Assembly: GCA_017499595.2 (NCBI GenBank)
Contig: CM038999.1
Coordinates: forward strand, 1 to 64,000
Direction of reading: 5' to 3'
Length of the DNA stretch: 64,000 nucleotides
Source of the DNA: Psilocybe cubensis
Taxonomy: Eukaryota
The notes under the pieces were generated by a model. The model was not told where the DNA came from. It ran no database searches and saw only the letters and a program-made list of their open reading frames with translations. The translations under genes were made by a program, and so were the position numbers. Below are positions 1 through 64,000 of the stretch, in pieces (the first letter of the stretch is position 1; every line of letters begins with the position of its first letter).

Positions 1-146
1 ACCCTAAACCCTAAACCCTAAACCCTAAACCCTAAACCCTAAACCCTAAACCCTAAACCCTAAACCCTAAACCCTAAACCCTAAACCCTAAACCCTAAAC
101 CCTAAACCCTAAACCCTAAACCCTAAACCCTAAACCCTAAACCCTA
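1..146. repeat. Terminal telomeric tract (CCCTAAA)n / (TTTAGGG)n; left chromosome end
   Basis: About 20 perfect CCCTAAA units from base 1, with the C-rich strand on +. Confidence 0.97.
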
Positions 147-707
147 ACCTAACCCCAACCCTAAGCTAACTAAGTCTAACCTTAGTAGGAAGTAAGGTAG
201 GCGTGTGAACTTCCGAACGGCATGTGATTGTGAAGGGCCGGATCTAATTTAGTACATGGGAAAAGTTACTTAGTACTTCTGGAAAAGTTCCTTAGTACCG
301 TGGAAACATTTTTGATGGACCGGATCATGAACTGTCCAATTAAGATTCACAACAATCAATCATTCTATTGTTTGATTGTTAGGTAAGGACCCAGGTAAGC
401 TATTTATACTCTAGACATGTGAATATTCCCATGTCGCGGTTACTCGGAGCCACGTAACCAGAGTAATCTATATCCATGTGATTCACATCACAGTCAATAA
501 CCCACGATGTCAAAGAACAAAAGTGTTGGATCCACTTTTGACAGGTTACCATGTGCCACATCGACCCGTGACACTCTGTTCATCAGAGACCTGTCTAACT
601 TGACAATAAACATTGACAGATTTGTGATAGTCGGTAAGATACATGACAGCTGCGCAGCATCACTTCACGCGCTGTCATCGGATGTCTAGAACATTCCTTC
701 TAAGAAT

Positions 708-772
708 AGCCACTGAAGAGTCTATAAAGACGAAAGGGCTGGTTGTTGGGATCCCCCAACAGCCCTCTGGCT
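708..772 (+). ncRNA. Type I hammerhead ribozyme in pLTR (intact)
   Basis: AGCCA-CUGAAGA-G-UCU(AUAA)AGA-C-GAAA-GGGCU...AGCCC-UC^-UGGCU. Core CUGANGA/GAAA/NUH and stems I-III all pair; predicted cut after C767. Confidence 0.9.
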
Positions 773-877
773 TCTTTCCATTTTAACTCCCAGTTTAAAC
801 TAGTCGCTCGCACCTCGCTTCGCTCGGTGCTCGCTCCCCCCTAAACCCAACGACTTTGCTATCACCCATCAGCCACT

Positions 878-3800
878 ATGTCATCCCAATATTCTGCTGC
901 TTTCTCTCGTGCCATGTCCCCCTCCCTGGACGCACTCACCCAGGCCGTCGTCAACAACACCGTCTTCGGCGTCAACGATGAAGCAGGCCGCCAAAACGCT
1001 CTCATCGACGAGCTGGCCACTGTGGTCATCAAGAAAATAGCTGAGTGCCGCTCCGTTGATCAAATAATAGACTGCGTCTTTTTTGACTATCGCGCTGCCC
1101 TTAGGGAGTTTCTCCTCAACCTCGCATCGTGGTGCGACAAGAGGGAAACAGTCAGGGCTAGCCTTGAGCGCCTTGAACTTGCCGTTAGCGCAGGGCAGCA
1201 CCCCCAATCGCCTTAAGGTGAAGGCTCCCGAGTTCCAACTCACGAAGGAATTCGCGGATGCCGGGTCAGCGGAGGCTCTTCGAGTCTCTACTACGTTCTC
1301 CACCGCTCGTGACGTCTCTTCCAAAAGGCGATTAACGACGGCGCCATTCAGGCGAAAAAGGACGAACTGGCCTTTTGGGAGGATAAATGCGCACTCGCTT
1401 CTTGCTATGAAGCTGCTGCGGTCATCGTTAAGACAACTTACGAAGACCGCAAGTCCAGCTATAAGCTCCCCGTTTTCTCTACAGACAACAAGGGAGTTCG
1501 TCGCATAGCAGAGTGGGTAACGTCGCCGCAAAAGAAAGCCGAGTGCAGTGCGCTGCAAACTATACTGCCGGCTATCTTTTCTCATATCAAACAAATTGTC
1601 AAATTGCGCCACCGCGCTTTGGCAATTAAGATTGAGAAAAAGCGGTCGACCGCGGCTACAGCCGATGTCGAGATGGCCGACGCGACCAAACCAGGTCCGT
1701 CGATTCAATCCCTTATTGATAAGGGCTTGAATGCACGTCTTAAGAAGCTCAACCTTGGATATGTGGGCAAGAAGGCAGGTTTTCGTAACCCTTCACCCAT
1801 AACTTTGGATACTAATTATTATTCTAATTACCCAGACTTCGTCTGGCCAGAGTTCGTCCAAGGCTCCTCAACCTCAGGCCAAGAAAACTGGCCCTTCGAA
1901 ACCCAAGTCGTCGTCGACGCCTTCGCAACGCAAGCCTCAAACCAAGGCTTCCAACAAGGTCGACAACAAGAAGAAAGGGAAGGGGAGAGCTCCCGTCAAG
2001 AACAACAATCCAAAGGGAAAGGGAAAGGCAAGAGCCTAAACACGCGGTCTAATGTAGTACCTTTTACGTCGGTAAGACCCGCTTTCCCCAACTCTATTCC
2101 TGACGATATACTCACCATGACTAAAACAGACGCAGTTTCATTTGTACACCTCAATACCCCAATTTCTTTCTTATTGGCTGGCCAGTATAGATCTAGTGTA
2201 CATTGTAGTCCTGGTGTTGTAGTTCCGGTTGATGTAGCAAACGACTTATCTCTCGGTTTAAATTATATGTTTTTCACACTGCCTTCTCAAAGTCTGATCA
2301 TGCAAGCATGGAATGATTTTCAACGAAGAATAAGATGGCGTATCTATTTTTTGTTTAAAGAAGGCATGAATAAACCTTTTGATCCAGATTATGGAGTAAG
2401 TTCTAAGAAAAAAGAAAAACCTCCTGTATTACCGCAATTTATGGAACTTGGCCTTTCAATGGGACGTCGGTACGTTATTAAAACGATCGCAAGTATCCCG
2501 GAAGAAGCCCTCAAGGAGATGCGAAAGCACGCGTTCTCTCCTAAAAGGGACAAGATCCAAAAGTTTCTTATCGATAACAACTATGTTATTACGATGACAG
2601 ATAAGAATCTTGGCCTCGCGGTGTCTGAACGCGACTGGATATTAAGGAATGAGCTCAATCTTCTTGAAGATGAACGTAATTACGAAGAGCTAGAATTCGA
2701 AGTTGCGCAAGAAGTAATGAAGAGCAAAATGATCCAGATGCAAACTCTTGCACGTACCGTCGAAGATGAACATCTGTTTCTATTTGAACTTGGGTTGTCT
2801 CGATTCTTTCTATCGAATGTACCGGAAGACGGATCATCGTTCAAGTATCCTCAATTTCATGGTATACCTAAAATCCACAAAAAACCTACTGGATTTAGGC
2901 CCATAATTCCGTGTCACTCTGTAGTATTTAATCCTGCAGCCAAGTTTGTATCAAAAGAGCTTAAGCCGATTATTAAATCGACTCCTTCAATCATTCACGG
3001 AACGAAGGATCTCTTTACGAGATTAAGCCAATTGCGTATAGACCCCCAAACGACAATGGTATTTTGTCACCGGGGATGTAGTTGCTTTCTATCCCAATAT
3101 TCCGTTGGACTTGTGCATCGAAATCGTTTGTAATATGTACGAGGAATGGTTACTCAACGCTTCGGAAGAAAACACTGCATTAGCCCATATTAATCCAAAT
3201 TCGTTAGAGAATAACTTGGTTAAATTGGGCATCTTTAAACGTGCTATCGAGATTGGCAATACGCAATTGATAACACAACATGGGTCTAGATATTTTAGAC
3301 AAAAAAAATGGCCTCGCAATGGGCGTCGCGGATTCTCCGGACCTTGCTAACCTCTTTGGAGCCCATTTTGAAATAAAGTCAAAAATCTTAAACCACCCAA
3401 ACGTGGCCTTCTATGGAAGGTACATCGACGATTGTTTCGCAATTGTTTACGCCGAGTCCGAAGCACTTGCACTTAATCTTATTAAAGAAACAATAAAGTT
3501 CGATGGTTGTGTTATCGAATGGGCTGTTTCCTCGTCGGGATGTCAATTTCTCGATGCTTTCATATTCAAGGAGTCTGGAAAACTTCATTGGAAGCCATTT
3601 GTCAAGACAGGAAACAACCGAGAACGAGTTCCATGGGTATCACATCATCCTTTTGGACGTCAAACGTGGCGTCTACATTGGAGAGTTATCCAGGTTAGCC
3701 GTGCTATGTAGTACCAAGGAAATCTACATCGGAGCAATTAGAGACCTTAACGCTCTCTATTTGATGCGCGGTTATCCCGAAAACCTAGTCATGTCTTGGT

Positions 3801-4417
3801 GTAAGAAGAATATACAAGAACGTTGGGAAAAGCGATTCGCTTTACGAGTCGCAGAGCACGACGAATCCATTCTTGTACTTAAAACCAGATTTGATCAGGT
3901 ATGGAATTGGTTTTCAGCTGCTGAACTTGGAAAGACTGTTACCGAGTACTGGTCGGCATGGTATGAACATGCCGAGAAAGGTCTGTATAGTGCAGACTCG
4001 TCCAGACCCCTTATCAAACCAGATCCAAATTACGTTCACGACCTCGATGATGTTCGCCCGGAGCTGTTCACACAGATCCTCGTGGACGGAGAAACTGAGT
4101 TCGTACCGGATTTGAGGAAGATAGGACTACTCGGAAGTCGTTGGATAGTATCGCGAAAGCGCAATACTAATCTTTTCGACCTTGCAAATGTGTGGAAGAA
4201 AACAGTCTTTCGTAAACTGGATGAAAACATCGCTGAAAAAGGTGGTGTTGTTCCCGAAACTCAAAACGTTAATGAAACTTATCATTCTGCTCTAGTTGAA
4301 GCTGCTGAACAGATAAGTATCGAAAGTGATAACGAGATAATACTTCATAGACGTTCAACCTCACAAGAGAGGGAACATCCAGAATTCGGCAGAATATCCA
4401 AATCTTACAACCGATGA
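878..4417 (+). pseudogene. RT polyprotein of unit 1, split by several small insertions (real decay or read errors)
   Basis: Near-identical to the intact 1176-aa copies but broken into ORFs 878-1216, 1604-3133, 3280-3711 and 3503-4417. Insertions fall mostly in homopolymers. Confidence 0.75.
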
Positions 4418-5128
4418 AAAGAATACTAGCGCGTAAGGCGTAAAGCATTAGAAAAAAAACCCTAACCGTAAGTATTCCTTGCTATAAAGTAACAAACATC
4501 TACTTACAAGCAACACTTTGGATTAAATAGCTAAACCTAAACCCTAAACCCTAAACCCTAAACCCTAACCTAACCCCAACCCTAAGCTAACTAAGTCTAA
4601 CCTTAGTAGGAAGTAAGGTAGGCGTGTGAACTTCCGAACGGCATGTGATTGTGAAGGGCCGGATCTAATTTAGTACATGGGAAAAGTTACTTAGTACTTC
4701 TGGAAAAGTTCCTTAGTACCGTGGAAACATTTTTGATGGACCGGATCATGAACTGTCCAATTAAGATTCACAACAATCAATCATTCTATTGTTTGATTGT
4801 TAGGTAAGGACCCAGGTAAGCTATTTATACTCTAGACATGTGAATATTCCCATGTCGCGGTTACTCGGAGCCACGTAACCAGAGTAATCTATATCCATGT
4901 GATTCACATCACAGTCAATAACCCACGATGTCAAAGAACAAAAGTGTTGGATCCACTTTTGACAGGTTACCATGTGCCACATCGACCCGTGACACTCTGT
5001 TCATCAGAGACCTGTCTAACTTGACAATAAACATTGACAGATTTGTGATAGTCGGTAAGATACATGACAGCTGCGCAGCATCACTTCACGCGCTGTCATC
5101 GGATGTCTAGAACATTCCTTCTAAGAAT

Positions 5129-5193
5129 AGCCACTGAAGAGTCTATAAAGACGAAAGGGCTGGTTGTTGGGATCCCCCAACAGCCCTCTGGCT
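5129..5193 (+). ncRNA. Hammerhead ribozyme (intact), 3' pLTR of unit 1
   Basis: Same motif as 708-772. Confidence 0.9.
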
Positions 5194-5275
5194 TCTTTCC
5201 ATTTTAACTCCCAGTTTAAACTAGTCGCTCGCACCTCGCTTCGCTCGGTGCTCGCTCCCCCCTAAACCCTAAACC

Positions 5276-5349
5276 CTACTTTCCATTTAACTCCCAGTTT
5301 AAACTAGTCGCTCGCACCTCGCTTCGCTCGGTGCTCGCTCCCCCCCTAA
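5276..5349 (+). mobile_element. 74-bp extremely 5'-truncated retroelement fragment
   Basis: Matches the pLTR terminal segment CTACTTTCCATTT...GCTCCCCCCCTAA of the unit-5 haplotype (23290 onward); telomeric repeats cap its left side. Confidence 0.85.
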
Positions 5350-5944
5350 GCTAACTAAGTCTAACCTTAGTAGGAAGTAAGGTAGGCGTGTGAACTTCCG
5401 AAAGGCATGTGATTGTGAAGGGCCGGATCTAATTTAGTACATGGGAAAAGTTACTTAGTACCTCGGGAAAAGTTCCTTAGTACCGTGGAAACATTTTTGA
5501 TGGACCGGATCATGAACTGTCCAATTAAGATTCACAACAATCAATCAATTGATTATTAGGTAAGGACCCAGGTAAGCTATTTATACTCTTGACATGAGAA
5601 TATTCCCATGTCACGGTTACTCGGAGCCACGTAACCAGAGTATTTTATATCCATGTGATTCACATCACAGTCAATAACCCACGATGTCAAAGAACAAAAG
5701 TGTTGGATCCACTTTTGACAGGTTACCATGTGCCACATCGACCCGTGACACTCTGTTCATCAGAGATCTGTCTAACTTGACAATAAACATTGACAGATTT
5801 GTGATAGTCGGTAAGATACATGACAGCTGCGCAGCATCACTTCACGCGCTGTCATCGGATGTTCCAGAACATTCCTTCTAAGAATAGCCACTGAAGAGTC
5901 TATAAAGACGAAAGGGCTGGCTGCTGATAACAATCAACAGCCCT

Positions 5945-6873
5945 CAAGTACTCGTCCTCTCCCAAACTCCTGCCGCTTGTGCCTTCCCAACTCATCCGGG
6001 AGCCCTTTCGTCACTGATCTTGCCCTTGACTCGGGGACGTTTCATCGACATGTTGGCTGCCTCACGGCAAGCGGGGCCCTTTTTCTTTCACTCGCTCACG
6101 CCTTCTATGTTGGGTTACGGAGGTCATACAAACTCGTTTTAGTCTAGCTGCGGGGTTATCCAGCTATGATGACTTTGTAATTCGAGGGCGCGCAGTTCTT
6201 CAATGGGTATGGACATCAGGTGAGAGTACACTGGGGGTTGTCAGGACCAGCTCTGCTGGATACGCTCCTGGCAAGTCGGTTGCAGCCGGCGACACTACCG
6301 AATTGCTGGGACGTCCTAAAGCTTGTGGGTACCGCCGACCGCTGGAAACAGCCTAGGCACCGGTGGCGACCGGGTATGGTAACAATCCCCAAGATTCAGC
6401 GAAAGCTGGAATGGATAATCAGCAGCGAATCCGTAACGGTCACGCCGACGGAAGCGTTCAACGACTAGGTGGTAGTGGGGTCTTCGGATCTTAAGATATA
6501 GTCTTGGGAGTGGGGAAACCCACATCTGGTATCTAAACCGCGCCTCGCTGCTTACGAGGACGGCCCGAAGTCCAGAACCGCTTAAAACGCGGGTGACCCG
6601 GCCTCCCCTTAGTAAAGGGAGTTAACACAAGGATGGACAAATAGTTCGTCGCCGGAAATGAACCTGTGGCTGTAATGGCTGATGTGGCGCCCCTTGGTAA
6701 AGGGCTTAAAGGGTATTAGCCTGCCATGTCCAATGGCATGAGAGTGTCCCTTGGTAAAGGACTTAATAGGCAATAGCCTGCTCTTTTGTCATGAGCGGTA
6801 TGTAGTGATCGTTTGCCTGTACGGTAGCGCCCATTGCTTGCACTGGTCCACGCCCGTAAAAAATCACGAGCCG
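5945..6873 (+). ncRNA. Group I self-splicing intron (IC1-like, 929 nt, no homing endonuclease ORF) inserted in the hammerhead cleavage triplet
   Basis: Exact insertion relative to empty pLTRs (CAGCCCT|CTGGC): the exon ends in U and the intron ends in G. P AATTGCTGGG 6301; Q AATCAGCAG 6417; R GTTCAACGACTA 6456; S AAGATATAGTC 6493; P3 CACTACC 6293 / GGTAGTG 6471; P9 GAAA-loop hairpin 6510-6523. IGS GGGGTTGT 6234-6241 pairs with exon ACAGCCCT, with U.G at the splice site. Confidence 0.92.
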
Positions 6874-6985
6874 CTGGCCTTCTTTCCATTTAACTCACAG
6901 TTTAAACAAGTCGCTCGCACCTCGCTTCGCTCGGTGCTCGCTCCCCCCCTAAACCCAACGACTTTGCTATTACCCAACAGCTACT

Positions 6986-9900
6986 ATGTCTTCCACTTAC
7001 TCTGCTGCCTTCTCTCGTGCCATGTCCCCCACCCTGGACGCACTCACCCAGGCTGTCGTCAACAACACAGTTTTTGGCGTCAACGACGAAGCTGGCCGCC
7101 ACAACGCCCTCATCGACGAGTTGGCCACTGTCGTCATCAAGAAAATAGCTGAGTGCCGCTCCATTGACCAGATTGTAGACTGCGTCTTTTTTGACTATCG
7201 TGCTGCCCTTAGGGAGTTTCTCCTCAACCTCGCATCGTGGTGCGATAAGAGGGAAACAGTCAAGGCTAGCCTCGAGCGCCTTGAACTTGCCGTTAGCGCA
7301 GGCAACACCCCCAATCGCCTTCGGGTGAAGGCTCCCGAGTTCCAACTTACGAAGGAATTCGCGGATGCCGGGTCAGCGGAAGCTCTTCGAGTTTCCTCTA
7401 CGTTCTCCACCGCTCGTGATGTCTTCCAAAAGGCAATCAACGACGGCGCCATTCAGGCGAAAAAGGACGAACTGGCCTTTTGGGATGATAAATGCGCACT
7501 CAATAACTGTTATGAAGCTGCTGCCCTCATCGTTAAGACAACTTACGATGATCGCAAATCCAGCTATAAGCTCCCCGTTTTCTCTACAGACAACAAGGGA
7601 GTTCGTCGAATAACAGATTGGGTAGTGTCACCGCAGAAGAAGGCTGAATGCAGCGCATTGCAAACCATTTTGCCAGCCATCTTCTCTCATATCAAACAGA
7701 TTGTCAACTTGCGCCACCGCGCTTTGGCAATCAAGATTGAGAAAAAGCGGTCGACTGCGGCAACAGCCGATGTCGAGATGGCCGATGCGACCAAACCAGG
7801 TCCATCGATTCAATCCCTTATTGATAAGGGCTTGAATGCACGTCTCAAGAAGCTCAACCTTGGATCTGTGGGCAAGAAGGCAAGTTCTCGTAACCCTTCA
7901 CCCATAATTCTGGATACTAATTACTATTCTAATTACCCAGACTTTGTCTGGCCAGAATTCGTCCAAGGCTCCTCAACCTCAGGCCAAGAAAGCTGGCCCT
8001 TCGAAATTCAAACCCTCGTCGACGCCTTCGCAGAAGAAGCCCCTAACCAAGGCTTCCAACAAGGTCGACAACAAGAAGAAAGGGAAGGGGAGAGCTCCCG
8101 TCAAGAACGATCCAAAGGGAAAGGGAAAGGCAAGAGCCTAGACGCGCGGTCTAATGTAGTACCTTTTACGTCGGTAAGACCCGCCTTCCCCAACTCTATT
8201 CCTGACGATATACTCACCATGACTAAAACAGACGCAGTTTCTTTTGTACACTTACATACGCCGATCTCATTCTTGTTGGCTGGCCAGTATCGTAGTAGTG
8301 TACACTGTAGTCCTGGTGTGGTGGTCCCTGTAGATATAGCAAATGATTTATCACTCGGACTCAATTATATGTTTTTTACTCTACCTTCTCAAAGTCTGAT
8401 CATGCAAGCATGGAATGATTTTCAACGAAGAATAAGATGGCGTATCTATTTTTTGTTTAAGGAAGGCATGAACAAACCTTTTGATCCAGATTACGGAGTA
8501 AGCTCAAAAAAGAAAGAGAAACCTCCAGTATTACCGCAATACATGGAACTTGGCCTTTCGATGGGACGTCGGTACGTGCAACGCACGATCGCAAGTATCC
8601 CGGAAGAAGCCCTTACGGAGATGCGAAAGCACGCGTTCTCTCCTAAAAGGGACAAGATCCGTAAGTTTCTTATCGATAACAACTATGTTATTACGATGAC
8701 AGATAAGAATCTTGGCCTCGCGGTGTCTGAACGCGACTGGATATTAAGGAATGAGCTCAATCTTCTTGAAGATGAACGTAACTATGAAGAGTTAGAATTC
8801 GAAGTTGCGCAAGAAGTAATGAAGAGCAAAATGATCCAGATGCAAACTCTTGCACGTACCGTCGAAGATGAACATCTGTTTCTATTTGAACTTGGGTTGT
8901 CTCGATTCTTTCTATCGAATGTACCGGAAGACGGATCATCGTTCAAGTATCCTCAATTTCATGGTATACCTAAAATCCACAAAAAACCTACTGGATTTAG
9001 GCCCATAATTCCGTGTCACTCTGTAGTATTTAATCCTGCAGCCAAGTTTGTATCAAAAGAGCTTAAGCCGATTATTAAATCGACTCCTTCAATCATTCAC
9101 GGAACGAAGGATCTCTTTACGAGATTAAGCCAATTGCGTATAGACCCCAAACGACAATGGTATTTTGTCACCGGGGATGTAGTTGCTTTCTATCCCAATA
9201 TTCCGTTGGACTTGTGCATCGAAATCGTTTGTAATATGTACGAGGAATGGTTACTCAACGCTTCGGAAGAAAACACTGCATTAGCCCATATTAATCCAAA
9301 TTCGTTAGAGAATAACTTGGTTAAATTGGGCATCTTTAAACGTGCTATCGAGATTGGCAATACGCAATTGATAACACAACATGGGTCTAGATATTTTAGA
9401 CAAAAAAATGGCCTCGCAATGGGCGTCGCGGATTCTCCGGACCTTGCTAACCTCTTTGGAGCCCATTTTGAAATAAAGTCAAAAATCTTAGACCACCCAA
9501 ACGTGGCCTTCTATGGAAGGTACATCGACGATTGTTTCGCAATTGTTTACGCCGAGTCCGAAGCACTTGCACTTAATCTTATTAAAGAAACAATAAAGTT
9601 CGATGGTTGTGTTATCGAATGGGCTGTTTCCTCGTCGGGATGTCAATTTCTCGATGCTTTCATATTCAAGGAGTCTGGAAAACTTCATTGGAAGCCATTT
9701 GTCAAGACAGGAAACAACCGAGAACGAGTTCCATGGGTATCACATCATCCTTTGGACGTCAAACGTGGCGTCTACATTGGAGAGTTATCCAGGTTAGCCG
9801 TGCTATGTAGTACCAAGGAAATCTACATCGGAGCAATTAGAGACCTTAACGCTCTCTATTTGATGCGCGGTTATCCCGAAAACCTAGTCATGTCTTGGTG

Positions 9901-10516
9901 TAAGAAGAATATACAAGAACGTTGGGAAAAGCGATTCGCTTTACGAGTCGCAGAGCACGACGAATCCATTCTTGTACTTAAAACCAGATTTGATCAGGTA
10001 TGGAATTGGTTTTCAGCTGCTGAACTTGGAAAAACTGTTACCGAGTACTGGTCGGCATGGTATGAACATGCCGAGAAAGGTTTGTATAGTGCAGACTCGT
10101 CCAGACCCCTTATCAAACCAGATCCAAATTACGTTCACGACCTCGATGATGTTCGCCCGGAGCTGTTCACACAGATCCTCGTGGACGGAGAAACTGAGTT
10201 CGTACCGGATTTGAGGAAGATAGGACTACTCGGAAGTCGTTGGATAGTATCGCGAAAACGCAATACTAATCTTTTCGACCTTGCAAATGTGTGGAAGAAA
10301 ACAGTCTTTCGTAAACTGGATGAAGACATCGCTGAAAAAGGTGGTGTTGTTCCCGAAACTCAAAACGTTAATGAAACTTATCATTCTGCTTTAGTTGAAG
10401 CTGCTGAACAGATAAGTATCGAAAGTGATAACGAGATAATACTTCATAGACGTTCAATCTCACAAGAGAGGGAACATCCAGAATTCGGCAGAATATCCAA
10501 ATCTTACAACCGATGA
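6986..10516 (+). CDS. Penelope-like RT polyprotein, 1176 aa; no GIY-YIG endonuclease recognisable
   Basis: RT motifs IPKIHK..FRPII, FVTGDVVAFYPNI, QKNGLAMG, GRYIDD, FLD; PLE-type thumb region (SHHP..VKRG..GELSR). Confidence 0.95.
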   Translation: MSSTYSAAFSRAMSPTLDALTQAVVNNTVFGVNDEAGRHNALIDELATVVIKKIAECRSIDQIVDCVFFDYRAALREFLLNLASWCDKRETVKASLERLELAVSAGNTPNRLRVKAPEFQLTKEFADAGSAEALRVSSTFSTARDVFQKAINDGAIQAKKDELAFWDDKCALNNCYEAAALIVKTTYDDRKSSYKLPVFSTDNKGVRRITDWVVSPQKKAECSALQTILPAIFSHIKQIVNLRHRALAIKIEKKRSTAATADVEMADATKPGPSIQSLIDKGLNARLKKLNLGSVGKKASSRNPSPIILDTNYYSNYPDFVWPEFVQGSSTSGQESWPFEIQTLVDAFAEEAPNQGFQQGRQQEEREGESSRQERSKGKGKGKSLDARSNVVPFTSVRPAFPNSIPDDILTMTKTDAVSFVHLHTPISFLLAGQYRSSVHCSPGVVVPVDIANDLSLGLNYMFFTLPSQSLIMQAWNDFQRRIRWRIYFLFKEGMNKPFDPDYGVSSKKKEKPPVLPQYMELGLSMGRRYVQRTIASIPEEALTEMRKHAFSPKRDKIRKFLIDNNYVITMTDKNLGLAVSERDWILRNELNLLEDERNYEELEFEVAQEVMKSKMIQMQTLARTVEDEHLFLFELGLSRFFLSNVPEDGSSFKYPQFHGIPKIHKKPTGFRPIIPCHSVVFNPAAKFVSKELKPIIKSTPSIIHGTKDLFTRLSQLRIDPKRQWYFVTGDVVAFYPNIPLDLCIEIVCNMYEEWLLNASEENTALAHINPNSLENNLVKLGIFKRAIEIGNTQLITQHGSRYFRQKNGLAMGVADSPDLANLFGAHFEIKSKILDHPNVAFYGRYIDDCFAIVYAESEALALNLIKETIKFDGCVIEWAVSSSGCQFLDAFIFKESGKLHWKPFVKTGNNRERVPWVSHHPLDVKRGVYIGELSRLAVLCSTKEIYIGAIRDLNALYLMRGYPENLVMSWCKKNIQERWEKRFALRVAEHDESILVLKTRFDQVWNWFSAAELGKTVTEYWSAWYEHAEKGLYSADSSRPLIKPDPNYVHDLDDVRPELFTQILVDGETEFVPDLRKIGLLGSRWIVSRKRNTNLFDLANVWKKTVFRKLDEDIAEKGGVVPETQNVNETYHSALVEAAEQISIESDNEIILHRRSISQEREHPEFGRISKSYNR
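7880..7940 (+). other. Putative 61-nt GC-AG spliceosomal intron inside the RT ORF (present in all six units)
   Basis: AAG|GCAAGT donor, TACTAAT/TTCTAAT branch candidates, CCCAG| acceptor. Removal opens a Lys-rich frame ending at TAG 8141. Confidence 0.65.
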
Positions 10517-11225
10517 AAAGAATACTAGCGCGTAAGGCGTAAAGCATTAGAAAAAAACCCTAACCGTAAGTATTCCTTGCTACAAAGTAACAAACATCTA
10601 CTTACAAGCAACACATTGGATTAAATAGCTAAACCTAAACCTAAACCCTAAACCCTAAACCCTAAGCCCTAACCTAACCCCAACCCTAAGCTAACTAAGT
10701 CTAACCTTAGTAGGAAGTAAGGTAGGCGTGTGAACTTCCGAAAGGCATGTGATTGTGAAGGGCCGGATCTAATTTAGTACATGGGAAAAGTTACTTAGTA
10801 CCTCGGGAAAAGTTCCTTAGTACCGTGGAAACATTTTTGATGGACCGGATCATGAACTGTCCAATTAAGATTCACAACAATCAATCAATTGATTATTAGG
10901 TAAGGACCCAGGTAAGCTATTTATACTCTTGACATGAGAATATTCCCATGTCACGGTTACTCGGAGCCACGTAACCAGAGTATTTTATATCCATGTGATT
11001 CACATCACAGTCAATAACCCACGATGTCAAAGAACAAAAGTGTTGGATCCACTTTTGACAGGTTACCATGTGCCACATCGACCCGTGACACTCTGTTCAT
11101 CAGAGATCTGTCTAACTTGACAATAAACATTGACAGATTTGTGATAGTCGGTAAGATACATGACAGCTGCGCAGCATCACTTCACGCGCTGTCATCGGAT
11201 GTTCCAGAACATTCCTTCTAAGAAT

Positions 11226-11289
11226 AGCCACTGAAGAGTCTATAAAGACGAAAGGGCTGGCTGCTGATAACAATCAACAGCCCTCTGGC
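11226..11289 (+). ncRNA. Hammerhead ribozyme (intact, haplotype B), 3' pLTR of unit 2
   Basis: Core and proximal stems identical to 708-772; this is the empty site corresponding to intron 5945-6873. Confidence 0.88.
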
Positions 11290-11963
11290 CTTCTTTCCAT
11301 TTAACTCACAGTTTAAACAAGTCGCTCGCACCTCGCTTCGCTCGGTGCTCGCTCCCCCCCTAAACCTAAACCTAAACCCTAAACCCTAAACCCTAAACCC
11401 TAACCTAACCCCAACCCTAAGCTAACTAAGTCTAACCTTAGTAGGAAGTAAGGTAGGCGTGTGAACTTCCGAACGGCATGTGATTGTGAAGGGCCGGATC
11501 TAATTTAGTACATGGGAAAAGTTACTTAGTACTTCGGGAAAAGTTCCTTAGTACCGTGGAAACATTTTTGATGGACCGGATCATGAACTGTCCAATTAAG
11601 ATTCACAACAATCAATCATTCTATTGTTTGATTGTTAGGTAAGGACCCAGGTAAGCTATTTATACTCTAGACATGTGAATATTCCCATGTCGCGGTTACT
11701 CGGAGCCACGTAACCAGAGTAATCTATATCCATGTGATTCACATCACAGTCAATAACCCACGATGTCAAAGAACAAAAGTGTTGGATCCACTTTTGACAG
11801 GTTACCATGTGCCACATCGACCCGTGACACTCTGTTCATCAGAGACCTGTCTAACTTGACAATAAACATTGACAGATTTGTGATAGTCGGTAAGATACAT
11901 GACAGCTGCGCAGCATCACTTCACGCGCTGTCATCGGATGTCTAGAACATTCCTTCTAAGAAT

Positions 11964-12027
11964 AGCCACTGAAGAGTCTATAAAGACGAAAGGGCTGGTT
12001 GTTGGGATCCCCCAACAGCCCTCTGGC
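11964..12027 (+). ncRNA. Hammerhead ribozyme (intact), 5' pLTR of unit 3
   Basis: Same motif. Confidence 0.88.
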
Positions 12028-12136
12028 CTTCTTTCTATTTCAAACTCACAGTTTAAACTAGTCGCTCGCACCTCGCTTCGCTCGGTGCTCGCTCCCCCCC
12101 TAAACCCAACGACTTTGCTATCACCCATCAGTTACC

Positions 12137-15100
12137 ATGTCATCCCAATACTCTGCTGCATTCTCTCGTGCCATGTCCCCTACCCTGGACGCACTCACCC
12201 AGGCCGTCGTCAACAACACTGTCTTCGGCGTCAACGATGAAGCAGGCCGCCATAACGCTCTTATCGACGAGCTGGCCACTGTGGTCATCAAAAAAATAGC
12301 TGAGTGCCGCTCCGTTGACCAAGTCATAGACTGCGTCTTTTTTGACTATCGTGCTGCCCTCAGGGAGTTTCTCCTCAACCTCGCATCGTGGTGCGACAAG
12401 AGGGAAACAGTCAAGGCTAGCCTCGAGCGCCTTGAATCTGCCGTTAGCGCAGGCAACACGCCCAATCGCCTTAAGGTGAAGGCACCCGAGTTCCAACTTA
12501 CGAAGGAATTCGCGGATGCCGGGTCAGCGGAGGCTCTTCGAGTCTCCACTACGTTCTCTTCCGCTCGTGATGCCTTCCAAAAGGCAATTAACGACGGCGC
12601 CGTTCAGGCGAAAAAGGACGAGCTGGCTTTTTGGGATGATAAATGCGCGCTCAACTCTTGCTACGAAGCTGCTGCCCTCATCGTTAAGGCAACTTACGAT
12701 GATCGCAAATCCAGCTACAAGCTCCCTGTTTTCTCTACAGACAACAAGGGAGTTCGACGTATAGCAGAGTGGGTAGTGTCTCCGCAAAAGAAAGCCGAAT
12801 GCAGTGCGCTGCAAACTATACTGCCGGCGATCTTTTCTCATATCAAACAGATTGTCAACATGCGCCACCGCGCCTTGGCAATTAAGATTGAGAAAAAGCG
12901 GACGACTGCGGCAACAGCCGATGTCGAGATGGCCGATGCGACCAAACCAGGTCCATCGATTCAATCCCTTATTGATAAGGGCTTGAATGCACGTCTCAAA
13001 AAGCTCAACCTTGGATCGGTGGGCAAGAAGGCAAGTTTTCGTAACCCTTCACCCATAATTCTGGACACTAATTATTACTCTAATTACCCAGACTTTGTCT
13101 GGCCAGAATTCGTCCAAGGCTCCTCAACCTCAGGCCAGGAAAGCTGGCCCTTCGAAACCCAAGTCGTCGTCGACGCCTTCGCAGAGGAAGCCTCAAACCA
13201 AGGCTTCCAACAAGGTCGACAACAAGAAGAAAGGGAAGGGGAGAGCTCCCGTCAAGAACAACGATCCAAAGGGAAAGGGAAAGGCAAGAGCCTAGACGCG
13301 CGGTCTACTGTAGCATCATTTACGTCGGTGAGACCCGCCTTCCCCAACTCTATTCCTGACGATATACTCACCATGACTAAAACAGACGCAGTTTCTTTTG
13401 TACACCTCAATACCCCGATTTCATTCTTATTGGCTGGCCAGTATAGATCTAGTGTACACTGTAGTCCTGGTGTTTCGGTCCCTGTTGATGTAGCAAATGA
13501 TTTATCTCTTGGACTCAATTATATGTTTTTTACACTGCCTTCTAAAAATCTGATCATGCAAGCATGGAATGATTTTCAACGAAGAATAAGATGGCGTATC
13601 TATTTTTTGTTTAAAGAAGGCATGAATAAACCTTTCGATCCAGACTATGGAGTAAGCTCTAAAAAGAAAGAGAAACCTCCAATGTTACCGCAATTTATGG
13701 AACTTGGCCTTTCAATGGGACGTCGGTACGTTATTAAAACGATCGCAAGTATCCCGGAAGAAGCCCTTAAAGAGATGCGAAAGCACGCGTTCTCTCCTAA
13801 AAGGGACAAGATCCAAAAGTTTCTTTTCGATAACAACTATGTTATTACGATGACAGATAAGAATCTTGGCCTCGCGGTGTCTGAACGCGACTGGATATTA
13901 AGGAATGAGCTCAATCTTCTTGAAGATGAACGCAACTACGAAGAGTTAGAATTCGAAGTTGCGCAAGAAGTTATGAAGAGCAAAATGATTCAGATGCAAA
14001 CTCTCGCACGTACCGTCGAAGATGAACATCTGTTTCTATTTGAACTTGGGTTGTCTCGATTCTTTCTATCGAATGTACCGGAAGATGGATCATCGTTCAA
14101 GTATCCTCAATTTCATGGTATACCTAAAATCCACAAGAAACCTACTGGATTTAGGCCCATAATTCCGTGTCACTCTGTAGTATTTAATCCTGCAGCCAAG
14201 TTTGTATCAAAAGAGCTTAAGCCGATTATTAAATCGACTCCTTCAATCATTCACGGAACGAAGGATCTCTTTACGAGATTAAGCCAATTGCGTATAGACC
14301 CCAAACGACAATGGTATTTTGTCACCGGGGATGTAGTTGCTTTCTATCCCAATATTCCGTTGGACTTGTGCATCGAAATCGTTTGTAATATGTACGAGGA
14401 ATGGTTACTCAACGCTTCGGAAGAGAACACTGCATTAGCCCATATTAATCCAAATTCGTTAGAGAATAACTTGGTTAAATTGGGCATCTTTAAACGTGCT
14501 ATCGAGATTGGCAATACGCAATTGATAACACAACATGGGTCTAGATATTTTAGACAAAAAAATGGCCTCGCAATGGGCGTCGCGGATTCTCCGGACCTTG
14601 CTAACCTCTTTGGAGCCCATTTTGAAATAAAGTCAAAAATCTTAGACCACCCAAACGTGGCCTTCTATGGAAGGTACATCGACGATTGTTTCGCAATTGT
14701 TTACGCCGAGTCCGAAGCACTTGCACTTAATCTTATTAAAGAAACAATAAAGTTCGATGGTTGTGTTATCGAATGGGCTGTTTCCTCGTCGGGATGTCAA
14801 TTTCTCGATGCTTTCATATTCAAGGAGTCTGGAAAACTTCATTGGAAGCCATTTGTCAAGACAGGAAACAACCGAGAACGAGTTCCATGGGTATCACATC
14901 ATCCTTTGGACGTCAAACGTGGCGTCTACATTGGAGAGTTATCCAGGTTAGCCGTGCTATGTAGTACCAAGGAAATCTACATCGGAGCAATTAGAGACCT
15001 TAACGCTCTCTATTTGATGCGCGGTTATCCCGAAAACCTAGTCATGTCTTGGTGTAAGAAGAATATACAAGAACGTTGGGAAAAGCGATTCGCTTTACGA

Positions 15101-15670
15101 GTCGCAGAGCACGACGAATCCATTCTTGTACTTAAAACCAGATTTGATCAGGTATGGAATTGGTTTTCAGCTGCTGAACTTGGAAAGACTGTTACCGAGT
15201 ACTGGTCGGCATGGTATGAACATGCCGAGAAAGGTTTGTATAGTGCAGACTCGTCCAGACCCCTTATCAAACCAGATCCAAATTACGTTCACGACCTCGA
15301 TGATGTTCGCCCGGAGTTGTTCACACAGATCCTCGTGGACGGAGAAACTGAGTTCGTACCGGATTTGAGGAAGATAGGACTACTCGGAAGTCGTTGGATA
15401 GTATCGCGAAAACGCAATACTAATCTTTTCGACCTTGCAAATGTGTGGAAGAAAACAGTCTTTCGTAAACTGGATGAAAACATCGCTGAAAAAGGTGGTG
15501 TTGTTCCCGAAACTCAAAACGTTAATGAAACTTATCATTCTGCTTTAGTTGAAGCTGCTGAACAGATAAGTATCGAAAGTGATAACGAGATAATACTTCA
15601 TAGACGTTCAATCTCACAAGAGAGGGAACATCCAGAATTCGGCAGAATATCCAAATCTTACAACCGATGA
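12137..15670 (+). CDS. Penelope-like RT polyprotein, 1177 aa
   Basis: Intact ORF with the same RT motifs. Confidence 0.95.
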   Translation: MSSQYSAAFSRAMSPTLDALTQAVVNNTVFGVNDEAGRHNALIDELATVVIKKIAECRSVDQVIDCVFFDYRAALREFLLNLASWCDKRETVKASLERLESAVSAGNTPNRLKVKAPEFQLTKEFADAGSAEALRVSTTFSSARDAFQKAINDGAVQAKKDELAFWDDKCALNSCYEAAALIVKATYDDRKSSYKLPVFSTDNKGVRRIAEWVVSPQKKAECSALQTILPAIFSHIKQIVNMRHRALAIKIEKKRTTAATADVEMADATKPGPSIQSLIDKGLNARLKKLNLGSVGKKASFRNPSPIILDTNYYSNYPDFVWPEFVQGSSTSGQESWPFETQVVVDAFAEEASNQGFQQGRQQEEREGESSRQEQRSKGKGKGKSLDARSTVASFTSVRPAFPNSIPDDILTMTKTDAVSFVHLNTPISFLLAGQYRSSVHCSPGVSVPVDVANDLSLGLNYMFFTLPSKNLIMQAWNDFQRRIRWRIYFLFKEGMNKPFDPDYGVSSKKKEKPPMLPQFMELGLSMGRRYVIKTIASIPEEALKEMRKHAFSPKRDKIQKFLFDNNYVITMTDKNLGLAVSERDWILRNELNLLEDERNYEELEFEVAQEVMKSKMIQMQTLARTVEDEHLFLFELGLSRFFLSNVPEDGSSFKYPQFHGIPKIHKKPTGFRPIIPCHSVVFNPAAKFVSKELKPIIKSTPSIIHGTKDLFTRLSQLRIDPKRQWYFVTGDVVAFYPNIPLDLCIEIVCNMYEEWLLNASEENTALAHINPNSLENNLVKLGIFKRAIEIGNTQLITQHGSRYFRQKNGLAMGVADSPDLANLFGAHFEIKSKILDHPNVAFYGRYIDDCFAIVYAESEALALNLIKETIKFDGCVIEWAVSSSGCQFLDAFIFKESGKLHWKPFVKTGNNRERVPWVSHHPLDVKRGVYIGELSRLAVLCSTKEIYIGAIRDLNALYLMRGYPENLVMSWCKKNIQERWEKRFALRVAEHDESILVLKTRFDQVWNWFSAAELGKTVTEYWSAWYEHAEKGLYSADSSRPLIKPDPNYVHDLDDVRPELFTQILVDGETEFVPDLRKIGLLGSRWIVSRKRNTNLFDLANVWKKTVFRKLDENIAEKGGVVPETQNVNETYHSALVEAAEQISIESDNEIILHRRSISQEREHPEFGRISKSYNR

Positions 15671-16386
15671 AAAGAATACTAGCGCGTAAGGCGTAAAGCA
15701 TTAGAAAAAAACCCTAACCGTAAGTATTCCTTGCTACAAAGTAACAAACATCTACTTACAAGCAACACATTGGATTAAATAGCTAAACCTAAACCTAAAC
15801 CCTAAACCCTAAACCCTAAACCCTAACCTAACCCCAACCCTAAGCTAACTAAGTCTAACCTTAGTAGGAAGTAAGGTAGGCGTGTGAACTTCCGAACGGC
15901 ATGTGATTGTGAAGGGCCGGATCTAATTTAGTACATGGGAAAAGTTACTTAGTACTTCGGGAAAAGTTCCTTAGTACCGTGGAAACATTTTTGATGGACC
16001 GGATCATGAACTGTCCAATTAAGATTCACAACAATCAATCATTCTATTGTTTGATTGTTAGGTAAGGACCCAGGTAAGCTATTTATACTCTAGACATGTG
16101 AATATTCCCATGTCGCGGTTACTCGGAGCCACGTAACCAGAGTAATCTATATCCATGTGATTCACATCACAGTCAATAACCCACGATGTCAAAGAACAAA
16201 AGTGTTGGATCCACTTTTGACAGGTTACCATGTGCCACATCGACCCGTGACACTCTGTTCATCAGAGACCTGTCTAACTTGACAATAAACATTGACAGAT
16301 TTGTGATAGTCGGTAAGATACATGACAGCTGCGCAGCATCACTTCACGCGCTGTCATCGGATGTCTAGAACATTCCTTCTAAGAAT

Positions 16387-16450
16387 AGCCACTGAAGAGT
16401 CTATAAAGACGAAAGGGCTGGTTGTTGGGATCCCCCAACAGCCCTCTGGC
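16387..16450 (+). ncRNA. Hammerhead ribozyme (intact), 3' pLTR of unit 3
   Basis: Same motif. Confidence 0.88.
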
Positions 16451-17198
16451 CTTCTTTCTATTTCAAACTCACAGTTTAAACTAGTCGCTCGCACCTCGCT
16501 TCGCTCGGTGCTCGCTCCCCCCCTAAACCCTAAACCCTAACCCTAAACCTAAACCTAAACCCTAAACCCTAAACCCTAAGCCCTAACCTAACCCCAACCC
16601 TAAGCTAACTAAGTCTAACCTTAGTAGGAAGTAAGGTAGGCGTGTGAACTTCCGAAAGGCATGTGATTGTGAAGGGCCGGATCTAATTTAGTACATGGGA
16701 AAAGTTACTTAGTACCTCGGGAAAAGTTCCTTAGTACCGTGGAAACATTTTTGATGGACCGGATCATGAACTGTCCAATTAAGATTCACAACAATCAATC
16801 AATTGATTGTTAGGTAAGGACCCAGGTAAGCTATTTATACTCTTGACATGAGAATATTCCCATGTCACGGTTACTCGGAGCCACGTAACCAGAGTATTTT
16901 ATATCCATGTGATTCACATCACAGTCAATAACCCACGATGTCAAAGAACAAAAGTGTTGGATCCACTTTTGACAGGTTACCATGTGCCACATCGACCCGT
17001 GACACTCTGTTCATCAGAGATCTGTCTAACTTGACAATAAACATTGACAGATTTGTGATAGTCGGTAAGATACATGACAGCTGCGCAGCATCACTTCACG
17101 CGCTGTCATCGGATGTTCCAGAACATTCCTTCTAAGAATAGCCACTGAAGAGTCTATAAAGACGAAAGGGCTGGCTGCTGATAACAATCAACAGCCCT

Positions 17199-18127
17199 CA
17201 AGTACTCGTCCTCTCCCAAACTCCTGCCGCTTGTGCCTTCCCAACTCATCCGGGAGCCCTTTCGTCACTGATCTTGCCCTTGACTCGGGGACGTTTCATC
17301 GACATGTTGGCTGCCTCACGGCAAGCGGGGCCCTTTTTCTTTCACTCGCTCACGCCTTCTATGTTGGGTTACGGAGGTCATACAAACTCGTTTTAGTCTA
17401 GCTGCGGGGATATCCAGCTATGATGACTTTGTAATTCGAGGGCGCGCAGTTCTTCAATGGGTATGGACATCAGGTGAGAGTACACTGGGGGTTGTCAGGA
17501 CCAGCTCTGCTGGATACGCTCCTGGCAAGTCGGTTGCAGCCGGCGACACTACCGAATTGCTGGGACGTCCTAAAGCTTGTGGGTACCGCCGACCGCTGGA
17601 AACAGCCTAGGCACCGGTGGCGACCGGGTATGGTAACAATCCCCAAGATTCAGCGAAAGCTGGAATGGATAATCAGCAGCGAATCCGTAACGGTCACGCC
17701 GACGGAAGCGTTCAACGACTAGGTGGTAGTGGGGTCTTCGGATCTTAAGATATAGTCTTGGGAGTGGGGAAACCCACATCTGGTATCTAAACCGCGCCTC
17801 GCTGCTTACGAGGACGGCCCGAAGTCCAGAACCGCTTAAAACGCGGGTGACCCGGCCTCCCCTTAGTAAAGGGAGTTAACACAAGGATGGACAAATAGTT
17901 CGTCGCCGGAAATGAACCTGTGGCTGTAATGGCTGATGTGGCGCCCCTTGGTAAAGGGCTTAAAGGGTATTAGCCTGCCATGTCCAATGGCATGAGAGTG
18001 TCCCTTGGTAAAGGACTTAATAGGCAATAGCCTGCTCTTTTGTCATGAGCGGTATGTAGTGATCGTTTGCCTGTACGGTAGCGCCCATTGCTTGCACTGG
18101 TCCACGCCCGTAAAAAATCACGAGCCG
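17199..18127 (+). ncRNA. Group I intron copy 2 (929 nt) in the hammerhead cleavage triplet
   Basis: Near-identical to 5945-6873 with the same junctions. Confidence 0.92.
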
Positions 18128-18239
18128 CTGGCCTTCTTTCCATTTAACTCACAGTTTAAACAAGTCGCTCGCACCTCGCTTCGCTCGGTGCTCGCTCCCC
18201 CCCTAAACCCAACGACTTTGCTATTACCCAACAGCTACT

Positions 18240-21200
18240 ATGTCTTCCACTTACTCTGCTGCCTTCTCTCGTGCCATGTCCCCCACCCTGGACGCACTCA
18301 CCCAGGCTGTCGTCAACAACACAGTTTTTGGCGTCAACGACGAAGCTGGCCGCCACAACGCCCTCATCGACGAGTTGGCCACTGTCGTCATCAAGAAAAT
18401 AGCTGAGTGCCGCTCCATTGACCAGATTGTAGACTGCGTCTTTTTTGACTATCGTGCTGCCCTTAGGGAGTTTCTCCTCAACCTCGCATCGTGGTGCGAT
18501 AAGAGGGAAACAGTCAAGGCTAGCCTCGAGCGCCTTGAACTTGCCGTTAGCGCAGGCAACACCCCCAATCGCCTTCGGGTGAAGGCTCCCGAGTTCCAAC
18601 TTACGAAGGAATTCGCGGATGCCGGGTCAGCGGAAGCTCTTCGAGTTTCCTCTACGTTCTCCACCGCTCGTGATGTCTTCCAAAAGGCAATCAACGACGG
18701 CGCCATTCAGGCGAAAAAGGACGAACTGGCCTTTTGGGATGATAAATGCGCACTCAATAACTGTTATGAAGCTGCTGCCCTCATCGTTAAGACAACTTAC
18801 GATGATCGCAAATCCAGCTATAAGCTCCCCGTTTTCTCTACAGACAACAAGGGAGTTCGTCGAATAACAGATTGGGTAGTGTCACCGCAGAAGAAGGCTG
18901 AATGCAGCGCATTGCAAACCATTTTGCCAGCCATCTTCTCTCATATCAAACAGATTGTCAACTTGCGCCACCGCGCTTTGGCAATCAAGATTGAGAAAAA
19001 GCGGTCGACTGCGGCAACAGCCGATGTCGAGATGGCCGATGCGACCAAACCAGGTCCATCGATTCAATCCCTTATTGATAAGGGCTTGAATGCACGTCTC
19101 AAGAAGCTCAACCTTGGATCTGTGGGCAAGAAGGCAAGTTCTCGTAACCCTTCACCCATAATTCTGGATACTAATTACTATTCTAATTACCCAGACTTTG
19201 TCTGGCCAGAATTCGTCCAAGGCTCCTCAACCTCAGGCCAAGAAAGCTGGCCCTTCGAAATTCAAACCCTCGTCGACGCCTTCGCAGAAGAAGCCCCAAA
19301 CCAAGGCTTCCAACAAGGTCGACAACAAGAAGAAAGGGAAGGGGAGAGCTCCCGTCAAGAACGATCCAAAGGGAAAGGGAAAGGCAAGAGCCTAGACGCG
19401 CGGTCTAATGTAGTACCTTTTACGTCGGTAAGACCCGCCTTCCCCAACTCTATTCCTGACGATATACTCACCATGACTAAAACAGACGCAGTTTCTTTTG
19501 TACACTTACATACGCCGATCTCATTCTTGTTGGCTGGCCAGTATCGTAGTAGTGTACACTGTAGTCCTGGTGTGGTGGTCCCTGTAGATATAGCAAATGA
19601 TTTGTCACTCGGACTCAATTATATGTTTTTTACTCTACCTTCTCAAAGTCTGATCATGCAAGCATGGAATGATTTTCAACGAAGAATAAGATGGCGTATC
19701 TATTTTTTGTTTAAGGAAGGCATGAACAAACCTTTTGATCCAGATTACGGAGTAAGCTCAAAAAAGAAAGAGAAACCTCCAGTATTACCGCAATACATGG
19801 AACTTGGCCTTTCGATGGGACGTCGGTACGTGCAACGCACGATCGCAAGTATCCCGGAAGAAGCCCTTACGGAGATGCGAAAGCACGCGTTCTCTCCTAA
19901 AAGGGACAAGATCCGTAAGTTTCTTATCGATAACAACTATGTTATTACGATGACAGATAAGAATCTTGGCCTCGCGGTGTCTGAACGCGACTGGATATTA
20001 AGGAATGAGCTCAATCTTCTTGAAGATGAACGTAACTATGAAGAGTTAGAATTCGAAGTTGCGCAAGAAGTAATGAAGAGCAAAATGATCCAGATGCAAA
20101 CTCTTGCACGTACCGTCGAAGATGAACATCTGTTTCTATTTGAACTTGGGTTGTCTCGATTCTTTCTATCGAATGTACCGGAAGACGGATCATCGTTCAA
20201 GTATCCTCAATTTCATGGTATACCTAAAATCCACAAAAAACCTACTGGATTTAGGCCCATAATTCCGTGTCACTCTGTAGTATTTAATCCTGCAGCCAAG
20301 TTTGTATCAAAAGAGCTTAAGCCGATTATTAAATCGACTCCTTCAATCATTCACGGAACGAAGGATCTCTTTACGAGATTAAGCCAATTGCGTATAGACC
20401 CCAAACGACAATGGTATTTTGTCACCGGGGATGTAGTTGCTTTCTATCCCAATATTCCGTTGGACTTGTGCATCGAAATCGTTTGTAATATGTACGAGGA
20501 ATGGTTACTCAACGCTTCGGAAGAAAACACTGCATTAGCCCATATTAATCCAAATTCGTTAGAGAATAACTTGGTTAAATTGGGCATCTTTAAACGTGCT
20601 ATCGAGATTGGCAATACGCAATTGATAACACAACATGGGTCTAGATATTTTAGACAAAAAAATGGCCTCGCAATGGGCGTCGCGGATTCTCCGGACCTTG
20701 CTAACCTCTTTGGAGCCCATTTTGAAATAAAGTCAAAAATCTTAGACCACCCAAACGTGGCCTTCTATGGAAGGTACATCGACGATTGTTTCGCAATTGT
20801 TTACGCCGAGTCCGAAGCACTTGCACTTAATCTTATTAAAGAAACAATAAAGTTCGATGGTTGTGTTATCGAATGGGCTGTTTCCTCGTCGGGATGTCAA
20901 TTTCTCGATGCTTTCATATTCAAGGAGTCTGGAAAACTTCATTGGAAGCCATTTGTCAAGACAGGAAACAACCGAGAACGAGTTCCATGGGTATCACATC
21001 ATCCTTTGGACGTCAAACGTGGCGTCTACATTGGAGAGTTATCCAGGTTAGCCGTGCTATGTAGTACCAAGGAAATCTACATCGGAGCAATTAGAGACCT
21101 TAACGCTCTCTATTTGATGCGCGGTTATCCCGAAAACCTAGTCATGTCTTGGTGTAAGAAGAATATACAAGAACGTTGGGAAAAGCGATTCGCTTTACGA

Positions 21201-21770
21201 GTCGCAGAGCACGACGAATCCATTCTTGTACTTAAAACCAGATTTGATCAGGTATGGAATTGGTTTTCAGCTGCTGAACTTGGAAAAACTGTTACCGAGT
21301 ACTGGTCGGCATGGTATGAACATGCCGAGAAAGGTTTGTATAGTGCAGACTCGTCCAGACCCCTTATCAAACCAGATCCAAATTACGTTCACGACCTCGA
21401 TGATGTTCGCCCGGAGCTGTTCACACAGATCCTCGTGGACGGAGAAACTGAGTTCGTACCGGATTTGAGGAAGATAGGACTACTCGGAAGTCGTTGGATA
21501 GTATCGCGAAAACGCAATACTAATCTTTTCGACCTTGCAAATGTGTGGAAGAAAACAGTCTTTCGTAAACTGGATGAAGACATCGCTGAAAAAGGTGGTG
21601 TTGTTCCCGAAACTCAAAACGTTAATGAAACTTATCATTCTGCTTTAGTTGAAGCTGCTGAACAGATAAGTATCGAAAGTGATAACGAGATAATACTTCA
21701 TAGACGTTCAATCTCACAAGAGAGGGAACATCCAGAATTCGGCAGAATATCCAAATCTTACAACCGATGA
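18240..21770 (+). CDS. Penelope-like RT polyprotein, 1176 aa
   Basis: Intact; the protein appears identical to unit 2. Confidence 0.95.
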   Translation: MSSTYSAAFSRAMSPTLDALTQAVVNNTVFGVNDEAGRHNALIDELATVVIKKIAECRSIDQIVDCVFFDYRAALREFLLNLASWCDKRETVKASLERLELAVSAGNTPNRLRVKAPEFQLTKEFADAGSAEALRVSSTFSTARDVFQKAINDGAIQAKKDELAFWDDKCALNNCYEAAALIVKTTYDDRKSSYKLPVFSTDNKGVRRITDWVVSPQKKAECSALQTILPAIFSHIKQIVNLRHRALAIKIEKKRSTAATADVEMADATKPGPSIQSLIDKGLNARLKKLNLGSVGKKASSRNPSPIILDTNYYSNYPDFVWPEFVQGSSTSGQESWPFEIQTLVDAFAEEAPNQGFQQGRQQEEREGESSRQERSKGKGKGKSLDARSNVVPFTSVRPAFPNSIPDDILTMTKTDAVSFVHLHTPISFLLAGQYRSSVHCSPGVVVPVDIANDLSLGLNYMFFTLPSQSLIMQAWNDFQRRIRWRIYFLFKEGMNKPFDPDYGVSSKKKEKPPVLPQYMELGLSMGRRYVQRTIASIPEEALTEMRKHAFSPKRDKIRKFLIDNNYVITMTDKNLGLAVSERDWILRNELNLLEDERNYEELEFEVAQEVMKSKMIQMQTLARTVEDEHLFLFELGLSRFFLSNVPEDGSSFKYPQFHGIPKIHKKPTGFRPIIPCHSVVFNPAAKFVSKELKPIIKSTPSIIHGTKDLFTRLSQLRIDPKRQWYFVTGDVVAFYPNIPLDLCIEIVCNMYEEWLLNASEENTALAHINPNSLENNLVKLGIFKRAIEIGNTQLITQHGSRYFRQKNGLAMGVADSPDLANLFGAHFEIKSKILDHPNVAFYGRYIDDCFAIVYAESEALALNLIKETIKFDGCVIEWAVSSSGCQFLDAFIFKESGKLHWKPFVKTGNNRERVPWVSHHPLDVKRGVYIGELSRLAVLCSTKEIYIGAIRDLNALYLMRGYPENLVMSWCKKNIQERWEKRFALRVAEHDESILVLKTRFDQVWNWFSAAELGKTVTEYWSAWYEHAEKGLYSADSSRPLIKPDPNYVHDLDDVRPELFTQILVDGETEFVPDLRKIGLLGSRWIVSRKRNTNLFDLANVWKKTVFRKLDEDIAEKGGVVPETQNVNETYHSALVEAAEQISIESDNEIILHRRSISQEREHPEFGRISKSYNR

Positions 21771-22479
21771 AAAGAATACTAGCGCGTAAGGCGTAAAGCA
21801 TTAGAAAAAAACCCTAACCGTAAGTATTCCTTGCTACAAAGTAACAAACATCTACTTACAAGCAACACATTGGATTAAATAGCTAAACCTAAACCTAAAC
21901 CCTAAACCCTAAACCCTAAGCCCTAACCTAACCCCAACCCTAAGCTAACTAAGTCTAACCTTAGTAGGAAGTAAGGTAGGCGTGTGAACTTCCGAAAGGC
22001 ATGTGATTGTGAAGGGCCGGATCTAATTTAGTACATGGGAAAAGTTACTTAGTACCTCGGGAAAAGTTCCTTAGTACCGTGGAAACATTTTTGATGGACC
22101 GGATCATGAACTGTCCAATTAAGATTCACAACAATCAATCAATTGATTGTTAGGTAAGGACCCAGGTAAGCTATTTATACTCTTGACATGAGAATATTCC
22201 CATGTCACGGTTACTCGGAGCCACGTAACCAGAGTATTTTATATCCATGTGATTCACATCACAGTCAATAACCCACGATGTCAAAGAACAAAAGTGTTGG
22301 ATCCACTTTTGACAGGTTACCATGTGCCACATCGACCCGTGACACTCTGTTCATCAGAGATCTGTCTAACTTGACAATAAACATTGACAGATTTGTGATA
22401 GTCGGTAAGATACATGACAGCTGCGCAGCATCACTTCACGCGCTGTCATCGGATGTTCCAGAACATTCCTTCTAAGAAT

Positions 22480-22543
22480 AGCCACTGAAGAGTCTATAAA
22501 GACGAAAGGGCTGGCTGCTGATAACAATCAACAGCCCTCTGGC
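22480..22543 (+). ncRNA. Hammerhead ribozyme (intact, haplotype B), 3' pLTR of unit 4
   Basis: Same motif. Confidence 0.88.
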
Positions 22544-23225
22544 CTTCTTTCCATTTAACTCACAGTTTAAACAAGTCGCTCGCACCTCGCTTCGCTCGGT
22601 GCTCGCTCCCCCCCTAAACCCTAAACCCTAAACCCTAAACCCTAAACCCTAAACCCTAAACCCTAACCTAACCCCAACCCTAAGCTAACTAAGTCTAACC
22701 TTAGTAGGAAGTAAGGTAGGCGTGTGAACTTCCGAACGGCATGTGATTGTGAAGGGCCGGATCTAATTTAGTACATGGGAAAAGTTACTTAGTACTTCGG
22801 GAAAAGTTCCTTAGTACCGTGGAAACATTTTTGATGGACCGGATCATGAACTGTCCAATTAAGATTCACAACAATCAATCATTCTATTGTTTGATTGTTA
22901 GGTAAGGACCCAGGTAAGTTATTTATACTCTAGACATGTGAATATTCCCATGTCGCGGTTACTCGGAGCCACGTAACCAGAGTAATCTATATCCATGTGA
23001 TTCACATCACAGTCAATAACCCACGATGTCAAAGAACAAAAGTGTTGGATCCACTTTTGACAGGTTACCATGTGCCACATCGACCCGTGACACTCTGTTC
23101 ATCAGAGACCTGTCTAACTTGACAATAAACATTGACAGATTTGTGATAGTCGGTAAGATACATGACAGCTGCGCAGCATCACTTCACGCGCTGTCATCGG
23201 ATGTCTAGAACATTCCTTCTAAGAA

Positions 23226-23292
23226 TAGCCACTGAAGAGTCTATAAAGACGAAAGGGCTGGTTGTTGGGATCCCCCAACAGCCCTCTGGCTA
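23226..23292 (+). ncRNA. Hammerhead ribozyme (intact; 6-bp stem I TAGCCA/TGGCTA), 5' pLTR of unit 5
   Basis: Same core. Confidence 0.88.
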
Positions 23293-23396
23293 CTTTCCAT
23301 TTAACTCCCAGTTTAAACTAGTCGCTCGCACCTCGCTTCGCTCGGTGCTCGCTCCCCCCCTAAACCCAACGACTTTGCTATTATCCATCAGCCACT

Positions 23397-26300
23397 ATGT
23401 CATCTCAATACTCTGCTGCTTTCTCTCGTGCCATGTCCCCCACCCTGGACGCACTCACCCAGGCCGTCGTCAACAACACCGTTTTCGGCGTCAACGATGA
23501 AGCAGGCCGCCATAACGCTCTGATCGACGAGCTGGCCACTGTGGTCATCAAAAAAATAGCTGAGTGCCGCTCCGTTGACCAAGTCATAGACTGCGTCTTT
23601 TTTGACTATCGTGCTGCCCTTAGGGAGTTTCTCCTCAACCTCGCATCGTGGTGCGATAAGAGGGAAACAGTCAAGGCTAGCCTCGAGCGCCTTGAATCTG
23701 CCGTTAGCGCAGGCAACACGCCCAATCGCCTTAAGGTGAAGGCACCCGAGTTCCAACTTACGAAGGAATTCGCGGATGCCGGGTCAGCGGAGGCTCTTCG
23801 AGTCTCCACTACGTTCTCTACCGCTCGTGACGCCTTCCAAAAGGCAATTAACGACGGCGCCATTCAGGCGAAAAAGGACGAGCTGACTTTTTGGGATGAT
23901 AAATGCGCACTCAACTCTTGCTACGAAGCTGCTGCCCTCATCGTTAAGGCAACTTACGATGATCGCAAATCCAGCTACAAGCTCCCTGTTTTCTCTACAG
24001 ATAACAAGGGAGTTCGACGTATAGCAGAGTGGGTAGTGTCTCCGCAAAAGAAAGCCGAATGCAGTGCGCTGCAAACCATACTGCCGGCGATCTTTTCTCA
24101 CATCAAACAAATTGTCAACATGCGCCACCGCGCTTTGGCAATTAAGATTGAGAAAAAGCGGACGACTGCGGCAACAGCCGATGTCGAGATGGCCGACGCG
24201 ACCAAACCAGGTCCGTCGATTCAATCCCTTATTGATAAGGGCTTGAATGCACGTCTCAAGAAGCTCAACCTTGGATCTGTGGGCAAGAAGGCAAGTTTTC
24301 GTAACCCTTCACCCATAATTCTGGATACTAATTACTACTCTAATTACCCAGACTTTGTCTGGCCAGAATTCGTCCAAGGCTCCTCAACCTCAGGCCAAGA
24401 AAGCTGGCCCTTCGAAACCCAAGTCGTCGTCGACGCCTTCGCAACGCAAGCCTCAAACCAAGGCTTCCAACAAGGTCGACAACAAGAAGAAAGGGAAGGG
24501 GAGAGCTCCCGTCAAGAACGATCCAAAGGGAAAGGGAAAGGCAAGAGCCTAGATGCGCGGTCTAATGTAGTACCTTTTACGTCGGTGAGACCCGCCTTCC
24601 CCAACTCTATTCCTGACGATATACTCACCATGACTAAAACAGACGCAGTTTCTTTCGTACACTTACATACTCCAATATCATTCTTGTTGGCTGGCCAGTA
24701 TCGTAGTAGTGTACATTGTAGTCCTGGTGTTTCTGTCCCTGTTGATGTAGCAAACGATCTCTCTCTCGGACTTAATTATATGTTTTTCACTCTGCCTTCT
24801 AAAAGTCTGATCATGCAAGCATGGAATGATTTCCAACGAAGAATAAGATGGCGTATCTATTTTTTGTTTAAGGAAGGCATGAATAAACCTTTTGATCCAG
24901 ATTATGGAGTAAGCTCAAAAAAGAAAGAGAAACCTCCTGTATTACCGCAATATATGGAACTTGGCCTTTCGATGGGACGTCGGTACGTGCAACGCACGAT
25001 CGCAAGTATCCCGGAAGAAGCCCTTACGGAGATGCGAAAGCACGCGTTCTCTCCTAAAAGGGACAAGATCCGTAAGTTTCTTATCGATAACAACTATGTT
25101 ATTACGATGACAGATAAGAATCTTGGCCTCGCGGTGTCTGAACGCGACTGGATATTAAGGAATGAACTCAATCTTCTTGAAGATGAACGTAATTACGAAG
25201 AGTTAGAATTCGAAGTTGCGCAAGAAGTTATGAAGAGCAAAATGATTCAGATGCAAACGCTCGCACGTACTGTCGAAGATGAACATCTGTTTCTATTTGA
25301 ACTTGGGTTGTCTCGATTCTTTCTATCGAATGTACCGGAAGACGGATCATCGTTCAAGTATCCTCAATTTCATGGTATACCTAAAATCCACAAGAAACCT
25401 ACTGGATTTAGGCCCATAATTCCGTGTCACTCTGTAGTATTTAATCCTGCAGCCAAGTTTGTATCAAAAGAGCTTAAGCCGATTATTAAATCGACTCCTT
25501 CAATCATACACGGAACGAAGGATCTCTTTACGAGATTAAGCCAATTGCGTATAGACTCCAAAAGACAATGGTATTTTGTCACTGGAGATGTAGTTGCTTT
25601 CTATCCCAATATTCCGTTGGACTTGTGCATCGAAATCGTTTGTAGTATGTACGAGGAATGGTTACTCAACGCTTCGGAAGAAAACACTGCATTAGCCCAT
25701 ATTAATCCAAATTCGTTAGAGAATAACTTGGTTAAATTGGGCATCTTTAAACGTGCTATCGAGATTGGCAATACGCAATTGATAACACAACATGGGTCTA
25801 GATATTTTAGACAAAAAAATGGCCTCGCAATGGGCGTCGCGGATTCTCCGGACCTTGCTAACCTCTTTGGAGCCCATTTTGAAATAAAGTCAAAAATCTT
25901 AGACCACCCAAACGTGGCCTTCTATGGAAGGTACATCGACGATTGTTTCGCAATTGTTTACGCCGAGTCCGAAGCACTTGCACTTAATCTTATTAAAGAA
26001 ACAATAAAGTTCGATGGTTGTGTTATCGAATGGGCTGTTTCCTCGTCGGGATGTCAATTTCTCGATGCTTTCATATTCAAGGAGTCTGGAAAACTTCATT
26101 GGAAGCCTTTTGTCAAGACAGGAAACAACCGAGAACGAGTTCCATGGGTATCACATCATCCTTTGGACGTCAAACGTGGCGTCTACATTGGAGAGTTATC
26201 CAGGTTAGCCGTGCTATGTAGTACCAAGGAAATCTACATCGGAGCAATTAGAGACCTTAACGCTCTCTATTTGATGCGCGGTTATCCCGAAAACCTAGTC

Positions 26301-26927
26301 ATATCTTGGTGTAAGAAGAATATACAAGAACGTTGGGAAAAGCGATTCGCTTTACGAGTCGCAGAGCACGACGAATCCATTCTTGTACTTAAAACCAGAT
26401 TTGATCAGGTATGGAATTGGTTTTCAGCTGCTGAACTTGGAAAAACTGTTACCGAGTACTGGTCGGCATGGTATGAACATGCCGAGAAAGGTTTGTATAG
26501 TGCAGACTCGTCCAGACCCCTTATCAAACCAGATCCAAATTACGTTCACGACCTCGATGATGTTCGCCCGGAGCTGTTCACACAGATCCTCGTGGACGGA
26601 GAAACTGAGTTCGTACCGGATTTGAGGAAGATAGGACTACTCGGAAGTCGTTGGATAGTATCGCGAAAACGCAATACTAATCTTTTCGACCTTGCAAATG
26701 TGTGGAAGAAAACAGTCTTTCGTAAACTGGATGAAGACATCGCTGAAAAAGGTGGTGTTGTTCCCGAAACTCAAAACGTTAATGAAACTTATCATTCTGC
26801 TTTAGTTGAAGCTGCTGAGCAGATAAGTATCGAAAGTGATAACGAGATAATACTTCATAGACGTTCAATCTCACAAGAGAGGGAACATCCAGAATTTGGC
26901 AGAATATCCAAATCTTACAACCGATGA
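23397..26927 (+). CDS. Penelope-like RT polyprotein, 1176 aa
   Basis: Intact ORF with the same RT motifs. Confidence 0.95.
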   Translation: MSSQYSAAFSRAMSPTLDALTQAVVNNTVFGVNDEAGRHNALIDELATVVIKKIAECRSVDQVIDCVFFDYRAALREFLLNLASWCDKRETVKASLERLESAVSAGNTPNRLKVKAPEFQLTKEFADAGSAEALRVSTTFSTARDAFQKAINDGAIQAKKDELTFWDDKCALNSCYEAAALIVKATYDDRKSSYKLPVFSTDNKGVRRIAEWVVSPQKKAECSALQTILPAIFSHIKQIVNMRHRALAIKIEKKRTTAATADVEMADATKPGPSIQSLIDKGLNARLKKLNLGSVGKKASFRNPSPIILDTNYYSNYPDFVWPEFVQGSSTSGQESWPFETQVVVDAFATQASNQGFQQGRQQEEREGESSRQERSKGKGKGKSLDARSNVVPFTSVRPAFPNSIPDDILTMTKTDAVSFVHLHTPISFLLAGQYRSSVHCSPGVSVPVDVANDLSLGLNYMFFTLPSKSLIMQAWNDFQRRIRWRIYFLFKEGMNKPFDPDYGVSSKKKEKPPVLPQYMELGLSMGRRYVQRTIASIPEEALTEMRKHAFSPKRDKIRKFLIDNNYVITMTDKNLGLAVSERDWILRNELNLLEDERNYEELEFEVAQEVMKSKMIQMQTLARTVEDEHLFLFELGLSRFFLSNVPEDGSSFKYPQFHGIPKIHKKPTGFRPIIPCHSVVFNPAAKFVSKELKPIIKSTPSIIHGTKDLFTRLSQLRIDSKRQWYFVTGDVVAFYPNIPLDLCIEIVCSMYEEWLLNASEENTALAHINPNSLENNLVKLGIFKRAIEIGNTQLITQHGSRYFRQKNGLAMGVADSPDLANLFGAHFEIKSKILDHPNVAFYGRYIDDCFAIVYAESEALALNLIKETIKFDGCVIEWAVSSSGCQFLDAFIFKESGKLHWKPFVKTGNNRERVPWVSHHPLDVKRGVYIGELSRLAVLCSTKEIYIGAIRDLNALYLMRGYPENLVISWCKKNIQERWEKRFALRVAEHDESILVLKTRFDQVWNWFSAAELGKTVTEYWSAWYEHAEKGLYSADSSRPLIKPDPNYVHDLDDVRPELFTQILVDGETEFVPDLRKIGLLGSRWIVSRKRNTNLFDLANVWKKTVFRKLDEDIAEKGGVVPETQNVNETYHSALVEAAEQISIESDNEIILHRRSISQEREHPEFGRISKSYNR

Positions 26928-27642
26928 AAAGAATACTAGCGCTTAAGGCGTAAAGCATTAGAAAAAAACCCTAACCGTAAGTATTCCTTGCTATAAAGTA
27001 ACAAACATCTACTTACAAGCAACACATTGGATTGAATAGCTAAACCTAAACCTAAACCCTAAACCCTAAACCCTAAACCCTAACCTAACCCCAACCCTAA
27101 GCTAACTAAGTCTAACCTTAGTAGGAAGTAAGGTAGGCGTGTGAACTTCCGAACGGCATGTGATTGTGAAGGGCCGGATCTAATTTAGTACATGGGAAAA
27201 GTTACTTAGTACTTCGGGAAAAGTTCCTTAGTACCGTGGAAACATTTTTGATGGACCGGATCATGAACTGTCCAATTAAGATTCACAACAATCAATCATT
27301 CTATTGTTTGATTGTTAGGTAAGGACCCAGGTAAGTTATTTATACTCTAGACATGTGAATATTCCCATGTCGCGGTTACTCGGAGCCACGTAACCAGAGT
27401 AATCTATATCCATGTGATTCACATCACAGTCAATAACCCACGATGTCAAAGAACAAAAATGTTGGATCCACTTTTGACAGGTTACCATGTGCCACATCGA
27501 CCCGTGACACTCTGTTCATCAGAGACCTGTCTAACTTGACAATAAACATTGACAGATTTGTGATAGTCGGTAAGATACATGACAGCTGCGCAGCATCACT
27601 TCACGCGCTGTCATCGGATGTCTAGAACATTCCTTCTAAGAA

Positions 27643-27709
27643 TAGCCACTGAAGAGTCTATAAAGACGAAAGGGCTGGTTGTTGGGATCCCCCAACAGCC
27701 CTCTGGCTA
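27643..27709 (+). ncRNA. Hammerhead ribozyme (intact), 3' pLTR of unit 5
   Basis: Same motif. Confidence 0.88.
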
Positions 27710-28453
27710 CTTTCCATTTAACTCCCAGTTTAAACTAGTCGCTCGCACCTCGCTTCGCTCGGTGCTCGCTCCCCCCCTAAACCCTAAACCCTAACCCTAA
27801 ACCTAAACCCTAAACCCTAAACCCTAAACCCTAACCTAACCCCAACCCTAAGCTAACTAAGTCTAACCTTAGTAGGAAGTAAGGTAGGCGTGTGAACTTC
27901 CGAACGGCATGTGATTGTGAAGGGCCGGATCTAATTTAGTACATGGGAAAAGTTACTTAGTACTTCGGGAAAAGTTCCTTAGTACCGTGGAAACATTTTT
28001 GATGGACCGGATCATGAACTGTCCAATTAAGATTCACAACAATCAATCATTCTATTGTTTGATTGTTAGGTAAGGACCCAGGTAAGCTATTTATACTCTA
28101 GACATGTGAATATTCCCATGTCGCGGTTACTCGGAGCCACGTAACCAGAGTAATCTATATCCATGTGATTCACATCACAGTCAATAACCCACGATGTCAA
28201 AGAACAAAAGTGTTGGATCCACTTTTGACAGGTTACCATGTGCCACATCGACCCGTGACACTCTGTTCATCAGAGACCTGTCTAACTTGACAATAAACAT
28301 TGACAGATTTGTGATAGTCGGTAAGATACATGACAGCTGCGCAGCATCACTTCACGCGCTGTCATCGGATGTCTAGAACATTCCTTCTAAGAATAGCCAC
28401 TGAAGAGTCTATAAAGACGAAAGGGCTGGTTGTTGGGATCCCCCAACAGCCCT

Positions 28454-29382
28454 CAAGTACTCGTCCTCTCCCAAACTCCTGCCGCTTGTGCCTTCCCAAC
28501 TCATCCGGGAGCCCTTTCGTCACTGATCTTGCCCTTGACTCGGGGACGTTTCATCGACATGTTGGCTGCCTCACGGCAAGCGGGGCCCTTTTTCTTTCAC
28601 TCGCTCACGCCTTCTATGTTGGGTTACGGAGGTCATACAAACTCGTTTTAGTCTAGCTGCGGGGTTATCCAGCTATGATGACTTTGTAATTCGAGGGCGC
28701 GCAGTTCTTCAATGGGTATGGACATCAGGTGAGAGTACACTGGGGGTTGTCAGGACCAGCTCTGCTGGATACGCTCCTGGCAAGTCGGTTGCAGCCGGCG
28801 ACACTACCGAATTGCTGGGACGTCCTAAAGCTTGTGGGTACCGCCGACCGCTGGAAACAGCCTAGGCACCGGTGGCGACCGGGTATGGTAACAATCCCCA
28901 AGATTCAGCGAAAGCTGGAATGGATAATCAGCAGCGAATCCGTAACGGTCACGCCGACGGAAGCGTTCAACGACTAGGTGGTAGTGGGGTCTTCGGATCT
29001 TAAGATATAGTCTTGGGAGTGGGGAAACCCACATCTGGTATCTAAACCGCGCCTCGCTGCTTACGAGGACGGCCCGAAGTCCAGAACCGCTTAAAACGCG
29101 GGTGACCCGGCCTCCCCTTAGTAAAGGGAGTTAACACAAGGATGGACAAATAGTTCGTCGCCGGAAATGAACCTGTGGCTGTAATGGCTGATGTGGCGCC
29201 CCTTGGTAAAGGGCTTAAAGGGTATTAGCCTGCCATGTCCAATGGCATGAGAGTGTCCCTTGGTAAAGGACTTAATAGGCAATAGCCTGCTCTTTTGTCA
29301 TGAGCGGTATGTAGTGATCGTTTGCCTGTACGGTAGCGCCCATTGCTTGCACTGGTCCACGCCCGTAAAAAATCACGAGCCG
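28454..29382 (+). ncRNA. Group I intron copy 3 (929 nt) in the hammerhead cleavage triplet
   Basis: Same sequence and junctions, here in a haplotype-A pLTR. Confidence 0.92.
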
Positions 29383-29496
29383 CTGGCCTTCTTTCTATTT
29401 CAAACTCACAGTTTAAACTAGTCGCTCGCACCTCGCTTCGCTCGGTGCTCGCTCCCCCCCTAAACCCAACGACTTTGCTATCACCCATCAGTTACC

Positions 29497-32400
29497 ATGT
29501 CATCCCAATACTCTGCTGCATTCTCTCGTGCCATGTCCCCTACCCTGGACGTACTCACCCAGGCCGTCGTCAACAACACTGTCTTCGGCGTCAACGATGA
29601 AGCAGGCCGCCATAACGCTCTTATCGACGAGCTGGCCACTGTGGTCATCAAAAAAATAGCTGAGTGCCGCTCCGTTGACCAAGTCATAGACTGCGTCTTT
29701 TTTGACTATCGTGCTGCCCTCAGGGAGTTTCTCCTCAACCTCGCATCGTGGTGCGACAAGAGGGAAACAGTCAAGGCTAGCCTCGAGCGCCTTGAATCTG
29801 CCGTTAGCGCAGGCAACACGCCCAATCGCCTTAAGGTGAAGGCACCCGAGTTCCAACTTACGAAGGAATTCGCGGATGCCGGGTCAGCGGAGGCTCTTCG
29901 AGTCTCCACTACGTTCTCTTCCGCTCGTGATGCCTTCCAAAAGGCAATTAACGACGGCGCCGTTCAGGCGAAAAAGGACGAGCTGGCTTTTTGGGATGAT
30001 AAATGCGCGCTCAACTCTTGCTACGAAGCTGCTGCCCTCATCGTTAAGGCAACTTACGATGATCGCAAATCCAGCTACAAGCTCCCTGTTTTCTCTACAG
30101 ACAACAAGGGAGTTCGACGTATAGCAGAGTGGGTAGTGTCTCCGCAAAAGAAAGCCGAATGCAGTGCGCTGCAAACTATACTGCCGGCGATCTTTTCTCA
30201 TATCAAACAGATTGTCAACATGCGCCACCGCGCCTTGGCAATTAAGATTGAGAAAAAGCGGACGACTGCGGCAACAGCCGATGTCGAGATGGCCGATGCG
30301 ACCAAACCAGGTCCATCGATTCAATCCCTTATTGATAAGGGCTTGAATGCACGTCTCAAAAAGCTCAACCTTGGATCTGTGGGCAAGAAGGCAAGTTTTC
30401 GTAACCCTTCACCCATAATTCTGGACACTAATTATTACTCTAATTACCCAGACTTTGTCTGGCCAGAATTCGTCCAAGGCTCCTCAACCTCAGGCCAGGA
30501 AAGCTGGCCCTTCGAAACCCAAGTCGTCGTCGACGCCTTCGCAGAGGAAGCCTCAAACCAAGGCTTCCAACAAGGTCGACAACAAGAAGAAAGGGAAGGG
30601 GAGAGCTCCCGTCAAGAACAACGATCCAAAGGGAAAGGGAAAGGCAAGAGCCTAGACGCGCGGTCTACTGTAGCATCATTTACGTCGGTGAGACCCGCCT
30701 TCCCCAACTCTATTCCTGACGATATACTCACCATGACTAAAACAGACGCAGTTTCTTTTGTACACCTCAATACCCCGATTTCATTCTTATTGGCTGGCCA
30801 GTATAGATCTAGTGTACACTGTAGTCCTAGTGTTTCGGTCCCTGTTGATGTAGCAAATGATTTATCTCTTGGACTCAATTATATGTTTTTTACACTGCCT
30901 TCTAAAAATCTGATCATGCAAGCATGGAATGATTTTCAACGAAGAATAAGATGGCGTATCTATTTTTTGTTTAAAGAAGGCATGAATAAACCTTTCGATC
31001 CAGACTATGGAGTAAGCTCTAAAAAGAAAGAGAAACCTCCAATGTTACCGCAATTTATGGAACTTGGCCTTTCAATGGGACGTCGGTACGTTATTAAAAC
31101 GATCGCAAGTATCCCGGAAGAAGCCCTTAAAGAGATGCGAAAGCACGCGTTCTCTCCTAAAAGGGACAAGATCCAAAAGTTTCTTTTCGATAACAACTAT
31201 GTTATTACGATGACAGATAAGAATCTTGGCCTCGCGGTGTCTGAACGCGACTGGATATTAAGGAATGAGCTCAATCTTCTTGAAGATGAACGCAACTACG
31301 AAGAGTTAGAATTCGAAGTTGCGCAAGAAGTTATGAAGAGCAAAATGATTCAGATGCAAACTCTCGCACGTACCGTCGAAGATGAACATCTGTTTCTATT
31401 TGAACTTGGGTTGTCTCGATTCTTTCTATCGAATGTACCGGAAGACGGATCATCGTTCAAGTATCCTCAATTTCATGGTATACCTAAAATCCACAAGAAA
31501 CCTACTGGATTTAGGCCCATAATTCCGTGTCACTCTGTAGTATTTAATCCTGCAGCCAAGTTTGTATCAAAAGAGCTTAAGCCGATTATTAAATCGACTC
31601 CTTCAATCATTCACGGAACGAAGGATCTCTTTACGAGATTAAGCCAATTGCGTATAGACCCCAAACGACAATGGTATTTTGTCACCGGGGATGTAGTTGC
31701 TTTCTATCCCAATATTCCGTTGGACTTGTGCATCGAAATCGTTTGTAATATGTACGAGGAATGGTTACTCAACGCTTCGGAAGAGAACACTGCATTAGCC
31801 CATATTAATCCAAATTCGTTAGAGAATAACTTGGTTAAATTGGGCATCTTTAAACGTGCTATCGAGATTGGCAATACGCAATTGATAACACAACATGGGT
31901 CTAGATATTTTAGACAAAAAAATGGCCTCGCAATGGGCGTCGCGGATTCTCCGGACCTTGCTAACCTCTTTGGAGCCCATTTTGAAATAAAGTCAAAAAT
32001 CTTAGACCACCCAAACGTGGCCTTCTATGGAAGGTACATCGACGATTGTTTCGCAATTGTTTACGCCGAGTCCGAAGCACTTGCACTTAATCTTATTAAA
32101 GAAACAATAAAGTTCGATGGTTGTGTTATCGAATGGGCTGTTTCCTCGTCGGGATGTCAATTTCTCGATGCTTTCATATTCAAGGAGTCTGGAAAACTTC
32201 ATTGGAAGCCATTTGTCAAGACAGGAAACAACCGAGAACGAGTTCCATGGGTATCACATCATCCTTTGGACGTCAAACGTGGCGTCTACATTGGAGAGTT
32301 ATCCAGGTTAGCCGTGCTATGTAGTACCAAGGAAATCTACATCGGAGCAATTAGAGACCTTAACGCTCTCTATTTGATGCGCGGTTATCCCGAAAACCTA

Positions 32401-33030
32401 GTCATGTCTTGGTGTAAGAAGAATATACAAGAACGTTGGGAAAAGCGATTCGCTTTACGAGTCGCAGAGCACGACGAATCCATTCTTGTACTTAAAACCA
32501 GATTTGATCAGGTATGGAATTGGTTTTCAGCTGCTGAACTTGGAAAGACTGTTACCGAGTACTGGTCGGCATGGTATGAACATGCCGAGAAAGGTCTGTA
32601 TAGTGCAGACTCGTCCAGACCCCTTATCAAACCAGATCCAAATTACGTTCACGACCTCGATGATGTTCGCCCGGAGCTGTTCACACAGATCCTCGTGGAC
32701 GGAGAAACTGAGTTCGTACCGGATTTGAGGAAGATAGGACTACTCGGAAGTCGTTGGATAGTATCGCGAAAGCGCAATACTAATCTTTTCGACCTTGCAA
32801 ATGTGTGGAAGAAAACAGTCTTTCGTAAACTGGATGAAAACATCGCTGAAAAAGGTGGTGTTGTTCCCGAAACTCAAAACGTTAATGAAACTTATCATTC
32901 TGCTCTAGTTGAAGCTGCTGAACAGATAAGTATCGAAAGTGATAACGAGATAATACTTCATAGACGTTCAATCTCACAAGAGAGGGAACATCCAGAATTC
33001 GGCAGAATATCCAAATCTTACAACCGATGA
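29497..33030 (+). CDS. Penelope-like RT polyprotein, 1177 aa
   Basis: Intact ORF with the same RT motifs. Confidence 0.95.
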   Translation: MSSQYSAAFSRAMSPTLDVLTQAVVNNTVFGVNDEAGRHNALIDELATVVIKKIAECRSVDQVIDCVFFDYRAALREFLLNLASWCDKRETVKASLERLESAVSAGNTPNRLKVKAPEFQLTKEFADAGSAEALRVSTTFSSARDAFQKAINDGAVQAKKDELAFWDDKCALNSCYEAAALIVKATYDDRKSSYKLPVFSTDNKGVRRIAEWVVSPQKKAECSALQTILPAIFSHIKQIVNMRHRALAIKIEKKRTTAATADVEMADATKPGPSIQSLIDKGLNARLKKLNLGSVGKKASFRNPSPIILDTNYYSNYPDFVWPEFVQGSSTSGQESWPFETQVVVDAFAEEASNQGFQQGRQQEEREGESSRQEQRSKGKGKGKSLDARSTVASFTSVRPAFPNSIPDDILTMTKTDAVSFVHLNTPISFLLAGQYRSSVHCSPSVSVPVDVANDLSLGLNYMFFTLPSKNLIMQAWNDFQRRIRWRIYFLFKEGMNKPFDPDYGVSSKKKEKPPMLPQFMELGLSMGRRYVIKTIASIPEEALKEMRKHAFSPKRDKIQKFLFDNNYVITMTDKNLGLAVSERDWILRNELNLLEDERNYEELEFEVAQEVMKSKMIQMQTLARTVEDEHLFLFELGLSRFFLSNVPEDGSSFKYPQFHGIPKIHKKPTGFRPIIPCHSVVFNPAAKFVSKELKPIIKSTPSIIHGTKDLFTRLSQLRIDPKRQWYFVTGDVVAFYPNIPLDLCIEIVCNMYEEWLLNASEENTALAHINPNSLENNLVKLGIFKRAIEIGNTQLITQHGSRYFRQKNGLAMGVADSPDLANLFGAHFEIKSKILDHPNVAFYGRYIDDCFAIVYAESEALALNLIKETIKFDGCVIEWAVSSSGCQFLDAFIFKESGKLHWKPFVKTGNNRERVPWVSHHPLDVKRGVYIGELSRLAVLCSTKEIYIGAIRDLNALYLMRGYPENLVMSWCKKNIQERWEKRFALRVAEHDESILVLKTRFDQVWNWFSAAELGKTVTEYWSAWYEHAEKGLYSADSSRPLIKPDPNYVHDLDDVRPELFTQILVDGETEFVPDLRKIGLLGSRWIVSRKRNTNLFDLANVWKKTVFRKLDENIAEKGGVVPETQNVNETYHSALVEAAEQISIESDNEIILHRRSISQEREHPEFGRISKSYNR

Positions 33031-33740
33031 AAAGAATACTAGCGCGTAAGGCGTAAAGCATTAGAAAAAAACCCTAACCGTAAGTATTCCTTGCTATAAA
33101 GTAACAAACATCTACTTACAAGCAACACTTTGGATTAAATAGCTAAACCTAAACCCTAAACCCTAAACCCTAAACCCTAACCTAACCCCAACCCTAAGCT
33201 AACTAAGTCTAACCTTAGTAGGAAGTAAGGTAGGCGTGTGAACTTCCGAACGGCATGTGATTGTGAAGGGCCGGATCTAATTTAGTACATGGGAAAAGTT
33301 ACTTAGTACTTCGGGAAAAGTTCCTTAGTACCGTGGAAACATTTTTGATGGACCGGATCATGAACTGTCCAATTAAGATTCACAACAATCAATCATTCTA
33401 TTGTTTGATTGTTAGGTAAGGACCCAGGTAAGCTATTTATACTCTAGACATGTGAATATTCCCATGTCGCGGTTACTCGGAGCCACGTAACCAGAGTAAT
33501 CTATATCCATGTGATTCACATCACAGTCAATAACCCACGATGTCAAAGAACAAAAGTGTTGGATCCACTTTTGACAGGTTACCATGTGCCACATCGACCC
33601 GTGACACTCTGTTCATCAGAGACCTGTCTAACTTGACAATAAACATTGACAGATTTGTGATAGTCGGTAAGATACATGACAGCTGCGCAGCATCACTTCA
33701 CGCGCTGTCATCGGATGTCTAGAACATTCCTTCTAAGAAT

Positions 33741-33804
33741 AGCCACTGAAGAGTCTATAAAGACGAAAGGGCTGGTTGTTGGGATCCCCCAACAGCCCTC
33801 TGGC
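33741..33804 (+). ncRNA. Hammerhead ribozyme (intact), 3' pLTR of unit 6
   Basis: Same motif. Confidence 0.88.
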
Positions 33805-33874
33805 CTTCTTTCTATTTCAAACTCACAGTTTAAACTAGTCGCTCGCACCTCGCTTCGCTCGGTGCTCGCTCCCC

Positions 33875-33970
33875 CCCTAAACCCTAAACCCTAAACCCTA
33901 AACCCTAAACCCTAAACCCTAAACCCTAAACCCTAACCCTAAACCCTAAACCCTAAACCCTAAACCCTAA
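33875..33970. repeat. Interstitial telomeric tract (former chromosome end)
   Basis: About 13 CCCTAAA units. Confidence 0.95.
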
Positions 33971-34303
33971 CAAAAGTGTTGGATCCACTTTTGACAGGTT
34001 ACCATGTGCCACATCGACCCGTGACACTCTGTTCATCAGAGATCTGTCTAACTTGACAATAAACATTGACAGATTTGTGATAGTCGGTAAGATACATGAC
34101 AGCTGCGCAGCATCACTTCACGCGCTGTCATCGGATGTTCCAGAACATTCCTTCTAAGAATAGCCACTGAAGAGTCTATAAAGACGAAAGGGCTGGCTGC
34201 TGATAACAATCAACAGCCCTCTGGCCTTCTTTCCATTTAACTCACAGTTTAAACAAGTCGCTCGCACCTCGCTTCGCTCGGTGCTCGCTCCCCCCCTAAA
34301 CCC
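33969..34303 (+). mobile_element. 5'-truncated unit (partial pLTR with hammerhead at 34162-34225)
   Basis: Starts mid-pLTR at AACAAAAGTGTTGG, capped by telomeric repeats. Confidence 0.9.
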
Positions 34304-34335
34304 TAAACCCTAAACCCTAAACCCTAAACCCTAAA

Positions 34336-35594
34336 CCCTTATCAAACCAGATCCAAATTACGTTCACGACCTCGATGATGTTCGCCCGGAGCTGTTCACA
34401 CAGATCCTCGTGGACGGAGAAACTGAGTTCGTACCGGATTTGAGGAAGATAGGACTACTCGGAAGTCGTTGGATAGTATCGCGAAAGCGCAATACTAATC
34501 TTTTCGACCTTGCAAATGTGTGGAAGAAAACAGTTTTTCGTAAACTGGATGAAGACATTGCCGAAAAAGGTGGTGTTGTTCCCGAAACTCAAAACGTTAA
34601 TGAAACTTATCATTCTGCTCTAGTTGAAGCTGCTGAACAGATAAGTATCGAAAGCGATAACGAGATAATACTTCATAGACGTTCAATCTCACAAGAGAGG
34701 GAACATCCAGAATTCGGCAGAATATCCAAATCTTACAACCGATGAAAAGAATACTAGCGCTTAAGGCGTAAAGCATTAGAAAAAAACCCTAACCGTAAGT
34801 ATTCATTGCTATAAAGTAACAAACATCTACTTACAAGCAACACATTGGATTAAATAGCTAAACCTAAACCTAAACCCTAAACCCTAAACCCTAAGCCCTA
34901 ACCTAACCCCAACCCTAAGCTAACTAAGTCTAACCTTAGTAGGAAGTAAGGTAGGCGTGTGAACTTCCGAACGGCATGTGATTGTGAAGGGCCGGATCTA
35001 ATTTAGTACATGGGAAAAGTTACTTAGTACTTCGGGAAAAGTTCCTTAGTACCGTGGAAACATTTTTGATGGACCGGATCATGAACTGTCCAATTAAGAT
35101 TCACAACAATCAATCAATTGATTGTTAGGTAAGGACCCAGGTAAGCTATTTATACTCTTGACATGTGAATATTCCCATGTCGCGGTTACTCGGAGCCACG
35201 TAACCAGAGTAATCTATATCCATGTGATTCACATCACAGTCAATAACCCACGATGTCAAAGAACAAAAGTGTTGGATCCACTTTTGACAGGTTACCATGT
35301 GCCACATTGACCCGTGACACTCTGTTCATCAGAGACCTGTCTAACTTGACAATAAACATTGACAGATTTGTGATAGTCGGTAAGATACATGACAGCTGCA
35401 CAGCATCACTTCACGCGCTGTCATCGGATGTCTAGAACATTCCTTCTAAGAATAGCCACTGAAGAGTCTATAAAGACGAAAGGGCTGGTTGTTGGTACCC
35501 CCCAACAGCCCTCTGGCCTTCTTTCCATTTAACTCACAGTTTAAACAAGTCGCTCGCACCTCGCTTCGCTCGGTGCTCGCTCCCCCCCTAAACC
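34336..35594 (+). mobile_element. 5'-truncated innermost unit (ORF 3' end to 34745, 3' UTR, pLTR, hammerhead at 35454-35517)
   Basis: Starts inside the ORF at CCCTTATCAAACC, capped by telomeric tract 34293-34338. Confidence 0.9.
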
Positions 35595-35684
35595 CTAAAC
35601 CCTAAACCCTAAACCCTAGACCCTAAACCCTAAACCCTAAAACCCTAAAACCCTAAACCCTAAACCCTAAACCCTAAACCCTAA
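35586..35684. repeat. Basal (ancestral) telomeric tract with variant units
   Basis: CCCTAAA units with CCCTAGA and CCCTAAAA variants; non-array sequence follows. Confidence 0.95.
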
Positions 35685-38600
35685 TTGCACTGTATTGGAT
35701 CGACCATGTCTTGTAATCTTCTCGCGCAATGAAATGATTTCTCTCGAACTCTCCCCTCAGTTTCACTTTCACCCGCTGCCCATATTCCTGGTGTGCGCTT
35801 TAGCAATGAAAGGTTTTTGGTATGTCGCATGGTGCCGTTGCAATTTCACATTAATATCTCCCCAGGGACCAGAAACACTCACACTCCCGCATATAATCGC
35901 CCCACCTCGTCATTCAGATTAATTCAAAGTCCGGCCACTTTGGTTCGATTCCATGGGCTTGAAAGCGCTCGGAGAATACAGAAAAAAGAACGCTAATTTC
36001 TCGCACATTACCCACAGGGATTGTTCAAAATCGAGATGTTCGATGACGAGTAACATATGTTTGTTCTCTGTTTTTCAGGACAAATTTTGTATCAAACTAA
36101 CCCACCCTCTCCTCTCTCCCATCCAGCTACTTCACATTCCCCAGCGCGTACCGCTGAGAAAGATGACGCACCATCCTCCTGCGCCAAACTTCCAGACATC
36201 CCAGACGAAACGACAGGAATTCTGCAGACGCCCTTGATCTGCGCTTGACACATCGTCTGTCTTCCCGGGCAGCCATGCCATTAAGATGGATATGTGCTCC
36301 GGGGGTTCTCAAGGTCAAGAATAGCGTGGGCAGGCCGAGGAAGGGTTAGAAGGCGGATACATTGTGCGTGGTTGCAGTTATGCTCAAGGTCATCCTATTC
36401 ATCTGGATTCAGCGTGTGCCCGTGGGATTGGGAATGTCTTCTGACATTGACGGACTTGTGGGTGCGTTTGGATTTTCATTTTTTTATCAACGTCAGTGCA
36501 CTAGCTTGGTATATTTCTCTCACGATGCCCGCACCGTCGCAATTCGCTTCCACAGTCCATCCACTGTATCTACCTCCCCATAGTTTCCACAGCTCCCTTC
36601 TGAACGTTGACTTGGCGTTGTTAAACAGATTATCATTCGGGTTGTTAGCTATAGCTCTCAGTCTCTTGTTACTTCCATCTCCGCAAGTGCCACCACCACC
36701 GCATTCCCCACCTCTGCTACATCCTTACGTCCACCTCATCAGTTTTTAGGGTGCCAGTAAGTACCTCCTCATTCACCTCGTTGGCTGCAGACTCCCCGTT
36801 TATCACAAGTGACGGGCGTTGTAAGACGTGTCCCGTCTTCTGTGTATTGATATGCGTTGACGTAGGAAGCTGGTGACCCAGGTCACTCACATCGCCTGCC
36901 GGTCTACCGTACGGCATCTGAATCTTGTATTATAATATTGTGAGTGCCGTGCTCTTTTTTCGTGTATTTCATTTTGCTACGACACCAACTCGCCTTTCGT
37001 TTCACGCTTCTATGTAGACCGTAACAATTAAATATATTTCAGATAACTGTGCCCGTCACCCTCTAATTGGAAAGATGTGAGATATCGTAACCGGCAAGTT
37101 TTTATTTCCATGATACATGTCTTTTGCTTCTCATCACTGGTTCGCAAGACCCATTTAACCAACAAAAATCATTTCCAACAGACGTACGGAGAGAGCTCCC
37201 TTTGTCGACTATTCATCACCACACGTCAACGATGGTGATACACCATCCCAATGGCATACATCAACATCGACATGAATACCCGCATGAACATTACTGCCAT
37301 ACACAGCTACGCGCGCTTGGGATACAGCTGGCGAAAGCAGTGTTTGAGGCGGTTTGAGGATGATACTAGGTTCGTTGATCTTTTGGGTGCGTTATCCTTG
37401 CTGGCATGGTTGCGTCTCTCCATGTGTGCTTGAGACGCGTTTCTGACTTGAAACTTGTATCTCGCTGCTTGATTTTCACTTTCCCTATCTCATCGCATCC
37501 CACTCGTGGCGGTGCATTTGTACATTAATGGACATCCAGTAGACTGTATATTTTTCAATGGATGAATGTATATGACAGGTCGCGAGGGTTCAAATGTTGT
37601 AAGGAGGGTACCAAAGTCTATCAATTCAAACGCATATAATGGCTTGAAAGGTGAGGAAAGAACTCCACCTCCACACAGTCCATGGTCCAACGTTCGCTAT
37701 ACCGAGATCTCAGAAATAGTACACAACTTCCTTCACTTACGGAACACCGCCAATTTGATTTCATACAAGACGTCTGAGAGCCTCCGCTTGATATTGTCCG
37801 AATTCTCAAAATGCAAGCCAAAGACGAGCCAGTTAGGCTTGTTTACTCCCCCTGCGTAGACTGGATCCGAGTAAAGCACAAGGAGACTCGAAATTGGGTG
37901 GATGGTTCTCGATATGCGTGAACCAGAGGTAAATGAGGGTAAAAGAACGGTGAATCGGACAGGATCCATGCAAAATTTCCTTGAATTTCAATGAATTGGA
38001 AGCATTCCTAAAGGAAGAGGTTAATTTGTTACTCACGGATGTATACCCCCTCGTTCTTTTCTGTGCCTTTGATATACTGAAGTGTGTGCCAGCGCGGCGG
38101 GCAGGCGGTGGTAGTGATGTTGTTGGAAAGAACAAGACCGTCAATTTTTGACCTGCGAAAGCATTTTGAGAGACAGTTACAGACCATGACGTAGAGCACT
38201 TGCAAATAGCGAGTTCTACCTGTCAACGTTGCGACCAGACTCTTCAAATTGGTCCCCCTCTTTGCAGTTAGATGGTGATGGCGGCGGACCGGACTGAGCG
38301 CATGTTCTAACACCCTGCTGGAAGGCTGTTGAGCCGTCTTCAGCTTCAAATACACTGGGTGCTCCGGGAATTTTATCGTGCAAGCAAGTGGAGGAAGTGC
38401 GGACGGTGAATGAGGACGGAACGCAGGCACGCAAACTCGAATCATCAGAAGAGGACAAAATTCAGAGAGCGATTACGCACCTTCAACCAGAGCTTACTGC
38501 ACCATCAAACTGCCATCAGCCTTCTCCAATCTCTATCAGGTAGTGGGTCCGGAGCCCCAGCTACCAGCTGAAAGCGCATACTGCTATTTAAAAGGATCAA

Positions 38601-38994
38601 GGACGGGTTGATCGAGATCTCGCAAGAAAGAGTTCACGAATCACAAACCCAAGTCTTTTAAAGCGGAGATTGAAAGGCCTCTCATGCCCGCAACTGTCAG
38701 AATGACAAATAATATACACCGCGCCATTCAAAGTGTCAATTCATTTGCGCTTTTCCCATTACATGTTCATCTATTGATGTATATAGGGCAGTAGTTAATG
38801 CACAATTCACTTTTAGCATACACATACTTACCATCTGATGCGGTTTAACACTCAATCTCAATACAATAAGAGATAATGATACAAACTTAATAAAATGTAT
38901 TTTAACAAACCCGAAGCACGAAAATAAGGATACAGCAGTGAGTATAACTAAAAAAGGGATATTGTACAAACACTTGTCAAGACACAAATGCATT

Positions 38995-39920
38995 TTCACC
39001 TGTGTCCATGGATCTTGGTCACGTCGAGGACCCAATAGTCTCCCGTCTTCCCATCACGCTCAATTCGCCTGAATTGAGGCAGATGTGTGAGGTACCCATG
39101 AAGTGTTCCCTAAGCAAAACAATATGGTCAATATTAAATCATTTAAAAAATATCAATGTACTTACACGCCATCCAACATTAGGAGTCTGTGTATTTGCTA
39201 GCACATTCTCTGAGCAGCAGAGAATGAGCATTAGGGAGTTTACTTTGCTATTCCGAACCCATGGAGTCACAGCGACGGCCGACCTGGCCGATGTACCAAC
39301 TCATTAGTTTTTGGACAAGACCTAAGGAGTAAAGTTGACATACATTTGATGAGCGCTGTGGGCCTATTTTCCTTTGTGATGTATGTAGACTGAACTTGAC
39401 GGTACATAGGAAGTTGACATGGAGTAAACAGAGAAGGTGGCAGTGGGTGTAGATGTGGCAGTGAATGTAAGAGATAATGAGGGATAGTAGTTCGAGTAGG
39501 CGTAAGGGGTACCAATATACCATGCAGTACTGACCGTAGGCTGGTACATATCGGAAAGGTCTCCGAAGTAAGGGGAAAGGATGCGGGCCAGCAGGCGTAC
39601 TGCTTGTGTTCTCGTCGCCGCTTAGTGTGCCAGAAGCAAACCAAGAGTTGCCAGGCAGCCGAGGTTCCTGGTGAACCCGCTCTTTCTGCTGTGTTGCATC
39701 CTCCGACAAGTATACTTTAAGGTCTGATAATTGTTATTGATTTGTTCTGGTATTGAAACTGTCCGACTCACACTCGGACTCGTCGTCGAAATTTACGTAG
39801 CCCTCCAGTTCCTTATACCACTTCTCGGTCTGATCCACCGCTGCGTCCGAGTCTGGTGAATACTCAATTGCAGGGCCACCTTCTCTCCGGGAAGTCTGTG
39901 AGTACTGCATTGGCGTCGTC
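38995..39920 (-). pseudogene. Decayed paralog of the forkhead-like gene at 41895-43016
   Basis: ~38710-40010 is collinear with ~41615-43105 but has deletions inside the winged-helix exon (near 39205 and 39270). Confidence 0.6.
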
Positions 39921-40337
39921 AGTGTATGTGGTGTTCTGGATATGAAAAAAACGGGGAAGTGCAGGAGAAAGGATCAAATCAGAGAGGGCAATGGCGAGAT
40001 GGACAAAAAGGAAACGATGATTACCGAATCGTCAGATCACCATGTTCCCTGGTTGAACGACTAGACGATTCCCAACCACTCAAGGTTTGGGAGGAGGTGG
40101 TGTAGCTTCCCATGCTATCAAGCCAATCAATCATAGGTGGATATCGAGTTCGGGAAGGGGTGTGATGCGTCAAAGGAGGTGAAGAAATGGACTATCAGTG
40201 ATAAATTGAGCTGTGAACGTAACAGCATATGCACCTCTACTTCCGCCAGAGTGTCTGTCTCGGTGTAGGAAGCTGTATGGATGAATCTCCTTGTTATCTA
40301 CATAGTGCTCCATCTCCTGATTTCGCGTTACTGAGGT

Positions 40338-41190
40338 GTAGCAATAGACAGATAAAATAAGATGTGTGATACAAGTGCAATTTCAGGGGTTCCAAACTAA
40401 GAGCGAGCATTATGCGTGTAGCATTAAACGGCGACGATGGGGTGCAGCTGGTGTAAAGTCACAGACTGAAATCTTTATCAACAATCACTGATATTCTTTC
40501 TGCTTAGTGTACATGACAGTATCTCACTACAGGTATAAAACCTCCCTATTGTCCATGTGCCATACGATCCGAAGCTGCTATAGCTCCTTGAGTGTTTCTC
40601 TCACCACGCCCTTCAACCAAATTGTAGCCGGCTATGGATATATACACTCGTACCGGCACGGAACCACGAGGCTCATACTGAGAATCCGTTTAGTATTCTC
40701 AGACAATTTTCTTCGGCCGATGCAATACTGTGCAATACTCATATGTACAAAGAAAGTGTTCACAAGAGGAGTTGAGGTCGAAGATGCTAGAAGCCAAAGA
40801 CCGTGGGAAACCTCATGGGCCCTGGCCTGCCGATGCTACCGTTAAACGCATGGTATCCTTGTATCGAACTCTAAATCCCATCAACAAATTTTTCGGTCTT
40901 GCCGTTTTAAATGTGTGCGCATACATACTACCTTGTTTTTGTGGGGCGGCCTGATGAATGACACAATCTGTCAATCTGTGAGTGTGGCAGATGAATTAAA
41001 AACACTTATTTATAATAACCTATTGGTGTATAACAGACTATTGGACTCTATTGTGGACAACAAGGACAATTTTGAGGAAGATATGGTTAGAGAAACAGAG
41101 CTATCGAGAGATGAAGGTGCAGATAGCCGTTTTGACATGGTGAACAAAATCCTGGTATGGCCTGTAAGCGTAACTCGAGTCATAATGTTT
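40338..41190. repeat. Dispersed duplication, copy 1 (partner ~57497-58325)
   Basis: Shared TAGCAATAGACAGATAAAATAAGATGTGTG... segment; near-identical for ~240 bp, then diverging. Confidence 0.85.
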
Positions 41191-41894
41191 TTTCGTAATA
41201 AGAAATTCAATGACAGGTAATTTCGATGAGAGAAAGACTCATACCGTATGTATCATTGATCCAATTTGTGGGATTGGCAATCAGGTGATATCAACAGTAG
41301 CTAAGCGTGCTTCTTTGTCGCTCGCGGCTGTACGGCTCGCAGTGTCTGAATCCTCGACACCGACTTGTTTAAAGTTTTATCTGTAATTAAAATAATACCT
41401 CACTCCTGGGATACTTCCTCGGACTGTAAATACACGAGCTCTGGTAAGCAATGTGACGTAAACGCTCCCCCAAACATGTCCATTGTATGTGTGAAACCAA
41501 TGTTGCTGTAGGTGGAATACATTTTATAACCGGCAAGCTGTAGTAACTTTGGTGTGTACGTTGCAAGGTCAGTAAACCAATCAGCAACTAATTCGAGGAC
41601 ATAAAATAGCAAGAAATAATATATACCGCGCGATTCAAAGTGTCAATCCATCTTTTCCCATTACATGTTCATCCATTGATGTATAAAGGGCAGTAGTTGA
41701 TGCACAACTCACTTTTATCCACATACTTACCATCTGATGCGGTTTAACACTCAATCTCAATACAATAAGAGATAATGATACAAACTTAATAAAATGTATT
41801 TTAACAAACCCAAAGCACAAAAATAAGGATACAGCAGTGAGTATAACTAAAAAAGAGATATTGTACAAACACTTGTCAAGACACAAAGGCATTT

Positions 41895-43016
41895 TCACCT
41901 GTGTCCATGGATCTTGGTCACGTCAAGGACCCAATAGTCTCCCTTCTTCCCATCACGCTCAATTCGCCTGAATTGAGGCAGATGGGTGAGGTACCCACGA
42001 AGTGTTCCCTAAGCAATACAATATGGTCAGTATTAAATCATTTAAAAAATATACATTTACTTACACACCATCCAGAATTAGAAGTCCGTGTATTTGCCAG
42101 CACCGGATACCTCTTTACCAAGAAGTTTATTATTTCCTGTACTGTTGCTCCATTACTCTCTGAGCAGCAGAGAACAAGCATCAGGGTGTCTATTTCTTTG
42201 TATCGAACCCATGGAGTGACATCCACGGGCCACGCATCTTCAATTGCAACATCGCGGGGGATGTTGAGAATGTCACGAATGATGTTCTCCGTGTCCTCCT
42301 GCGACGGCAATGAATCTTCTTCTTCACGGCTTAGCCTCCCTGTCCCGCCCGAAACACGCTTTGCTGCCGTACTACCAGCAGCTGTCCGTCTACGACGGCC
42401 AACCTGGCCAACGTACCACCTTATTAGTTATCGGACGAGACCTAAGGAATAAAATTGACATGCCTTTGATGATCTCTGTGGGCCTATTGTTCCTTGTGAT
42501 ATGTTTACACTGGAGGCGGAAGGTATGCAGGAAGTTGAGTAAGGGGAGATGGTGGCAGCGGGTGTAGATGTAGGAGCGAATGTATGACATGAGGAAGAAT
42601 AGTTGTTTGAGTAGGCATAAGGGTTACTGATATACCATGCAGTATAGACCGTAGGCTGGTACACATCGGATAGGTCAGTTGACATCTGATACACAAGATA
42701 TCCGAGAGCACAATACCGCGGGACTCCTCCGAAGTAAGGGGAAAGGCTGCAGGGCAGCAGGCCCACCGCTCGTGTTCTCGCCGCCGCTTAGTGTGCCCGA
42801 AGCAAACCAAGAGTCGCCAGGCAGCCGAGATTCCTGGTAATCCCCCTCTTTCTGCTCTGTTGCCTCATGCTCGGACTCGTCATTGAAATTCACGTATCTC
42901 TCCATTTCTTGGCACCACCGTTTGATCTGCTCCTCTGTTGGTTTTGAGTCTTGTGAATGGAAAATCCTAAGGCCATCTTGGCTCCGAGAAGTATCTGAAC
43001 ACTGTGTTTGCTTCAT
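41895..43016 (-). CDS. Multi-exon gene with a divergent forkhead/winged-helix domain
   Basis: ...LVLCCSESNGATVQEIINFLVKRYPVL...SGWC, then a GT-AG intron (42064-42009), then GTLRGYLTHLPQFRRIERDGKKGDYWVLD. Resembles the forkhead pattern LTLxEIY..YP..GW.NSIRHNLS..F.K..R..GKG.YW. Upstream exons are approximate. Confidence 0.6.
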
Positions 43017-45709
43017 AGTTGTATGTGGTGGTTTGGATATGCAAAAAATGGGCAAGGGCAGGAGAAAGTATCAAATCAGAGGCAATGGTAAGATGGACAA
43101 AAAGGACATGATACGTGCCGTTAATTTTCCAGAGCCACTGGTTGTATAAGATGCATCGGACCGTCAAATAGGTTCCCATCAATAATAAGTGACACTTGTG
43201 ATAAAACCAGGTATTGAACATGCAGCCTAAAGGTTGTCATGTTAATCGTGGAAGCTCATTGTTCTCTACCTAAAATTCTCACAAAGATACTAACTAACTG
43301 CCAGTCAACATCCAGATTAACGGTCACTGGTGACCGGAATGCACAATAGGTTGTAGAGGATTAGACGACTAATCTTAGTCTGGAAATTAAATGAGTCGTG
43401 TGGAGACTTGGAGCGACTTTGGGACATCCGCGGGGAGGTTGACACAGTCATCAGATAGCTGAATGACATATCCCAAGGCATCATGAAAAAAGAAACGCCT
43501 CTGAAAACCAAGCTTCTAAGCGTGTGTATTCTAGTTCAGAATACGTACAGCTGTCAATCTATCCAGGGCGGTAGTTGACCCACAAATCATTTCTAGAACA
43601 TGCGGCATGTGATGTAAGTCGACTGTTTTATTTAGATATCGTATATTGTTTACGAGACATCTTTCGTTATATCTATTATAACAGCCCCTCTGTGAGAGGT
43701 AGTTTCAACTTAAACTGCAATACCTAATTGTAAACTACTTGTAATTAAGCGCCCATGCACAAGTAGTTTGAGCTGAAGAAATTCGCTAATTCCTCGACAA
43801 CAGGTCACCGGGAAATACCGCCGCCGTATATCCCATAAATTAGGATTGGCTACACGCTGCTACATGCCTCCTGATCTTCGTCCGTCTCAAATAGGCAGGT
43901 TCAGTCAATCGGCTTCCGTCTAATGGATCCGCTAGTTCTGTCCCTGCGCACAGACCGCAGCCAATTGGAAACTTCTTCATGGTTGAGGGCATGTGCAGGG
44001 TTCCTTCTCCAAATTGACCAATAGTATTGCATTCCGGAGCGCTCCATTCATGCGCTGGCAAAGCATGCGAGCTGGAAAAATGTCCGTTGAGCTGAGATTC
44101 TCCGGACAATAAAAGTATAATGACTTCTTTTTTCACCAGTCCTTTTTGAAGTACCTGTACATCGGGCCTTATCTAAACGCTCTGCAAGCGTACAGCTCGT
44201 GTCACGGATCTTCATCGACACAGAGAAATTGATGTCATGCAAGGTTCTCGTAGAACATGTGCGCAACACCTCAAGGAGTGGCCGTCGTGATATGTCGGAT
44301 TTTTGCGGATTGATGAACGGGTTGGCTACTTATCGATTATCTCTCTAATGTTGCTGTGAAATAATGGCAGTGAGTTTTAGAAATAAATGCACATGTTATA
44401 CAAACCGTTTTTTGTTACCTTCAGATGGGTCATCAACAGCGTACTCAGGCTGTCTTCCAGCTTCTCGGTGGAGCCACCTAACAAGCCTAGGACCAGAAAT
44501 CAGAAGGCTATGTTCTCAAAGGAGTTGTGGGTATGCCTCGACTCCCGATGACGTGGGAAATTACTCACAGTAATTAGCATCGGACCAAATCTCACATTAT
44601 CGAGTCATACGGAAACCCTAACCCAACCTATAGCTATCCTTGACGTGATTGCTGACTCCTTGGTGCGCAGGATAGTGAGCTCCAATGCGTTGCAAGCTCT
44701 TTGGCAGGCCTAGGATGATGAGCGGTCTTTCCCGGGTCGGAGATTAAAATAAATGATTGGCAAGTGGCGATCAGTGATTGTTGATCGTTAACTGCCAGCG
44801 GCGGCTTTCAGTCAATAACCCCCACATGCATATTTTCTAGCTAATATCTTCGCGACCGGTTTTGTAGCACTCTTGCCAATTTTGAACCTCAATTTACTTC
44901 TCTTTAGACATTTGTGCGCAAGCAATTTTCTGGACGGACGGGGTGGATTGGGTAGAGAAGCGGCCTCCGGGACCATGCCTCCTTAGCCTACATCTCATGA
45001 GTGCAGTGTATTTCTTCCTGGAAAGGACCATCGTGTTGTGTCAAAACAACTCAGGTTTTTTGAGGACCCGCATAGAGTTTCTTTGAGTCGGCATCGTATG
45101 TATGTGAAAATTCATATCCGGATTCGAAACCTTTCTACTTGGTTTCCTCTGTTTATTGTTTTTTTGATGCACAACATTGGCATCAATAGTGATACGGGGA
45201 CGGATATGGGAACGACGGAGATTACATGTACAACTTGATAAGACCTGATAAGATCATATAGATTACCCACGGATGTGCACACAACAACGTAACCGCACAG
45301 AGTTTGACGTCGTTATCAGACGTCGAAGATCTTCTCAGGCTTTTTGACAGTGGGACAAATTTGTACTTCTGTGCATGAGGATGGTTCGAGTCAGGGCACC
45401 CTGTAGTAAGTGTATTACAATCTACAATCATGATAGACAGCAATACGACATATGTGATCAAACAAGGTGACCTCGTTGCTTGAAATGAGGTTCACTGGAG
45501 GTCTTCAGTACGGAAATGTGCATTAATTCAGGGCTGTAACATCGGAGCGCAGTTGCTAATGCACCCTCTGATGTCCTATGCTCCGGTTAAAGAAGAGTTC
45601 TGTATGGGAAATTATCATCAAATCTCGGGTCGAATTTACACGTTGTAAGCGTCAGTCCAATTCTCCGGATTAAGAACTAGAGCCTGGGATTTTTCATACA
45701 CACATTAGA

Positions 45710-47600
45710 ATGTCACTGTTCTCTGGCAACAGACTATTCCGCCCCACTTCCACCATTGTCCATCCACTCAACATTCCAATAATGCATTCCCTCAATTTTT
45801 CTGATTTGCAAGACTACATACAACATATTCCGTACAACACCAACCCGGTCGCCTTGTGCGAGCAGTCAAATACAAATGGCGACCCGGCCCCTTTGGAGGC
45901 TGCAAATACCCCTTTGACTGGGTTATCTAGCATTTATCATCAACCCTCCAGGCTCCGTTTAGACCCAGAGGTGCTGGCTAGCATCAAACGGCTTATTGAA
46001 GAGGTGGAAGAAGAAATGGGTGTAAACTATCTCGACTTGGTTAAGACGCCAGAGGCGAGTGGCGCAGACATCTACAATAGCTGGATATCAACCTCACAGA
46101 CTATCCCATTGGTACACTCTACATCACACTCAATACAGCAGTCAACGCCTGAAGAAATTGAGGATTCATACGATCCTCGGAATGGATTTGAGCCACCAGC
46201 CGCCACAGCAGCGATACCTACACAGATCAGTACGTTCCCAGAGCTACTAAACTCGCGGAATACGGCTTCTTTAAGCAGAAGACGTGGTGTTGAAACGTCA
46301 GTCCTAAAACTTAATACTTCATACCCCAATTGAAAACAAATTATGCTTTTAGATCAATATCAATGTCAATGCCGGTAATGGGACAGGCAGGTCCCTCTCG
46401 TTGGCATCAAGAGGAAAGGGCATATGGTGAGCCGATCCAGCCATCGATTGACAGGAACGTGTGGCTCGAACATGATATGAAGGGTTCGTCTTGTGGTGAA
46501 TTGTATTCTCAACATGATTACCCATCGTTTCGTCTGTATACAGGAACATCGTCATATCCCGAGTATACAGAACTCCCGGGCAGTTCTACCCACAATACGC
46601 TACGTGATACCATCGATGTATCTTCCTATCATCGGAATAACGGGACGAGTGAGCTTGTTCCAAATTTATCTAAAAGCCCATTTCCAATCTCATCGTTTGC
46701 AGACCGAAGCCTTGAATTGGATATGGTGCCCTTACAAAATACGCAGAATACAAATGGTGATGAAATGTCAGTCTTACCAACACATTCACAACAAATTTGT
46801 CTGAGTTTGATTTTAGGTCAACTCCACCACCTCCCCACGTATGGGGAAGCGCTGATGCAGCCCAGTATCAGGGTATGTTTTACGACCATGCTCAGCCATG
46901 GTTTCAGCCAGGTGAGGGTTCCAACACCCATCATCCATCAATGTCTTTCTCCTCAGAAAGAGAGAAGAAAGAAACAATCAAAACAGGATCGATCAAGGAT
47001 GGACGCGAAGAACTTCGCTCCAGGCTCACAAATGAGCCTGTAGAGCGTCAAGACATCGACAAAGCCCAAACAAATGATGGAGGGTATGAAGTTTTTTTCT
47101 CCTCTCTTCCGAGTAGACACTGACATTGTTCCTTATGAAATATCAGGTGCGGAGAATGCCCAGCGGAAGGTCATGGCCAGAAAATTGGGAGGTGTGTTCA
47201 ACAGCAATAATTTAGAGACTCAGAACTCACAAGGAAAAATTGTTTTGTTTTTAGGGACGAGATCGCGTCTCGAAAGAGGCGACGCAAGGACTCAGACTCG
47301 GAGATCGAGTCCGCTGGAGGCCCCCGGCAGCCCAGAAAATCCAAGGTGAATGAGTCTCCGGACTCCATTCCAGGAAACATTAGCACAGCGGTACAGGGCT
47401 CTCGGGGGAAGCCCAGAAACCTGAACCCGCGGGCGCCAGCAATGATGAGGTCGTACGCACACGCCTTGACTCCGCTGACGATGCCTGAGGCAAAGGAAGG
47501 GGGGTTCATTGCACTCGTCACTGCAGGGACAAAGGAGGCTAGCAAGGCGTTTGGCCACCACCAAATGCCCGTCGACATGGACAGCATGACAATGGTGTAA
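45710..47600 (+). CDS. Hypothetical multi-exon protein gene (possibly degenerate)
   Basis: Chain of + strand ORFs (207, 237, 108 and 84 aa) with plausible composition; no recognisable domain. Confidence 0.3.
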
Positions 47601-49174
47601 GTGCTTTTTGATTCCACATTGCTCGGATAAGATAGTGACTTACGTGCCGTAATTCCCAAAGAACCGGTTTCCCCGATGCAACCAAAAAGAAAGGATTGAG
47701 AGGTCGTAAAAAGTTGAAGGCCAGTTAATGATGGGATAGCAGAGGAGACCGCTGCGTATGGTAGTCAGTAGGCTGTAGAGGACGTCGTCGACGGCAGTGG
47801 AAATCAATTTTTTTTTAATCTTATCAGTCTTCCTCATCGATAGGCCGGTTTGATTTCACACGGCAAATTTCGGCATCGACGTCCCGTTATACAAACAAAT
47901 TGCCCCTCATGGTTCGACGTGAAGTCTAGAAAATATTTAAGTAACTCTCTGTCCCTGGGTAATTATTATGATGTGGTAGGCACCAGGAATTACTCCTATA
48001 TGCATGTCCGAATTGTGTAGATTAATTAAATAATCATGCAAATGTCGTTCATTATTAAATACGTAGAGATCAATAGAACAAGAACGAGAACAAGAAAAAA
48101 GAAGAAGAAAAAGGACATATACGTAAGACATGGACGGACAGACGGATATACGACGACTCGGGAAAAGAAAATGAAAAATGAGCTACAAGAAAAGGGTTTA
48201 AACGACGTATGTATGGATGTATGTATCGGATGTGTGTGTGTGTGGAATGGATATGAAAAAATAAACGAGTGTATAGCTGACAACCGACGCAGCTTTGGGA
48301 TTGTACGACGGGGAAGGCAGGCGGTCTGAACAACGGCAAAAAAAGAAAAAAAAAATCGAAACAGCCGACGACGCCACAAAAACAAGCCAAAACGACAAGC
48401 AAAGAAAAAAAAAGGTGTAGTGTATCAAACAATCCTCCAACCGCGCCTCTAGAACATCAACAACCCAAACTATCACAGGGAATCATCAAGAAGAAGAACA
48501 CAATAAAAATAAAGATGATCATAGAACACAAAATAGCGAGGGAAAGACGAAAGTTGGAAGGCAAATGGCCTGTGAGCCAGTTTTTGAGTGTCGCCATGCC
48601 AAATCGGGTGGCTCAACGGGACACTTTGGTTGTGGGTGTAATATTGTCGGTAATCGGCGAGTTTTTGAGTGTCGGAATCGGTTATCAGGGATTTTGAGTG
48701 GTTATAATGATATAGTCGGCAGTGGTAGTCGTCGTCGTGGGGTGATAAAAATGACGAACTACTCGGGCTTGATCTTCCAAAACACAGCAGCGGCCGCAAC
48801 GCTGAGCAGCACCACGCCCACCGCAGTTTGGACATTGATATTCGGGTTTCCCGCGCCATCCTTTCCCTTGCCCTTGTTCAGGTGTCGCAACGCCTGTGTA
48901 GCCCAAGCATGCACCCGAGCATCAGGAAGCGCAGCCGCCAAGGAATCAAGATCAACAGTCGACAGCCAGCGCGCGACCGACGATGAAGAGATCCAAACGA
49001 CGCCCGACACAAGCCATGAATAAACAGAGATAGCAAGACCCACAAATACACCCAATACACCCAACACACAAGAAACGAAAACCCAGAAAACGATTAGAAA
49101 CGCGCCGCGCGCATATGTCGATGAAGAAGAAAATGGACTTGCCCTAGCGCATTCTATTCCTCCTCCTTCTAGCC

Positions 49175-50908
49175 GGGCACAGGAAATTTACCTTGCAGGG
49201 GAAGCGAGGGAAGTGCAAGGGAAGTGCAGTGCGGGAAGTGCGGGCAGTGCGACGTGCGCGAGTGGCTGAGGGACGTGCGCGATTGGCTGAGGGACGTGCG
49301 GAAGTGGCTGAGGGACGTGCATGTGCGTGCGTGGGTTCGAACCATGGTTGAGGCAGGTCGGGGTGATGTAGCGTGGGATAAATTGACTTCAAATAAACTC
49401 GTGTCGTCTTTTTTGGTTGTCACTATTCCTCTTTATTGAACGAGGCTTATACCACTAAATAAAGTCATATTGTGATAGATAGTAGTGTAAATAATTGAAT
49501 AGAAGTAAATTTATAAGTTATTTAATGAATGATTGTGTGTTAAGCTAACAATTGAAGCCCGGGCTAGTTTGCAATTGGTGTGCAGCTATCCTTGTATGAA
49601 TAAAATATTAAACCACATACCACGATTTCACTGTCATCCCCTTCTAGATCACCAAAATTGAAGTATTCTGGAAATCCGCCGTATGGATTTCACCCATCTT
49701 GATGTGGTCCCACATTGAGTCCCCACTGGTAGTGTCCTGCGATCACGGCACGCCCCGAAACTTCAAAAACTTCTTCAAAAAGCTGTAGGCAGTCTCTATC
49801 AACATTGATTTTGTTCTTGGAGGTGGGTTGTTCCTAAAATTGAGCTGACCGTGCTTCTTTGATAAGATGGTCATCAGAAAGGTCTGTAAACCTTGGATTT
49901 TGCTTGAGGCGATGAGCAATATAAAAAGTGAACGCATGGGCGAGAGGTGGAAAGGATACCCATTTAATTCGCTTTTTAATGTCGTTGTTGGCAATTTTGC
50001 ATTCAAACTAGTTCAAAATCTGGGTGTGTTCAACAATTTTCAGTTGACCAGTAAATGGACAAAACGGAAGCATGTGGTTTACGAACGTGGATTTGCGGAG
50101 GCATATAAGGCATAACTGATCTCAAACACTAAACATAGCTATGAGTTGCGTCTAACAGGAATAACGTGCCTTTACACTGGAATTTGAGTCGGAAGTGCAG
50201 GGAAGTGCAGGGAAGTGCAGGGAAGTGCAGGGAAGTGCAGGGAAGTGCATGGGAAGTGCGCTGGACGTGCATAGGTATAATTTTCCATTGGGAAGTGCAA
50301 GGGAAGTGCAGGGAAGTGCAGGGAAGTGCAGGGAAGTGCAGGGGAAGTGCAGGGGAAGTGCAAGTGTCACGCTGAAGTTAATGACCATTTATGAATGGAT
50401 AGATCCTTAGAAAAGTTGAGATTGAACAAACTTACGATAAGCGCCCATGGTATGTGGCACATGGCATACCCGTTGGGTCAGCCTTAAGCCTTTATTACCA
50501 CATCAAAAGTTGCATATCTTGAGTGGTTCTATGCGCTTTCACATGAAAATGGTACATGGTACCCATTATAGATTAACCCAGTTATACTTTAGAAAGACTA
50601 TAGTATTAGATATATTGACCGACCGAGTGACAAAATTGGGCTTTTGACGTTGGCGCATAGTCAAAGGTGTATGTCACATGTGACACTCTACCATCGAAAT
50701 AAAAATTGTGTTAATTTTTGTTCATACAACACGTCGCACAGTATTTCAGAGGAAAAAACATACGGTACTACTTTTAGATGCATCAAACACTCTGAAAAAC
50801 TGATGTTTTTGACAATATTTAATAGGTACTACCGCGCACTTCCCCTGCACGTCCCCCGCACTTCCCTCGCTTCCCTCGCTTACCCTGCAAGGTAAATTCT
50901 GTATGCCC
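49175..50908. mobile_element. Non-autonomous Mutator-like DNA transposon (1734 bp)
   Basis: 9-bp TSD CTTCTAGCC (49166-49174 and 50909-50917); imperfect TIRs GGGCA..AATTTACCTTGCAGGG(G/T)AAGCGAGGGAAG; no intact transposase. Confidence 0.85.
50191..50363. repeat. (GGGAAGTGCA)n 10-bp minisatellite inside the transposon
   Basis: Two blocks of tandem decamers; the same motif forms the subterminal repeats at both TIRs. Confidence 0.9.
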
Positions 50909-53727
50909 CTTCTAGCCCATCTCCACTTGATTGCTTGTATTTCCCAGCAACAGAATCTTCGTCAAAGCTACGCGAGAGCACATCCGCGTCCACATCGCTC
51001 GAGTCTGCAAGTGGGTGCGTCCGTGTCTTCCCAGATAGAAGAGACTTGTCTTGATCCCGGTCACCGTCGAGAGACGAAACAGCGCTCTCCGAGAGCTTGA
51101 ACACGACAGATGGTTCCGGCGTAGCAAGCATACGCATAGGGTCGTCTACAAGTCCAACCCCTTTTTGTCCTTCGAGCTTCTGTGCAGGCATTGCTTTCTT
51201 GTCGCCCGATTCACGGTCTTCTTCGTCCTTGCTGCCACTCGCACCGGAGCTGCCTTCCACGGCGGATGTTGAGGTAGCAACAGCGTTAGTGAGCGCCGTA
51301 CGCTCGGCGTACGGGGCTTGCCAACCTTGAGATCCTCCTGTTTTCGCTTCTCTGCCTCTGCCTCATCCTCCGACCCATGTTCATCACTTTGTTCGTGCTC
51401 GTGTTCCTGATCAAGGGACGAAGAGTCAACAATTTCAGACACAGAATGGTCTTTATCCTCAACTCCATGCTGCGCATCACGCGCCTCATGATCAGGTTCG
51501 CCATCGCCATCTTCACCACACTCAGTACGTGCAACGGCCTCCTCCCCCTCCTCCTCAACGCTCTCAAGCTTGTGCGGAATAATCGTCGACACACTACGCG
51601 CATCGTCGTCGTCATCTTCCTCTTCCTCGTTGTCATCTTCATGGCCCTCCCCACCTTTGTCATCGTCATCGCACGTACGATGCCCTTCACCCATTGCCTC
51701 TTTGTGAGACCCTTCCTCCAACCTTACCTCTCTCAAATCACTGGAACCCGCGCCGGATGTCCCTGATGAACTCGCGCCACGCATCACAAGCTCTCGCAAC
51801 ACCACCACCTCACGCCGTAAACCTTCCTGTGCCTCAAGAGCGCCCTCGAGCTGGCGTACGCGGTCGTGGTGGGTAGCAAGGCTGCTCTGCGTCGCGCGGC
51901 GACTTTGTGATGGATGATCGTCTTATTGTCTTCACCGACAATGTCGACACCCAATTCCTAGATAATGTGAGTGTACAAAAAAAGAGGGGTGAGAGGACAT
52001 ACGACGATGTCGTCGCTTTTGAGCTCGAATGGCTCCGATTTGTGTCCTTCGCTGCTGAGCCTCTCCCCATTGATAAACGTCCCATTCGAACTTTTCACAT
52101 CTTTAATATATATCTAAACATTCATCAGAATCCGGCTGGAATGTGATGCATATATGCATATACGCGCATATACTCACCTTTCCACCCTCCTCCCACACTT
52201 CTGCGTGTTGCCGACTCAGCACCTTGCTGTCAAAAAAACCATTTCGCTCGCCCGGCGCTGTTTTGCTGCTCGTCTGCCGTCCGATTTTCGTGTGCATATT
52301 CGTCAGCGCAACACGTTTGGGTGCCCATGTGTTGTTCAAAGGGTACAGGTAGAGAGCCGGGAAGAGCGCGTTGGATGGTGGTAGGCCTGAAGACGACATG
52401 GATGGTGCTGTGGATGTCAATGTCGATGTCGATGTGAGCCCTGGGTGTGTGTTGTGTTGGACAGAGGAAAAGGGTGTCGAAGGCATTTATAATGTTTTTT
52501 GGGTGAGGTGGCGGTGGTGTTGGAGGTGTTGCGGCCACAAAAAAAGACCTACTCAAAGGTTATGCGACGCTCGTATATGCTCTCCTTTGTCCTTATCGTA
52601 CCCGGCGTCAATATCGTCTCGTGGCGATGTAGTGTGTGGTAGACTTACAAGTTTCATATGGCTTCTCAATAAACGTCCCGTAATTATGGGAGACGCCTAT
52701 CGCATATCCTTCGGATTTTTATAGAGTCGAATCTTCTATACGCCACGAGCATACTTGTATACGCCATCGTGTTAACTGTGGATAGCAACGAATAGAGAAA
52801 TAGTAGTAACTTGTCCTGTCATGTCGGTATCGCAGAGGTCACTCTGCATAGAAATCCACTGTTCGACCAGTATGATGACTCTCATAGCGTACATTGCACC
52901 AACGGCCAGAAGAATGGTTTTATGTCTACATATCCATTTTAGTGGTTGAAAAATTGATATAAAAAGTGTTTATACTTTGACATAGAGCGGCTATATCTGC
53001 TGTAAAGAAACATTGTGCCAGCGTAAAACGAAGCCTTGTATATCCCTGAGTGCATTAATGATGTAAATCCGATGGTTTCGGGGAGTATGCTGTTTTACCG
53101 ACTCACCGATTAGAAAATAGTTGAAAATAACAGAGCTAATGTTTACGCCTGCGAATGGTGGATTGAGGTTATAAATTTCCCGTGGATGAGCAAAGGAAAA
53201 GCGAAGGCTTTGGCTAAAGGCCAGATATATATTTCATCGGATATATGATGTCTGTTGTCCTTTCCTCTGACAACGCGACCCCCTTATGACCCTAAAGATT
53301 TAAACGTCGTTAACTTTGAGATTTACAAGCTGATAATATGGGAACGAACATTCTTTGTTGGTTGGTTAATATCAGTGTTGATCTGGTGGAGCACGACTGA
53401 TAAAAGTCAAGTTTGAGCGCAATCAACGCGCCAGTGAGGTGATGAGGCGTGGGAACTTCATCACATGGTGTTCTAGACTTAGCCGAACCTTGCCCGAACT
53501 TTTTTTCTGTCTCTTTTCTCACTCTAGTTCAGGCAAAACACCTATTGACGGTATATTCAACCAGTTATGGCGTCGCAATCGCATTTAAGATGAAGGTATG
53601 ACTTCGTGACTGCCTCATTCAAACATTTTTCCACTGTCTTTTTAGGGTAACCCTCTACATTCTTGATTACAGTTCCTGCACCACGCGAGACGTCATTGAG
53701 AGTCCCGAAGCTTGATTGAAGGAGGTC

Positions 53728-54305
53728 TTGGTGGTCTGTAGTTTCTGGAGAGACTTTCATATACCAGAGAAAGGTGTGCATAGATGTCTCTTCCAATACC
53801 TCCCACTAATCTTCTTTCTCCCCCTCAACCCTCTCCATCCCTCTTCGACACACCGCTTACTCCTTGCGCCCACATATGATCTATCTTACCATCTCACCCT
53901 TCCTCAACCCTGGCACTTTCTGACATACCGCATACCTCCCCGCTCTCGGTCCGACAATCCATCTTTAGTCAAATGTGTAGAACCACAGGTCCAAATGCCC
54001 TCCCCCTGCATTTTGCGGAGACACAGCCTGCTTTAAGCTTTTGGTGGTCTACAGCTTTTGAGGGATCTAAGTGCCTCTCCTATTCCAGAGAAAGGTGTGC
54101 ACACATATCTCTTCCAATCTCTCTCACAAGTCACGAATCTTACTCCACCCTTCCGATCCTTCTCCATCTCCAACCCTCCTCGACCATCGACACCCCTTAC
54201 TCCTCGCACCCCATTATGCCACTCTCACCCCCTACCTCTCTACGACCCTTTGGCTCATTTGATATGCTGGTTACCTCTCTGCTCTCGGTTCGACAATCCA
54301 TTCTT
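53728..54305. repeat. Diverged ~300-bp tandem duplication
   Basis: CCAGAGAAAGGTGTGCA...TCTCTTCCAAT...CTCTCGGT(C/T)CGACAATCCAT occurs twice. Confidence 0.6.
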
Positions 54306-57300
54306 TAACCCTACATTTCGGATACTACACCCCGCATACATCTCGTCTAATCATATTGTGCATCGCTGTAGTCGTCATATGTTTATGAAAGGCGACTAGC
54401 TCCGAATATGGGATGTGTTCGCATTGATAGGGAGATCATTTCGGTTACAAATGGTAAGTACTCCTTTTCTCCTTCATTCTCGCCGTAATGACAAGGAATG
54501 GTTTAGAATAACATACGCCATCCAGTCGTACTGTGCATCTTGCAGACATTGTGTCTGCGCGAGTCGTGTCATATGGGGTTTTGAGGTTCCCCGTATCGTG
54601 TTGGAAACGTCAGTAAGACGAATAAATTGGGATCTTCACCAGCATCGAGTGTCAGGAGTTTGGACGGTATGTACCTCGCGCCTACTGTCTTATGTATCAT
54701 CTCCGCTCTAGCATAGTCATAGTGCGGCAGAACGGCAAGCGGCGCCCTGCAGTGCATACACAGCATACACCCCTTTGTTTCTTAGTGGATCTCTCAATGA
54801 TACGGGTAGACGGTAAGATTCACGATCAGTGCATTGATATTGTTGGCGGTGATAGTGGTTACGACAGGGGTGCAAGCTCTAGTTCGTGTCCATTGCATGC
54901 AGTAAGATAAGATGCCGTCGTTTACATCTGAGTGTGCTTCCTCTGTTTTCTAAACACATATGCAATAGATGTTGTTATTGAGTCTTAGTGGAGGACCTCA
55001 TCTCCCAACAGTTTTAAGAAGCGAATGGCATTGAAGGGGTGTGATGAGGTGGTGTGTTTGCGTTTGCGAGAGTGAGAGTGAGAGTCAGGGTGGTGCTTAA
55101 ATCCACCGTGACCCTTCACTGTCCCAGCCCTATACTGTGCTTTCCAATTGTTAGTGAAGTCATTGCTAATATACATATCTTCGTCCCTCTTCTTACCGTC
55201 CAACCGTCGATGTTGATCAAAAAGACGTGAACACGAAGTGCCAAAAGGCCGTTCGTACCAATATGTCCCATGGTCACTGTGCGTCGTGATTATCTCGGAG
55301 ATATTAGGTCAATGAAAACCAAGGTGTTATCTGATCTCTTATCTTGCTCTGGGACGACGTTGCCTTTATGTTATCCCACCTACATTATGACAGTGTTAAA
55401 AAGTACTCAAACTTGTCAAGATATTCAATGTCTCCCAAGGTATTTGTATACTTTTTAGTTTCATTAGTTACTAACTACATTCTGGTGGCTAGCATCAAAC
55501 CAAGGTACTACCCTAGAGCCTCTTATGGCCCTTGTGTGGGCCTCATTACCTGGAAGGTGACACCCCCCTCCTTCTTTCGGTGACATTCACGCTTGTCTAT
55601 CACCAGACGCCCCTGCGAGAATCCGTCAGCGAGACAGCGCGGTCGCGCTGGCTGCAACTGCGGCCTCACTGCGGCTGTCAGGGTCGCCCCAACTCTGCCT
55701 TCTCCGACTTGGTCCCGAGAAACTTTGGTCTTCGCAGGGTCCTGTGGAGACCCTGTCCTCGGGCGCTTGGCGGTAGAAGCAAATTCGCGCCTGCATCAGA
55801 GACGGAAGCGAGGAAATAGATTGTTAGACATTGAGAGGATTGGGAAAAGGTGCGTTTGTACATACCTATCTTGGTCTGCCCTCGACAGCCTCCGCTTCCT
55901 GGTGTGTCTGGAAGCGTTGGTGACTCGGCTAATTTTTTAAGACACAGTCAGTTCTGCTGACGCTACGTGAAGGGAAGACCCTTACCTGTCGCCATCCTTC
56001 GTCGTTGAGGGATGGCCGACCATCCTGAAAATTGGCAAAACACATCATATCAGTTCCACTCTGAAGATGAGAAAAGAAAACAGGTTATCATACCCTCCAT
56101 CCCGGTGTCCAAGCCTAGCGAGAGACTCGACGGGGTCAGCCCCGGAGTTCTCTTCGCGGTTCAAATCCATCTGCATGGATTCTGTATAACTTTTTTCTTT
56201 TCTCCGGCGCTGGAGTGCGAATAGCTGTCCAACGCTCTCTGCCATTCAAAAGGTGTCGTCGTATACGGTACCTCGGATACTGTAACCTTTGTTTCAGCGA
56301 TCTTCGGCATTAGAAAAATCTGGGAGCATAACTAACCACGAGCTTTCAGAGCCCCCAGACCCCTATCATTGACGTGCATTGGCACACGAGTACTTGGCTC
56401 AGGTGTACTGCACCAGTTTCCTCGATGAGCAATGTCGATGTATTGACATTGCTGTGCAGCTTCTTGGACATCTCCCCATGAAGATGCTTTGGGGGTCAGA
56501 TGATAATTCGCAAGCCTGACCACCAATATCAGTTTGAATTTACATCCGGTTGCAAGTTCGGACGTACTCATTATATTGGCCCCCAGACGTATCCACTCGC
56601 TGATTACCGGCCGGTTGAGATTGGTATCTGAATAACGATGCGTCGACTCGGGAGGTGGATGGGTGGCCTGAAGCCCTGAAGAAATCCCCAGAGATGTCGG
56701 TGGGTTGTAGAAAGGCTGTGCTATTGTCTGGCGCATATGACAAATTCACATCTATAGAGGGGAACGACGCTAGCGACGATCCGGAAAATACTGCTCAGGG
56801 TATATTGTTAGCTTGAAGTTACGAGCGTGGAGTACCTCGGTTCTTACAGTGAACATTCTCAAAAGGTTGAGAAGGATAAGATGGCTGAGACGAGACCCTC
56901 GCAGGTTCCTGGTGAAGTTGAAGATGTGATGAAGACTGGTGTCAGTTGAGCATAGTCTTGCGGAAACGACTGAACAACTGAGTTGTAAAATGGTGTGTGT
57001 GAATTGGGGGCTGATGTGTATCCTTCGTTTGTTCCAGTATGCACATTTGACATCCAATTGAACCTTTCTGCTTAACTTACGGTCAGCATCGAATTTCGAA
57101 TGTAGATTATCCCATATCTTACTACGCATGTTAGCTGGACTTGGAAAAGGAGAGGAAGAGGAAGTTGCGATATGCTCGACAGGCATACCAAAGTTGCTTG
57201 AAAATGAGGGCACGGCGTTTGGATGGCTGCCGACGCTGTCCCAAAGACCATCTGTCAGTGGATAGCCTTCCAGTAATGGTTGGGTATTCTCTAAGGACCG

Positions 57301-57496
57301 ATTGAAGAATCGATAAGAAAATCAACTTTATCAGAGGGGAGTGTACTCACCATCCCATAGCTCAGAGAACAGCAGATCATGGCCCAAGGGATAATCAAGA
57401 AAGCCATAATCGTACGTATTGCTGGAATCCATTTCTGGGTTGGATATACTGGCTTGGGGTAGCGATGTAGATGTGGGAAGGGGGCGGGAATGGTTT

Positions 57497-58325
57497 GTAG
57501 CAATAGACAGATAAAATAAGATGTGTGATACAAGTGCAATGTCAGGGGTTCCAAACTACGAGCGAGCATTATGCGTGTAGCATTAAACGGCGACGATGGG
57601 GTGCAGCTGGTGTAAATTCACAGTCTGAAATCTTTATCAACAATCACTGATATTCTTTCTGCTTAGTGTGCATGACAGTATCTCACTACAGGTATAAAAC
57701 CTCCCTATTGTCCATGTGCCATACGATCCGAAGCTGCACGAGCTGCCTTGATGTTTTTCTCACCATGTCCTTCCGAATTGTCGCCGGCTATTATAGATAC
57801 ATACGCTCGTACCGGGACAGAACCACGAGGCTCATGCTGAGAATCCGTTTAGTAATCCCAGACCAGTTTTTTCAGCCGACGCAATACTCATATTTACTAA
57901 GAAAACGTTCCCAAAAGAGAGGAGTTGAGGTTCAAGATGCTAGAGGTCGAAGACGGCTAGGAACATCATAGGCCCTGGCCTGTCAGCTGAAGGGAAGGCG
58001 AAGGTATGCAGCCATTAAAATTATGATATCCCAGTATCAAATTTCAAAACCCGTCGATGAATATCTCGGCTTTGGCACTTTAAATTTGTGCGCCTAAGTA
58101 CTAGCTTGCTTCCGTGTGGAGGTCTAACGAGTGACGCAATCTGTCAGTCTCTGAACTATGGCAGATAGGTTAGCAGCACTTATTTATAATAGCCTATTAG
58201 TGCGTAATGGACTATTGAAGGGCGGCCAGAGAAACGAACTAGCCAGGCATTTATTTGCAGATACCATGTTGACGGTATCCACAATCCTGGTATGGCCTGT
58301 AAGAATAACTCGGGACATAATGTAT
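57497..58325. repeat. Dispersed duplication, copy 2 (partner ~40338-41190)
   Basis: See copy 1. Confidence 0.85.
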
Positions 58326-58601
58326 TTCCTTGCTATCAACCATCCCCAAAGCCATAGACAGAGGCAGCCAGTGAGACAGACGATGATTCATTCCTGATCC
58401 GCATCCGTCCAAGACGCACAATGTACATGTATGTTTCTATTCACTGTCCTACCCCTCCTCATCTGTCGTGTACTCTTCATAATGAAAGGGATAATCAAGA
58501 GGAACATCGAGAATTTTGTGGGACTCTGTGGCCTTAAGTTTCACTAACCAAGATTTCAACCGGTCGTACTCCATCCCACAAAAATATTTGTGGTTGTATT
58601 T

Positions 58602-61600
58602 CTAAATCCAGGTATGAGTACGTAAGGGTTTACAGAAAGAGAATATCCGCACCCCCAAAAATTGCATTGTCAAGTCACAGAATCCAGACGGAGGTCTCCA
58701 TCGATATTTACGATCCAGTTTATGCCAGATATAGTGCAGTAACCTAATCTTCGTTAGGTTCTCTTGTGTTGGGATTGCGTAAGGCATGCACTGGAGCAAT
58801 GATAGGAAATGTTTATCTCGGAAGTCCATCCAGTATACTCTACCACCTTGGTCCAAGATGCCATAGTGCTTTGATACAAGTACATTGAGAAGAAATGTGG
58901 CAAGATGGGGATACCAATCCAAGGCTACGATGGGCAAAACAGGGTGTCGGGTACCCAGTAATTGGTTAATCTCCAACACTGAGTGGAAGAGACGAATCCA
59001 TGTGAGCCACAACTCACTGGTACCACCTCCAGCTCTTATATTCTCCGAGAGGATGTATTTACCGTCGAGCGTCGGAGATATACCCATAATGTGGTGGTTG
59101 TACTGCCTTCCAGAATCTTTGGCAGTAAGGAAGTACGACGAGTGTTCGATGTACAGTGATATGAGTGCCGAAAATGTGGTTTTAGCAGCCGCTTCGAATT
59201 TTACAATAAGCATACTGTCGTGTTCCTCGAGTACATGCCTATTTGTTCCGGTCTATGACCCGATAAAATTAGTGTACGTGTCGGGGGTAGCGACTGAATA
59301 AAAAATACCAATTGTCTGTGAAGCCAACCCAATGAAGCGTTCGCAAATTGCGGCAAGTATTGGGGCAGCTTAGGCAGCTGTGGATGAATCAGAATATGTA
59401 GTATAGTCATCCTGTGAGAATTTTGGAGATATTCTCTTGAACGGATATCAGATCGTGCTGGATTATGCAAGAAGCGGACCACTTCGTTCAATGGGGACTC
59501 CAACGTAGCTTCCGTCCCGTTGAAGAGTTGATTAAGAAGTTCGATCACACGAACCAGACCTGGAGTTTCCCACTCTGCTACTAGGGCTGGAGGTAGGTAT
59601 GTACTCGATACTTTGTCAATCTCCTTCTCGAATACGTCGAGAATGATTTCCACGTGTCCCCGATCTTTGTAACAGAAGATATTGACAATACCGTGTATGT
59701 CTTGGAGCTCTGATACAATGGCATCATTCGTAATATGCATTTCTGCGCCTATGTCCAGGATGTCAAAAGATGATGTATCCCTCCGCCAGCTTTGCCTAAC
59801 AAGATACCCGAGAATGGGCCCGTCAAGAGAGGTAGCCTCGAGAACCTGCTGGACTGAGATGGTCAATGCCAACATGACAGGACGTTGAAGTGATTGAAGT
59901 AGATCCAGTAGAGGCTTTAACCCTTGCGCTGGTGTCAATTCCCTCCAACTCTGATCCCGTAGTATACATCTCTGGAACGTTGAAAGGATCCATAATATGT
60001 GCTTTGATCGAGGTATTTTTCTGTCTGCTTCGGATAATACCCCTTCAAGTGCTTCGTGTAGATATTTGAGCTCTTGAATAATAATATCCATGTCTGAGCT
60101 TGGAAGTTCCACGAGGCTATATAGGATAGTTGAAACAGTTGGAAAAGAAAAACCTAGGTGATATTGTGACGGTCCAATACTGTAGTAATTGAATATCAAT
60201 AATTAAAACCAATATGCCGTCACGAAAGGTATACCGATTAATTATTCCATCAATGTCAGGATTGCCATGTAGCAATTCTATCAAGTGCCGTATAATAACA
60301 CAAAATGCGTGAATCGACGTGGACCATTCGTTGACCAGAAATTTCCCGGATCTAGAAGAATCTTTTAGAAACTCTTCAAACGATAGGTGATGGAACGACA
60401 GCCATGGCGTATCATATCTCGGGGTCCCAAACGTTGGTATCAGTCTTTGTAAAAGTGGAGGGTATTTGGATTCTGTTGTGCAAATCAAAGATCGCATGGA
60501 TCGCAAAATTTGACGCAGCTCCGAAGGAGAAACATTAAAAATCAGCTCCATGACACTTTCCGAGTTGCTGTAAGGGGTGCACAAAATGGCACCCAGAACA
60601 CGTTTAAGCGCATCCCATCGTGGATACGATGACAAAATGGAGGCATACAACTGGTCCAGTTCGGAGAATGCAAGAGCGTCATGAGGACCAGGTCTGATCA
60701 ATATGCGAAGCTGTTCGAGGGGGTCACAGTGTAGGGAATCACCAATGAATTTTACGACGGTGGATGCATAAACAAATTGTCCAGATGCAGACCTGACGAA
60801 TCGGTCGATGAGGTGGTCCTCGGGCCATGGCCGAGGGACAGAATGCATTATTTCGATGTTTTCTTCATATATCCTATTAAATTCACTGCGTAGGTAGATT
60901 TCTATTCCAGCGTCGGCTTCAAGGTCGTCCCGCAAAGAAACACGTTTCACGATAGAGCTGAAACACCCGGTCTCGAACACATCGGCTATCCAGTACTCTG
61001 GACGACTGATAATCAGGAAGCGCAATGGGATGCGATGCTGAATAATAGCATTCGCAATGGTGGACAAGATTGCGACCTGCATACGCTTCTCTCCAGAGCA
61101 CTCGTCCAGGCCGTCAATGATGACCACTGGGTGGTGGGCGGGCCAATTGCGCACTTTGGTGAGAGGTCTGATAATAAGATTTTGAAGTTGAATATTGATC
61201 AATTTGGTGGGAAGTGTAGGATTCTCCTGCATGACGGTATCGAGTATGACACGGTATTCGGGGAAATTGATGGCAAGCTCGTGAGCAATGGTGGAAAATA
61301 GCTTGTTCCCGTCTCCGCGTCCAGGAGCTCCCTTTGCAAAGAAAAAGCTCGAGCCATATCTGCGATCAGCAGAACGCTCTTGTAACATCATGGCAATGGA
61401 GTGTCCTATTGCTGATTTTCCGGCACCTGCGGGACCATAGAGCCACAGGGCTTGCTTCTCAGGAGCCGGGTCGTCAATCCACTCCATAATGGTCTTAATA
61501 ACCCTCTCCCGAGTACCTGGGTGGCATTGAGCTGGCGGAAATCGCTCCGCAGAGTCGTATATTGCATCGGAGGCTACGTATTTCTCGAGTAGATGTAAAC

Positions 61601-61748
61601 CTGACCATTTTGTTTAAACAAATACTTCAATCCATACGTTGACAATCCAGCACTCGCCTGTGTCCTTCCCCGGTCCGTAGATATTCTGCGTCTGAATGAA
61701 GTTCCCTCCATTGATCATTAGGTTGTGTGCGTCAGGAAACTGCTGCAT
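58602..61748 (-). CDS. NACHT-domain (fungal NLR-like) protein, multi-exon
   Basis: N-terminus MQQFPDAHNLMINGGNF, then YDSAERFPPAQCHPGTRE, Walker A WLYGPAGAGKSAI, Walker B VVIIDGLDEC, FLIISRPE and SGQFVYASTVVKFI. The 3' exon structure is uncertain. Confidence 0.85.
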
Positions 61749-64000
61749 TGGTAAGTACTAAAAGTTCTGTGTCGAACGCAAGCCGATATGTAGCATAGGT
61801 GGGATTACGAACGGTAGGAGTGACTGATGGGAGAGAGGTAGAAAGGTTGTCATGGTGGTAAATCCCTACCTGAATCGTGTACTGTTCTTTCTCGCACGCT
61901 TCCATTACCAAGTATGACAGGCACAGCAACTTTTTTATACAGCCAATGTGAGAGTCTGGGGATTCGACGGGATGTTGGTTTAATTGAACCCGAGAACTAA
62001 AATCAACTAGATATATTTATACACCATCCCCGTGTGTTGACATCCGACTTTACACAACAATTGTTTGCGTCCAAGCGCATCCTCATCTATCAAATTATGA
62101 CGTGTGTAAATATTAAGAGTATTATATTATCGACTCAGTATCTGCTGCAAGCAAAACAAACACGTACTCTTGCAGGTCTCACGAAAGGTGGTTCGGTTGG
62201 GCTGGGCACGATCCTATGATACGAGTGCCAGGCAAGATGAATTTTCAAGCGGAGATTGAACAGGCTAACGCACTTCTCGTCTCGCATTCGCGCTCAAACC
62301 ATTCTCTGTGCTCGTCCGTTAATGCAGCGCACCAGCATGGTGGTTCTACAATCTTTCTTTGCTGCTGTTCGAAGATCTCGCACATGCCAAGAGACATCCA
62401 ATTCAACATTGACACCGACTGCAGCATCAGTGAGTTCGCACATCCGACCCTCTCCTGTGAGCTCCAACGCGCACTTTAACACAGCCGTTTAACTTCACAC
62501 TGCCTCCTCCAATCTCGCGCAGTCCACATCAACTCTAACGCGAATAGTGGTCAGCAGTCCAGGGTGAGTCAAACCCGCCGGATTCTCGTCCCCTCTTCCA
62601 CCTTTTCATCCCCCTCATCACTTTTCTGTCCAATCCCGTACCACTCTCAATTACCCTCCAAACCACACTCCGTTAGACTCCTTTCCTCCCTTACAAACAC
62701 AGCTCATTCCATGCCACTTCATTCACACAGTTCAACCCTTCAGAATCTCCACCCCCGACCTCTCCCCTCATCACACCACCTCCCACCCTTCCAATTAATG
62801 AACCAAACCACCGTCGACCCTTTCTCGTACCAATTCCTCCGCTTGGATATATGTGAACCTATCCAAACTCGTCTCACAGTCCACAAAACAAGAGTCGTTC
62901 CTCCATACATCATCCGGGCCCCGTTGACGGTCGTCAATGCACTGCGATGAGTTAATGGTCAGCTAGGGCATTTACGGATACAAATAGATGCAGGATCTGC
63001 TTATCGCCTATGCCGCATGCGGTGCATGTTTCCCTCAACACCAATTGGAAAGGGGTGGGGTGTTTGACGAACTTACGGTGCGTTGCAACGTCTATGTACA
63101 CTGTCGCCGTCTTCACATCACTCTTTAAACTTTCTGTATGTTTCAGCAGCATCCGGTATTCACCTCCACATGTCCCGTCCCGTTCACAAACCCCAGGAAT
63201 TGTCCATGGCATTCGGCTGAATTTGCGCAGCAGAGCATGCACGTCGCTCAACGATTCAAATCGTCGACCTCCGCACGTTCAACGTCAATGCACCTCTTGC
63301 ACACTCGACCGCTCGCATTCTCTCCTCTCTCACAGTCACACTTATCGCCGCTCATTCCATTTGTGAACTGGGCCACCGCGTGCTCCCCATCAGGGGGTTT
63401 CGACAAATGGGCACGACAGCATATTGTACAATATAAGTTATTGTTCATCGACGAACCTGAGAGCACGCATATACGCATGTTCAGCAGCTCGTGATGATGA
63501 GCCTGCGCGGGGTTGGGGGCGGGATTCAGTTGGTAGAGTTGCAGAGAGAAACGCGGCGCTTCGTATGGTCGAGCCTGGGCTCTTCCCGAACTTCTCCTCT
63601 GGTCGGTGTCTACCTCCTCTGTAGCCCTCAATACCACATCCTGGCTTCCACAGTGTTATCCAACACCGGCTCTACTTCACACTCCCCAGGGCATCTCTCC
63701 CTCGTCTGCTGTATCCTGAAAATGATAGAGATGAGCTCAAAATATTATGTGCGTACGGAAATTCCATCATATCTCCTGCAAAAAATACATAAATATTGAC
63801 GGAACACGTTGACGTAAATATTTACTTCTGTGACACGACCTTCATACGGTGGTATAAATAAAAAACATTAACGGCCATTATATCGATCAGCGTTCTGCGA
63901 TATCAGGATTCCTGTGCCAACTAAGTCAGTACTCAATCCATCTTTTCATACCTGACTTGGATTGTGCCTTGTTGTCATGCAAGCTATAATATTCGCATTT

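Follow-up and report, generated by a model that had tools for sequence, protein, structure and literature searches.

Penelope-like elements (PLEs) located at telomeres carry at their 3′ ends a hammerhead motif followed by reverse-complement telomeric repeats (PMC6431247, PMC8557442). Coprina and Athena/Terminon (PMC8557442, PMC6431247, PMC13159263) stand close to the element described here: they too form telomeric head-to-tail arrays, encode an RT-only ORF, bear the same 3′ arrangement and occur as telomere-capped 5′ truncations. The accessible portions of these accounts differ from the present one in containing neither a copy-level test of the origin of the pLTRs nor splicing that depends on the pass of the RT. 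The replication cycle of PLEs, the role of the hammerhead and the retention of introns are called unresolved in the literature (PMC8557442, PMC7761336, PMC3846280).

In 2014 it was proposed for PLEs that hammerhead-cut ends are ligated into a circle from which more than one unit can be reverse-transcribed (PMC4209133); the idea is therefore already in print for these elements themselves, beyond retrozymes. Monomeric cleavage is on record for a fungal PLE hammerhead. The proposal is a tentative one that, in the parts of that literature available, comes without in vivo evidence; the passes documented here differ from one another, and this is not what a static circle predicts. In the Anolis Poseidon element PAc, reverse transcription in vitro starts at an internal RNA position past the hammerhead cut, the one that sets the genomic 3′ ends, and hammerhead cleavage is dispensable for insertion under the same in vitro conditions (Frangieh 2024, PMC11167929). 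PAc bears an endonuclease, however, and its start site is non-homologous to the target, whereas here complementarity to the telomere would provide the priming. Retrozymes (PMC7761336, bioRxiv 10.64898/2026.07.22.740005) are likewise hammerhead-delimited monomers copied more than once. They are small, non-autonomous and protein-less and their circles have been detected, whereas the present element encodes an RT, which rejects a retrozyme identity, and is described here from its DNA copies.

The new contribution is copy-level evidence, drawn from 208 units, together with a record of RNA processing that differs between passes; no prior report of such pass-dependent processing was found in the open-access main texts searched. 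The material comprises recent insertions by the hundred and in many haplotypes; three introns mark first versus later reading. These markers turn the question of circle or precursor into specific tests, and the record as a whole provides a testable answer to how these telomerase-like elements copy themselves.

The telomeric array and its element

The window, 64,000 nt at the left chromosome end of Psilocybe cubensis contig CM038999.1 (GCA_017499595.2, positions 1–64,000, with all features below on the forward strand), begins with a (CCCTAAA)n telomere (2–156) that grades into a remnant of the element's internal tract and is followed by an element array reaching to ~35.7 kb. Six complete units (pLTR-ORF-pLTR) make up the array, together with two truncated ones and a tiny one; CCCTAAACCC is found 93 times in the window, where 0.12 occurrences would be expected. 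Unit 1 consists of a 5′ pLTR (161–848), an RT ORF region (878–4417) and a 3′ pLTR (4582–5269). Its ORF is broken into pieces, reflecting either real damage or a contig-end error; the intact, 1175-aa form lies at 6989–10516, and the ORFs of the other five full units span 1187–1188 codons.

On its ORF, pLTR and location features, the element is most probably an endonuclease-less, Coprina-like PLE. It is telomeric, with its 5′ end facing the chromosome end and capped by telomeric repeats, and its pLTRs combine a hammerhead with an adjoining reverse-complement telomeric repeat. The 1175-aa product is recognizable as an RT through a homolog, also from P. cubensis, that is 100% identical over residues 540–1000 and carries PF00078; a direct Pfam scan of the ORF returned 0 families, and a PDB search and an atlas look-up with the protein were both empty. 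GIY-YIG was likewise absent from the Pfam scan of the ORF, and the 120 homologs listed carry PF00078, PF28514, PF26215 or none. Conservation outside this genome is represented by one relative (L100, a single locus from a metagenome scan) at 62% identity, in which a GT-AG intron of 55 nt occupies the position of the 63-nt intron described below and a telomere-like site follows a degenerate hammerhead at a distance of 86 nt.

Genome-wide, the 3′-end hairpin motif is present in 401 copies, 129 of which are followed by the start of the ORF. We fetched 99 stretches, set aside two element-free contig ends and a second, inverted copy of one array, and parsed 345 of the 401 motif copies into 222 units. 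C18 and C19, as well as a portion of C4, duplicate other arrays; most counts use 208 units, the 14 on C18 and C19 being left out, and 193 of these are distinct (15/208 bodies are redundant). They represent 74 ORF haplotypes in 17 clusters, and only 4 of the 208 contain three pLTRs. Because each addition of DNA takes place at the chromosome end, the 3′ pLTR of each unit would be the one made first and the 5′ pLTR the one made second.

A three-stemmed hammerhead core is present in each pLTR of the array. In unit 1 the two type I hammerheads span 708–772 and 5129–5193, with the core CTGAAGAG at 713 and 5134 and stems I–III closing round a CUC triplet; the CUGANGA/GAAA core, the three stems and the NUH triplet of the type are all present. 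The sequence of stem III varies among haplotypes with its pairing retained, and folding of four intron-less copies gave z scores of −2.3 to −3.4. The match to RAGATH-1-hammerhead (29.1 bits, E 0.0027) lies below the Rfam gathering score of 56.3 bits. Cuts are predicted after 767 and 5188, which would delimit a cut-to-cut monomer, 768–5188, of 4421 nt.

In all 14 hammerhead-bearing pLTR copies of the window, CCCTAAACC starts 72–75 nt past the predicted cut, if the 929-nt insert discussed below is excluded; the intervening post-cut segment folds no better than its shuffles (z −0.23). In the 5′ pLTR of unit 1, this telomere-complementary, putative priming site (836–848) runs on into the ORF leader, as it does in all six 5′ copies, which continue as CCCAACGAC into the ORF, whereas the 3′ copies give way to telomeric repeats. 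The 3′ junction of unit 1 (5257–5269) would mark the priming point on the older chromosome end, and none of the 208 3′ junctions in the fetched arrays departs from the template beyond TAAACCC. Eleven 3′ junctions read CCCACCC, and in the five of these that have a 5′ copy that copy reads CCCCCCC, a difference that would fit a primer mismatch at this spot. An earlier note on this DNA had placed the 3′ junction about 70–80 nt past the hammerhead cut, had the 5′ pLTR sequence continue into the ORF, and derived from this a monomer of ~4.4 kb with its telomere-annealing site near its 5′ end; this geometry, counted from the predicted cuts, is borne out.

The tiny unit (5276–5349), whose 3′ end is that of the other units and whose 5′ end lies 4 nt past the cut, resembles a strong-stop product. 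Seven short first-pass units end 1–11 nt past the predicted cut, and no other short unit ends 3′ of it, bar a fragment at a contig start. Such a pile-up could mean that the RNA has a nick or a genuine 5′ end at the cut, or that the RT pauses at stem III. Read-through of a neighbor was rejected as its source because the neighbors of the seven are varied: two are ORF-truncated units, two truncated pLTRs and two full units, and for one none was parsed.

Origin of the two pLTRs of a unit

The 5′ and 3′ pLTRs of the six full units in the window differ by 0, 0, 0, 0, 1 and 0 changes, unit 1 being among those with none, whereas neighboring pLTRs only ~750 bp apart differ by 27–29 pre-cut changes in four of five pairs. 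The same pattern extends across the arrays. Of 63 within-unit comparisons in intron-less units, 58 show identity downstream of the cut, as do all 49 in intron-bearing units, where chance would give 0.24; upstream of the cut, identity is found in 51 of 63 and 34 of 40, against a chance of 0.10. The exceptions comprise single changes, a small number of chimeras and, where ends are truncated, some noise in the alignment. Rare private variants, moreover, recur at both ends of single units, for example in a14, a19 and a23–a28. Since the pLTRs of a unit are near-identical even in such variants while neighbors differ by up to 29 changes, a single pLTR copy was, with high probability, read twice to make both. 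An uncut linear precursor alone cannot generate private variants common to both ends.

Units with three pLTRs carry the reading further. One of them, u143, has two identical ORFs, and a second, u43, has two ORFs of a unique haplotype whose 3 differing sites are clustered beside a removed intron. The other two are template switches, and the template-switch chimeras as a whole include u15, u32, u207 and u174; switching between RNAs therefore does occur. LTR retrotransposons similarly reset both terminal repeats to identity in each cycle. Neither an integrase nor tRNA priming is evident in the present element, for which the primer would be the chromosome end.

Introns and the passes of the RT

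In unit 1, a 63-nt GT-AG intron (4468–4530) abuts the internal telomere-like tract (4531–4577) at which second passes usually end, and a 54-nt in-frame GT-AG intron lies at 4242–4295. Spliced junctions of the 63-nt intron number 20, against 219 unspliced donors, and all 20 stand upstream of an ORF-type, later-made pLTR; in the window they are seen at the 5′ ends of unit 4 (16535–16555) and unit 6 (27789–27809). Fifteen of the 20 retain no more than 8 exon nt and may have been passed on by the 5′ end of the parent, and five keep more of the upstream exon. At the fetched loci, a spliced junction precedes a full tract 18 times, versus 8 for a perfect repeat, whereas elsewhere the junction-type variant repeat occurs 17 times versus roughly a thousand perfect repeats, by a rough sum. 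The 54-nt intron is spliced in three places only (against 181 unspliced donors), all of them distal to the later-pass tract and ending 8–13 nt past the junction; each of the three pieces has 0 substitutions relative to the first pass of its own unit, with a chance of 0.14 each. At the internal tract itself, synthesis ends in 13 of 180 first passes (one row being a parsing artefact) versus 77 of 89 later ones. Unit u43 ran through a spliced junction and copied a whole further ORF, and splicing is therefore no absolute stop.

The third marker is the 929-nt insert, found in the window within the 5′ hammerhead of unit 2, between U16 and C17 (5945–6873), and in the 5′ pLTRs of unit 4 (17199–18127) and, in a different host haplotype, unit 6 (28454–29382). 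It matches the group I intron family RF00028 at 70.9–73 bits, its 5′ exon ends in U and the intron itself in G; three guide sequences of 5–8 bp are candidates for a P1/P10 register, none of them singled out. In this position the intron stands between the predicted cut and the 3′ strand of stem I. It is present in 53 of 123 ORF-type pLTRs and in 0 of 222 end-type, first-made 3′ pLTRs (47/103 and 0/193 after identical units are collapsed), and nowhere in the genome is an intron end followed by telomere repeats (0/55). On the ORF tree it is distributed almost at random (34 changes versus a shuffle mean of 39, p 0.066, n 113), with some co-inheritance of intron type with host clades.

Taken together, the RNA of the first pass is without the group I intron and retains its GT-AG introns, and that of later passes is of the same haplotype, often spliced and often invaded. 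An intron-bearing circle of 5.35 kb would place the group I intron in both pLTRs and is therefore contradicted by its absence from all 222 3′ copies. The suggestion in the earlier note that the intron could control which form of the template is made finds no place here, in view of this absence and of the near-random distribution of intron state on the tree.

Models of the replication cycle

The model that we put forward, with conviction and doubt in about equal measure, is that one hammerhead-cut monomer, closed or nicked, is read for ~1.15 turns and is spliced and invaded between passes; it is argued from the DNA copies that result. In essence, two hammerheads would release the ~4.42-kb cut-to-cut monomer out of a read-through transcript, and its ends would be ligated, or docked via stem I. 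The G-rich 3′ end of the chromosome would then prime at CCCCCCUAAACCC, 72–75 nt from the 5′ end of the monomer, a position given by the junctions. From there the RT would pass the cut site and copy the pLTR and the ORF and then the same pLTR again, as the shared origin of the two copies suggests. RNA freed behind the RT would mature between passes, much as the template RNA of telomerase becomes free again behind its RT. During this interval the spliceosome may excise the 63-nt and sometimes the 54-nt intron, and free group I intron may reverse-splice into the U|C junction in ~43% of cases; the dependence of both on the pass is plain in the copies, and the timing is what the model supplies. Copying mostly gets no further than the second telomeric tract or the first few nucleotides past the new splice junction, where telomerase would heal the end. 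A barrier at this point, such as an exon junction complex or the spliceosome, is speculation.

Several observations count against this model, among them the seven ends at +1 to +11, the 15 short-exon junctions that a parent may have supplied, the chimeras, the partial co-inheritance of intron type, the run-through of u43 and the dispensability of cleavage for PAc insertion in vitro (PMC11167929). Reverse splicing at ~43% per cycle is also high, cellular GTP favoring the forward over the reverse reaction. Almost as good a fit is given by a spliced sister transcript of the same locus, which we regard as a possible, if doubtful, alternative. Here the first pass would use a cut but unspliced monomer, the RT jumping from end to end where the cut lies, and the second a capped, spliced sister, reached via the common 73-nt post-cut segment and started from a promoter near the end of the ORF; the group I intron would be enriched on this acceptor by blocking its cleavage. 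The defined 5′ ends 8–16 nt upstream of the splice junctions do resemble transcription starts, promoter-overlapping 5′-UTR introns are described in Penelope and Chlamys-3 (PMC8557442), template switches are present among the units, and 0/222 is accounted for without any protection of the junction. What weighs on the other side is that the two RNAs would have to come strictly from the same one of more than 100 loci, given the 49/49 post-cut and 34/40 pre-cut matches, that u43 copied a whole further ORF past the spliced junction, and that intron state is hardly inherited.

The earlier note had offered a choice between a circularized monomer read for more than one turn and an uncleaved precursor. 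Its double reading of the pLTR is supported, within-unit identity being far above chance, but its simplest version, a covalently closed, static circle that exists as a 4.4-kb and a 5.35-kb form and is read without memory, we consider very improbable: although such a circle would explain that identity and one clean multimer, u143, it predicts the same state in both passes, contrary to the 0/222 versus 53/123 distribution of the group I intron, the later-only splicing and the tract stops at 13/180 versus 77/89. An uncleaved linear precursor, transcribed from rare more-than-unit masters, primed at the 3′ pLTR and spliced at its cap-proximal introns while its 3′ junction is shielded by the RT, is improbable to a lesser degree. 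It is the simplest account of 5′-only splicing, of the 5′-only group I intron and of the tract stop, and PAc uses unprocessed RNA in vitro (PMC11167929). Yet there are 74 ORF haplotypes in 17 clusters and only 4 three-pLTR units among 208 to serve as masters, private variants at both ends still demand a step of double reading, and single-base differences between 5′ and 3′ pLTRs are no commoner in intron-bearing than in intron-less units. Homogenization at the DNA level, by gene conversion or unequal exchange, or an artefact of assembly would be suggested by the blocks duplicated between chromosome ends (the 15 redundant bodies, C18, C19 and part of C4). We give this hardly any credence, as closer neighboring pLTRs stay divergent, DNA exchange cannot remove GT-AG introns precisely, the group I intron moves without its flanks (diagnostic sites lie 5–36 nt downstream and 11 nt upstream), and the asymmetry between passes persists after duplicates are collapsed.

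If the single-monomer model is followed further, splicing of the 63-nt intron between passes may act as a turn counter, halting copying after ~1.15 turns and lengthening the seed for the telomere, while the group I intron spreads through reverse splicing in nearly every second cycle. We offer this tentatively. Were it true, the arrays would record the maturation of an RNA during its reverse transcription, which would explain why introns are retained in first-pass copies.

The group I intron also leaves traces beyond the hammerhead. A head-to-tail intron dimer was found, as were two ectopic insertions at CCCT-type sites, one after CCCT and the other 5′-truncated in a telomeric tract. Intron boundaries are identical at hammerhead and ectopic sites, and because the ectopic copies fix the ends of the insert as C...G, its reading as a spliceosomal intron or as an RNA ligated precisely at the cut was rejected. 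Its sequence is near-invariant across divergent hosts, and rare intron variants occur in different hosts. The dimer and the ectopic copies fit reverse splicing or full-length intron circles, the latter as described in PMC3679873. The same 2013 review states that full evidence is lacking for reverse splicing, reverse transcription and integration of rDNA introns (PMC3679873), a series of events that the present arrays may capture. Intron-bearing units are commoner toward the chromosome end, accounting for 15 of the 24 most distal units and 6 of the 24 most proximal.

Intron copies and the host hammerhead

Close to the 5' end of the group I intron, a 929-nt insert inside the hammerhead of some of the later-made (5') pLTRs, lies an 11-nt stretch (window 6004-6014) that is complementary to GACGAAAGGGC of the host hammerhead and that, judging from this complementarity, could keep the ribozyme unfolded. 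A head-to-tail dimer of the intron is found near 3106873-3108742 at the right end of contig C9 of the P. cubensis assembly (G000), with a second occurrence on C18. At the C9 dimer junction, the first C directly follows the terminal G, a sequence arrangement that would fit either the closure point of a circle formed by the full-length intron or the product of repeated reverse splicing. Ectopic intron copies are present at CCCT-type sites near 4330101 at the C2 right end and near 7870-8290 on C6; these sites are 3' UTR and telomeric tract, and in both cases the DNA is later-pass, i.e. copied after the first pass.

Disrupted, duplicated and internal copies

The ORF of the outermost full unit, unit 1 (window 878-4417), is disrupted, whereas those of units 2-6 are not; this may reflect genuine damage or a consensus error at the contig end. 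Because C18, C19 and C4 4127000-4150895 repeat other arrays (the C9 right end, part of the C1 left end and an inverted C4 copy), their content suggests haplotigs or assembly fold-back. Also on C18 (fetched stretches L086-L087), the pLTR of unit 217 is interrupted by a foreign insertion of several kb, with GA-rich repeats in its initial part. Some element copies lie well inside the contigs, with tens to hundreds of kilobases between them and the contig end (C1 82764-83005, C4 89837, C7 59474-67161 and C7 3086883-3092029); they perhaps mark former telomere positions.

Related elements

Among the matches listed for the RT ORF (proteins P0005-P0046), most relatives with 63-74% identity are encoded on contigs of about 3-6 kb, close to the element's monomer size. 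Upstream of a related element (L100, 62% identity), long degenerate tandem repeats with a period of ~170-180 nt occupy positions 330-3200.

Follow-up and report, generated by a model that had tools for sequence, protein, structure and literature searches.

A 929-nt group I intron occupies only the upstream pLTRs of three telomeric retroelements in the window, the 64,000-nt stretch of Psilocybe cubensis DNA (contig CM038999.1) that was analysed, and interrupts a conserved type-I hammerhead ribozyme right where this is cleaved, which is a new observation. The insertion inside the hammerhead is most likely the key to the upstream-only pattern and had been absent from the original prediction made on this DNA. 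We attribute the presence/absence pattern to RNA-level mobility, that is, splicing or reverse splicing followed by copying by the element's own reverse transcriptase (RT), a reading to which we give a probability of roughly 45%.

A terminal array of Penelope-like retroelements

At this chromosome end, whose terminal TTTAGGG-type repeat, (ACCCTAA)21, lies on the left (1–147), the window holds a head-to-tail array of ~36 kb with six full and two truncated retroelements, all on the forward strand and near-identical (95–99.9% alike). Their layout is a telomere-like tract (T), a pLTR, the leader-ORF, T again and a pLTR with terminal CCCTAAACC. Tract T was found in every unit, and each unit's own T variant recurs 5' of its upstream pLTR; the two T tracts of a unit agree, as do its upstream and downstream pLTRs apart from the intron. 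The most distal unit, unit 1 (159–5269), has intron-less pLTRs at 159–847 and 4580–5269 and an ORF region (878–4417) broken by frameshifts and many stops. At its boundary with unit 2, the usual telomere-like tract is replaced by a 75-nt additional partial copy of the pLTR tail (5275–5349), which looks like an abortive addition. Unit 2 comprises an intron-bearing class A upstream pLTR (5344–6955), an ORF for a Penelope-like RT of 1176 aa (6986–10516), an internal T (10629–10683) that separates the ORF tail from the downstream pLTR, and an intron-less downstream pLTR (10684–11366) with 0 mismatches to the upstream one minus its intron. Unit 4 (16598–22621), also class A, is a near-copy of unit 2, with the intron in its upstream pLTR (16598–18209), an ORF at 18240–21770 and an intron-less downstream pLTR (21938–22621). 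Units 3, 5 and 6 are class B. Unit 3 (11415–16530) has intron-less pLTRs (11415–12106 and 15838–16530) and an intact ORF (12137–15670); unit 5 (22678–27784) has intron-less pLTRs (22678–23366 and 27095–27784) and a mosaic ORF (23397–26927); unit 6 (27846–33884) has an intron-bearing upstream pLTR (27846–29466), an ORF at 29497–33030 and an intron-less downstream pLTR (33192–33884). There follow a solo class A pLTR (33969–34303), intron-less, 5'-truncated to start at pLTR position 350 and bounded by telomere repeats on both sides, and unit 7 (34336–35595), which is 5'-truncated within the ORF (ORF positions 3122–3531 are present) and has an intron-less downstream pLTR (34913–35595). Telomere repeats then run to 35684, beyond which lies unique subtelomeric DNA.

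The ORF is 97–100% identical to UniRef entries from Psilocybe cubensis named "Reverse transcriptase domain-containing protein". As had been proposed, the host element thus encodes an RT, with a DKN motif (T572–G577) and YGRYIDD (843–849) in unit 2, both invariant across 16 aligned relatives; no endonuclease domain was found in the unit 2 ORF. The host elements are endonuclease-less Penelope-like (Coprina-type) retroelements, and the best explanation of the array is their serial addition to the chromosome end. Coprina elements of fungi and the Athena/Terminon elements of rotifers form the same terminal head-to-tail arrays, with telomere-repeat spacers, repeat-capped 5' truncations and pLTRs. 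There is no two-unit higher-order repeat in the array, as the inter-unit tracts all differ from each other and units 3 and 5 have 97 ORF differences.

A group I intron confined to upstream pLTRs

BLAST of unit 2 pieces against the window identified 14 pLTR copies (six upstream, six downstream, the solo pLTR at 33969 and the downstream pLTR of unit 7). A 913-nt intron test piece had three matches in the window assembly, each in an upstream pLTR, where the full insertions span 5945–6873 (unit 2), 17199–18127 (unit 4) and 28454–29382 (unit 6), leaving 11 of 14 pLTRs without it. Comparison of junctions revealed that these 11 all read CAACAGCCCTC directly followed by TGGC, identical to the ligated exons. 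Both the restriction of the intron to units 2, 4 and 6, always in the upstream pLTR (with absence from units 1, 3 and 5 and from all eight other pLTRs) and the nucleotide-exact loss or gain are therefore as originally described. The two haplotypes of that description correspond to the two classes into which pLTRs sort by their hammerhead helix-III loop, each of which includes intron carriers; they are nevertheless a simplification, since the pLTRs comprise at least five variants (unit 1; units 2 and 4 and the solo pLTR; units 3 and 6; unit 5; unit 7). The carriers do alternate along the array, but perfect alternation of three carriers in six units has a chance probability of 2/20 (P = 0.1), which leaves it without signal.

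All three copies are 929 nt long and match Rfam family RF00028 at 73, 73 and 70.9 bits (gathering score, 50). The copy in unit 2, with its conserved core at 6148–6525, equals that in unit 6 over all 929 nt, although the latter has flanks of the other pLTR class; the unit 4 copy differs from both at intron position 212 only. A 1-nt ambiguity at the boundaries resolves to a U ending the 5' exon, an intron beginning with C and ending with G, and a C opening the 3' exon, as the group I rule has it. Judged by its sequence, what is inserted is a genuine group I intron, and it is predicted to self-splice. A candidate internal guide sequence (6232–6241 in unit 2; intron 290–297) has 8+2 bp of pairing with the exon of the window element, and the guide-aligned position in a related metagenome locus, L077, has 7+1 bp with that locus's own, different exon. 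The guide/exon duplex has an energy of -16.3 kcal/mol, versus -8.3 kcal/mol at the alternative site. Approximately 285 nt separate the 5' splice site from this candidate, a stretch that would make an unusually large P1 loop and counts against our best reading. The intron contains no endonuclease gene, in agreement with the original prediction: no wholly internal stop-free frame exceeds 108 aa, and a Pfam search with seven of its frames returned nothing below E = 0.1.

The insertion site lies within a hammerhead ribozyme

The intact type-I hammerhead of the unit 2 downstream pLTR (11219–11299, forward strand) has its U-C^ cleavage site at 11285/11286 and consists of helix I GCCA/UGGC, CUGAAGA, helix II GUC-UAUAAA-GAC, GAAA and a long helix III. 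A motif detector found this hammerhead in 11 of the 14 window pLTRs, i.e., in all intron-less ones, ~85 nt 5' of the telomere-complementary pLTR end, and the intron interrupts it between U16.1 and C17, no more than 1 nt from where it is cleaved. Among related metagenome loci there were 35 occurrences in 31 of 80, all on the ORF strand, whereas shuffled sequences gave 0 hits; compensatory changes are seen in helix I, and loop II is a TATA-like motif conserved in nearly all lineages, 40–46 nt 5' of the cleavage site. The three-way junction was not recovered in minimum-free-energy folds, a point against our best reading. Published accounts describe endonuclease-deficient Penelope-like elements as ending, on the 3' side, in reverse-complement telomere repeats with a hammerhead next to them (PMC6431247, PMC8557442), and fungal Penelope-like hammerheads as having a large helix III (PMC4209133).

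Homologous introns were identified in five of the 80 related loci, always between hammerhead and ORF start, whereas none of 13 downstream-type hammerheads or pLTRs of relatives was followed by one. Short-read metagenome contigs can merge upstream and downstream pLTRs, and among the relatives only L073 is unambiguous: its two pLTRs are just 82.7% identical and so readily told apart, and the intron is in the upstream pLTR only. In the window alone, where units 2 and 4 are near-duplicates, the contrast between upstream (3/6) and other pLTRs (0/8) gives a one-sided Fisher P of 0.055; pooled with the relatives, in rows that are not all independent, it becomes 8/29 versus 0/21 (Fisher P = 0.008), and only with this addition is it convincing. 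Relative to the hammerhead cut, the intron lies at -1 in the window and at +12/13 in L073, with further putative sites at about +5 in L077 and beside the L073 start codon. Variation in site of this kind is expected under reverse splicing.

Recent change of state and exchange between lineages

Units 3 and 6 have pLTRs with 0 mismatches and ORFs with eight differences in ~3534 positions, yet opposite intron states, as had been noted. On our best reading this would represent a recent change of state, whose direction (gain or loss) is suggested by array order only. The introns of units 2 and 6 form an identity island: they have 0/929 differences, while their flanks, with 3–4.5% divergence, differ from -11 upstream (eight differences in the 24 nt 5' of the intron) and +14 downstream. 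Even if the lowest divergence seen locally (0.6%) is assumed, the probability of 0 differences is 0.004; with the divergence of the pLTRs it is 1e-12. The same two units have 78 synonymous differences in codons 1–600 and nine in codons 601–1177. Together with the mosaic ORF of unit 5, this frequent recombination between lineages indicates that RT template switching is active, and it could relocate the intron without reverse splicing.

Proposed intron mobility through RNA

A transcript through the upstream pLTR would have the intron in its 5' leader. Self-splicing before that RNA is copied onto the telomere would give a new unit with an intron-less upstream pLTR (exact loss), and in this way the younger unit 3 may stem from a donor resembling unit 6; copying of unspliced RNA would transmit the intron, as from unit 4 to unit 2. 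Gain would occur if excised intron RNA reverse-spliced into the ligated site, ACAGCCCU followed by C, of an intron-less transcript of another lineage and the element RT fixed it in DNA, with no co-conversion of flanks. The exclusion of the downstream pLTR probably reflects its need for an intact hammerhead/telomere-complement end. An intron there would disrupt the hammerhead fold and separate it by 929 nt from the telomere complement needed for priming on the G-overhang, so that such RNA would not serve as template. A second putative reason is that the intact hammerhead may hold the target strand in helix III, inaccessible to the intron guide. The introns of L073 and L077 lie 5–13 nt past the cleavage site with helix I largely intact; hence the strict form of the first reason, a broken hammerhead, would apply only to the window's family. 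Counting against this reading, some models of upstream-pLTR regeneration would never transmit an upstream intron.

The RNA-based mobility proposed originally is partly supported, namely by the group I intron, the exact spliced-exon absence and the identity island seen here, but these data do not distinguish reverse splicing from template switching by the RT at natural RNA ends. Forced copy-choice, although we consider it rather unlikely, is a serious rival. Here the RT would run off natural RNA ends and go on copying a sister RNA. On a class B RNA lacking the intron it would come to the 5' end left by hammerhead cleavage, 1–2 nt from the intron site, then copy the intron from a class A RNA that is still unspliced and, at the 5' end of the latter, a putative transcription start a few nt 5' of the splice site, jump to a class B downstream pLTR; this is RNA-mediated, RT-dependent recombination rather than integration catalysed by the intron. 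The block-wise exchange between ORF lineages and the coincidence of the 3' exon start with the hammerhead cleavage site are in its favour. The position of the TATA-like loop II makes it conceivable that transcription starts no more than about 10 nt from the splice site, and the copying of each unit's downstream pLTR and T into its upstream set implies a template jump as part of the normal cycle. However, this route needs two jumps in windows of 10 and 13 nt and relies on a putative start; run-off on a splicing intermediate would leave extra bases, of which the junctions have none. Nor can it shift the intron to a new site, whereas relatives have homologous introns at several sites with guides matching local exons.

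Vertical inheritance with loss only, in which a single ancestral entry into the upstream pLTR was passed on through unspliced RNA, lost by splicing and never regained, with identical introns reflecting constraint, appears improbable. It accounts for the exact absence and for the order from unit 6 (older) to unit 3 (younger), and the intron in the equivalent region of L073, at only 31% protein identity to the window element, does make the association of intron and element an old one. It is harder to reconcile with an intact identity island beside diverged flanks and 78 synonymous codon differences in the 5' halves of the ORFs; constraint on all 929 nt is implausible, the unit 4 substitution proves that change is possible, and intron sites vary among relatives. 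A similarly low likelihood attaches to an assembly or polishing artefact, by which mis-joined or cross-polished repeats, plausible in a long array of such similar units, would have produced the array order, intron states or intron identity: within each unit, the junction tracts and pLTR variants specific to it agree with one another, cross-polishing would also have evened out the flanks, and the unrelated contig L073 has the same upstream-only arrangement. DNA-level recombination or gene conversion among pLTRs or chromosome ends (unequal exchange, break-induced replication), the alternative offered originally, is the least likely and fits the island poorly: subtelomeric arrays do recombine and the units are very alike, but a conversion tract would have to stop no more than 10 nt beyond one side and 13 nt beyond the other of a 929-nt heterology, the inter-unit tracts each carry their own unit's T variant with no two-unit repeat, and the absence from 21 downstream-type pLTRs is left without a reason.

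Comparison with known mobile introns

Nuclear group I introns of rDNA (IC1/IE-type, in Tetrahymena, Didymium, fungi and lichens) have the same RF00028 core, U at -1, terminal G and guide pairing with the 5' exon, and many likewise lack an endonuclease gene. According to the abstracts of three reviews (PMC3679873, PMC8395846 and PMC9223047), rDNA is the sole location of nuclear group I introns; in the first of these reviews, reverse splicing is proposed as their route to new sites, and the full pathway, including reverse transcription and integration, is described as still without evidence. In contrast, the window intron is found in the leader of a telomeric retrotransposon, well away from any rRNA gene of the window. 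It measures 929 nt, its candidate guide is ~285 nt from the 5' splice site, and its host RNA itself serves as a template for reverse transcription. The literature searched, exclusive of Gladyshev & Arkhipova 2007, Arkhipova et al. 2017 and supplements, makes no mention in the parts seen of a group I intron in endonuclease-deficient Penelope-like elements. Penelope and Chlamys-3_cRei likewise retain an intron in the upstream pLTR, a 5' UTR intron downstream of the transcription start according to a section of PMC8557442; theirs is spliceosomal, whereas the window intron is a predicted self-splicing ribozyme, polymorphic in presence, that interrupts another ribozyme. Group II retrohoming also spreads a ribozyme intron by reverse splicing and then reverse transcription, but there the RT is encoded by the intron itself and the target of reverse splicing is DNA, while the window intron would depend on the host-element RT, with RNA as its proposed target.

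Intron boundaries and distribution

BLAST searches of the window with pieces of unit 2 identified 14 copies of the pLTR, the repeat that flanks the ORF of these Penelope-like elements (PLEs), and three copies of an insertion that junction alignment places at 5945–6873, 17199–18127 and 28454–29382 on the forward strand, each 929 nt long. All three match the conserved core (P3–P9) of the group I intron family RF00028 of Rfam, with scores of 73, 73 and 70.9 bits (gathering score 50). The BLAST matches and all 14 pLTR junctions agree with the original prediction that no pLTR other than the upstream ones of units 2, 4 and 6 carries the intron. The 11 pLTRs without intron share the junction ...CAACAGCCCTC↓TGGC..., and the junctions of all three intron copies read ...GCCCT↓CAAG...AGCCG↓CTGG. 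One shared C leaves the boundary ambiguous by 1 nt, which was resolved as exon-U↓C...G↓C-exon because group I introns follow a U and have G as their last nucleotide. The intron-less pLTRs equal the ligated exons, so that gain or loss of the intron was nucleotide-exact, as had been proposed, and this match is indirect support, at the sequence level, for self-splicing.

Units 3 and 6 were correctly singled out as near-identical elements in opposite intron states: their pLTRs are identical and their ORFs have eight differences. The pattern of alternate units held to the extent that units 2, 4 and 6 are the carriers, but a perfect alternation is reachable by chance with a probability of 0.1. A two-unit higher-order repeat as its source was ruled out by comparison of the ORFs and of the inter-unit tracts. 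Within the window, the upstream bias (three of six upstream versus none of eight other pLTRs) has P = 0.055.

The absence of an endonuclease from the intron was also upheld. No stop-free frame lying wholly inside the intron exceeds 108 aa and a Pfam scan of seven intron frames gave nothing below E = 0.1; because the frames are short and lack a Pfam domain, we consider the intron to be without a homing endonuclease of the His-Cys box, LAGLIDADG or GIY-YIG type. A candidate internal guide sequence at intron positions 290–297 forms 8+2 bp with the 5' exon of the window elements (duplex energy –16.3 kcal/mol) and implies a P1 loop of 285 nt. At the aligned site in the intron of L077, a related element locus on a metagenome contig, the candidate guide forms 7+1 bp with that element's different exon, and no guide match was found at the aligned place in another such locus, L073.

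The host elements

The left end of the window consists of 21 ACCCTAA repeats and is on that basis a chromosome end of the TTTAGGG type. The head-to-tail array that follows (159–35684, forward strand), with the 5' ends of its units towards the chromosome end, comprises six full units (5.1–6.1 kb each), a solo pLTR that lacks its 5' part and a unit whose truncation falls within the ORF. A full unit has the order telomere-like tract, pLTR of ~690 nt, 30-nt leader, ORF of 1176–1177 aa, ~110 nt, a second telomere-like tract and the downstream pLTR, which terminates in ...GCTCCCCCCCTAAACC. Between the units lie short telomere-like tracts, which differ in length.

The ORF is 97–100% identical to proteins named Psilocybe cubensis in UniRef and NCBI, one of which bears the name 'Reverse transcriptase domain-containing protein'. 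There were 185 further protein matches, with identities from 69% down to ~35% among the 120 matches listed, and a Lentinula edodes protein has 37% identity to the ORF. Two motifs, T572-D-K-N-L-G577 and Y843-G-R-x-I-D-D849, are invariant across 16 aligned proteins, the former containing the DKN motif (named DKN/DKG for PLEs in passages of PMC13159263) and the latter the catalytic YxDD of RTs. Profile searches were less informative: no Pfam family matched the ORF at E up to 10 and the best PDB profile, a Drt3a RT, reached only E = 0.24, which is not useful. The lack of a GIY-YIG match in the ORF is weak evidence of absence, as Pfam gave no match of any kind. The traits of endonuclease-deficient PLEs are present, namely a terminal site, head-to-tail arrays with telomere repeats, pLTRs, and a 3' hammerhead with telomere complement, and this architecture matches that of the Coprina/Athena elements as described in parts of PMC8557442, PMC6431247 and PMC13159263.

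A predicted hammerhead ribozyme at the insertion site

The best-conserved stretch of the pLTR among related elements is a predicted type-I hammerhead ribozyme. Its helix I pairs GCCA/UGGC and AAGAA/UUCUU and is followed by CUGAAGA; helix II is GUC-UAUAAA-GAC, followed by GAAA; and the long helix III (GGGCUG...CAGCCC) is followed by U-C and then the cleavage site. The hammerhead was identified by eye and with a descriptor of our own, which requires the core order CUGANGA ... GAAA ... UH with three helices. That order is satisfied in 11 of the 14 window pLTRs, these being all the intron-less ones, and 35 times in 31 of the 80 related loci, in every case on the ORF strand; the descriptor had no occurrence in shuffled sequence. 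All 16 aligned sequences retain the A15.1–U16.1 pair, helix I has changed on both sides among lineages (GCCA/UGGC, GGAC/GUCC, AGGA/UCCU and others), and the helix III changes between the A and B classes of window pLTR compensate each other. The alignment has eight pairs with a change on either side, and its covariation score was reached by 1 of 500 shuffles. No Rfam hammerhead model reached E = 1 on a whole unit, and the minimum-free-energy fold of the region was an alternative structure in which the three-way junction was not reproduced. A large helix III has precedents among the hammerheads of fungal PLEs, and a Serpula hammerhead of this kind cleaves in vitro, according to passages of PMC4209133; in telomeric PLEs the hammerhead is described, in part of PMC6431247, as adjoining telomere repeats in reverse complement, which base-pair with the G-overhang.

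In the window, U16.1 and C17 are the nucleotides that flank the intron, which puts its site no more than 1 nt from the cleavage site. With the intron in place, the 3' strand of helix I and the telomere complement, which follows 85 nt downstream, are cut off from the catalytic core. The last 7–8 nt of the 5' exon, which the intron guide would bind, make up the 3' side of helix III.

Loop II of the hammerhead (window 11242–11253 and every pLTR) holds a conserved TATA-like motif (TATAAAG, TATTTAA, TTTTATA or similar), as do 34 of the 35 hammerheads of the related loci, 40–46 nt 5' of the cleavage site. Loop II may therefore serve in addition as a promoter element, and transcripts would then begin close to the cleavage site.

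Homologous introns in related elements

A scan of metagenome contigs with an ORF profile yielded the 80 related loci, at 31–67% protein identity. An iterated nhmmer search with an intron-core profile identified homologous introns in five of them, L073 (twice), L077, L065, L052 and L071, all on the ORF strand and all 5' of an ORF start. At the curated Rfam threshold there were two matches in 19 loci, both in L073 (72.8 and 76.5 bits), and none in 20 others, and the remaining four introns scored beneath that threshold (E = 4e-7 to 1e-4). The weaker introns thus needed the E-value mode of Rfam together with iterated nhmmer, and 41 loci were scanned with nhmmer alone.

L073 is the decisive case because its two pLTRs, being 82.7% identical, cannot be mixed up by an assembler: the upstream one holds an 845-nt intron with boundaries U↓C...G↓C and the downstream one is uninterrupted there. 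More broadly, 18 hammerheads of the related loci are followed by an ORF start 82–144 nt away (upstream type, no intron), 13 by telomere-like sequence 46–106 nt away (downstream type, no intron), two by an intron and two by the contig end. When the window and these loci are combined, an intron is present at 8 of 29 upstream positions and at none of the 21 downstream ones (P = 0.008, with rows that are partly dependent and short-read contigs in which pLTRs may be collapsed). The L077 intron was considered as a downstream-pLTR intron and rejected, as the leader and ORF start come next on its 3' side and identical pLTRs may be merged in contigs built from short reads.

Relative to the hammerhead cut, the intron site is at –1 in the window and at +12/13 for the first L073 intron, the latter fixed by the intron-less downstream pLTR of L073. 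Placements made from the intron-bearing copy put the site at about +5 in L077 and past the pLTR tail motif in L065. The intron cores are 55–72% identical among one another, and these comparisons point to an old intron family whose site has changed within the leaders of these elements. The second group I intron of L073 (8160–8900, 76.5 bits), with a core 61% identical to that of the first, appears, as judged from this one copy, to lie beside the start codon, a few codons inside the RT ORF. In L052, the contig ends (1–173 and 6577–6749) are exact repeats of each other; the assembly is either of one unit with a single pLTR, in tandem or seemingly circular form, or the product of two pLTRs collapsed into one.

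Movement of the intron between element lineages

Apart from the intron, the pLTR pair of a unit is free of mismatches in five units and has one in unit 5, while pLTRs of different lineages differ at 6–31 positions. The introns of unit 2 (class A) and unit 6 (class B) nevertheless have 0 differences in 929 nt, and that of unit 4 has one private change. Around the identical introns, 8 of the 24 nt upstream differ between units 2 and 6, the first at –11, and downstream differences begin at +14. At the divergence of the pLTRs ~28–42 differences would be expected across the intron, and even at the lowest divergence found anywhere in the element (0.6%) the probability of none is 0.004. As the intron is identical and its flanks are diverged, it must have been transferred from one lineage to another in recent time, together with no more than 10 nt of upstream and 13 nt of downstream flank, an exact insertion without co-conversion of flanking markers, as is expected of reverse splicing.

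The simplest account is mobility of the intron at the RNA level, coupled to the element's own RT. An unspliced transcript, when copied, would pass the intron on (unit 4 to unit 2), and a spliced one would give exact intron loss; unit 6, the carrier of the pair formed with unit 3, is the older because the array grows outward. Exact gain with unconverted flanks would follow if an excised intron reverse-spliced into ACAGCCCU↓C of another lineage's RNA. A further-reaching reading, that an endonuclease-less group I intron family has colonised the 5' leaders of fungal telomeric PLEs, spreads by reverse splicing into element RNA and becomes fixed in DNA by means of the RT and the telomere attachment that it borrows from the element, is tentative, and we assign it a probability of roughly one in three.

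The main rival of reverse splicing is forced copy-choice, in which an RT that runs off at two natural RNA ends and resumes on sister RNAs would build the unit 6 chimera without reverse splicing. Suitable ends may exist, as the hammerhead-cleaved 5' end is 1–2 nt from the intron site and the position of the TATA-like loop II, 40–46 nt 5' of the cut, means that transcription may start within ~10 nt of the splice site. The lineages also recombine: the ORFs of units 2 and 6 have 78 synonymous and 38 non-synonymous codon differences in codons 1–600 versus 9 and 1, respectively, in the RT half (codons 601–1177), and the unit 5 ORF is a mosaic of lineages, so recombination inside the element family is, by these comparisons, frequent. 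In addition, the upstream telomere-like tract and pLTR of each unit repeat its own downstream tract variant and pLTR, and therefore some template jump or re-copying is part of the normal cycle, certain versions of which would carry no upstream intron. However, template switching cannot produce the changes of intron site seen among the related elements, whereas reverse splicing predicts them. Ordinary DNA recombination or gene conversion between pLTRs, the alternative raised in the original prediction, is strongly disfavoured by flank tracts of at most 10 and 13 nt beside a 929-nt heterology.

The restriction to upstream pLTRs is most likely the result of a filter. The downstream pLTR sets the hammerhead fold beside the telomere complement that primes the RT, and we infer that an RNA with an intron there would for this reason go uncopied. 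Occlusion may contribute, since in a complete hammerhead the target strand would already be paired in helix III; the hairpin with that strand in helix III has –11 to –17 kcal/mol versus –16 kcal/mol for the candidate P1 duplex. For L073 and L077 only the spacing argument applies, as the intron there leaves helix I largely intact.

Implications for group I introns and PLEs

Reviews, PMC3679873 among them, describe nuclear group I introns as restricted to rDNA and find evidence lacking for two steps of intron spread by reverse splicing, namely reverse transcription and integration. We found no report of a group I intron in a PLE in the full texts that could be searched, and the claim of novelty reaches only as far as these texts. 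If the reading of leader colonisation by reverse splicing is correct, these introns would be, as far as the literature searched shows, the first of the nuclear group I type to be found outside rDNA; they would also provide the first natural example of the entire RNA-level mobility pathway that has long been postulated for group I introns, in a host RNA that is by nature reverse-transcribed and integrated. As carrier and empty copies of one lineage are adjacent and identical introns sit in diverged hosts, this long-standing question is directly testable in a culturable fungus.

A group I intron nested within a hammerhead is a new arrangement with obvious regulatory potential. Since the intron splits the hammerhead, splicing would rebuild a second ribozyme, which could act as a switch between a transcript intact as mRNA and one cut into template. 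The nested ribozymes would add a third kind of RNA catalyst-related feature to PLE biology.

Other features of the chromosome end

Unit 1, the most distal and presumably the youngest, has a broken ORF (878–4417), in which there are many stops and six extra insertions of one or two bases; its donor may already have been defective, or the accuracy of the assembly may be lower at this terminal position. The join between units 1 and 2 (5269–5349) consists of two telomere repeats and a 75-nt partial pLTR tail in place of the usual telomere-like tract. This tail starts 9 nt past the hammerhead cleavage site and looks like an aborted addition.

TTAGGG is the usual telomere repeat of fungi. The repeat of the window (1–147 and all inter-unit tracts) is the 7-mer CCCTAAA (TTTAGGG), and this 7-mer is also found in eight related loci (L003, L009, L010, L047, L048, L051, L054 and L061) and the 6-mer in three (L020, L023 and L050). 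The window also has tandem repeats of the GGAAGTGCAG type at 50191–50362, and its unique subtelomeric region holds an NLR-like NACHT/NPHP3_N gene on the reverse strand at 59201–61487.

Follow-up and report, generated by a model that had tools for sequence, protein, structure and literature searches.

A retroelement array at the chromosome end

The window analyzed here, the first 64,000 nt of a Psilocybe cubensis contig (CM038999.1), begins at a chromosome end and continues into retroelements arranged head to tail down to ~35684 (Table 1). Their ORFs lie on the + strand and run inward from the chromosome end, and six full-length elements are present within 148–33884. Short CCCTAAA-type tracts lie between them; these reverse-complement telomeric repeats separate the copies and 5′-truncate them, and the tracts themselves are very short or absent. 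The telomere unit of the window is the 7-mer CCCTAAA, both at 1–147 and in the inter-element tracts. Metagenome relatives of the elements carry either CCCTAA or CCCTAAA tracts, with the terminal motif of the element matching each time.

The most distal element (A1) is composed of a telomere-like lead-in, a U region (~620 nt, with a hammerhead motif at its end), an R module, an ORF body, a near-constant internal tract and a second U-R. Its 5′ and 3′ U-R copies are identical at 701 of 701 positions (3′ copy, 4569–5269). The 5′ hammerhead consists of CUGAAGAG at 713, GAAA, an 11-bp helix III and U-C, with a predicted cut after C767, and is followed by the 5′ R (768–848), which opens with the helix I strand UGGCU, contains a GCACC...GGUGC hairpin and ends in CCCCCCTAAACCC. 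The ORF of A1 is broken, and the element has seven private indels, four of them in runs of at least four identical bases. Either a defective master was mobilised in trans, or the consensus contains errors at this chromosome end. The older element B1, from which A1 is separated by the fragment described below, has a U that is 5′-truncated by about 11–15 nt. Further into the array, at 11363–11403, the R end of one element abuts the internal-tract copy that lies at the previous element's 5′ end. The junction lacks regular telomerase-type repeats and thereby implies element-on-element priming.

Intact copies contain a single ORF of 1176–1177 aa. That of B1 (6986–10516, 1176 aa) is intact and retrieved 188 relatives at E ≤ 1e-3, the best of which were P. 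cubensis proteins named 'reverse transcriptase domain-containing protein' (97–100% identity), followed by many agaric and metagenome proteins. Precomputed Pfam PF00078 matches are present on several of these relatives. A Pfam scan of the 1176-aa ORF itself returned 0 families at E ≤ 0.01, reverse transcriptase (RT) included, and no match to a GIY-YIG endonuclease domain, for which a weak match could be missed. Viral contigs searched with the RT alignment yielded no relative. By host, architecture and literature, the array elements are assigned to the Coprina-type endonuclease-less Penelope-like elements. The Coprina clade of endonuclease-deficient Penelope-like elements was reportedly described by Gladyshev and Arkhipova in 2007. 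Traits given for this clade are the terminal location, the orientation, one ORF, direct repeats at the termini and a hammerhead that adjoins a terminal CCCTAA stretch (PMC8557442, PMC4209133, PMC13159263). The array likewise has inward ORFs at a chromosome end, a head-to-tail arrangement, short reverse-complement telomeric repeats and no endonuclease domain among the matches found. Some copies are 5′-truncated, the terminal repeats are direct, and beside the terminal CCCTAA lies a type I hammerhead whose helix III is long.

Table 1 Coordinates of the features discussed, in window positions
Feature	Position	Strand	Details
Terminal telomere tract, (ACCCTAA)21	1–147	+	C-rich strand on +; chromosome end
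Element A1, most distal, Coprina-type	148–5269	+	U-R, body with broken ORF, internal telomere-like tract (4531–4568), U-R
Hammerhead in 3′ U of A1	5128–5193	+	AGCCA 5129–5133, CUGAAGAG 5134–5141, predicted cut after C5188, UGGCU 5189–5193
R module of A1, cut site to CCCCCCTAAACCC	5189–5269	+	With GCACC...GGUGC hairpin
Unambiguous telomeric bases TAAACC between A1 and fragment	5270–5275	+	Six bases
Solo-R mini-addition (the finding)	5276–5349	+	74/74 identical to +4 to +77 of R, element 22667–27790
Element B1, next after fragment, older	5344–11366	+	Hammerhead core, 929-nt insert, R, ORF, internal telomere-like tract, U-R
929-nt insert with group I intron core	5946–6874	+	At scissile position of B1 5′ U; Rfam match 6148–6525, 73 bits
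Further 929-nt insert copies	17200–18128 and 28455–29383		
Source haplotype, 5′ copy	23226–23363	+	Hammerhead (CUGAAGAG at 23232, predicted cut after 23286), R 23287–23363
Source haplotype, 3′ copy	27643–27780	+	Hammerhead (CUGAAGAG at 27649, predicted cut after 27703), R 27704–27780
5′-truncated copy, start inside U	33969–34303	+	Start 252 nt upstream of cut; microhomology AA
5′-truncated copy, start in ORF region	34336–35595	+	Start equivalent to 4008 of A1; microhomology CCCT

Terminal repeats of the full-length elements

Comparison of the two U copies within each full-length element gave 0 differences in five of six and one difference in the sixth, and R behaved in the same way; between lineages, U differs at up to 30 positions. 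The tract just upstream of each 5′ U copies the internal tract of its own element, private variants included. The within-element identity and the copied tract with its private variants define the terminal repeat as tel-U-R with LTR-like behavior, and suggest that each insertion rebuilds the 5′ tel-U-R repeat from its 3′ counterpart.

In four metagenome contigs close to one unit in length (L001, L002, L007 and L030; 4.5–4.7 kb), the start and end sequences overlap. Collapsed LTR-like repeats or tandem units fit these contigs, and circular molecules would look alike. A rolling-circle, circular-RNA template for the LTR-like repeats was also considered, as it would explain both the identical repeats and the four contigs. 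It was rejected: such a template predicts the 929-nt insert in the 3′ repeat, from which it is absent, and collapsed repeats explain the contigs equally.

Hammerhead motifs and the R module

Fourteen hammerhead cores were found in the window, 11 of which are followed by R and CCCTAA and three by a 929-nt insert. The core is complete, with CUGAAGAG, GAAA, helix III, U-C before the cut and a 5-bp helix I (AGCCA/UGGCU) that is open. The predicted cut, which we take to be CUC^UGG, was assigned by standard hammerhead numbering. Rfam models scored the motif below their gathering scores (RAGATH-1-hammerhead, 29.1 bits versus 56.3; Hammerhead_3, 19.5 versus 48.5). Hammerheads of fungal Penelope-like elements are described as variant forms (PMC4209133). 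A minimum free energy fold of hammerhead plus R recovered helix III and the R hairpin and not the three-way junction, a result that bears neither way.

To sample relatives, 80 metagenomic loci encoding relatives of the ORF were collected. A MAFFT alignment of the 17 distinct hammerheads misaligned their 3′ side, and a rule-based scan was therefore used instead of a covariance model. In the window and 18 of the 80 loci, the scan identified 32 hammerheads, 17 of them distinct; in its relaxed form the cut positions were set by motif. The layout of a hammerhead, 47–88 nt of R with a hairpin and CCCTAA is kept in the window and in the relatives, the R lengths coming from those tabulated cut sites at which R and its CCCTAA were delimited. 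Among the 17 distinct hammerheads, paired substitutions gave 12, 5 and 14 pair types in helices I, II and III, respectively, counts that lean towards structure, coming from a rule-based scan that required pairing. Given this wide recurrence of the layout, and paired changes in each of the three helices, we take the ribozyme motif to be real and conserved.

Group I intron-like inserts at the predicted cut

The 929-nt inserts each give a full-length Rfam group I intron match (73, 73 and 70.9 bits versus a gathering score of 50). Three of the six full-length elements carry one in their 5′ U-R, exactly at the scissile position after the hammerhead core; the 3′ U-R of the same elements is free of insert. 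The three inserts differ from one another at 0–1 positions. Two of their hosts differ at 155 of 3,683 body positions and at 28 U positions (about 4%), and the third host is a near-twin (10 differences) of an insert-free element. Insert-free (A) and insert-bearing (B) elements follow one another in strict alternation (A, B, A, B, A, B), and the first two B elements differ at 2 of 3,683 body positions.

The boundaries can be parsed as CCCU|CAAGUAC...GAGCCG|CUGGCC, one of two equivalent parses, with a U before the 5′ boundary and a terminal G as in group I introns. GGGGUU at 6152–6157 could pair with AGCCCU, a pairing that, like the boundary rule, was judged by eye only. Among distant metagenomic relatives, locus L070 has two group I hits above the gathering score after its hammerhead (7469–7787 and 8344–8657), and group I-like cores also follow the hammerheads of L073 (2067–2326, 32.7 bits) and L064 (957–1321, 31.6 bits), the offsets from the cut differing among the three loci. 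Judged by titles, the papers listed in a literature search on group I introns together with Penelope-like ribozymes did not deal with such an insert. An origin by template jumping, in which the RNA of an excised group I intron is captured at ends made by the hammerhead, predicts an extra G on the left and no extra C on the right; this origin was rejected, as the observed junction, CCCTC|AAGTAC...GAGCCGC|TGGCC, does not match. The insert may undergo splicing that restores the hammerhead or may have another role in the leader.

An R-only fragment between two elements

Between A1 and B1 lies a 74-bp fragment that reads CTACTTTCC...GCTCGCTCCCCCCCTAA. An earlier note on this DNA had placed its beginning 3 nt after the predicted hammerhead cut, and the alignment agrees: every base matches +4 to +77 of R in the element at 22667–27790, where the match is present in both copies of the repeat (23290–23363 and 27707–27780). 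The sequence of this source at the cut is CAGCCCTC^TGGCTACTTTCC. The note had described the matching haplotype as CUC^UGG and the span as reaching from near the cut to CCCTAA, and its description held in all particulars that were checked. The R of the fragment differs from that of both neighbors (the element at 148–5269 has CTT for CTA, T4 for T3 and C6 for C7). Being unlike either neighbor, it points to a separate template. The identity of the fragment to the source R is far beyond chance; its nearness to the cut is not clearly so.

At the left junction, 6–9 telomeric bases adjoin the R end of A1, comprising the six unambiguous bases and an ambiguous CTA (5276–5278). The TAAACC may have been either added by telomerase or carried on the RNA tail of A1. 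The CTA fits the telomere register CCCTA as well as the element, so the R-derived part starts between +4 and +7. The scissile bond itself is thus not the start, which lies at +4 (3 nt are lacking) or, should the CTA belong to the telomere, at +7. Re-extension of the distal end through CTA microhomology, as had been proposed, is supported, and the other truncated junctions of the window rely on telomere-like microhomology of 2–4 nt as well. At the right junction, CCCTAA of the fragment (5344–5349) overlaps the 5′ CCCTAAG of B1, giving a 6-nt microhomology and no telomere tract.

The organization of the elements is ordinary for Coprina, and the 74-bp fragment is the shortest class of 5′-truncated copy, composed of R only. 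With good confidence, we regard it as an independent, RT-made R-only addition whose source was an element other than either neighbor. The reading advanced in the earlier note is accordingly supported in one part, that of a separate and very short addition ending at the CCCTAA priming motif; the other part, run-off on a cleaved RNA, is a plausible proposal.

Start sites of truncated copies

A catalog of truncated copies was compiled over the window and the 80 loci. Its ten members comprise four that start within R, two within U (window position 33969 and L038 7147) and four within the ORF, among them window position 34336 and copies in L049, L050 and L080. Besides the 74-bp fragment, the R-only pieces are 12 nt in L004 (4432–4443; start at +65 of 77), 50 nt in L014 (2731–2780; start at +15 of 65) and 28 nt in L022 (4523–4550; start at +24 of 52), from metagenome contigs that may be chimeric. 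All three lie between telomeric repeats and the next element, and their haplotype is unlike that of the adjacent full R. Their starts indicate that the class is not anchored at the cut. None of the ten copies starts at +1, and one of the ten, the fragment at 5276–5349, starts within 7 nt of the cut, in line with the earlier description of a single event.

Under uniform truncation over the whole element, an end within 7 nt of the cut has P ~0.1% per event and about 0.4% for the three truncations of the window. Copies confined to R make up four of the ten although R occupies ~1.5% of the element length (binomial P = 1e-5 under uniform truncation, in a sample that is small, mixed in lineage and biased to short pieces, as short contigs favor them). 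This excess of R-confined pieces indicates that truncation was not uniform. Both figures weigh against terminal erosion or breakage, by which a longer copy of the 22667–27790 haplotype on B1 would have receded and then been healed at the first telomere-like microhomology. Erosion would accommodate the other truncated copies that start in U and in the ORF with 2–4 nt of microhomology, and the short or absent inter-element telomere tracts suggest additions onto critically short ends; given the two probabilities, we consider it quite unlikely for this fragment.

An early abortive event unrelated to the hammerhead would place the start anywhere in R. In this reading, RT would often dissociate within a few tens of nucleotides of the CCCUAA priming site, and the present fragment would simply be the longest of the pieces recovered. 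The 12-, 28- and 50-nt pieces in L004, L022 and L014 are of the kind expected, the four starts are spread over R, and at least one of four would fall this near the cut by chance with P = 0.32. For this fragment alone, given a start in R, a stop within 7 nt of the cut has a probability of ~9% (P ~0.09). Moreover, none of the four R-only fragments extends past the cut: there is no short overshoot, and the next-longest copy starts 252 nt upstream, a pattern that is weak evidence at n = 4. Taken with both sets of observations, an abortive origin seems somewhat unlikely.

Proposed origin of the fragment and the cause of the stop

The reading that we prefer, tentatively, is that the stop records run-off on a hammerhead-cleaved template. 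We infer the sequence of steps, the priming by RT, the reason for the stop and the cutting of the RNA in vivo. At the time of the event, the chromosome end would have been the 5′ end of B1, with a G-strand ending in ...GTTAGCTTAGGG-3′. The RT of a Coprina-type Penelope-like element would have primed on this end by pairing its TTAGGG with the CCCUAA of a template RNA carrying the R module of the 22667–27790 haplotype, copied R and halted at the hammerhead boundary. The halt would have occurred because the template ended there, as expected of a hammerhead-processed RNA. Such an RNA could have been the 3′ cleavage product of ~80 nt; alternatively, a full-length RNA could have been primed within its 5′ R, at CCCUAAACCC. 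Loss of about 3 nt would then have preceded extension of the new end, ...GGAAAGTAG-3′, through TAG/CUA pairing by telomerase or on the telomeric RNA tail of the incoming element at 148–5269. The element-on-element joining without a telomerase tract at 11363–11403 indicates that re-capping may have been by the RNA of the next element rather than by telomerase. The narrower proposition, that the fragment is the cDNA of the ~80-nt 3′ self-cleavage product or was copied from the 5′ R of a full-length RNA after its cleavage, is doubtful.

Several observations make a cleaved template possible: the conserved hammerhead–R–CCCTAA layout, the excess of R-only pieces and the ~9% nearness to the cut. A further one is biochemical, as the hammerhead of a Serpula lacrymans Penelope-like element is reported to self-cleave well in vitro as a monomer (PMC4209133; Cervera & De la Pena 2014). 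On the other side stand the single event, the start range and the other R-only starts. A start at +4 to +7 rather than +1 means that run-off requires trimming of at least 3 nt, and no truncated copy in the catalog supplies the +1 end. Nor does any of the six full-length window copies begin at the cut; all six have U upstream of the 5′ R, from which it follows that RT does not usually finish there. Data on an animal Penelope-like element also count against it: RNA sequencing reads are reported neither to begin nor to end at the hammerhead site, and cleavage to be dispensable in vitro (PMC11167929, 2024).

A stall of RT on an uncut, folded hammerhead fits the start range equally well. Here the three-way junction, through helix I (+1 to +5), would block RT and the cDNA end would seed the telomere; the predicted stop is +5 to +7, the R-derived start at +4 to +7 coincides with the 3′ edge of helix I, and no trimming is needed. 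The hammerhead fold has been described as a 3′-terminal structure that exposes telomeric repeats (PMC6431247), and unprocessed RNA is given as the main substrate in the animal Penelope-like element (PMC11167929). A 5-bp helix I is nonetheless a weak obstacle, and RT as a rule passes through the 3′ hammerhead, as all full-length copies show, so that a stall appears unlikely as the cause. The earlier suggestion that the fragment would be a genomic footprint of cleavage in vivo goes further than one event with a start range of +4 to +7, which the edge of helix I fits too, allows.

Two other sources of an end near the cut are each highly improbable. Run-off could have taken place at a transcription-start 5′ end near +4, as at an LTR-like U3/R boundary and with no ribozyme involved. 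The tel-U-R repeats are LTR-like and identical within an element, and the transcription start of Penelope and Chlamys is placed in the pseudo-LTR (PMC8557442); such a start would have to coincide with the hammerhead cut to within a few nucleotides. An assembly artefact in a highly repetitive chromosome end is the second. The private indels of A1, four of the seven in runs of identical bases, are compatible with lower consensus quality, against which stand the clean copy of one haplotype and the orderly microhomology junctions, of a type that recurs at other places in the array and also on independent metagenome contigs. For sampled words of 5100–5500, the best public DNA runs gave 0.59 and a metatranscriptome run 0.35, values that bear neither way.

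Relation to other retroelement systems

The 3′ ends of Athena and Terminon elements of bdelloid rotifers are described as having a hammerhead just upstream of a short reverse-complement telomeric stretch, which is proposed to pair with G-rich overhangs (PMC6431247; Arkhipova et al. 2017). Whereas the hammerhead lies directly by the telomeric stretch in these elements, 47–88 nt with a conserved hairpin intervene here. With this spacing between cut and CCCTAA, cleavage would free from the element body an RNA of ~80 nt that is competent for priming. The Athena and Terminon literature consulted contained no mention of a detached priming RNA of this kind, and in the wider Penelope-like-element literature consulted, additions made up of R alone, and how they relate to the cut, were not found described.

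HDV-like ribozymes are reported to define the 5′ ends of R2 and L1Tc (Eickbush et al. 2013, PMC3774820; PMC4035085). The idea shared with these systems is that a genomic 5′ junction records the ribozyme cut of the template RNA. In R2, this reportedly holds across full-length insertions and cleavage has been shown biochemically; here there is one fragment with an offset of 3–6 nt, and, in contrast to R2, no full-length copy has its start at the cut.

In retroviruses, minus-strand strong-stop DNA is a short cDNA extending from the primer as far as the 5′ end of an RNA with a terminal repeat R. The elements of the array resemble this in carrying R at either end, and the LTR-like repeats of any one element are identical. 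The retroviral primer is a tRNA and here it would be the chromosome end, with strand transfer a putative step. RNase H is not known from Penelope-like elements. The 'dead on arrival' 5′-truncated copies of non-LTR elements are incomplete reverse transcripts fixed in the genome. In de novo telomere addition, a non-telomeric 3′ end is healed through 1–4 nt that match the telomerase template; telomerase is the extending enzyme in that process, whereas another retroelement RNA may serve here, as the junction at 11363–11403 illustrates.

The fragment bears on whether, and to what end, the hammerheads of Penelope-like elements cut in living cells. Were run-off on a cleaved template correct, it would be the first genomic trace of such cutting in vivo. 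By extension, Coprina replication would regularly yield R-only 'strong-stop' cDNAs as by-products, and full-length copies would be made when RT bridges the cut, or jumps from R and so rebuilds the LTR-like tel-U-R repeat. A single fragment defines the test and does not settle it. R-only mini-additions are a recurrent class that is easily counted across fungal chromosome ends, and if the 5′ ends of telomeric retroelements pile up at the scissile bond, long-read assemblies alone could give the answer.

Other sequences in the window

Proximal to the array, a subtelomeric ORF on the − strand (60117–61487) has NPHP3_N and NACHT NTPase domain matches, which are typical of fungal NLR-like genes. Tandem repeats occur at 49251–49320 (unit of 21 nt, 3.3 copies) and at 50191–50362, where a 10/41-nt, GGAAGTGCAG-type repeat is present in about 16 copies.

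Follow-up and report, generated by a model that had tools for sequence, protein, structure and literature searches.

Why should an insert that resembles a group I intron sit in the catalytic core of hammerhead ribozymes carried by telomeric retroelements? The question arises from the window analysed here, the first 64,000 nucleotides (positions 1–64,000, forward strand) of Psilocybe cubensis contig CM038999.1 (assembly GCA_017499595.2). The window begins at a telomere—a terminal (CCCTAAA)n repeat array, read directly at positions 1–150 and assigned to neither strand, grades into the first pLTR—and harbors six Coprina-type, endonuclease-less Penelope-like retroelements (PLEs) arranged head-to-tail. 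Repeats of the (CCCTAAA)n type also lie between array units, and every pLTR contains a hammerhead. In lacking an endonuclease and in having telomeric repeats between copies and hammerhead-containing pLTRs, the array fits the account of endonuclease-less PLEs in the passages of PMC8557442 drawn on here, which describe head-to-tail telomeric arrays with these same features. We use ‘Coprina’ as a descriptive label derived from architecture, not from phylogenetic placement relative to reference Coprina sequences.

Predicted reverse transcriptase (RT) ORFs run on the plus strand at 6986–10516 (1176 aa), 18240–21770 (1176 aa) and 29497–33030 (1177 aa) in the intron-bearing elements C1, C3 and C5, and at 12137–15670 (1177 aa) and 23397–26927 (1176 aa) in the intron-less elements C2 and C4. 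The ORF translation contains a F/YxDD-type motif (YIDD), relatives are annotated as RT-domain proteins, and the Pfam family RVT_1 aligned to residues 520–1020 slightly below its cut-off (27.4 versus 29.6 bits; E = 3.2e-6). At full length, the element ORFs returned zero Pfam matches, including none to an endonuclease (GIY-YIG), and the element protein returned zero matches among PDB sequences.

Inspecting the pLTRs revealed 14 type I hammerheads in the window, 11 of them intact and three split by an insert of identical length, 929 nt. The 5′ half of the motif (CTGA.GAG...CGAAA) occurs 14 times, and CAGCCCTCTGGC is found 11 times on the plus strand, as compared to 0.01 occurrences expected from shuffles. 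All intact copies are on the plus strand: those with stem III variant B lie at 709–771, 5130–5192, 11965–12027 (upstream pLTR of C2), 16388–16450, 23228–23290, 27645–27707 and 33742–33804 (downstream pLTR of intron-bearing C5), those with variant A at 11227–11289 and 22481–22543 (downstream pLTRs of the intron-bearing C1 and C3, respectively) and 34163–34225 (in a 421-nt pLTR remnant), and the innermost, B-like copy at 35455–35517. The split copies have residue C3 at 5891, 17145 and 28400 and read CAGCCCT, then 929 nt, then CTGGC; their 5′ parts span 5886–5944 and 17140–17198 (copies 1 and 2, variant A) and 28395–28453 (copy 3, variant B), again on the plus strand. In copy 1, this part comprises the stem I 5′ strand AGCCA, the core CUGAAGA, stem II, GAAA and stem III, with U16.1 at 5944, while C17 (6874) and the stem I 3′ strand UGGC(C) occupy 6874–6879 (plus strand), placing the predicted scissile bond at 6874/6875 after exon ligation.

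The invariant hammerhead core (C3 U4 G5 A6 N7 G8 A9, G12 A13 A14, A15.1–U16.1, H17) is complete in the 11 intact copies and, after exon joining, in the three split ones. A centroid fold of one intact copy contained the three-way junction, and a descriptor parse of 81 sources recovered 55 hammerhead motifs, spread over 40 of them; stems I, II and III of these motifs differ in sequence yet remain complementary and hence covary. The original prediction of hammerheads is supported by core, helices and covariation but not by the Rfam hammerhead models, all of which stayed below their gathering cut-offs: RAGATH-1 reached 29.1 versus 56.3 bits (E = 0.03 in 2.1 kb) and Hammerhead_3 reached 19.5 versus 48.5 bits for the intact hammerhead, the copy at 5130–5192 giving the best sub-threshold match. 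Judged by core, helices and covariation, the intact motif is a genuine type I hammerhead, to which no specific Rfam family is assigned. Fungal PLE hammerheads are described as having a large helix III and being active as monomers, and activity is reported for the hammerhead of a PLE from the fungus Serpula, in the parts of Cervera and de la Pena (2014, PMC4209133) used here.

As to the nature of the insert, its three copies (929 nt each, plus strand) extend over 5945–6873, 17199–18127 and 28454–29382; copy 1 starts with CAAG and ends with the omega-G at 6873. Copies 1 and 3 are identical—even though copy 3 lies in a lineage-B element—and copy 2 carries one difference (T/A at intron position 212). 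Scanning the 64-kb window with RF00028 (Intron_gpI) yielded 73.0, 73.0 and 70.9 bits against a gathering cut-off of 50, with no other Rfam match at gathering thresholds in the 64 kb. Direct comparison of the copies thus confirmed the original prediction with regard to the 11 intact and three interrupted hammerheads and the exact length and coordinates of the insert, and the scan agreed with it on a full group I intron; its claim that an internal guide matches the exon was likewise borne out by the helix described below.

Intron boundaries were set by comparison with the 11 intron-less copies, which leaves a one-base ambiguity, as one C can be assigned to either side; by sequence alone, the alternative register would place the insert exactly at the hammerhead scissile bond. 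We prefer the register in which the 5′ exon ends in U and the intron in G (at 6873, 18127 and 29382, and also in L073a, one of two introns of a metagenomic locus), because it agrees both with the rules for group I introns and with the guide. The proposed insertion between U16.1 and C17 is accordingly backed by the U/...G/ rule (slashes denoting junctions) and by the guide, but sequence comparison by itself leaves it uncertain by that single base.

The P1 helix joins a 5′ strand made up of the last eight exon bases and the first two intron bases (5937–5946, plus strand) to the internal guide sequence UGGGGGUUGU (6232–6241, plus strand) over 10 bp, including a wobble between G6234 and U5944. Its eight exon bases double as the 3′ strand of hammerhead stem III. 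This pairing is the best among all candidate sites and appears in the minimum-energy fold; the guide lies just 5′ of P2 and takes the homologous position in relatives. A 6-bp P1 extension pairs GAGUAC (6218–6223) with GUACUC in the intron. Since 32 of 2000 mononucleotide shuffles also contain, at some position, a P1-like helix of at least 10 bp, the weight of this P1 lies in its position and homology. The guide is separated from the 5′ splice site by ~285 nt (5947–6231, plus strand), an unusual spacing; this stretch forms a putative distal P1/L1 insertion domain, which begins pyrimidine-rich, has the motif GUUCUUCAAUGG...GACAUCAGGU in common with L073 and folds no better than shuffles (z −1.37). 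A putative P10 would amount to 1 bp adjoining the guide; a 4-bp UCAG/CUGG option 17 nt upstream is kept in the second L073 intron (L073b) and not in L073a.

Downstream of the guide and on the same strand, P2 (6242–6270) and P2.1 (6275–6290) precede a catalytic core at 6293–6523. The latter comprises P3 (6293–6299 with 6471–6477), P4–P5 with a three-way P5a/b/c extension and an additional GAAA hairpin (6397–6408), P6 (6425–6455), P7 (GACUA 6463–6467 with UAGUC 6499–6503), P8 with a UUCG loop (6479–6490) and P9 with a GAAA loop (6510–6523); the R/S elements and P7 are intact, and the string GGGTATGGTAACAA, a putative Tetrahymena-like P5abc segment in the original prediction, is located at 6372–6385. 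A peripheral P9 extension (6524–6872, plus strand), partly common to L073 and L071, harbors three CCCUUxGUAAAGGG hairpins (6605–6621, 6690–6704 and 6748–6762). No sense-strand ORF of at least 40 aa is present in the intron, whose only ORFs are two short antisense ones of 69 and 57 aa. In an alignment of six distinct members of the family, itself fitted to the model, 91% of cells are paired and both partners vary in 35 of the 81 pairs; none of 500 shuffles did as well, and pairing in slid controls reached at most 47%. P7 is invariant across the six members and draws its support from sequence only. Structurally, the insert of 929 nt is a complete and ORF-less group I intron.

The way in which the two ribozymes are nested suggests an order of events. 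In unspliced RNA the hammerhead would be unable to assemble, because the 3′ strand of its stem III is the exon strand of P1, and C17 and the stem I 3′ strand are 929 nt away. Splicing would restore the exact intact motif, and cleavage could follow one base 3′ of the ligation junction. Since exon ligation regenerates the intact motif without change, splicing would have to precede cleavage at the three split hammerheads; that splicing gates cleavage had been part of the original prediction, and the order follows from the sequence, with both reactions themselves being putative. A putative RNA run (X18) provided a single 351-nt contig, which passes from 6874–6953 into unrelated sequence and is uninformative for splicing or cleavage.

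How the intron is distributed speaks to its mobility. The intron of C1, a lineage-A element, shows zero differences from that of C5, a lineage-B element, while the elements differ at 227 of 5142 sites (4.4%); around the C5 intron, B-type sequence sets in 11 nt before the insert and 14 nt after it. Conversely, the intron-less C2 and the intron-bearing C5 differ at 13 of 5154 sites (99.75% identity), and their upstream pLTRs are 100% identical, the intron aside. An intron that is identical across lineages 4.4% apart, and precisely present or absent at 99.75% identity, requires recent precise insertion or excision. The precise presence and absence alleles also lend indirect support to GTP-dependent self-splicing. 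It occupies three of the 14 hammerheads, each time in the pLTR that immediately precedes an intact ORF and never in the one that follows, a pattern representing at most two independent lineages because C1 and C3 are near-identical sisters (99.26% identity). Intron positions recur every 11,254–11,255 bp. Given this minority occupancy and the 1176–1177-aa ORFs of the intron-less elements, the intron is not essential to the element. In raw DNA reads, summed depth was ~100 for the intron, 300–400 for the ORF and ~1400 for the pLTR, a low copy number which places it outside the high-copy rDNA; in three other runs the intron accounted for ~7% (X16), 4% (X1) and 25% (X10) of pLTR depth.

Relatives of the intron were found in other retroelements. 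A model built from the window intron (R1) matched in four of the 80 Coprina-like loci from metagenomes (L073 twice, L065, L052 and L071), whereas Rfam at gathering thresholds, run on 20 of the 80, matched only the two L073 introns; L065, L052 and L071 were recovered solely by our own model, made from three sequences and giving rough E-values. Every R1 match has the orientation of the RT and either precedes the ORF or falls at its beginning, the L071 match being interrupted by the contig end. In L073, L065 and L052, the hammerhead is uninterrupted and the introns lie 12–13 nt, ~55 nt or further downstream of it, boundaries being approximate except for L073a. The latter bears the signature U/CA...G/C 13 nt 3′ of the hammerhead cleavage site; a placement of the L073a intron at U16.1/17 was considered and rejected, as the intron-less downstream pLTR of L073 itself places the insertion at this distance. 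P1 of L073a is weak, with five contiguous base pairs at the homologous place and a 6-bp competitor elsewhere. In L073 and L065, as in the window, the intron is found only upstream. As far as these sequences go, the intron family is tied to the leader or pLTR of telomeric Coprina-type elements, at varying leader sites.

We consider it probable that these introns form a selfish group I family that rides on telomeric Coprina-type elements of fungi, residing in their 5′ leader or pLTR and not in rDNA. Most likely, free intron RNA would reverse-splice into element RNA at a short site matching its guide (here ...CAGCCCU/C), which in this genome falls between U16.1 and C17 of the pLTR hammerhead, and the RT of the element may then copy the intron-bearing RNA onto the chromosome end. 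Confinement to the upstream pLTR could reflect that a downstream copy would block 3′-end formation of the template RNA. For the complete scenario—a nuclear group I lineage outside rDNA, in telomeric PLEs, that spreads by reverse splicing and the element’s RT and creates nested ribozymes which splice first and then cleave—we judge the case to be evenly balanced.

Alternatively, the element might have recruited the intron as an adaptive two-step RNA switch, in which self-splicing licenses hammerhead cleavage and thereby times the removal from the leader of the 5′ pLTR part, along with any cap, or separates translation from reverse-transcription templates. The nesting, which would render cleavage strictly conditional on splicing, speaks for a switch, as do the competition of P1 and stem III for one exon strand and the location of all three introns upstream of an intact ORF, never downstream, with the same tendency in L073 and L065. 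Yet the intron is present in a minority of copies (3/14, and by depth in X16, X1 and X10), intron-less sister elements are intact, the introns of L073, L065 and L052 spare the hammerhead by sitting further downstream, and the recent intron transfer between lineages is parasite-like. An evolved switch, one of two readings offered by the original prediction, hence found no support and appears distinctly unlikely. Its other reading, a hyperparasite, is favored by the same low occupancy, the intact intron-less ORFs, the use of other leader sites in relatives and the recent move between lineages. An inactive relic—captured once, for instance from rDNA, no longer splicing, killing three hammerheads and multiplied by array duplication—would be in line with the weak P10, the long and unusual 5′ insertion and the 99.26% identity of C1 and C3. 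It strikes us as highly improbable in view of an intact core with at most one base differing among the three copies, helices kept by compensatory changes across distant elements, and a 10-bp guide–exon match that is unexpected for a foreign captured intron; precise presence or absence at 99.75% identity, together with identity across 4.4%-diverged lineages, likewise runs counter to a relic.

Two further explanations concern the route of insertion. Spread as DNA, whether through ectopic gene conversion, unequal exchange or a homing endonuclease acting in trans, would dispense with reverse splicing; dozens of near-identical tandem pLTRs favor recombination, and the 11,254–11,255-bp period hints at some array-level duplication (C1+C2 versus C3+C4). 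However, the intron lacks a sense ORF of at least 40 aa, a conversion tract in C5 would have to be very short, reaching at most 10 nt beyond the intron on its upstream side and 13 nt on its downstream side, C5 belongs to lineage B whereas its periodic position predicts A, and the varied insertion sites in relatives fit guide-driven choice better than homology-driven conversion, so that we hold this route to be unlikely. Extremely improbable, in our view, is an insertion at the scissile bond, in which a foreign RNA was ligated between the cleavage products, through the reverse reaction of the ribozyme or an RNA ligase, and then reverse-transcribed. Owing to the one-C ambiguity, the reading ...CCCUC/AAGU...GCCGC/UGGC is equally compatible with the DNA, but the insert would then neither follow U nor end in G, the guide pairs with the exon in the U/C register, wobble G included, and L073a shows the same U/CA...G/C signature at a distance of 13 nt from where its hammerhead would cleave.

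A selfish intron of this type would be at odds with reviews which, in the portions drawn on, locate every known nuclear group I intron in rDNA. The original prediction knew of no described case, and our literature search, with subscription papers and supplements outside its scope, similarly found no PLE described as carrying a group I intron; in the passages of PMC8557442 and PMC4209133 used here, the term ‘group I intron’ comes up solely with respect to the origin of GIY-YIG endonucleases. A retroelement home outside rDNA would therefore be one not described for nuclear group I introns, and a family that inhabits the leaders of retroelements at chromosome termini would violate the rDNA-only rule. 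To our knowledge, group I transposition via reverse splicing and reverse transcription, although long postulated, has no clear natural example, because a source of RT has been missing; here the host element supplies one. If true, the array would provide a natural instance of this transposition route. As a compact, naturally occurring example in which one ribozyme controls another, it would also be useful for studying RNA folding and the function of PLE hammerheads, with element lineages that carry or lack the intron and differ by little else as a ready-made comparison.

As for known systems, the nuclear group I introns of fungal and protist rDNA (subgroups IC1/IE)—such as the Tetrahymena LSU intron—are among the nearest comparisons. 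The window intron is like them in its RF00028 core from P3 to P9, R/S elements, U·G pair at the 5′ splice site and terminal G, and also in the three-way P5 extension, the GAAA loop of P9 and, as in many of them, the lack of an ORF. Unlike them, it resides in the leader of a telomeric retroelement, is low-copy, has ~285 nt between splice site and guide, and possesses a very short P8. With mobile group II introns, the proposed route shares the outline of retrohoming, that is, base-pairing-guided reverse splicing followed by reverse transcription; in contrast, the window intron belongs to group I, its target would be RNA rather than DNA, and the RT would be borrowed from the host element instead of being intron-encoded. 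In the twin-ribozyme group I introns of myxomycete and Naegleria rDNA, a lariat-capping ribozyme lies inside a splicing ribozyme. These are likewise natural ribozymes nested one in another with ordered reactions, whereas in the window the nesting is inverted, a large splicing ribozyme inside a small cleaving one, in a retroelement host and with no homing endonuclease gene. The hammerheads of fungal PLE pLTRs, as portrayed in the sections of PMC4209133 considered here, resemble those of the window in type I topology, large helix III, presence in both flanking repeats and orientation on the RT strand, yet three of the window copies are split in the core by a 929-nt ribozyme. According to the same sections, a spliceosomal intron of Drosophila virilis Penelope ends at the 5′ end of hammerhead helix I, so that splicing there, too, alters which hammerhead forms in a PLE pLTR (PMC4209133); while that intron abuts helix I, the window intron is of the self-splicing type and lies between U16.1 and C17, and both steps would be RNA-catalysed.

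The first 150 nt or so of the window are (CCCTAAA)n, which places its start at a chromosome end, and six head-to-tail units extend from these terminal repeats to about 35.5 kb. Every unit encodes an ORF of 1176-1177 aa except the outermost, whose ORF is broken; pLTRs (~750-nt repeats) lie on both sides of every ORF, and short runs of telomeric repeat (e.g. 10620-10700 and 11360-11410) separate the units. Reverse-transcriptase (RT) motifs are present in the ORF. Pfam returned no match for the full-length protein and no endonuclease domain, and residues 520-1020 gave RVT_1 at 27.4 bits, slightly below the cut-off of 29.6 (E 3.2e-6). The nearest database proteins, with 100, 99 and 98% identity across the searched part, are named as hypothetical or RT-domain proteins of the agaric mushroom Psilocybe cubensis. 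This architecture agrees with that of endonuclease-less Penelope-like elements (PLEs) of the Athena/Coprina kind, described as telomere-attached, with reverse-complement telomeric repeats and hammerhead motifs (PMC8557442).

In the telomere-nearest element (768-5188), the ORF is broken into 1604-3133 and 3503-4417, and a long antisense ORF spans 881-1708; the five elements inward of it are intact. The inner array edge (33801-35513) holds two pLTR remnants without an ORF, measuring 421 and 1292 nt from one hammerhead cleavage site to the next, and the 650 nt located 5' of the hammerhead at 34163-34225 have only about 65-70% likeness to other pLTRs. Terminal and inter-element repeats are of the 7-nt CCCTAAA (TTTAGGG) type; those of L073, a metagenomic locus with an RT relative, are CCCTAA-type.

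Each pLTR contains AGCCA-CUGAAGA-GUCUAUAAAGAC-GAAA-(30-nt stem III)-U-C-UGGC(U), in which every invariant position of a hammerhead is present, in type I topology with a long stem III. Two sequence variants of this stem, A and B, occur in the window, and both fold; a third, with the loop region CGTTTGTACCCCCAAACAGCCCT, is common among reads of sequencing run X16 (another strain) at 5920-5944 and does not occur in the window. The motif scored below the Rfam thresholds (RAGATH-1 hammerhead, 29.1 versus 56.3 bits; Hammerhead_3, 19.5 versus 48.5 bits), and a comparative test was therefore made on the best 80 metagenomic loci of 154 RT relatives (154 of 336 candidate stretches). A descriptor demanding at least 3 bp per helix and at least 11 bp over the three helices together parsed 55 hammerhead motifs from 40 of 81 sources, of which 39 were loci and one was the window with its 11 intact copies. 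Every one of the 55 is on the RT strand, and they share a common core with U16.1; H17 is C in 25, U in 25 and A in five, and helix sequences differ widely yet stay complementary. Published fungal PLE hammerheads include ones that have a large helix III and cleave as monomers (PMC4209133). The pLTR motif is a genuine hammerhead. Five loci (L009, L023, L026, L039 and L064) each carry two identical hammerheads 4.2-5.3 kb apart on either side of the RT ORF; each contig is probably a tandem array that collapsed to unit length in assembly.

The sequence CAGCCCT-CTGGC runs uninterrupted through 11 hammerheads (0.01 expected by chance) and is split in three others, at 5945-6873, 17199-18127 and 28454-29382, by inserts with one base difference in total. 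The original prediction had counted 11 intact and three split copies, with an insert of 929 nt ending in G, and this count holds. It had also claimed a full group I core, which RF00028 scores of 73.0, 73.0 and 70.9 bits (cut-off 50) bear out, with P3-P9, the R and S elements, a three-way P5 extension, a UUCG-capped P8 and a GAAA-capped P9 all placeable. The three inserts are the only Rfam matches in the 64-kb window; the Rfam scan proposed for both ribozymes detected the intron and left the hammerhead below its gathering scores. The exon base 5' of the insert is U and the final insert base G. Immediately 5' of P2, the guide sequence UGGGGGUUGU (6232-6241) forms a 10-bp helix, canonical U.G included, with the eight final exon bases and first two intron bases, matching the predicted exon complementarity; this site ranks best among all candidates, and the minimum-energy fold of 5930-6245 includes the helix, lengthened by GUACUC/GAGUAC. 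Because 32 of 2000 shuffles contain a helix of at least 10 bp somewhere, the argument leans on P2 adjacency and homologous position in relatives, not on length alone. The boundary is ambiguous by one C, and the group I register is preferred because guide pairing is explained in that register only. The splice site and guide sequence are about 285 nt apart, an unusual distance, and a P10 pairing could not be established for the window intron. Just 5' of the guide, a conserved GUUCUUCAAUGG..AUAGACAU.AGGU is found in the window intron (6193-6216) and in L073a, the first of two L073 introns (L073 7444-7470). The insert has no sense ORF of at least 40 aa; its antisense strand has two short ones (69 and 57 aa), and there is no sign of a homing endonuclease. 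The 929-nt insert is a group I intron.

Raw reads of X16, a separate DNA run, confirm the intron, with a few variant positions. Against an expected depth of roughly 35-40x, calculated from letters read and an estimated genome of ~40 Mb, summed depth was about 100 for the intron, 300-400 for the ORF and about 1400 for the pLTR; the intron is present in a few copies in X16 and is absent from high-copy rDNA at ≥90% likeness. It also occurs in contigs of two other organisms, where its depth is a small fraction of that of the pLTR. The 5944-to-6874 joint in DNA runs is the intron-less pLTR allele. X18, a presumed RNA run, yielded a 351-nt contig over 6874-6953 that begins at most 2 nt from C17 and follows the leader as far as the C-run/TAAA before continuing into unrelated sequence; it may represent another leader-bearing transcript or element.

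With blastn, the window intron matched 4 of the 80 loci. Rfam at gathering threshold, applied to 20 of them (the longest and the blast-positive), detected a pair of RF00028 introns, each of them in L073 (76.5 and 72.8 bits). This pair and the window intron were used to build a covariance model, which gave eight matches when searched over the 80 loci and the window: the three window copies, the L073 pair, L065 (76.7 bits), L052 (58.6 bits) and L071 (29.5 bits, truncated at the end of its contig). The family is present in 4 of the best 80 of 154 relatives, and its members outside the window without exception occupy the RT strand and lie 5' of the ORF or at its start. In six distinct family sequences, in an alignment that was model-fitted and hence biased toward the structure, 91% of cells are paired and both sides changed in 35 of 81 pairs; none of 500 shuffles attained these values, and slid partners were at most 47% paired. 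Even in an unfitted MAFFT alignment, compensatory changes are plain in P3, P5a, P8 and P9.

The window element alone carries the intron within its hammerhead core. Placement of L073a in a core was rejected after it was compared with a downstream pLTR of its own contig that lacks the intron (...CAACUG-U-U/GUGCC-AGCUUCGU-CGCAAC...); L073a begins 13 nt 3' of where cleavage would occur in a hammerhead motif at 7165 that the descriptor parse had missed, and repeats the window signature (U before, CA start, G end, C after). In L052 and L065 the hammerhead is intact, the intron following within about 12 nt in the former and about 55 nt further on, past a conserved UCGCUUCGCUCG hairpin, in the latter. 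L073b, to which no hammerhead position applies, sits near the ORF start: this second intron (about 8170-9180; 76.5 bits, Rfam) is located at the RT start codon or just 3' of it, and its 3' flank, G/CUGGCUCUGC, is similar to G/CUGGCCUUCU in the window. The leader hairpin between hammerhead and ORF has a near-invariant loop, UCGCUUCGCUCG, and covarying stems (GCACC/GGUGC; GCAACUUU/AAAGUUGC; CCCACCCACCC/GGGUGGGUGGG; AAUCG/CGAUU; CAGC/GCUG), and recurs at 6917-6937 in the window, about 225-247 in L047, about 1545-1575 in L052, about 80-100 and 735-752 in L065, about 738-772 in L071, and 8087-8117 and 13588-13618 in L073.

Compared without the intron, the five intact units C1-C5 form two lineages, A (C1, C3) and B (C2, C4, C5), ~4.4% apart; C1, C3 and C5 carry the intron. 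C1 and C5 show 227 differences over 5142 aligned sites, and vertical descent predicts some 40 differences between their introns, which are identical. The C5 intron is flanked by B-type sequence that starts 11 nt before and 14 nt after it. C2, an intron-less unit, differs from C5 at 13 of 5154 sites, and their upstream pLTRs are 100% identical. These comparisons indicate that near-identical copies gained or lost the intron precisely at group I boundaries and that it crossed lineages without taking flanks along, and provide evidence that it is or recently was active. Such exact gain or loss and flank-free crossing is the outcome expected of RNA-level splicing or reverse splicing followed by reverse transcription; a less likely alternative is DNA conversion, whose tracts would have to end within 10-13 nt. 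On the RNA-level route, the intron would splice in vivo and enter by reverse splicing into element RNA, and the element RT would then fix it at the telomere.

The sequence shows that unspliced RNA of the three split pLTRs cannot assemble the hammerhead, and the 3' strand of stem III doubles as the P1 exon strand. Once joined, the exons read exactly as the intact motif does, and the cleavage site would then be one base 3' of the point of ligation. To this extent the proposal that splicing gates cleavage follows from the sequence; an evolved splicing-cleavage switch is not supported, as the intron occupies a minority of copies, elements are intact without it, and its relatives do not use the hammerhead core. 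In the window, L073 and L065, the intron-bearing pLTR or leader is directly upstream of the ORF and the contig's other pLTR is without the intron, a consistent but thinly sampled pattern to which the window contributes two independent lineages. Such a pattern could arise if an intron placed in the downstream hammerhead kept the 3' end of the template from forming, or if RNAs that had undergone different processing served as templates for the two pLTRs.

The original prediction knew of no described case, and full-text searches of the open literature brought up no group I intron in a PLE or at fungal telomeres. Twin-ribozyme introns have a small ribozyme nested within a group I intron, the reverse of the nesting in the window. 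The closest precedent is Penelope of Drosophila virilis, whose intron is spliceosomal and adjoins hammerhead helix I (PMC4209133).

Follow-up and report, generated by a model that had tools for sequence, protein, structure and literature searches.

The 64-kb window analysed here, a stretch of 64,000 nucleotides at a chromosome end, contains a group I intron that carries an exact 12-nt complement to the hammerhead ribozyme (HH) that it interrupts. The locus raises the question of whether this complement is a selected part of the intron, which would bind the exon and decide which of the two ribozymes folds, or whether it is a chance match. It also raises the question of how a group I intron came to lie at this site.

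The retroelement array and its hammerheads

The window opens with telomere repeats, and further telomere tracts were found between retroelement copies (for example at 4533-4570, 5262-5278, 33875-33968 and 35585-35685). The copies are arranged head-to-tail over about 35.7 kb with short telomere tracts between them and are followed by unique DNA, the innermost copy being 5'-truncated. [quoted passage not shown] The repeat is made up of a telomere-like tract, about 600 nt, the HH and about 70 nt, and it ends in CCCCCCUAAACCC. The (CCCTAA)n repeats were observed both at the start of the window and after the HH-plus-70-nt ends of successive copies, which is telomere attachment of the Coprina type.

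1-160, + strand: telomere repeats (CCCTAA)n, read at the window start
6986-10516, + strand: intact retroelement ORF of 1176 aa with a YIDD motif, a putative reverse transcriptase (RT), from its translation

The ORF is 1176-1177 aa long across the copies and is intact in five of the six full-length ones, including all three located downstream of introns. RT-like blocks, YIDD among them, are visible in its translation. The database proteins that match it at 99-100% identity are named from Psilocybe cubensis, either as reverse-transcriptase-domain or as hypothetical proteins. Near-identical database proteins carry a precomputed PF00078 assignment and one is named 'reverse transcriptase domain-containing'. 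A Pfam hmmscan of the ORF gave no family even at E 10, and a PDB search with it gave no match. The elements were assigned to the endonuclease-less Penelope-like group (Athena/Coprina) because of the telomere attachment, the single RT ORF without an endonuclease match and the HH located beside reverse-complement telomere repeats. It is well supported that the window is a nuclear chromosome end with an array of such elements of the Coprina type. Parts of PMC8557442 and PMC4209133 describe telomere attachment and a hammerhead beside a reverse-complement telomere tract for endonuclease-less Penelope-like elements, and a part of the latter paper describes type I hammerheads with a large helix III in the fungal ones.

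A total of fourteen type I HH copies were found in the window, where eleven are intron-less and three are interrupted (with CTGA at 5891, 17145 and 28400). The first interrupted copy is divided as follows, its 3' part being placed by comparison with intact copies.

5880-5944, + strand: HH 5' part, with the stem I 5' strand (5880-5890), CUGAAGA (5891-5897), stem II hairpin (5898-5909), GAAA (5910-5913) and stem III hairpin (5913-5944)
6874-6884, + strand: HH 3' part, with C17 (6874) and the stem I 3' strand (6875-6884)

Stem III at 5913-5944 is formed by the A15.1-U16.1 pair plus GGGCUG/CAGCCC, and the predicted cut between C6874 and U6875 is located 1 nt past the splice junction. Intact copies read as the stem I 5' strand AAGAAUAGCCA (ending in AGCCA), CUGAAGA, GUC(UAUAAA)GAC, GAAA and GGGCUG...CAGCCC-U-C followed, after the cut, by UGGCY UUCUU. 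These copies show the CUGANGA core, GAAA, three stems, the A15.1-U16.1 pair and H17 before stem I that define the type I motif. The base of stem III is constant across copies and its distal part is variable, with versions A and B, a third version in the copy at 35459 and a fourth in a sequencing run from a related organism (run X10). Intact copies align to the full length of RAGATH-1-hammerhead (RF03152) at 23-29 bits against a gathering score of 56.3, and the RF00008 score is 19.5 bits against 48.5; no Rfam HH match at gathering level was found in the 64-kb window. Within the intron, no Rfam hammerhead match was obtained at E up to 10, and a search by eye for a second hammerhead using intron strands found none. 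The hammerhead of a related fungal element, from Serpula lacrymans, cleaves in vitro according to a part of PMC4209133. We infer that the HH described here and the intron ribozyme are both active.

Boundaries and structure of the group I intron

It is well supported that a 929-nt group I intron with a 270-nt insertion in the P1 loop splits the terminal-repeat HH in three of the 14 copies. The three introns score 73, 73 and 70.9 bits with Rfam RF00028, where the gathering score is 50.

5945-6873, + strand: group I intron copy 1, 929 nt, from the 73-bit Rfam RF00028 match and, for its boundaries, comparison with the 11 intron-less HH copies
17199-18127, + strand: intron copy 2, with a single difference from copy 1, T>A at the equivalent of 6156
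28454-29382, + strand: intron copy 3, identical to copy 1 and located in host lineage B
5937-5953, + strand: P1 5' strand, with exon part 5937-5944 and intron part 5945-5953, from the minimum-energy fold of 5866-6300
5954-6223, + strand: P1-loop insertion, 270 nt, non-coding, including a hairpin at 6149-6181, from folds
6224-6241, + strand: P1 3' strand, which is the internal guide sequence, with P2 directly 3' of it, from folds
6242-6525, + strand: P2, P2.1 and the catalytic core P3-P9, with a long P5 extension at about 6319-6409, from the Rfam alignment and local folds
6526-6873, + strand: 3' peripheral extension with repeated hairpin modules of the CCCUUGGUAAAGGG type, ending in the omega G, from sequence and folds

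The boundaries implied by the initial annotation were confirmed by comparing the three interrupted copies with their intron-less paralogues. The paralogues read CAGCCCT-CTGGCC, and the interrupted copies have 929 nt ending in GAGCCG between CAGCCCT and CTGGCC. The boundary could be shifted by one base, and the present placement was chosen because it satisfies the group I rules, with U as the last base of the 5' exon and G as that of the intron. As RNA, the junctions are CAGCCCU/CAAGU at the 5' splice site and GAGCCG/CUGGCC at the 3' splice site. The intron sits between U16.1 and C17 of the HH, with U5944 (U16.1) as the exon end and G6873 as the omega G.

The guide sequence proper is located at 6232-6241 and pairs with 5937-5946, where U5944.G6234 forms the splice-site pair. 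Together with a 6-bp extension (5948-5953 with 6224-6229) this gives a P1 helix of 16 bp with a duplex energy of -24.4 kcal/mol. Both the U.G splice-site pair and the terminal G are thus found at boundaries that were set independently through the intron-less paralogues. CAGCCCU serves twice, in HH stem III as the 3' strand and in P1 as the exon strand, in agreement with what had been proposed for it. P1 was predicted with a pairing probability (P) of 0.80-0.97 in four of the seven transcripts that are long enough to contain it, and with 0.407, 0.874 and 0.044 in the other three, in a nested model that trades P1 against the 12-bp helix described below. No change is listed at 6224-6241 in the three listed related contigs that span the whole P1 3' strand (record 17 of run X9 and records 3 and 4 of X10). 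P10, in which the guide would pair with the 3' exon, seems to be weak or absent, as by eye it consists of C6874-G6233 and scattered pairs.

The hairpin at 6149-6181 in the P1-loop insertion is hypervariable in the related organism, with a variant in X10 that carries 13 changes. Rfam placed its first hairpin, taken as P1, at 6152-6176. This placement was rejected, as the X10 variant has the 13 changes there and copy 2 of the window has one. GGGGUU at 6153-6158 was also rejected as the guide because the splice site that it implies conflicts with the intron-less paralogues; the whole hexamer lies inside the X10 variant, where five of its six bases differ, and one differs in copy 2. No ORF of homing-endonuclease size was found in the intron, the longest stop-to-stop frames being 95-108 aa and crossing the RNA core.

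Words of the intron were found in runs from seven organisms in six studies, and the intron is 98-99% identical in the four runs compared (X9, X10, X11 and X12). One of the changes, U>C at position 6489, converts a G.U pair in P8 to G-C. One X10 contig, covering 6356-6914, spans the 3' splice junction, and intron-less joined forms are present in X9 and X12. Of the words of the intron, a fraction of 0.00-0.04 is present in RNA-labelled runs. A joined exon form would not prove splicing since intron-less copies exist in the DNA. A metagenome scan with a 16-nt junction pattern, which is too short for the size of the database, returned 120 stretches, none of which shares more with the 1.1-kb query (blastn, E 1e-3), and thus gave no distant homologue.

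The 12-nt complement and the proposed competition for the 5' exon

The initial annotation reported that 6001-6012 is the exact reverse complement of 5907-5918, and direct reading gives the same result, with GACGAAAGGGCT in the exon and AGCCCTTTCGTC in the intron. A script search returned the same two strands.

5907-5918, + strand: exon strand of the 12-bp complement (GACGAAAGGGCU)
6001-6012, + strand: intron strand of the 12-bp complement (AGCCCUUUCGUC)

The complement stops at both ends, where A5906 faces A6013 and G5919 faces G6000. It is the longest exon-intron complement found by the script; the next is one of 9 nt (5920-5928 with 6418-6426, in host variant A only), followed by 7 nt. The exon strand is located 27-38 nt upstream of the 5' splice site and the intron strand 57-68 nt into the intron. 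In the HH, the exon strand consists of the 3' strand of stem II (GAC, 5907-5909), G12 to A15.1 (GAAA, 5910-5913) and the 5' strand of stem III (GGGCU, 5914-5918). It had been described as the GAAA core plus the 5' strand of stem III, to which the stem II strand is to be added. It covers all the unpaired HH core bases on its side and does not vary among the 14 HH copies in the window.

When the intron was shuffled by mononucleotides, a perfect complement of at least 12 nt to the 85-nt 5' flank occurred in 6 of 2000 trials. With dinucleotides preserved, a helix free of interruptions (G.U allowed) and with an energy of -20.8 kcal/mol or lower occurred in 20 of 1000. The local-alignment score observed between the P1-loop insertion and the whole 767-nt repeat was attained in 14 of 500 trials in which the insertion was shuffled. 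By loose gapped duplex energy the intron is not unusual, with 584 of 1000 shuffles reaching the observed value, and this statistic was judged to be uninformative. The complement is real and moderately unlikely to occur by chance (about 0.003-0.03 if the post-hoc choice of the feature is left out of account), which is suggestive and not decisive.

The complement might nevertheless be functionless, with the intron splicing (or not) regardless of it, and this possibility stands close behind the selected exon-binding helix that we tentatively prefer. Depending on the search space, 0.3%-3% of shuffles reproduce the complement, and the loose duplex measure is not significant. Moreover, 11-mers are common between the intron and the rest of the window, the feature was picked by eye out of 64 kb, P1 is strong enough alone and the models show no gain in accessibility. 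A chance origin has more difficulty with the 12-mer being the sole exact match of at least 12 nt, on either strand, between the intron and the rest of the window, with its target being the HH core strand less than 40 nt from the splice site, and with its location in a lineage-specific P1-loop insertion.

The P1-loop insertion might also derive from an inverted fragment of the retroelement repeat, with the 12-mer as its remnant. Inverted partial copies are known for such elements, a part of PMC8557442 recording inverted truncated copies that adjoin the upstream repeat of Penelope-like elements. However, the reverse-complemented insertion aligns with the 767-nt repeat as the bare 12-mer without any extension, and blastn-short adds nothing. 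Since no wider inverted similarity to the repeat was found around the 12-mer by either search, an origin of this kind is very unlikely, and we give it the least weight of all the explanations.

Folding models were used to follow the competition for the exon. The 12-bp helix (-20.8 kcal/mol) was predicted with P 0.96-0.97 in every modelled transcript ending at 6012-6223, in both host variants. The fold foreseen in the initial annotation was obtained in one respect, as the helix forms once 6012 has been made (P about 0.97) and canonical stem III is lost, but the exon strand was not freed. With the helix in place, the models abolish canonical stem III and the HH core would be unable to form. The strands follow each other in the order 5907-5918, 5937-5953, 6001-6012 and 6224-6241, with loops of 18, 47 and 211 nt. 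Because the 12-bp helix and P1 cross, the nested model trades one against the other once the guide appears. The two helices can coexist as a pseudoknot, which we infer from the strand order and which is outside the scoring of the nested model.

The exact mechanism first proposed was that the antisense removes the competing stem III strand and so makes CAGCCCU accessible to the guide. The loss of canonical stem III in the models agrees with it, and kinetic help during transcription is conceivable. In the models, however, CAGCC re-pairs with GGYUG at 5919-5923 with P 0.98-0.996 whether or not the 12-bp helix is present. Opening 5937-5944 takes more energy when the 12-mer is the real one than when it is any of 40 shuffled versions, and this holds for both host variants (8.78 kcal/mol where the shuffled mean is 6.36, and 9.87 where it is 8.92). 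Canonical stem III is also already disfavoured before the 12-mer is transcribed, with P 0.003-0.016. These results carry a serious caveat, since the nearest-neighbour model that gives them predicts the intact HH's own stem III with P 0.001-0.004 and cannot judge folds stabilised by tertiary interactions. This mechanism is improbable in its exact form. It is partly supported as a whole, in that the competition and the helix are plausible and the freeing of the exon is not supported. Furthermore, P1 (-24.4 kcal/mol) outcompetes stem III (-11.2 and -17.2 kcal/mol) on its own and the 12-bp helix is therefore thermodynamically dispensable. The accessibility of the 12-mer in the free intron is average (mean unpaired probability 0.35, median 0.37).

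AGCCCU at 6001-6006 repeats the end of the 5' exon (5939-5944) and could pair with the guide at -12.1 kcal/mol; it could act as a decoy or as a circularisation site. The Tetrahymena intron, which forms truncated circles, provides the model for a further explanation of the 12-mer, where this hexamer binds the guide and marks the place at which the excised intron would circularise or undergo cryptic cleavage, the other six bases being incidental. The repeated hexamer and its duplex energy fit such a site, but it accounts for only six of the 12 bases, the bases past U6006 do not extend a P1-like helix and the 12-bp helix with the exon is much stronger. We regard this explanation as distinctly unlikely.

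Our preferred reading, held tentatively and at somewhat less than even probability, is that the 12-mer is a selected second exon-binding segment that silences the HH core and tethers the exon or a target. The helix may form in vivo and may itself be under selection. Such a segment is favoured because the complement is exact and near the splice site, the shuffle rates are low, the helix has a P of 0.96-0.97 and the unpaired HH core bases on that side are all covered. It is also favoured because an intron is present at the same site in two host lineages and because the 12-mer is unchanged in an X11 contig (5976-6177), the only related contig that covers 6001-6012, the other three runs having no cover there. 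The retention in X11 carries no weight of its own, as the divergence is so low, and covariation is impossible because the exon side is frozen by the HH. Counted against a selected segment are the modest p-values (up to 0.03), the post-hoc choice of the feature, the ordinary loose duplex energy, the sufficiency of P1 alone, the exon strand that is not freed in the models and the average accessibility of the 12-mer.

If the selected segment acts as we propose, the 12-mer would pair with the catalytic strand of the HH, namely the stem II 3' strand, G12-A15.1 and the stem III 5' strand. The helix would arise once transcription has passed the 5' splice site by about 60 nt, and it would block the HH core and canonical stem III while tying the 5' exon to the intron. 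The guide sequence would then take CAGCCCU into P1, so that the 12-bp helix and P1 together make up the pseudoknot. Ligation would release the exons, allowing the HH to re-form and to cut 1 nt past the splice junction. By pairing through the 12-mer, the free intron might also capture un-cut HH RNA for reverse splicing.

Recent spread and comparison with known systems

The host repeats belong to two lineages that are 96.1-96.9% identical, lineage A containing introns 1 and 2 and lineage B containing intron 3. Compared with the intron-less copy at 11969, the host of intron 3 is 100% identical over 550 nt upstream and 99.8% over 1200 nt downstream, and it is 96.5% identical upstream and 92.2% downstream to the host of intron 1. 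Introns 1 and 3 are identical at 929 of 929 positions, where about 33-72 differences would be expected at the host divergence of 3.5-7.8%. On the upstream side the nearest host difference is 11 nt from the intron and on the downstream side it is 14 nt away, which limits the shared flank to at most 10 and 13 nt respectively. Copy-specific differences fall at 5921-5934 and 6887-6991. Since identical introns are present in diverged hosts, two host lineages recently acquired the intron or exchanged it between them. Its movement was recent and site-specific. The initial annotation suggested that the intron would be adapted to its host site rather than a recent accidental insertion. The copies are in fact recent and identical across diverged hosts, but their repeated insertion at one position in two lineages is a sign that the site is specific.

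A simple explanation of this spread would be reverse splicing and subsequent copying into DNA by the RT of the element itself, and a very short gene-conversion tract is an alternative route. In a more speculative reading, which we consider to have a minor chance of being right, the intron would be an RNA-level homing element on the HH. Its two-part guide, made up of the 8-9-nt internal guide and the 12-nt antisense, would seize un-cut HH RNA, block its self-cleavage and reverse-splice between U16.1 and C17, and the retroelement RT would then write the intron into the chromosome end. The parts of the reviews PMC3679873 and PMC8395846 that bear on their distribution have nuclear group I introns confined to rDNA, and section 6 of PMC3679873 has the full pathway of reverse splicing, reverse transcription and integration as still without evidence. 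If true, the homing reading would make this the first group I intron in nature to complete the route through reverse splicing and reverse transcription, and the first such nuclear intron to be located outside rDNA. The intron described here resides in an RNA that is reverse-transcribed within the life cycle of its host, and it appeared recently at the same site in two host lineages with almost no co-converted flank. Because of this host RNA and this recent appearance, the question of reverse splicing can be tested directly in a fungus that grows in culture.

The 12-mer is a real feature whose role is plausible but unproven. A more remarkable result, and a very unusual system, is a nuclear group I intron outside rDNA that was recently mobile and splits an HH in a telomeric retroelement. 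In the parts of the literature that our search reached, we found no paper with a group I intron in a Penelope-like element or in a hammerhead. The present elements resemble Coprina/Athena elements in telomere attachment, reverse-complement telomere tracts adjoining the hammerhead, a single RT ORF, terminal repeats and the type I hammerhead, features given in parts of PMC8557442 and PMC4209133. The papers that we found mention no group I intron for Coprina/Athena elements, whose known introns are spliceosomal, and the intron here is of group I.

The intron itself resembles the nuclear rDNA group I introns (Tetrahymena-type, with P2/P2.1 and a P5 extension). It shares with them the 73-bit Rfam core, the U.G pair at the 5' splice site, the terminal G, a guide directly 5' of P2, peripheral extensions and optional presence at a fixed site. 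It differs in having the HH of a telomeric retroelement as its host instead of an rRNA, and in carrying the 270-nt non-coding P1-loop insertion and no endonuclease gene. In the Tetrahymena pre-rRNA, Woodson and Cech reportedly described an alternative 5' exon hairpin, P(-1), that competes with P1. In both systems the strand required by P1 is tied up in an exon hairpin, and the choice between the two helices depends on a third strand. The third strand is upstream rRNA in Tetrahymena whereas it would be inside the intron in the present case, where the exon hairpin is also part of another ribozyme.

Twin-ribozyme introns (GIR1 and GIR2, in Didymium and Naegleria) likewise combine two interlocked ribozymes, with the folding of one dependent on the processing of the other, as described in parts of PMC1464144 and PMC3679873. 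Both of those ribozymes are intronic and group I-like, while the second ribozyme here is an HH located in the exons and rebuilt by splicing. The result is a ribozyme nested in a ribozyme, where splicing would restore the HH and the predicted cut is one base from the ligation junction. Group II introns recognise their exons in a bipartite manner through EBS1 and EBS2. The likeness is that two intron segments pair with two exon segments upstream of the splice site, in forward and in reverse splicing, although group II is another intron class and the second pairing proposed here comes from one 12-mer. If functional, this 12-nt antisense would give the intron an additional element for exon binding, of which no counterpart is described among group I introns, and would make a natural anti-ribozyme.

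Probable intron spread between host lineages

The 929-nt group I intron that splits the hammerhead of a Penelope-like retroelement was compared, together with its flanks, at its three sites (5945-6873, 17199-18127 and 28454-29382), and between the two host lineages it was found to match at 929/929 positions. These two intron-bearing lineages, which are repeat variants of the retroelement, have diverged by 3.5% upstream and 7.8% downstream, and the flank common to the intron hosts of both lineages is limited to ≤10 and ≤13 nt. Intron identity in diverged hosts that have so little flank in common points to a recent and site-specific spread of the intron. The route would be reverse splicing followed by reverse transcription, or a very short conversion tract.

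The chromosome-end array and its surroundings

The array at the chromosome end (1-35685) was observed to consist of successive additions of retroelement units, each terminating in a hammerhead, about 70 nt and CCCCCCUAAACCC, to which (CCCTAA)n is attached. An 11.26-kb higher-order repeat, present three times, results from the alternation of full-length units (~4.4 kb from hammerhead to hammerhead) with repeat-only units (~0.75 kb), and the innermost copy (34341-35585) is 5'-truncated. For the intact retroelement ORF at 6986-10516, a Pfam hmmscan returned zero families up to E 10, and near-identical database proteins carry the precomputed families PF00078, PF28514 and PF26215. Two ORFs are located in the unique DNA past the array, and features beyond the array are as follows:

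60117-61487, (-) strand, ORF with NPHP3_N/NACHT NTPase domain (E 1.4e-22)
59201-60091, (-) strand, adjoining 296-aa ORF (Pfam: no match)
38707-39204 and 41614-42103, dispersed repeat pair
40337-40829 and 57496-57982, dispersed repeat pair

Pairing in the hammerhead and the intron

Nearest-neighbour folding of the intact hammerhead motif favoured non-hammerhead pairings, with canonical stems at P <0.01 and stem II at P 0.13-0.21. In the model, the 5' strand of stem I pairs instead with the 5' strand of stem III (5886-5889 with 5915-5918) and, in intron-less copies, GAAAGGGC pairs with GCCUUCUUUC of the 3' flank (5910-5918 with 6876-6886). The hammerhead may be metastable or reliant on tertiary contacts.

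Three similar hairpin modules are found in the intron 3' extension:

6603-6621, CCCUUAGUAAAGGG type
6689-6725, CCCUUGGUAAAGGG type
6746-6781, CCUUGGUAAAGG type

Each of the last two is followed by a UAUUAGCCUGC / CAAUAGCCUGC segment, an arrangement that resembles the duplication of a ~57-nt module.

Within the P1-loop insertion, the hairpin at 6149-6181 is hypervariable; one variant in X10, a sequencing run of a related organism, has 13 substitutions and a 2-nt deletion there, and T>A at 6156 occurs in intron copy 2 and in two other such runs (X9 and X11). The insertion also holds a second antisense (6075-6083) against the same hammerhead core as the 12-mer at 6001-6012, and weaker than it. 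Its GCCCUUU is an exact complement of 5911-5917, extending to 9-10 pairs once G.U is allowed; taken alone, this match is at chance level. The antisense sits within a hairpin followed by a U-run, which together bear a weak Rfam likeness to a bacterial sRNA terminator.

Follow-up and report, generated by a model that had tools for sequence, protein, structure and literature searches.

A translated intron as the probable splice switch between an ORF1 protein and an ORF1–reverse transcriptase fusion in telomeric Penelope-like elements of Psilocybe cubensis and other mushroom-forming fungi

Telomeric elements of Psilocybe cubensis, together with their relatives in other mushroom-forming fungi, carry within one long open reading frame (ORF) a short intron that is very probably optional and would switch the element between two products. 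If retained, the intron would be translated and the RNA would give a 1176-aa fusion of ORF1, linker and reverse transcriptase (RT); if spliced, the frame would shift by +1, giving a 364-aa ORF1 protein whose basic tail is disordered. The extent of splicing would then govern how much of a structural and probably RNA-coating protein is made per enzyme, provided that cells both splice and retain the intron and need ORF1 protein in excess. What sequence comparison establishes is how the arrangement is built, that it is conserved and that the element is under selection in both readings.

Identity and chromosomal setting of the element

The window, as we call the whole stretch of DNA analysed, comprises 64,000 nt (positions 1 to 64,000 of the forward strand) at the start of contig C2 (CM038999.1) in assembly GCA_017499595.2, a genome of 46.6 Mb in 21 contigs. 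It contains five intact tandem units, each with an ORF of 1176-1177 aa on the + strand, and one broken terminal unit. The features that identify the element are:

1..147, + strand: terminal (CCCTAAA)n telomeric array, which the 5' end of the element faces
6986..10516, + strand: read-through ORF of 1176 aa, comprising the ORF1 core, the translated intron, the linker and a Penelope-like element (PLE)-type RT
11231..11420, + strand: hammerhead-like core with stems that fold, after which come CCCTAAA repeats at the 3' end of the unit

The 40 scored copies of the element lay near contig ends, on the + strand at contig starts and on the - strand at the opposite ends. Copies near the end of C4 (about 4.129-4.145 Mb) are oriented opposite to their neighbours, representing either an inverted arrangement or a misjoin. 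Tail matches at C7:104037, C7:3089317, C15:129800 and C8:3257780 are more distant from contig ends than the main arrays are and may be relics of former chromosome ends.

The RT carries DKN at residue 573 and YIDD at residue 846. This DKN was invariant across 52 aligned proteins, and a DKN/DKG motif upstream of the core is expected of PLE-type RTs. A Pfam scan of the 1176-aa ORF returned no families; the near-identical protein P0040 has a precomputed PF00078 assignment. At the level of a pattern test, the ORF gave neither a pattern match nor a Pfam match for a GIY-YIG endonuclease. The core motif near unit ends, which we take to be hammerhead-like, occurs 14 times in the window, near the end of each unit and with CCCTAAA tracts after it; none of the Rfam hammerhead families matched the window at the gathering score. 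The nearest named homologues were P. cubensis proteins (identity of at most 94% for ORF1 and 97% for the entire ORF), and Coprinopsis cinerea has an ORF1 homologue (P0146). Judged by its sequence, the element fits an endonuclease-less, telomere-attached Penelope-like element of the Coprina type.

Further observations concern the array itself. In the telomere-proximal unit (879-4417) small frameshifts split the ORF into several pieces, through decay or assembly error. At 6148-6525, 17483-17779 and 28657-29034, within an insert that separates element units, the window matches Rfam group I introns (70.9-73 bits), a nuclear occurrence outside the rDNA; each match begins shortly after a hammerhead-like core (5891, 17145 and 28400). 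The repeat unit of the telomere is TTTAGGG, a 7-mer, compared with the TTAGGG reported for C. cinerea in the available part of PMC12230235.

Intron and reading frames in the window

The features relevant to the proposed switch are:

6986..7879, + strand: exon 1, the 298-aa ORF1 core common to both products
7880..7940, + strand: 61-nt (3n+1) phase-0 GC-AG intron without a stop in the RT frame
7916..7921, + strand: predicted branch-point hexamer ACTAAT, read from the sequence
7941..8141, + strand: dual-coding region, read in the +1 frame as a 66-aa Lys-rich tail plus stop and in the RT frame as a Gln/Glu/Gly-rich linker
13031..13091, + strand: the same intron in the next tandem unit, with further copies starting at 1775, 19134, 24291 and 30391

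A preliminary description of this DNA had proposed the 61-nt intron and a 364-aa product, and the sequence bears out both. The donor reads AAG/GCAAGT (the oblique marks the splice boundary) and the acceptor CAG, and a fixed consensus score puts the intron at rank 1 of the 227 donor candidates that the ORF offers. Its removal leaves 364 aa, with the stop ending at 8141 after a 66-aa tail of pI 11.1. That the retained intron is free of stops, and that the +1 frame is open in the units, also held: all six junctions found in the window combine a 61-nt intron with an open +1 tail of 66-67 aa. Counting against a switch, the spliced mRNA would have a 3' UTR of more than 2 kb unless it ended early; poly(A)-like hexamers occur downstream of the +1 stop, the first at 9074.

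Variation within this genome does not discriminate the two frames. Differences between copies had been described as conservative in the +1 frame (QRK/QKK) and radical in the RT frame (ATQ/AEE). This contrast is real but selective, as other +1 changes are radical (PKS/FKP, L/Q, S/L), and among the seven haplotypes of the 65 redundant junction matches the variable columns were distributed 7/5/5 over +1 codon positions 3/2/1. The 3-nt indel between intact copies, previously read as support for the +1 frame, carries no such weight because the RT frame alone already demands it. The open +1 frame was likewise rejected as evidence, since the region is T-poor (11-14% T) and the third frame is for this reason often open too (median 65 codons). 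Strong support comes from the sequences of divergent relatives.

Conservation among relatives

A metagenome scan confirmed 127 relatives, the best 80 of which were kept and combined with the window to give 81 sequences; as these were found with a read-through alignment and the best-scoring retained, the set may favour read-through elements. Matches to the ORF1-end and RT-start profiles within 900 nt were present in 50/81, and these 50 elements, forming 35 clusters at 80% identity, constituted the analysed set (an extra row for L094, due to a later frameshift, was dropped). Every candidate intron of 44-90 nt in the linker was scored with a simple fixed consensus, blind to phase and length class.

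The linker was in the same frame and free of stops in all 50 elements, with a length of 246-747 nt. Its top-scoring intron was 3n+1 in length in 48/50 elements (45 in phase 0, 3 in phase 1) and in 34 of the 35 cluster representatives, and ranked first of 119-320 ORF-wide candidate donors in 46/50, seven of them with ties. Two elements (L069 and L125) yielded a 3n intron in the whole-linker scan and a 3n+1 intron in a narrower scan, and were left out of the selection tests. Branch hexamers of the CTRAY type were present in the relatives. The predicted tails were 51-120 aa long with a K+R fraction of 0.23-0.46, ended in a K/R-G-K/R motif in 28/34 representatives and carried Y[VIL]P in 11/34. Among control +1 runs taken from the RT part, only 1/1092 was as long and basic as the tails. 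The stop ending the tail (8139-8141 and homologous stops) was TAG in 24/34 representatives.

Seventeen of the 31 unpaired loci were also inspected. Five had a phase-0 GT intron of 73-79 nt (3n+1) and an RG/RGG-rich tail of 111-123 aa, and the other 12 were either cut at a contig end or had RT-frame stops upstream, as in truncated copies. A distant clade (L095, L096, L097, L099, L101 and L117) differs in having longer introns (73-79 nt) and, in place of Lys-rich tails, tails of 111-123 aa with RG/RGG repeats and a YVPPP motif. At the sequence level, the intron layout is conserved family-wide, across several mushroom-forming orders.

Selection on both readings

The per-frame dN/dS comparison suggested in the preliminary description was run on the relatives. 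Across 14 within-cluster pairs, dN/dS in the overlap was 0.23 in the +1 frame versus 1.41 in the RT frame, and the flanking ORF1 and RT segments, read in the RT frame, gave 0.14 and 0.16. With one pair per cluster, 111/197 substitutions in the overlap were third-position changes in the +1 frame (P = 3e-11). When the codons of each tail were resampled synonymously, the RT frame was expected to stay open in 1.3/34 representatives, compared with 34/34 observed. Taken together, these three results suggest that the tail is the selected protein of the overlap, while the RT frame is kept open there as a linker. Inside the intron, with splice signals excluded, 28/59 substitutions were at RT-frame third positions (P = 0.01), so the intron behaves as if translated. 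The dual-coding region proposed earlier is thus borne out by +1 purifying selection in divergent relatives and by the RT frame being open in 50/50 elements, and both products appear to be under selection.

Alternative readings of the intron

Donor type varied in a way that bears on how partial splicing might arise. A GT donor was present in 47/48 elements with a 3n+1 intron, with GC found only in the element of the window. All 65 (redundant) junction matches from this genome have the GC donor. At the donor codon, read-through homologues encode Val and the window element Ala, and the Psilocybe cyanescens model P0036 has Ala-Ser at the same place, implying a GC donor. On these sequences, GC looks like a Psilocybe-lineage variant. 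The telomere-proximal unit (879-4417) has the donor variant GCAGGT. The preliminary description traced the ratio of ORF1 protein to RT to the weak GC donor, which would have to keep splicing incomplete, and GC donors are generally weaker than GT donors; their retention throughout the junction matches of this genome, and by implication in P. cyanescens, would agree with such a role. As a mechanism, however, it was unsupported. Fourteen of the 48 elements have a perfect AG/GTRAGT donor and still keep the read-through frame, so that GC is not the general cause of partial splicing, and from these sequences weak donors do not explain it in general. The GC donor of the window is otherwise a perfect consensus match and would at most tune the ratio in one lineage. 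We consider it unlikely that GC sets the ratio. The switch between a basic ORF1 protein and an RT fusion, which the preliminary description tied to this donor, otherwise stands on the splice signals, the selection on the +1 frame and the RT frame kept in 50/50 elements.

The same switch could in principle operate through a second donor:

7868..7869, + strand: alternative in-frame GT donor, 12 nt upstream and of poor consensus, apparently the one at which public P. cubensis gene models of 360-361 aa are joined

Use of this site would give a 73-nt intron that is not of the GC-AG type and a 360-aa protein. Against the testimony of the gene models, gene-finding programs often disallow GC donors, the upstream site (TCT/GTGGGC) fits the consensus poorly, and it is the GC site that ranks first and that lines up with the donor of relatives, which lies at K-K-V. 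We regard its use as quite unlikely and retain 7880-7940 as the putative optional intron.

Two further readings dispense with optional splicing and are much less probable. A +1 ribosomal frameshift might reach the basic tail, as has been said for Athena ORF1; the +1 frame does open 11 codons ahead of the acceptor, and the legend of Fig. 1 in PMC8557442 provides a precedent in an ORF1 separable via a frameshift with a pseudoknot. Such a frameshift is nevertheless very improbable here, as it leaves unexplained the conserved donor, branch point and acceptor, the 3n+1 lengths of 46-79 nt and the T-rich intron interior (31% T versus 11%), and the region folds no better than shuffled sequences (z -1.6). 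It is also conceivable that the intron is always spliced, with the RT translated from the spliced RNA as a separate ORF2 by reinitiation or internal entry, a two-ORF layout that exists in Athena and in the ascomycete Coprina element described in the available part of PMC13159263. Yet in none of the 34 representatives does the RT frame have an ATG at a distance of up to 30 nt from the +1 stop, in 28/34 its first ATG lies inside the conserved RT profile, and constant splicing would account for neither the open read-through frame nor the coding constraint on the intron, making this reading more improbable still. That the linker of a single-ORF element is merely low in complexity, with a +1 frame open by chance in T-poor sequence, agrees with the often open third frame and the uninformative variation within the genome but is scarcely credible given the concentration of substitutions at +1 third positions and 3n+1 introns in 48/50 elements versus the one third expected.

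The short ORF1 product

Intron-aware gene models predict the basic-tailed short form across many Agaricomycete genera. This included Psilocybe, Hypholoma, Trametes, Mycena, Paxillus, Athelia, Russula, Schizophyllum and Coprinopsis. Basic-tailed short proteins made up 56 of 132 new matches, and the 20 whose source was checked were all genome gene models, which are predictions and not transcripts. Among the listed members of the 30 clusters examined, no spliced-form protein came from an intron-blind source. In their available part, the supplements of a C. cinerea long-read study (PMC12230235) mention neither the homologue nor Penelope/Coprina, and their larger tables may differ.

The AlphaFold model of the homologue P0001 consists mostly of long helices (mean pLDDT 75.7), with a tail disordered from about residue 291. 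ORF1 matched no Pfam family and, at E <= 0.001, no Foldseek entry; VIA-align returned generic helical bundles (top Z 7.9), and Atlas matches, which include plant-virus coat proteins, reached at most 0.84, below the reliable range; ORF1 was accordingly assigned to no fold. A profile match of ORF1 among solved structures was rejected as spurious and due to low complexity. Dimer prediction for residues 15-292 of P0001 passed with a score of 0.51 (best control 0.00), with contact agreement between runs of at least 0%, pLDDT of at least 45 and one of the three runs scoring 0; the mark was reached by 21/30 solved homodimers and 0/23 monomers from microbes and by 17/29 and 0/30, respectively, from eukaryotes. 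These predictions give weak support to ORF1 being an oligomeric structural protein. From their composition, Lys-rich or, in the distant relatives, RG/RGG-rich, we infer that the tails may bind nucleic acid.

Intron retention through retrotransposition

A search of the genome with the tail protein returned 155 candidates, 150 of which were scored, all with a +1 open frame of 77-78 aa. As an intron-less copy would give more than 360 aa, the intron has been kept in every scored copy. In the orientation of this element, extension of the G-rich 3' end of a chromosome would presumably have to copy sense RNA, and the RT would come only from sense RNA that is unspliced. Given a cis-preference of the RT for its own RNA, retention of the intron after retrotransposition would follow. 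This account, in which telomere priming requires a sense template, cis-preference preserves the intron and the switch is Agaricomycete-wide and independent of that in Copia elements, is possible, and we put it forward tentatively. Against it, recombination between chromosome ends may offer copies another way of spreading, and a copy without the intron would in any case be a dead end. The available text of PMC8557442 calls the significance of intron retention in PLEs unknown, and that of PMC3846280 leaves open whether antisense or unspliced-sense RNA provides the template. The present element would tie RT synthesis to unspliced sense RNA and, if the account is true, this would provide a simple cause, in this clade, for the long-standing puzzle of introns in Penelope-like elements.

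Discussion

The logic of the proposed switch is already known from Copia elements. The barley Ty1/Copia element BARE1 has a facultative intron of 104 nt, according to the available part of PMC3735527. Excision of that intron changes the reading frame, so that the ORF stops ahead of the enzymes, as the sequence predicts for the element here. However, BARE1 is an LTR element in which the stop follows three residues after Gag, whereas the shifted frame of the present element encodes a selected basic tail of 51-120 aa that overlaps the linker. The available text of PMC5580714 describes the shGAG strategy in Arabidopsis EVD and other Ty1/Copia elements and in Drosophila copia, where alternative splicing sets an excess of structural over catalytic protein; by analogy, this is the logic that we propose. 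The introns of those elements are about 300 nt (3 kb in copia) and coupled to premature termination, and the class of element is unrelated. Membership of Ty1/Copia, which would entail LTRs, Gag, protease, integrase and RT-RNase H, was rejected given the PLE-type RT, the telomeric tandem units and the lack of such Pfam domains. The resemblance to Copia is one of mechanism only.

Among Penelope-like elements, the available part of PMC13159263 assigns one ORF to Coprina and two to Athena, and its own element, from Ascochyta lentis, has two. Like the present element, Coprina has a DKN RT, lacks GIY-YIG and resides at chromosome ends with its one long ORF directed towards the centromere. Coprina also carries a hammerhead motif with reverse-complement telomeric repeats, to which the hammerhead-like core and CCCTAAA tracts here may correspond. 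In contrast to the element here, the descriptions of Coprina in the available parts of PMC8557442 and PMC13159263 include no optional intron, overlapping +1 tail or second product. The Athena elements of bdelloid rotifers are likewise endonuclease-less telomeric PLEs with ORF1, a coiled-coil protein in Athena, upstream of the RT. According to the available parts of PMC8557442 and its preprint, whose figure marks conserved introns, Athena ORF1 is separable by a frameshift with a pseudoknot, unlike the intron found here; this comparison derives from the figure legend in PMC8557442. The portions available of PMC4209133, 10.64898/2026.07.22.740005, PMC6431247, PMC5718144, PMC12230235 and PMC7473861 do not describe the intron. 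Our literature searches found no switch intron described for Penelope-like elements, and earlier accounts or supplements may hold one. A switch of this kind in Penelope-like elements, in which the intron is translated and the overlapping tail is under selection, appears undescribed.

Many fungal proteins of 330-390 aa annotated as 'hypothetical' would, on this reading, be retroelement ORF1 products. Our analysis suggests that Coprina elements, treated so far as single-ORF elements, would encode two proteins, including a structural ORF1 product like that of other retroelements. Both would arise from a dual-coding stretch preceded by an intron that is translated, an arrangement conserved in several orders of mushroom-forming fungi.
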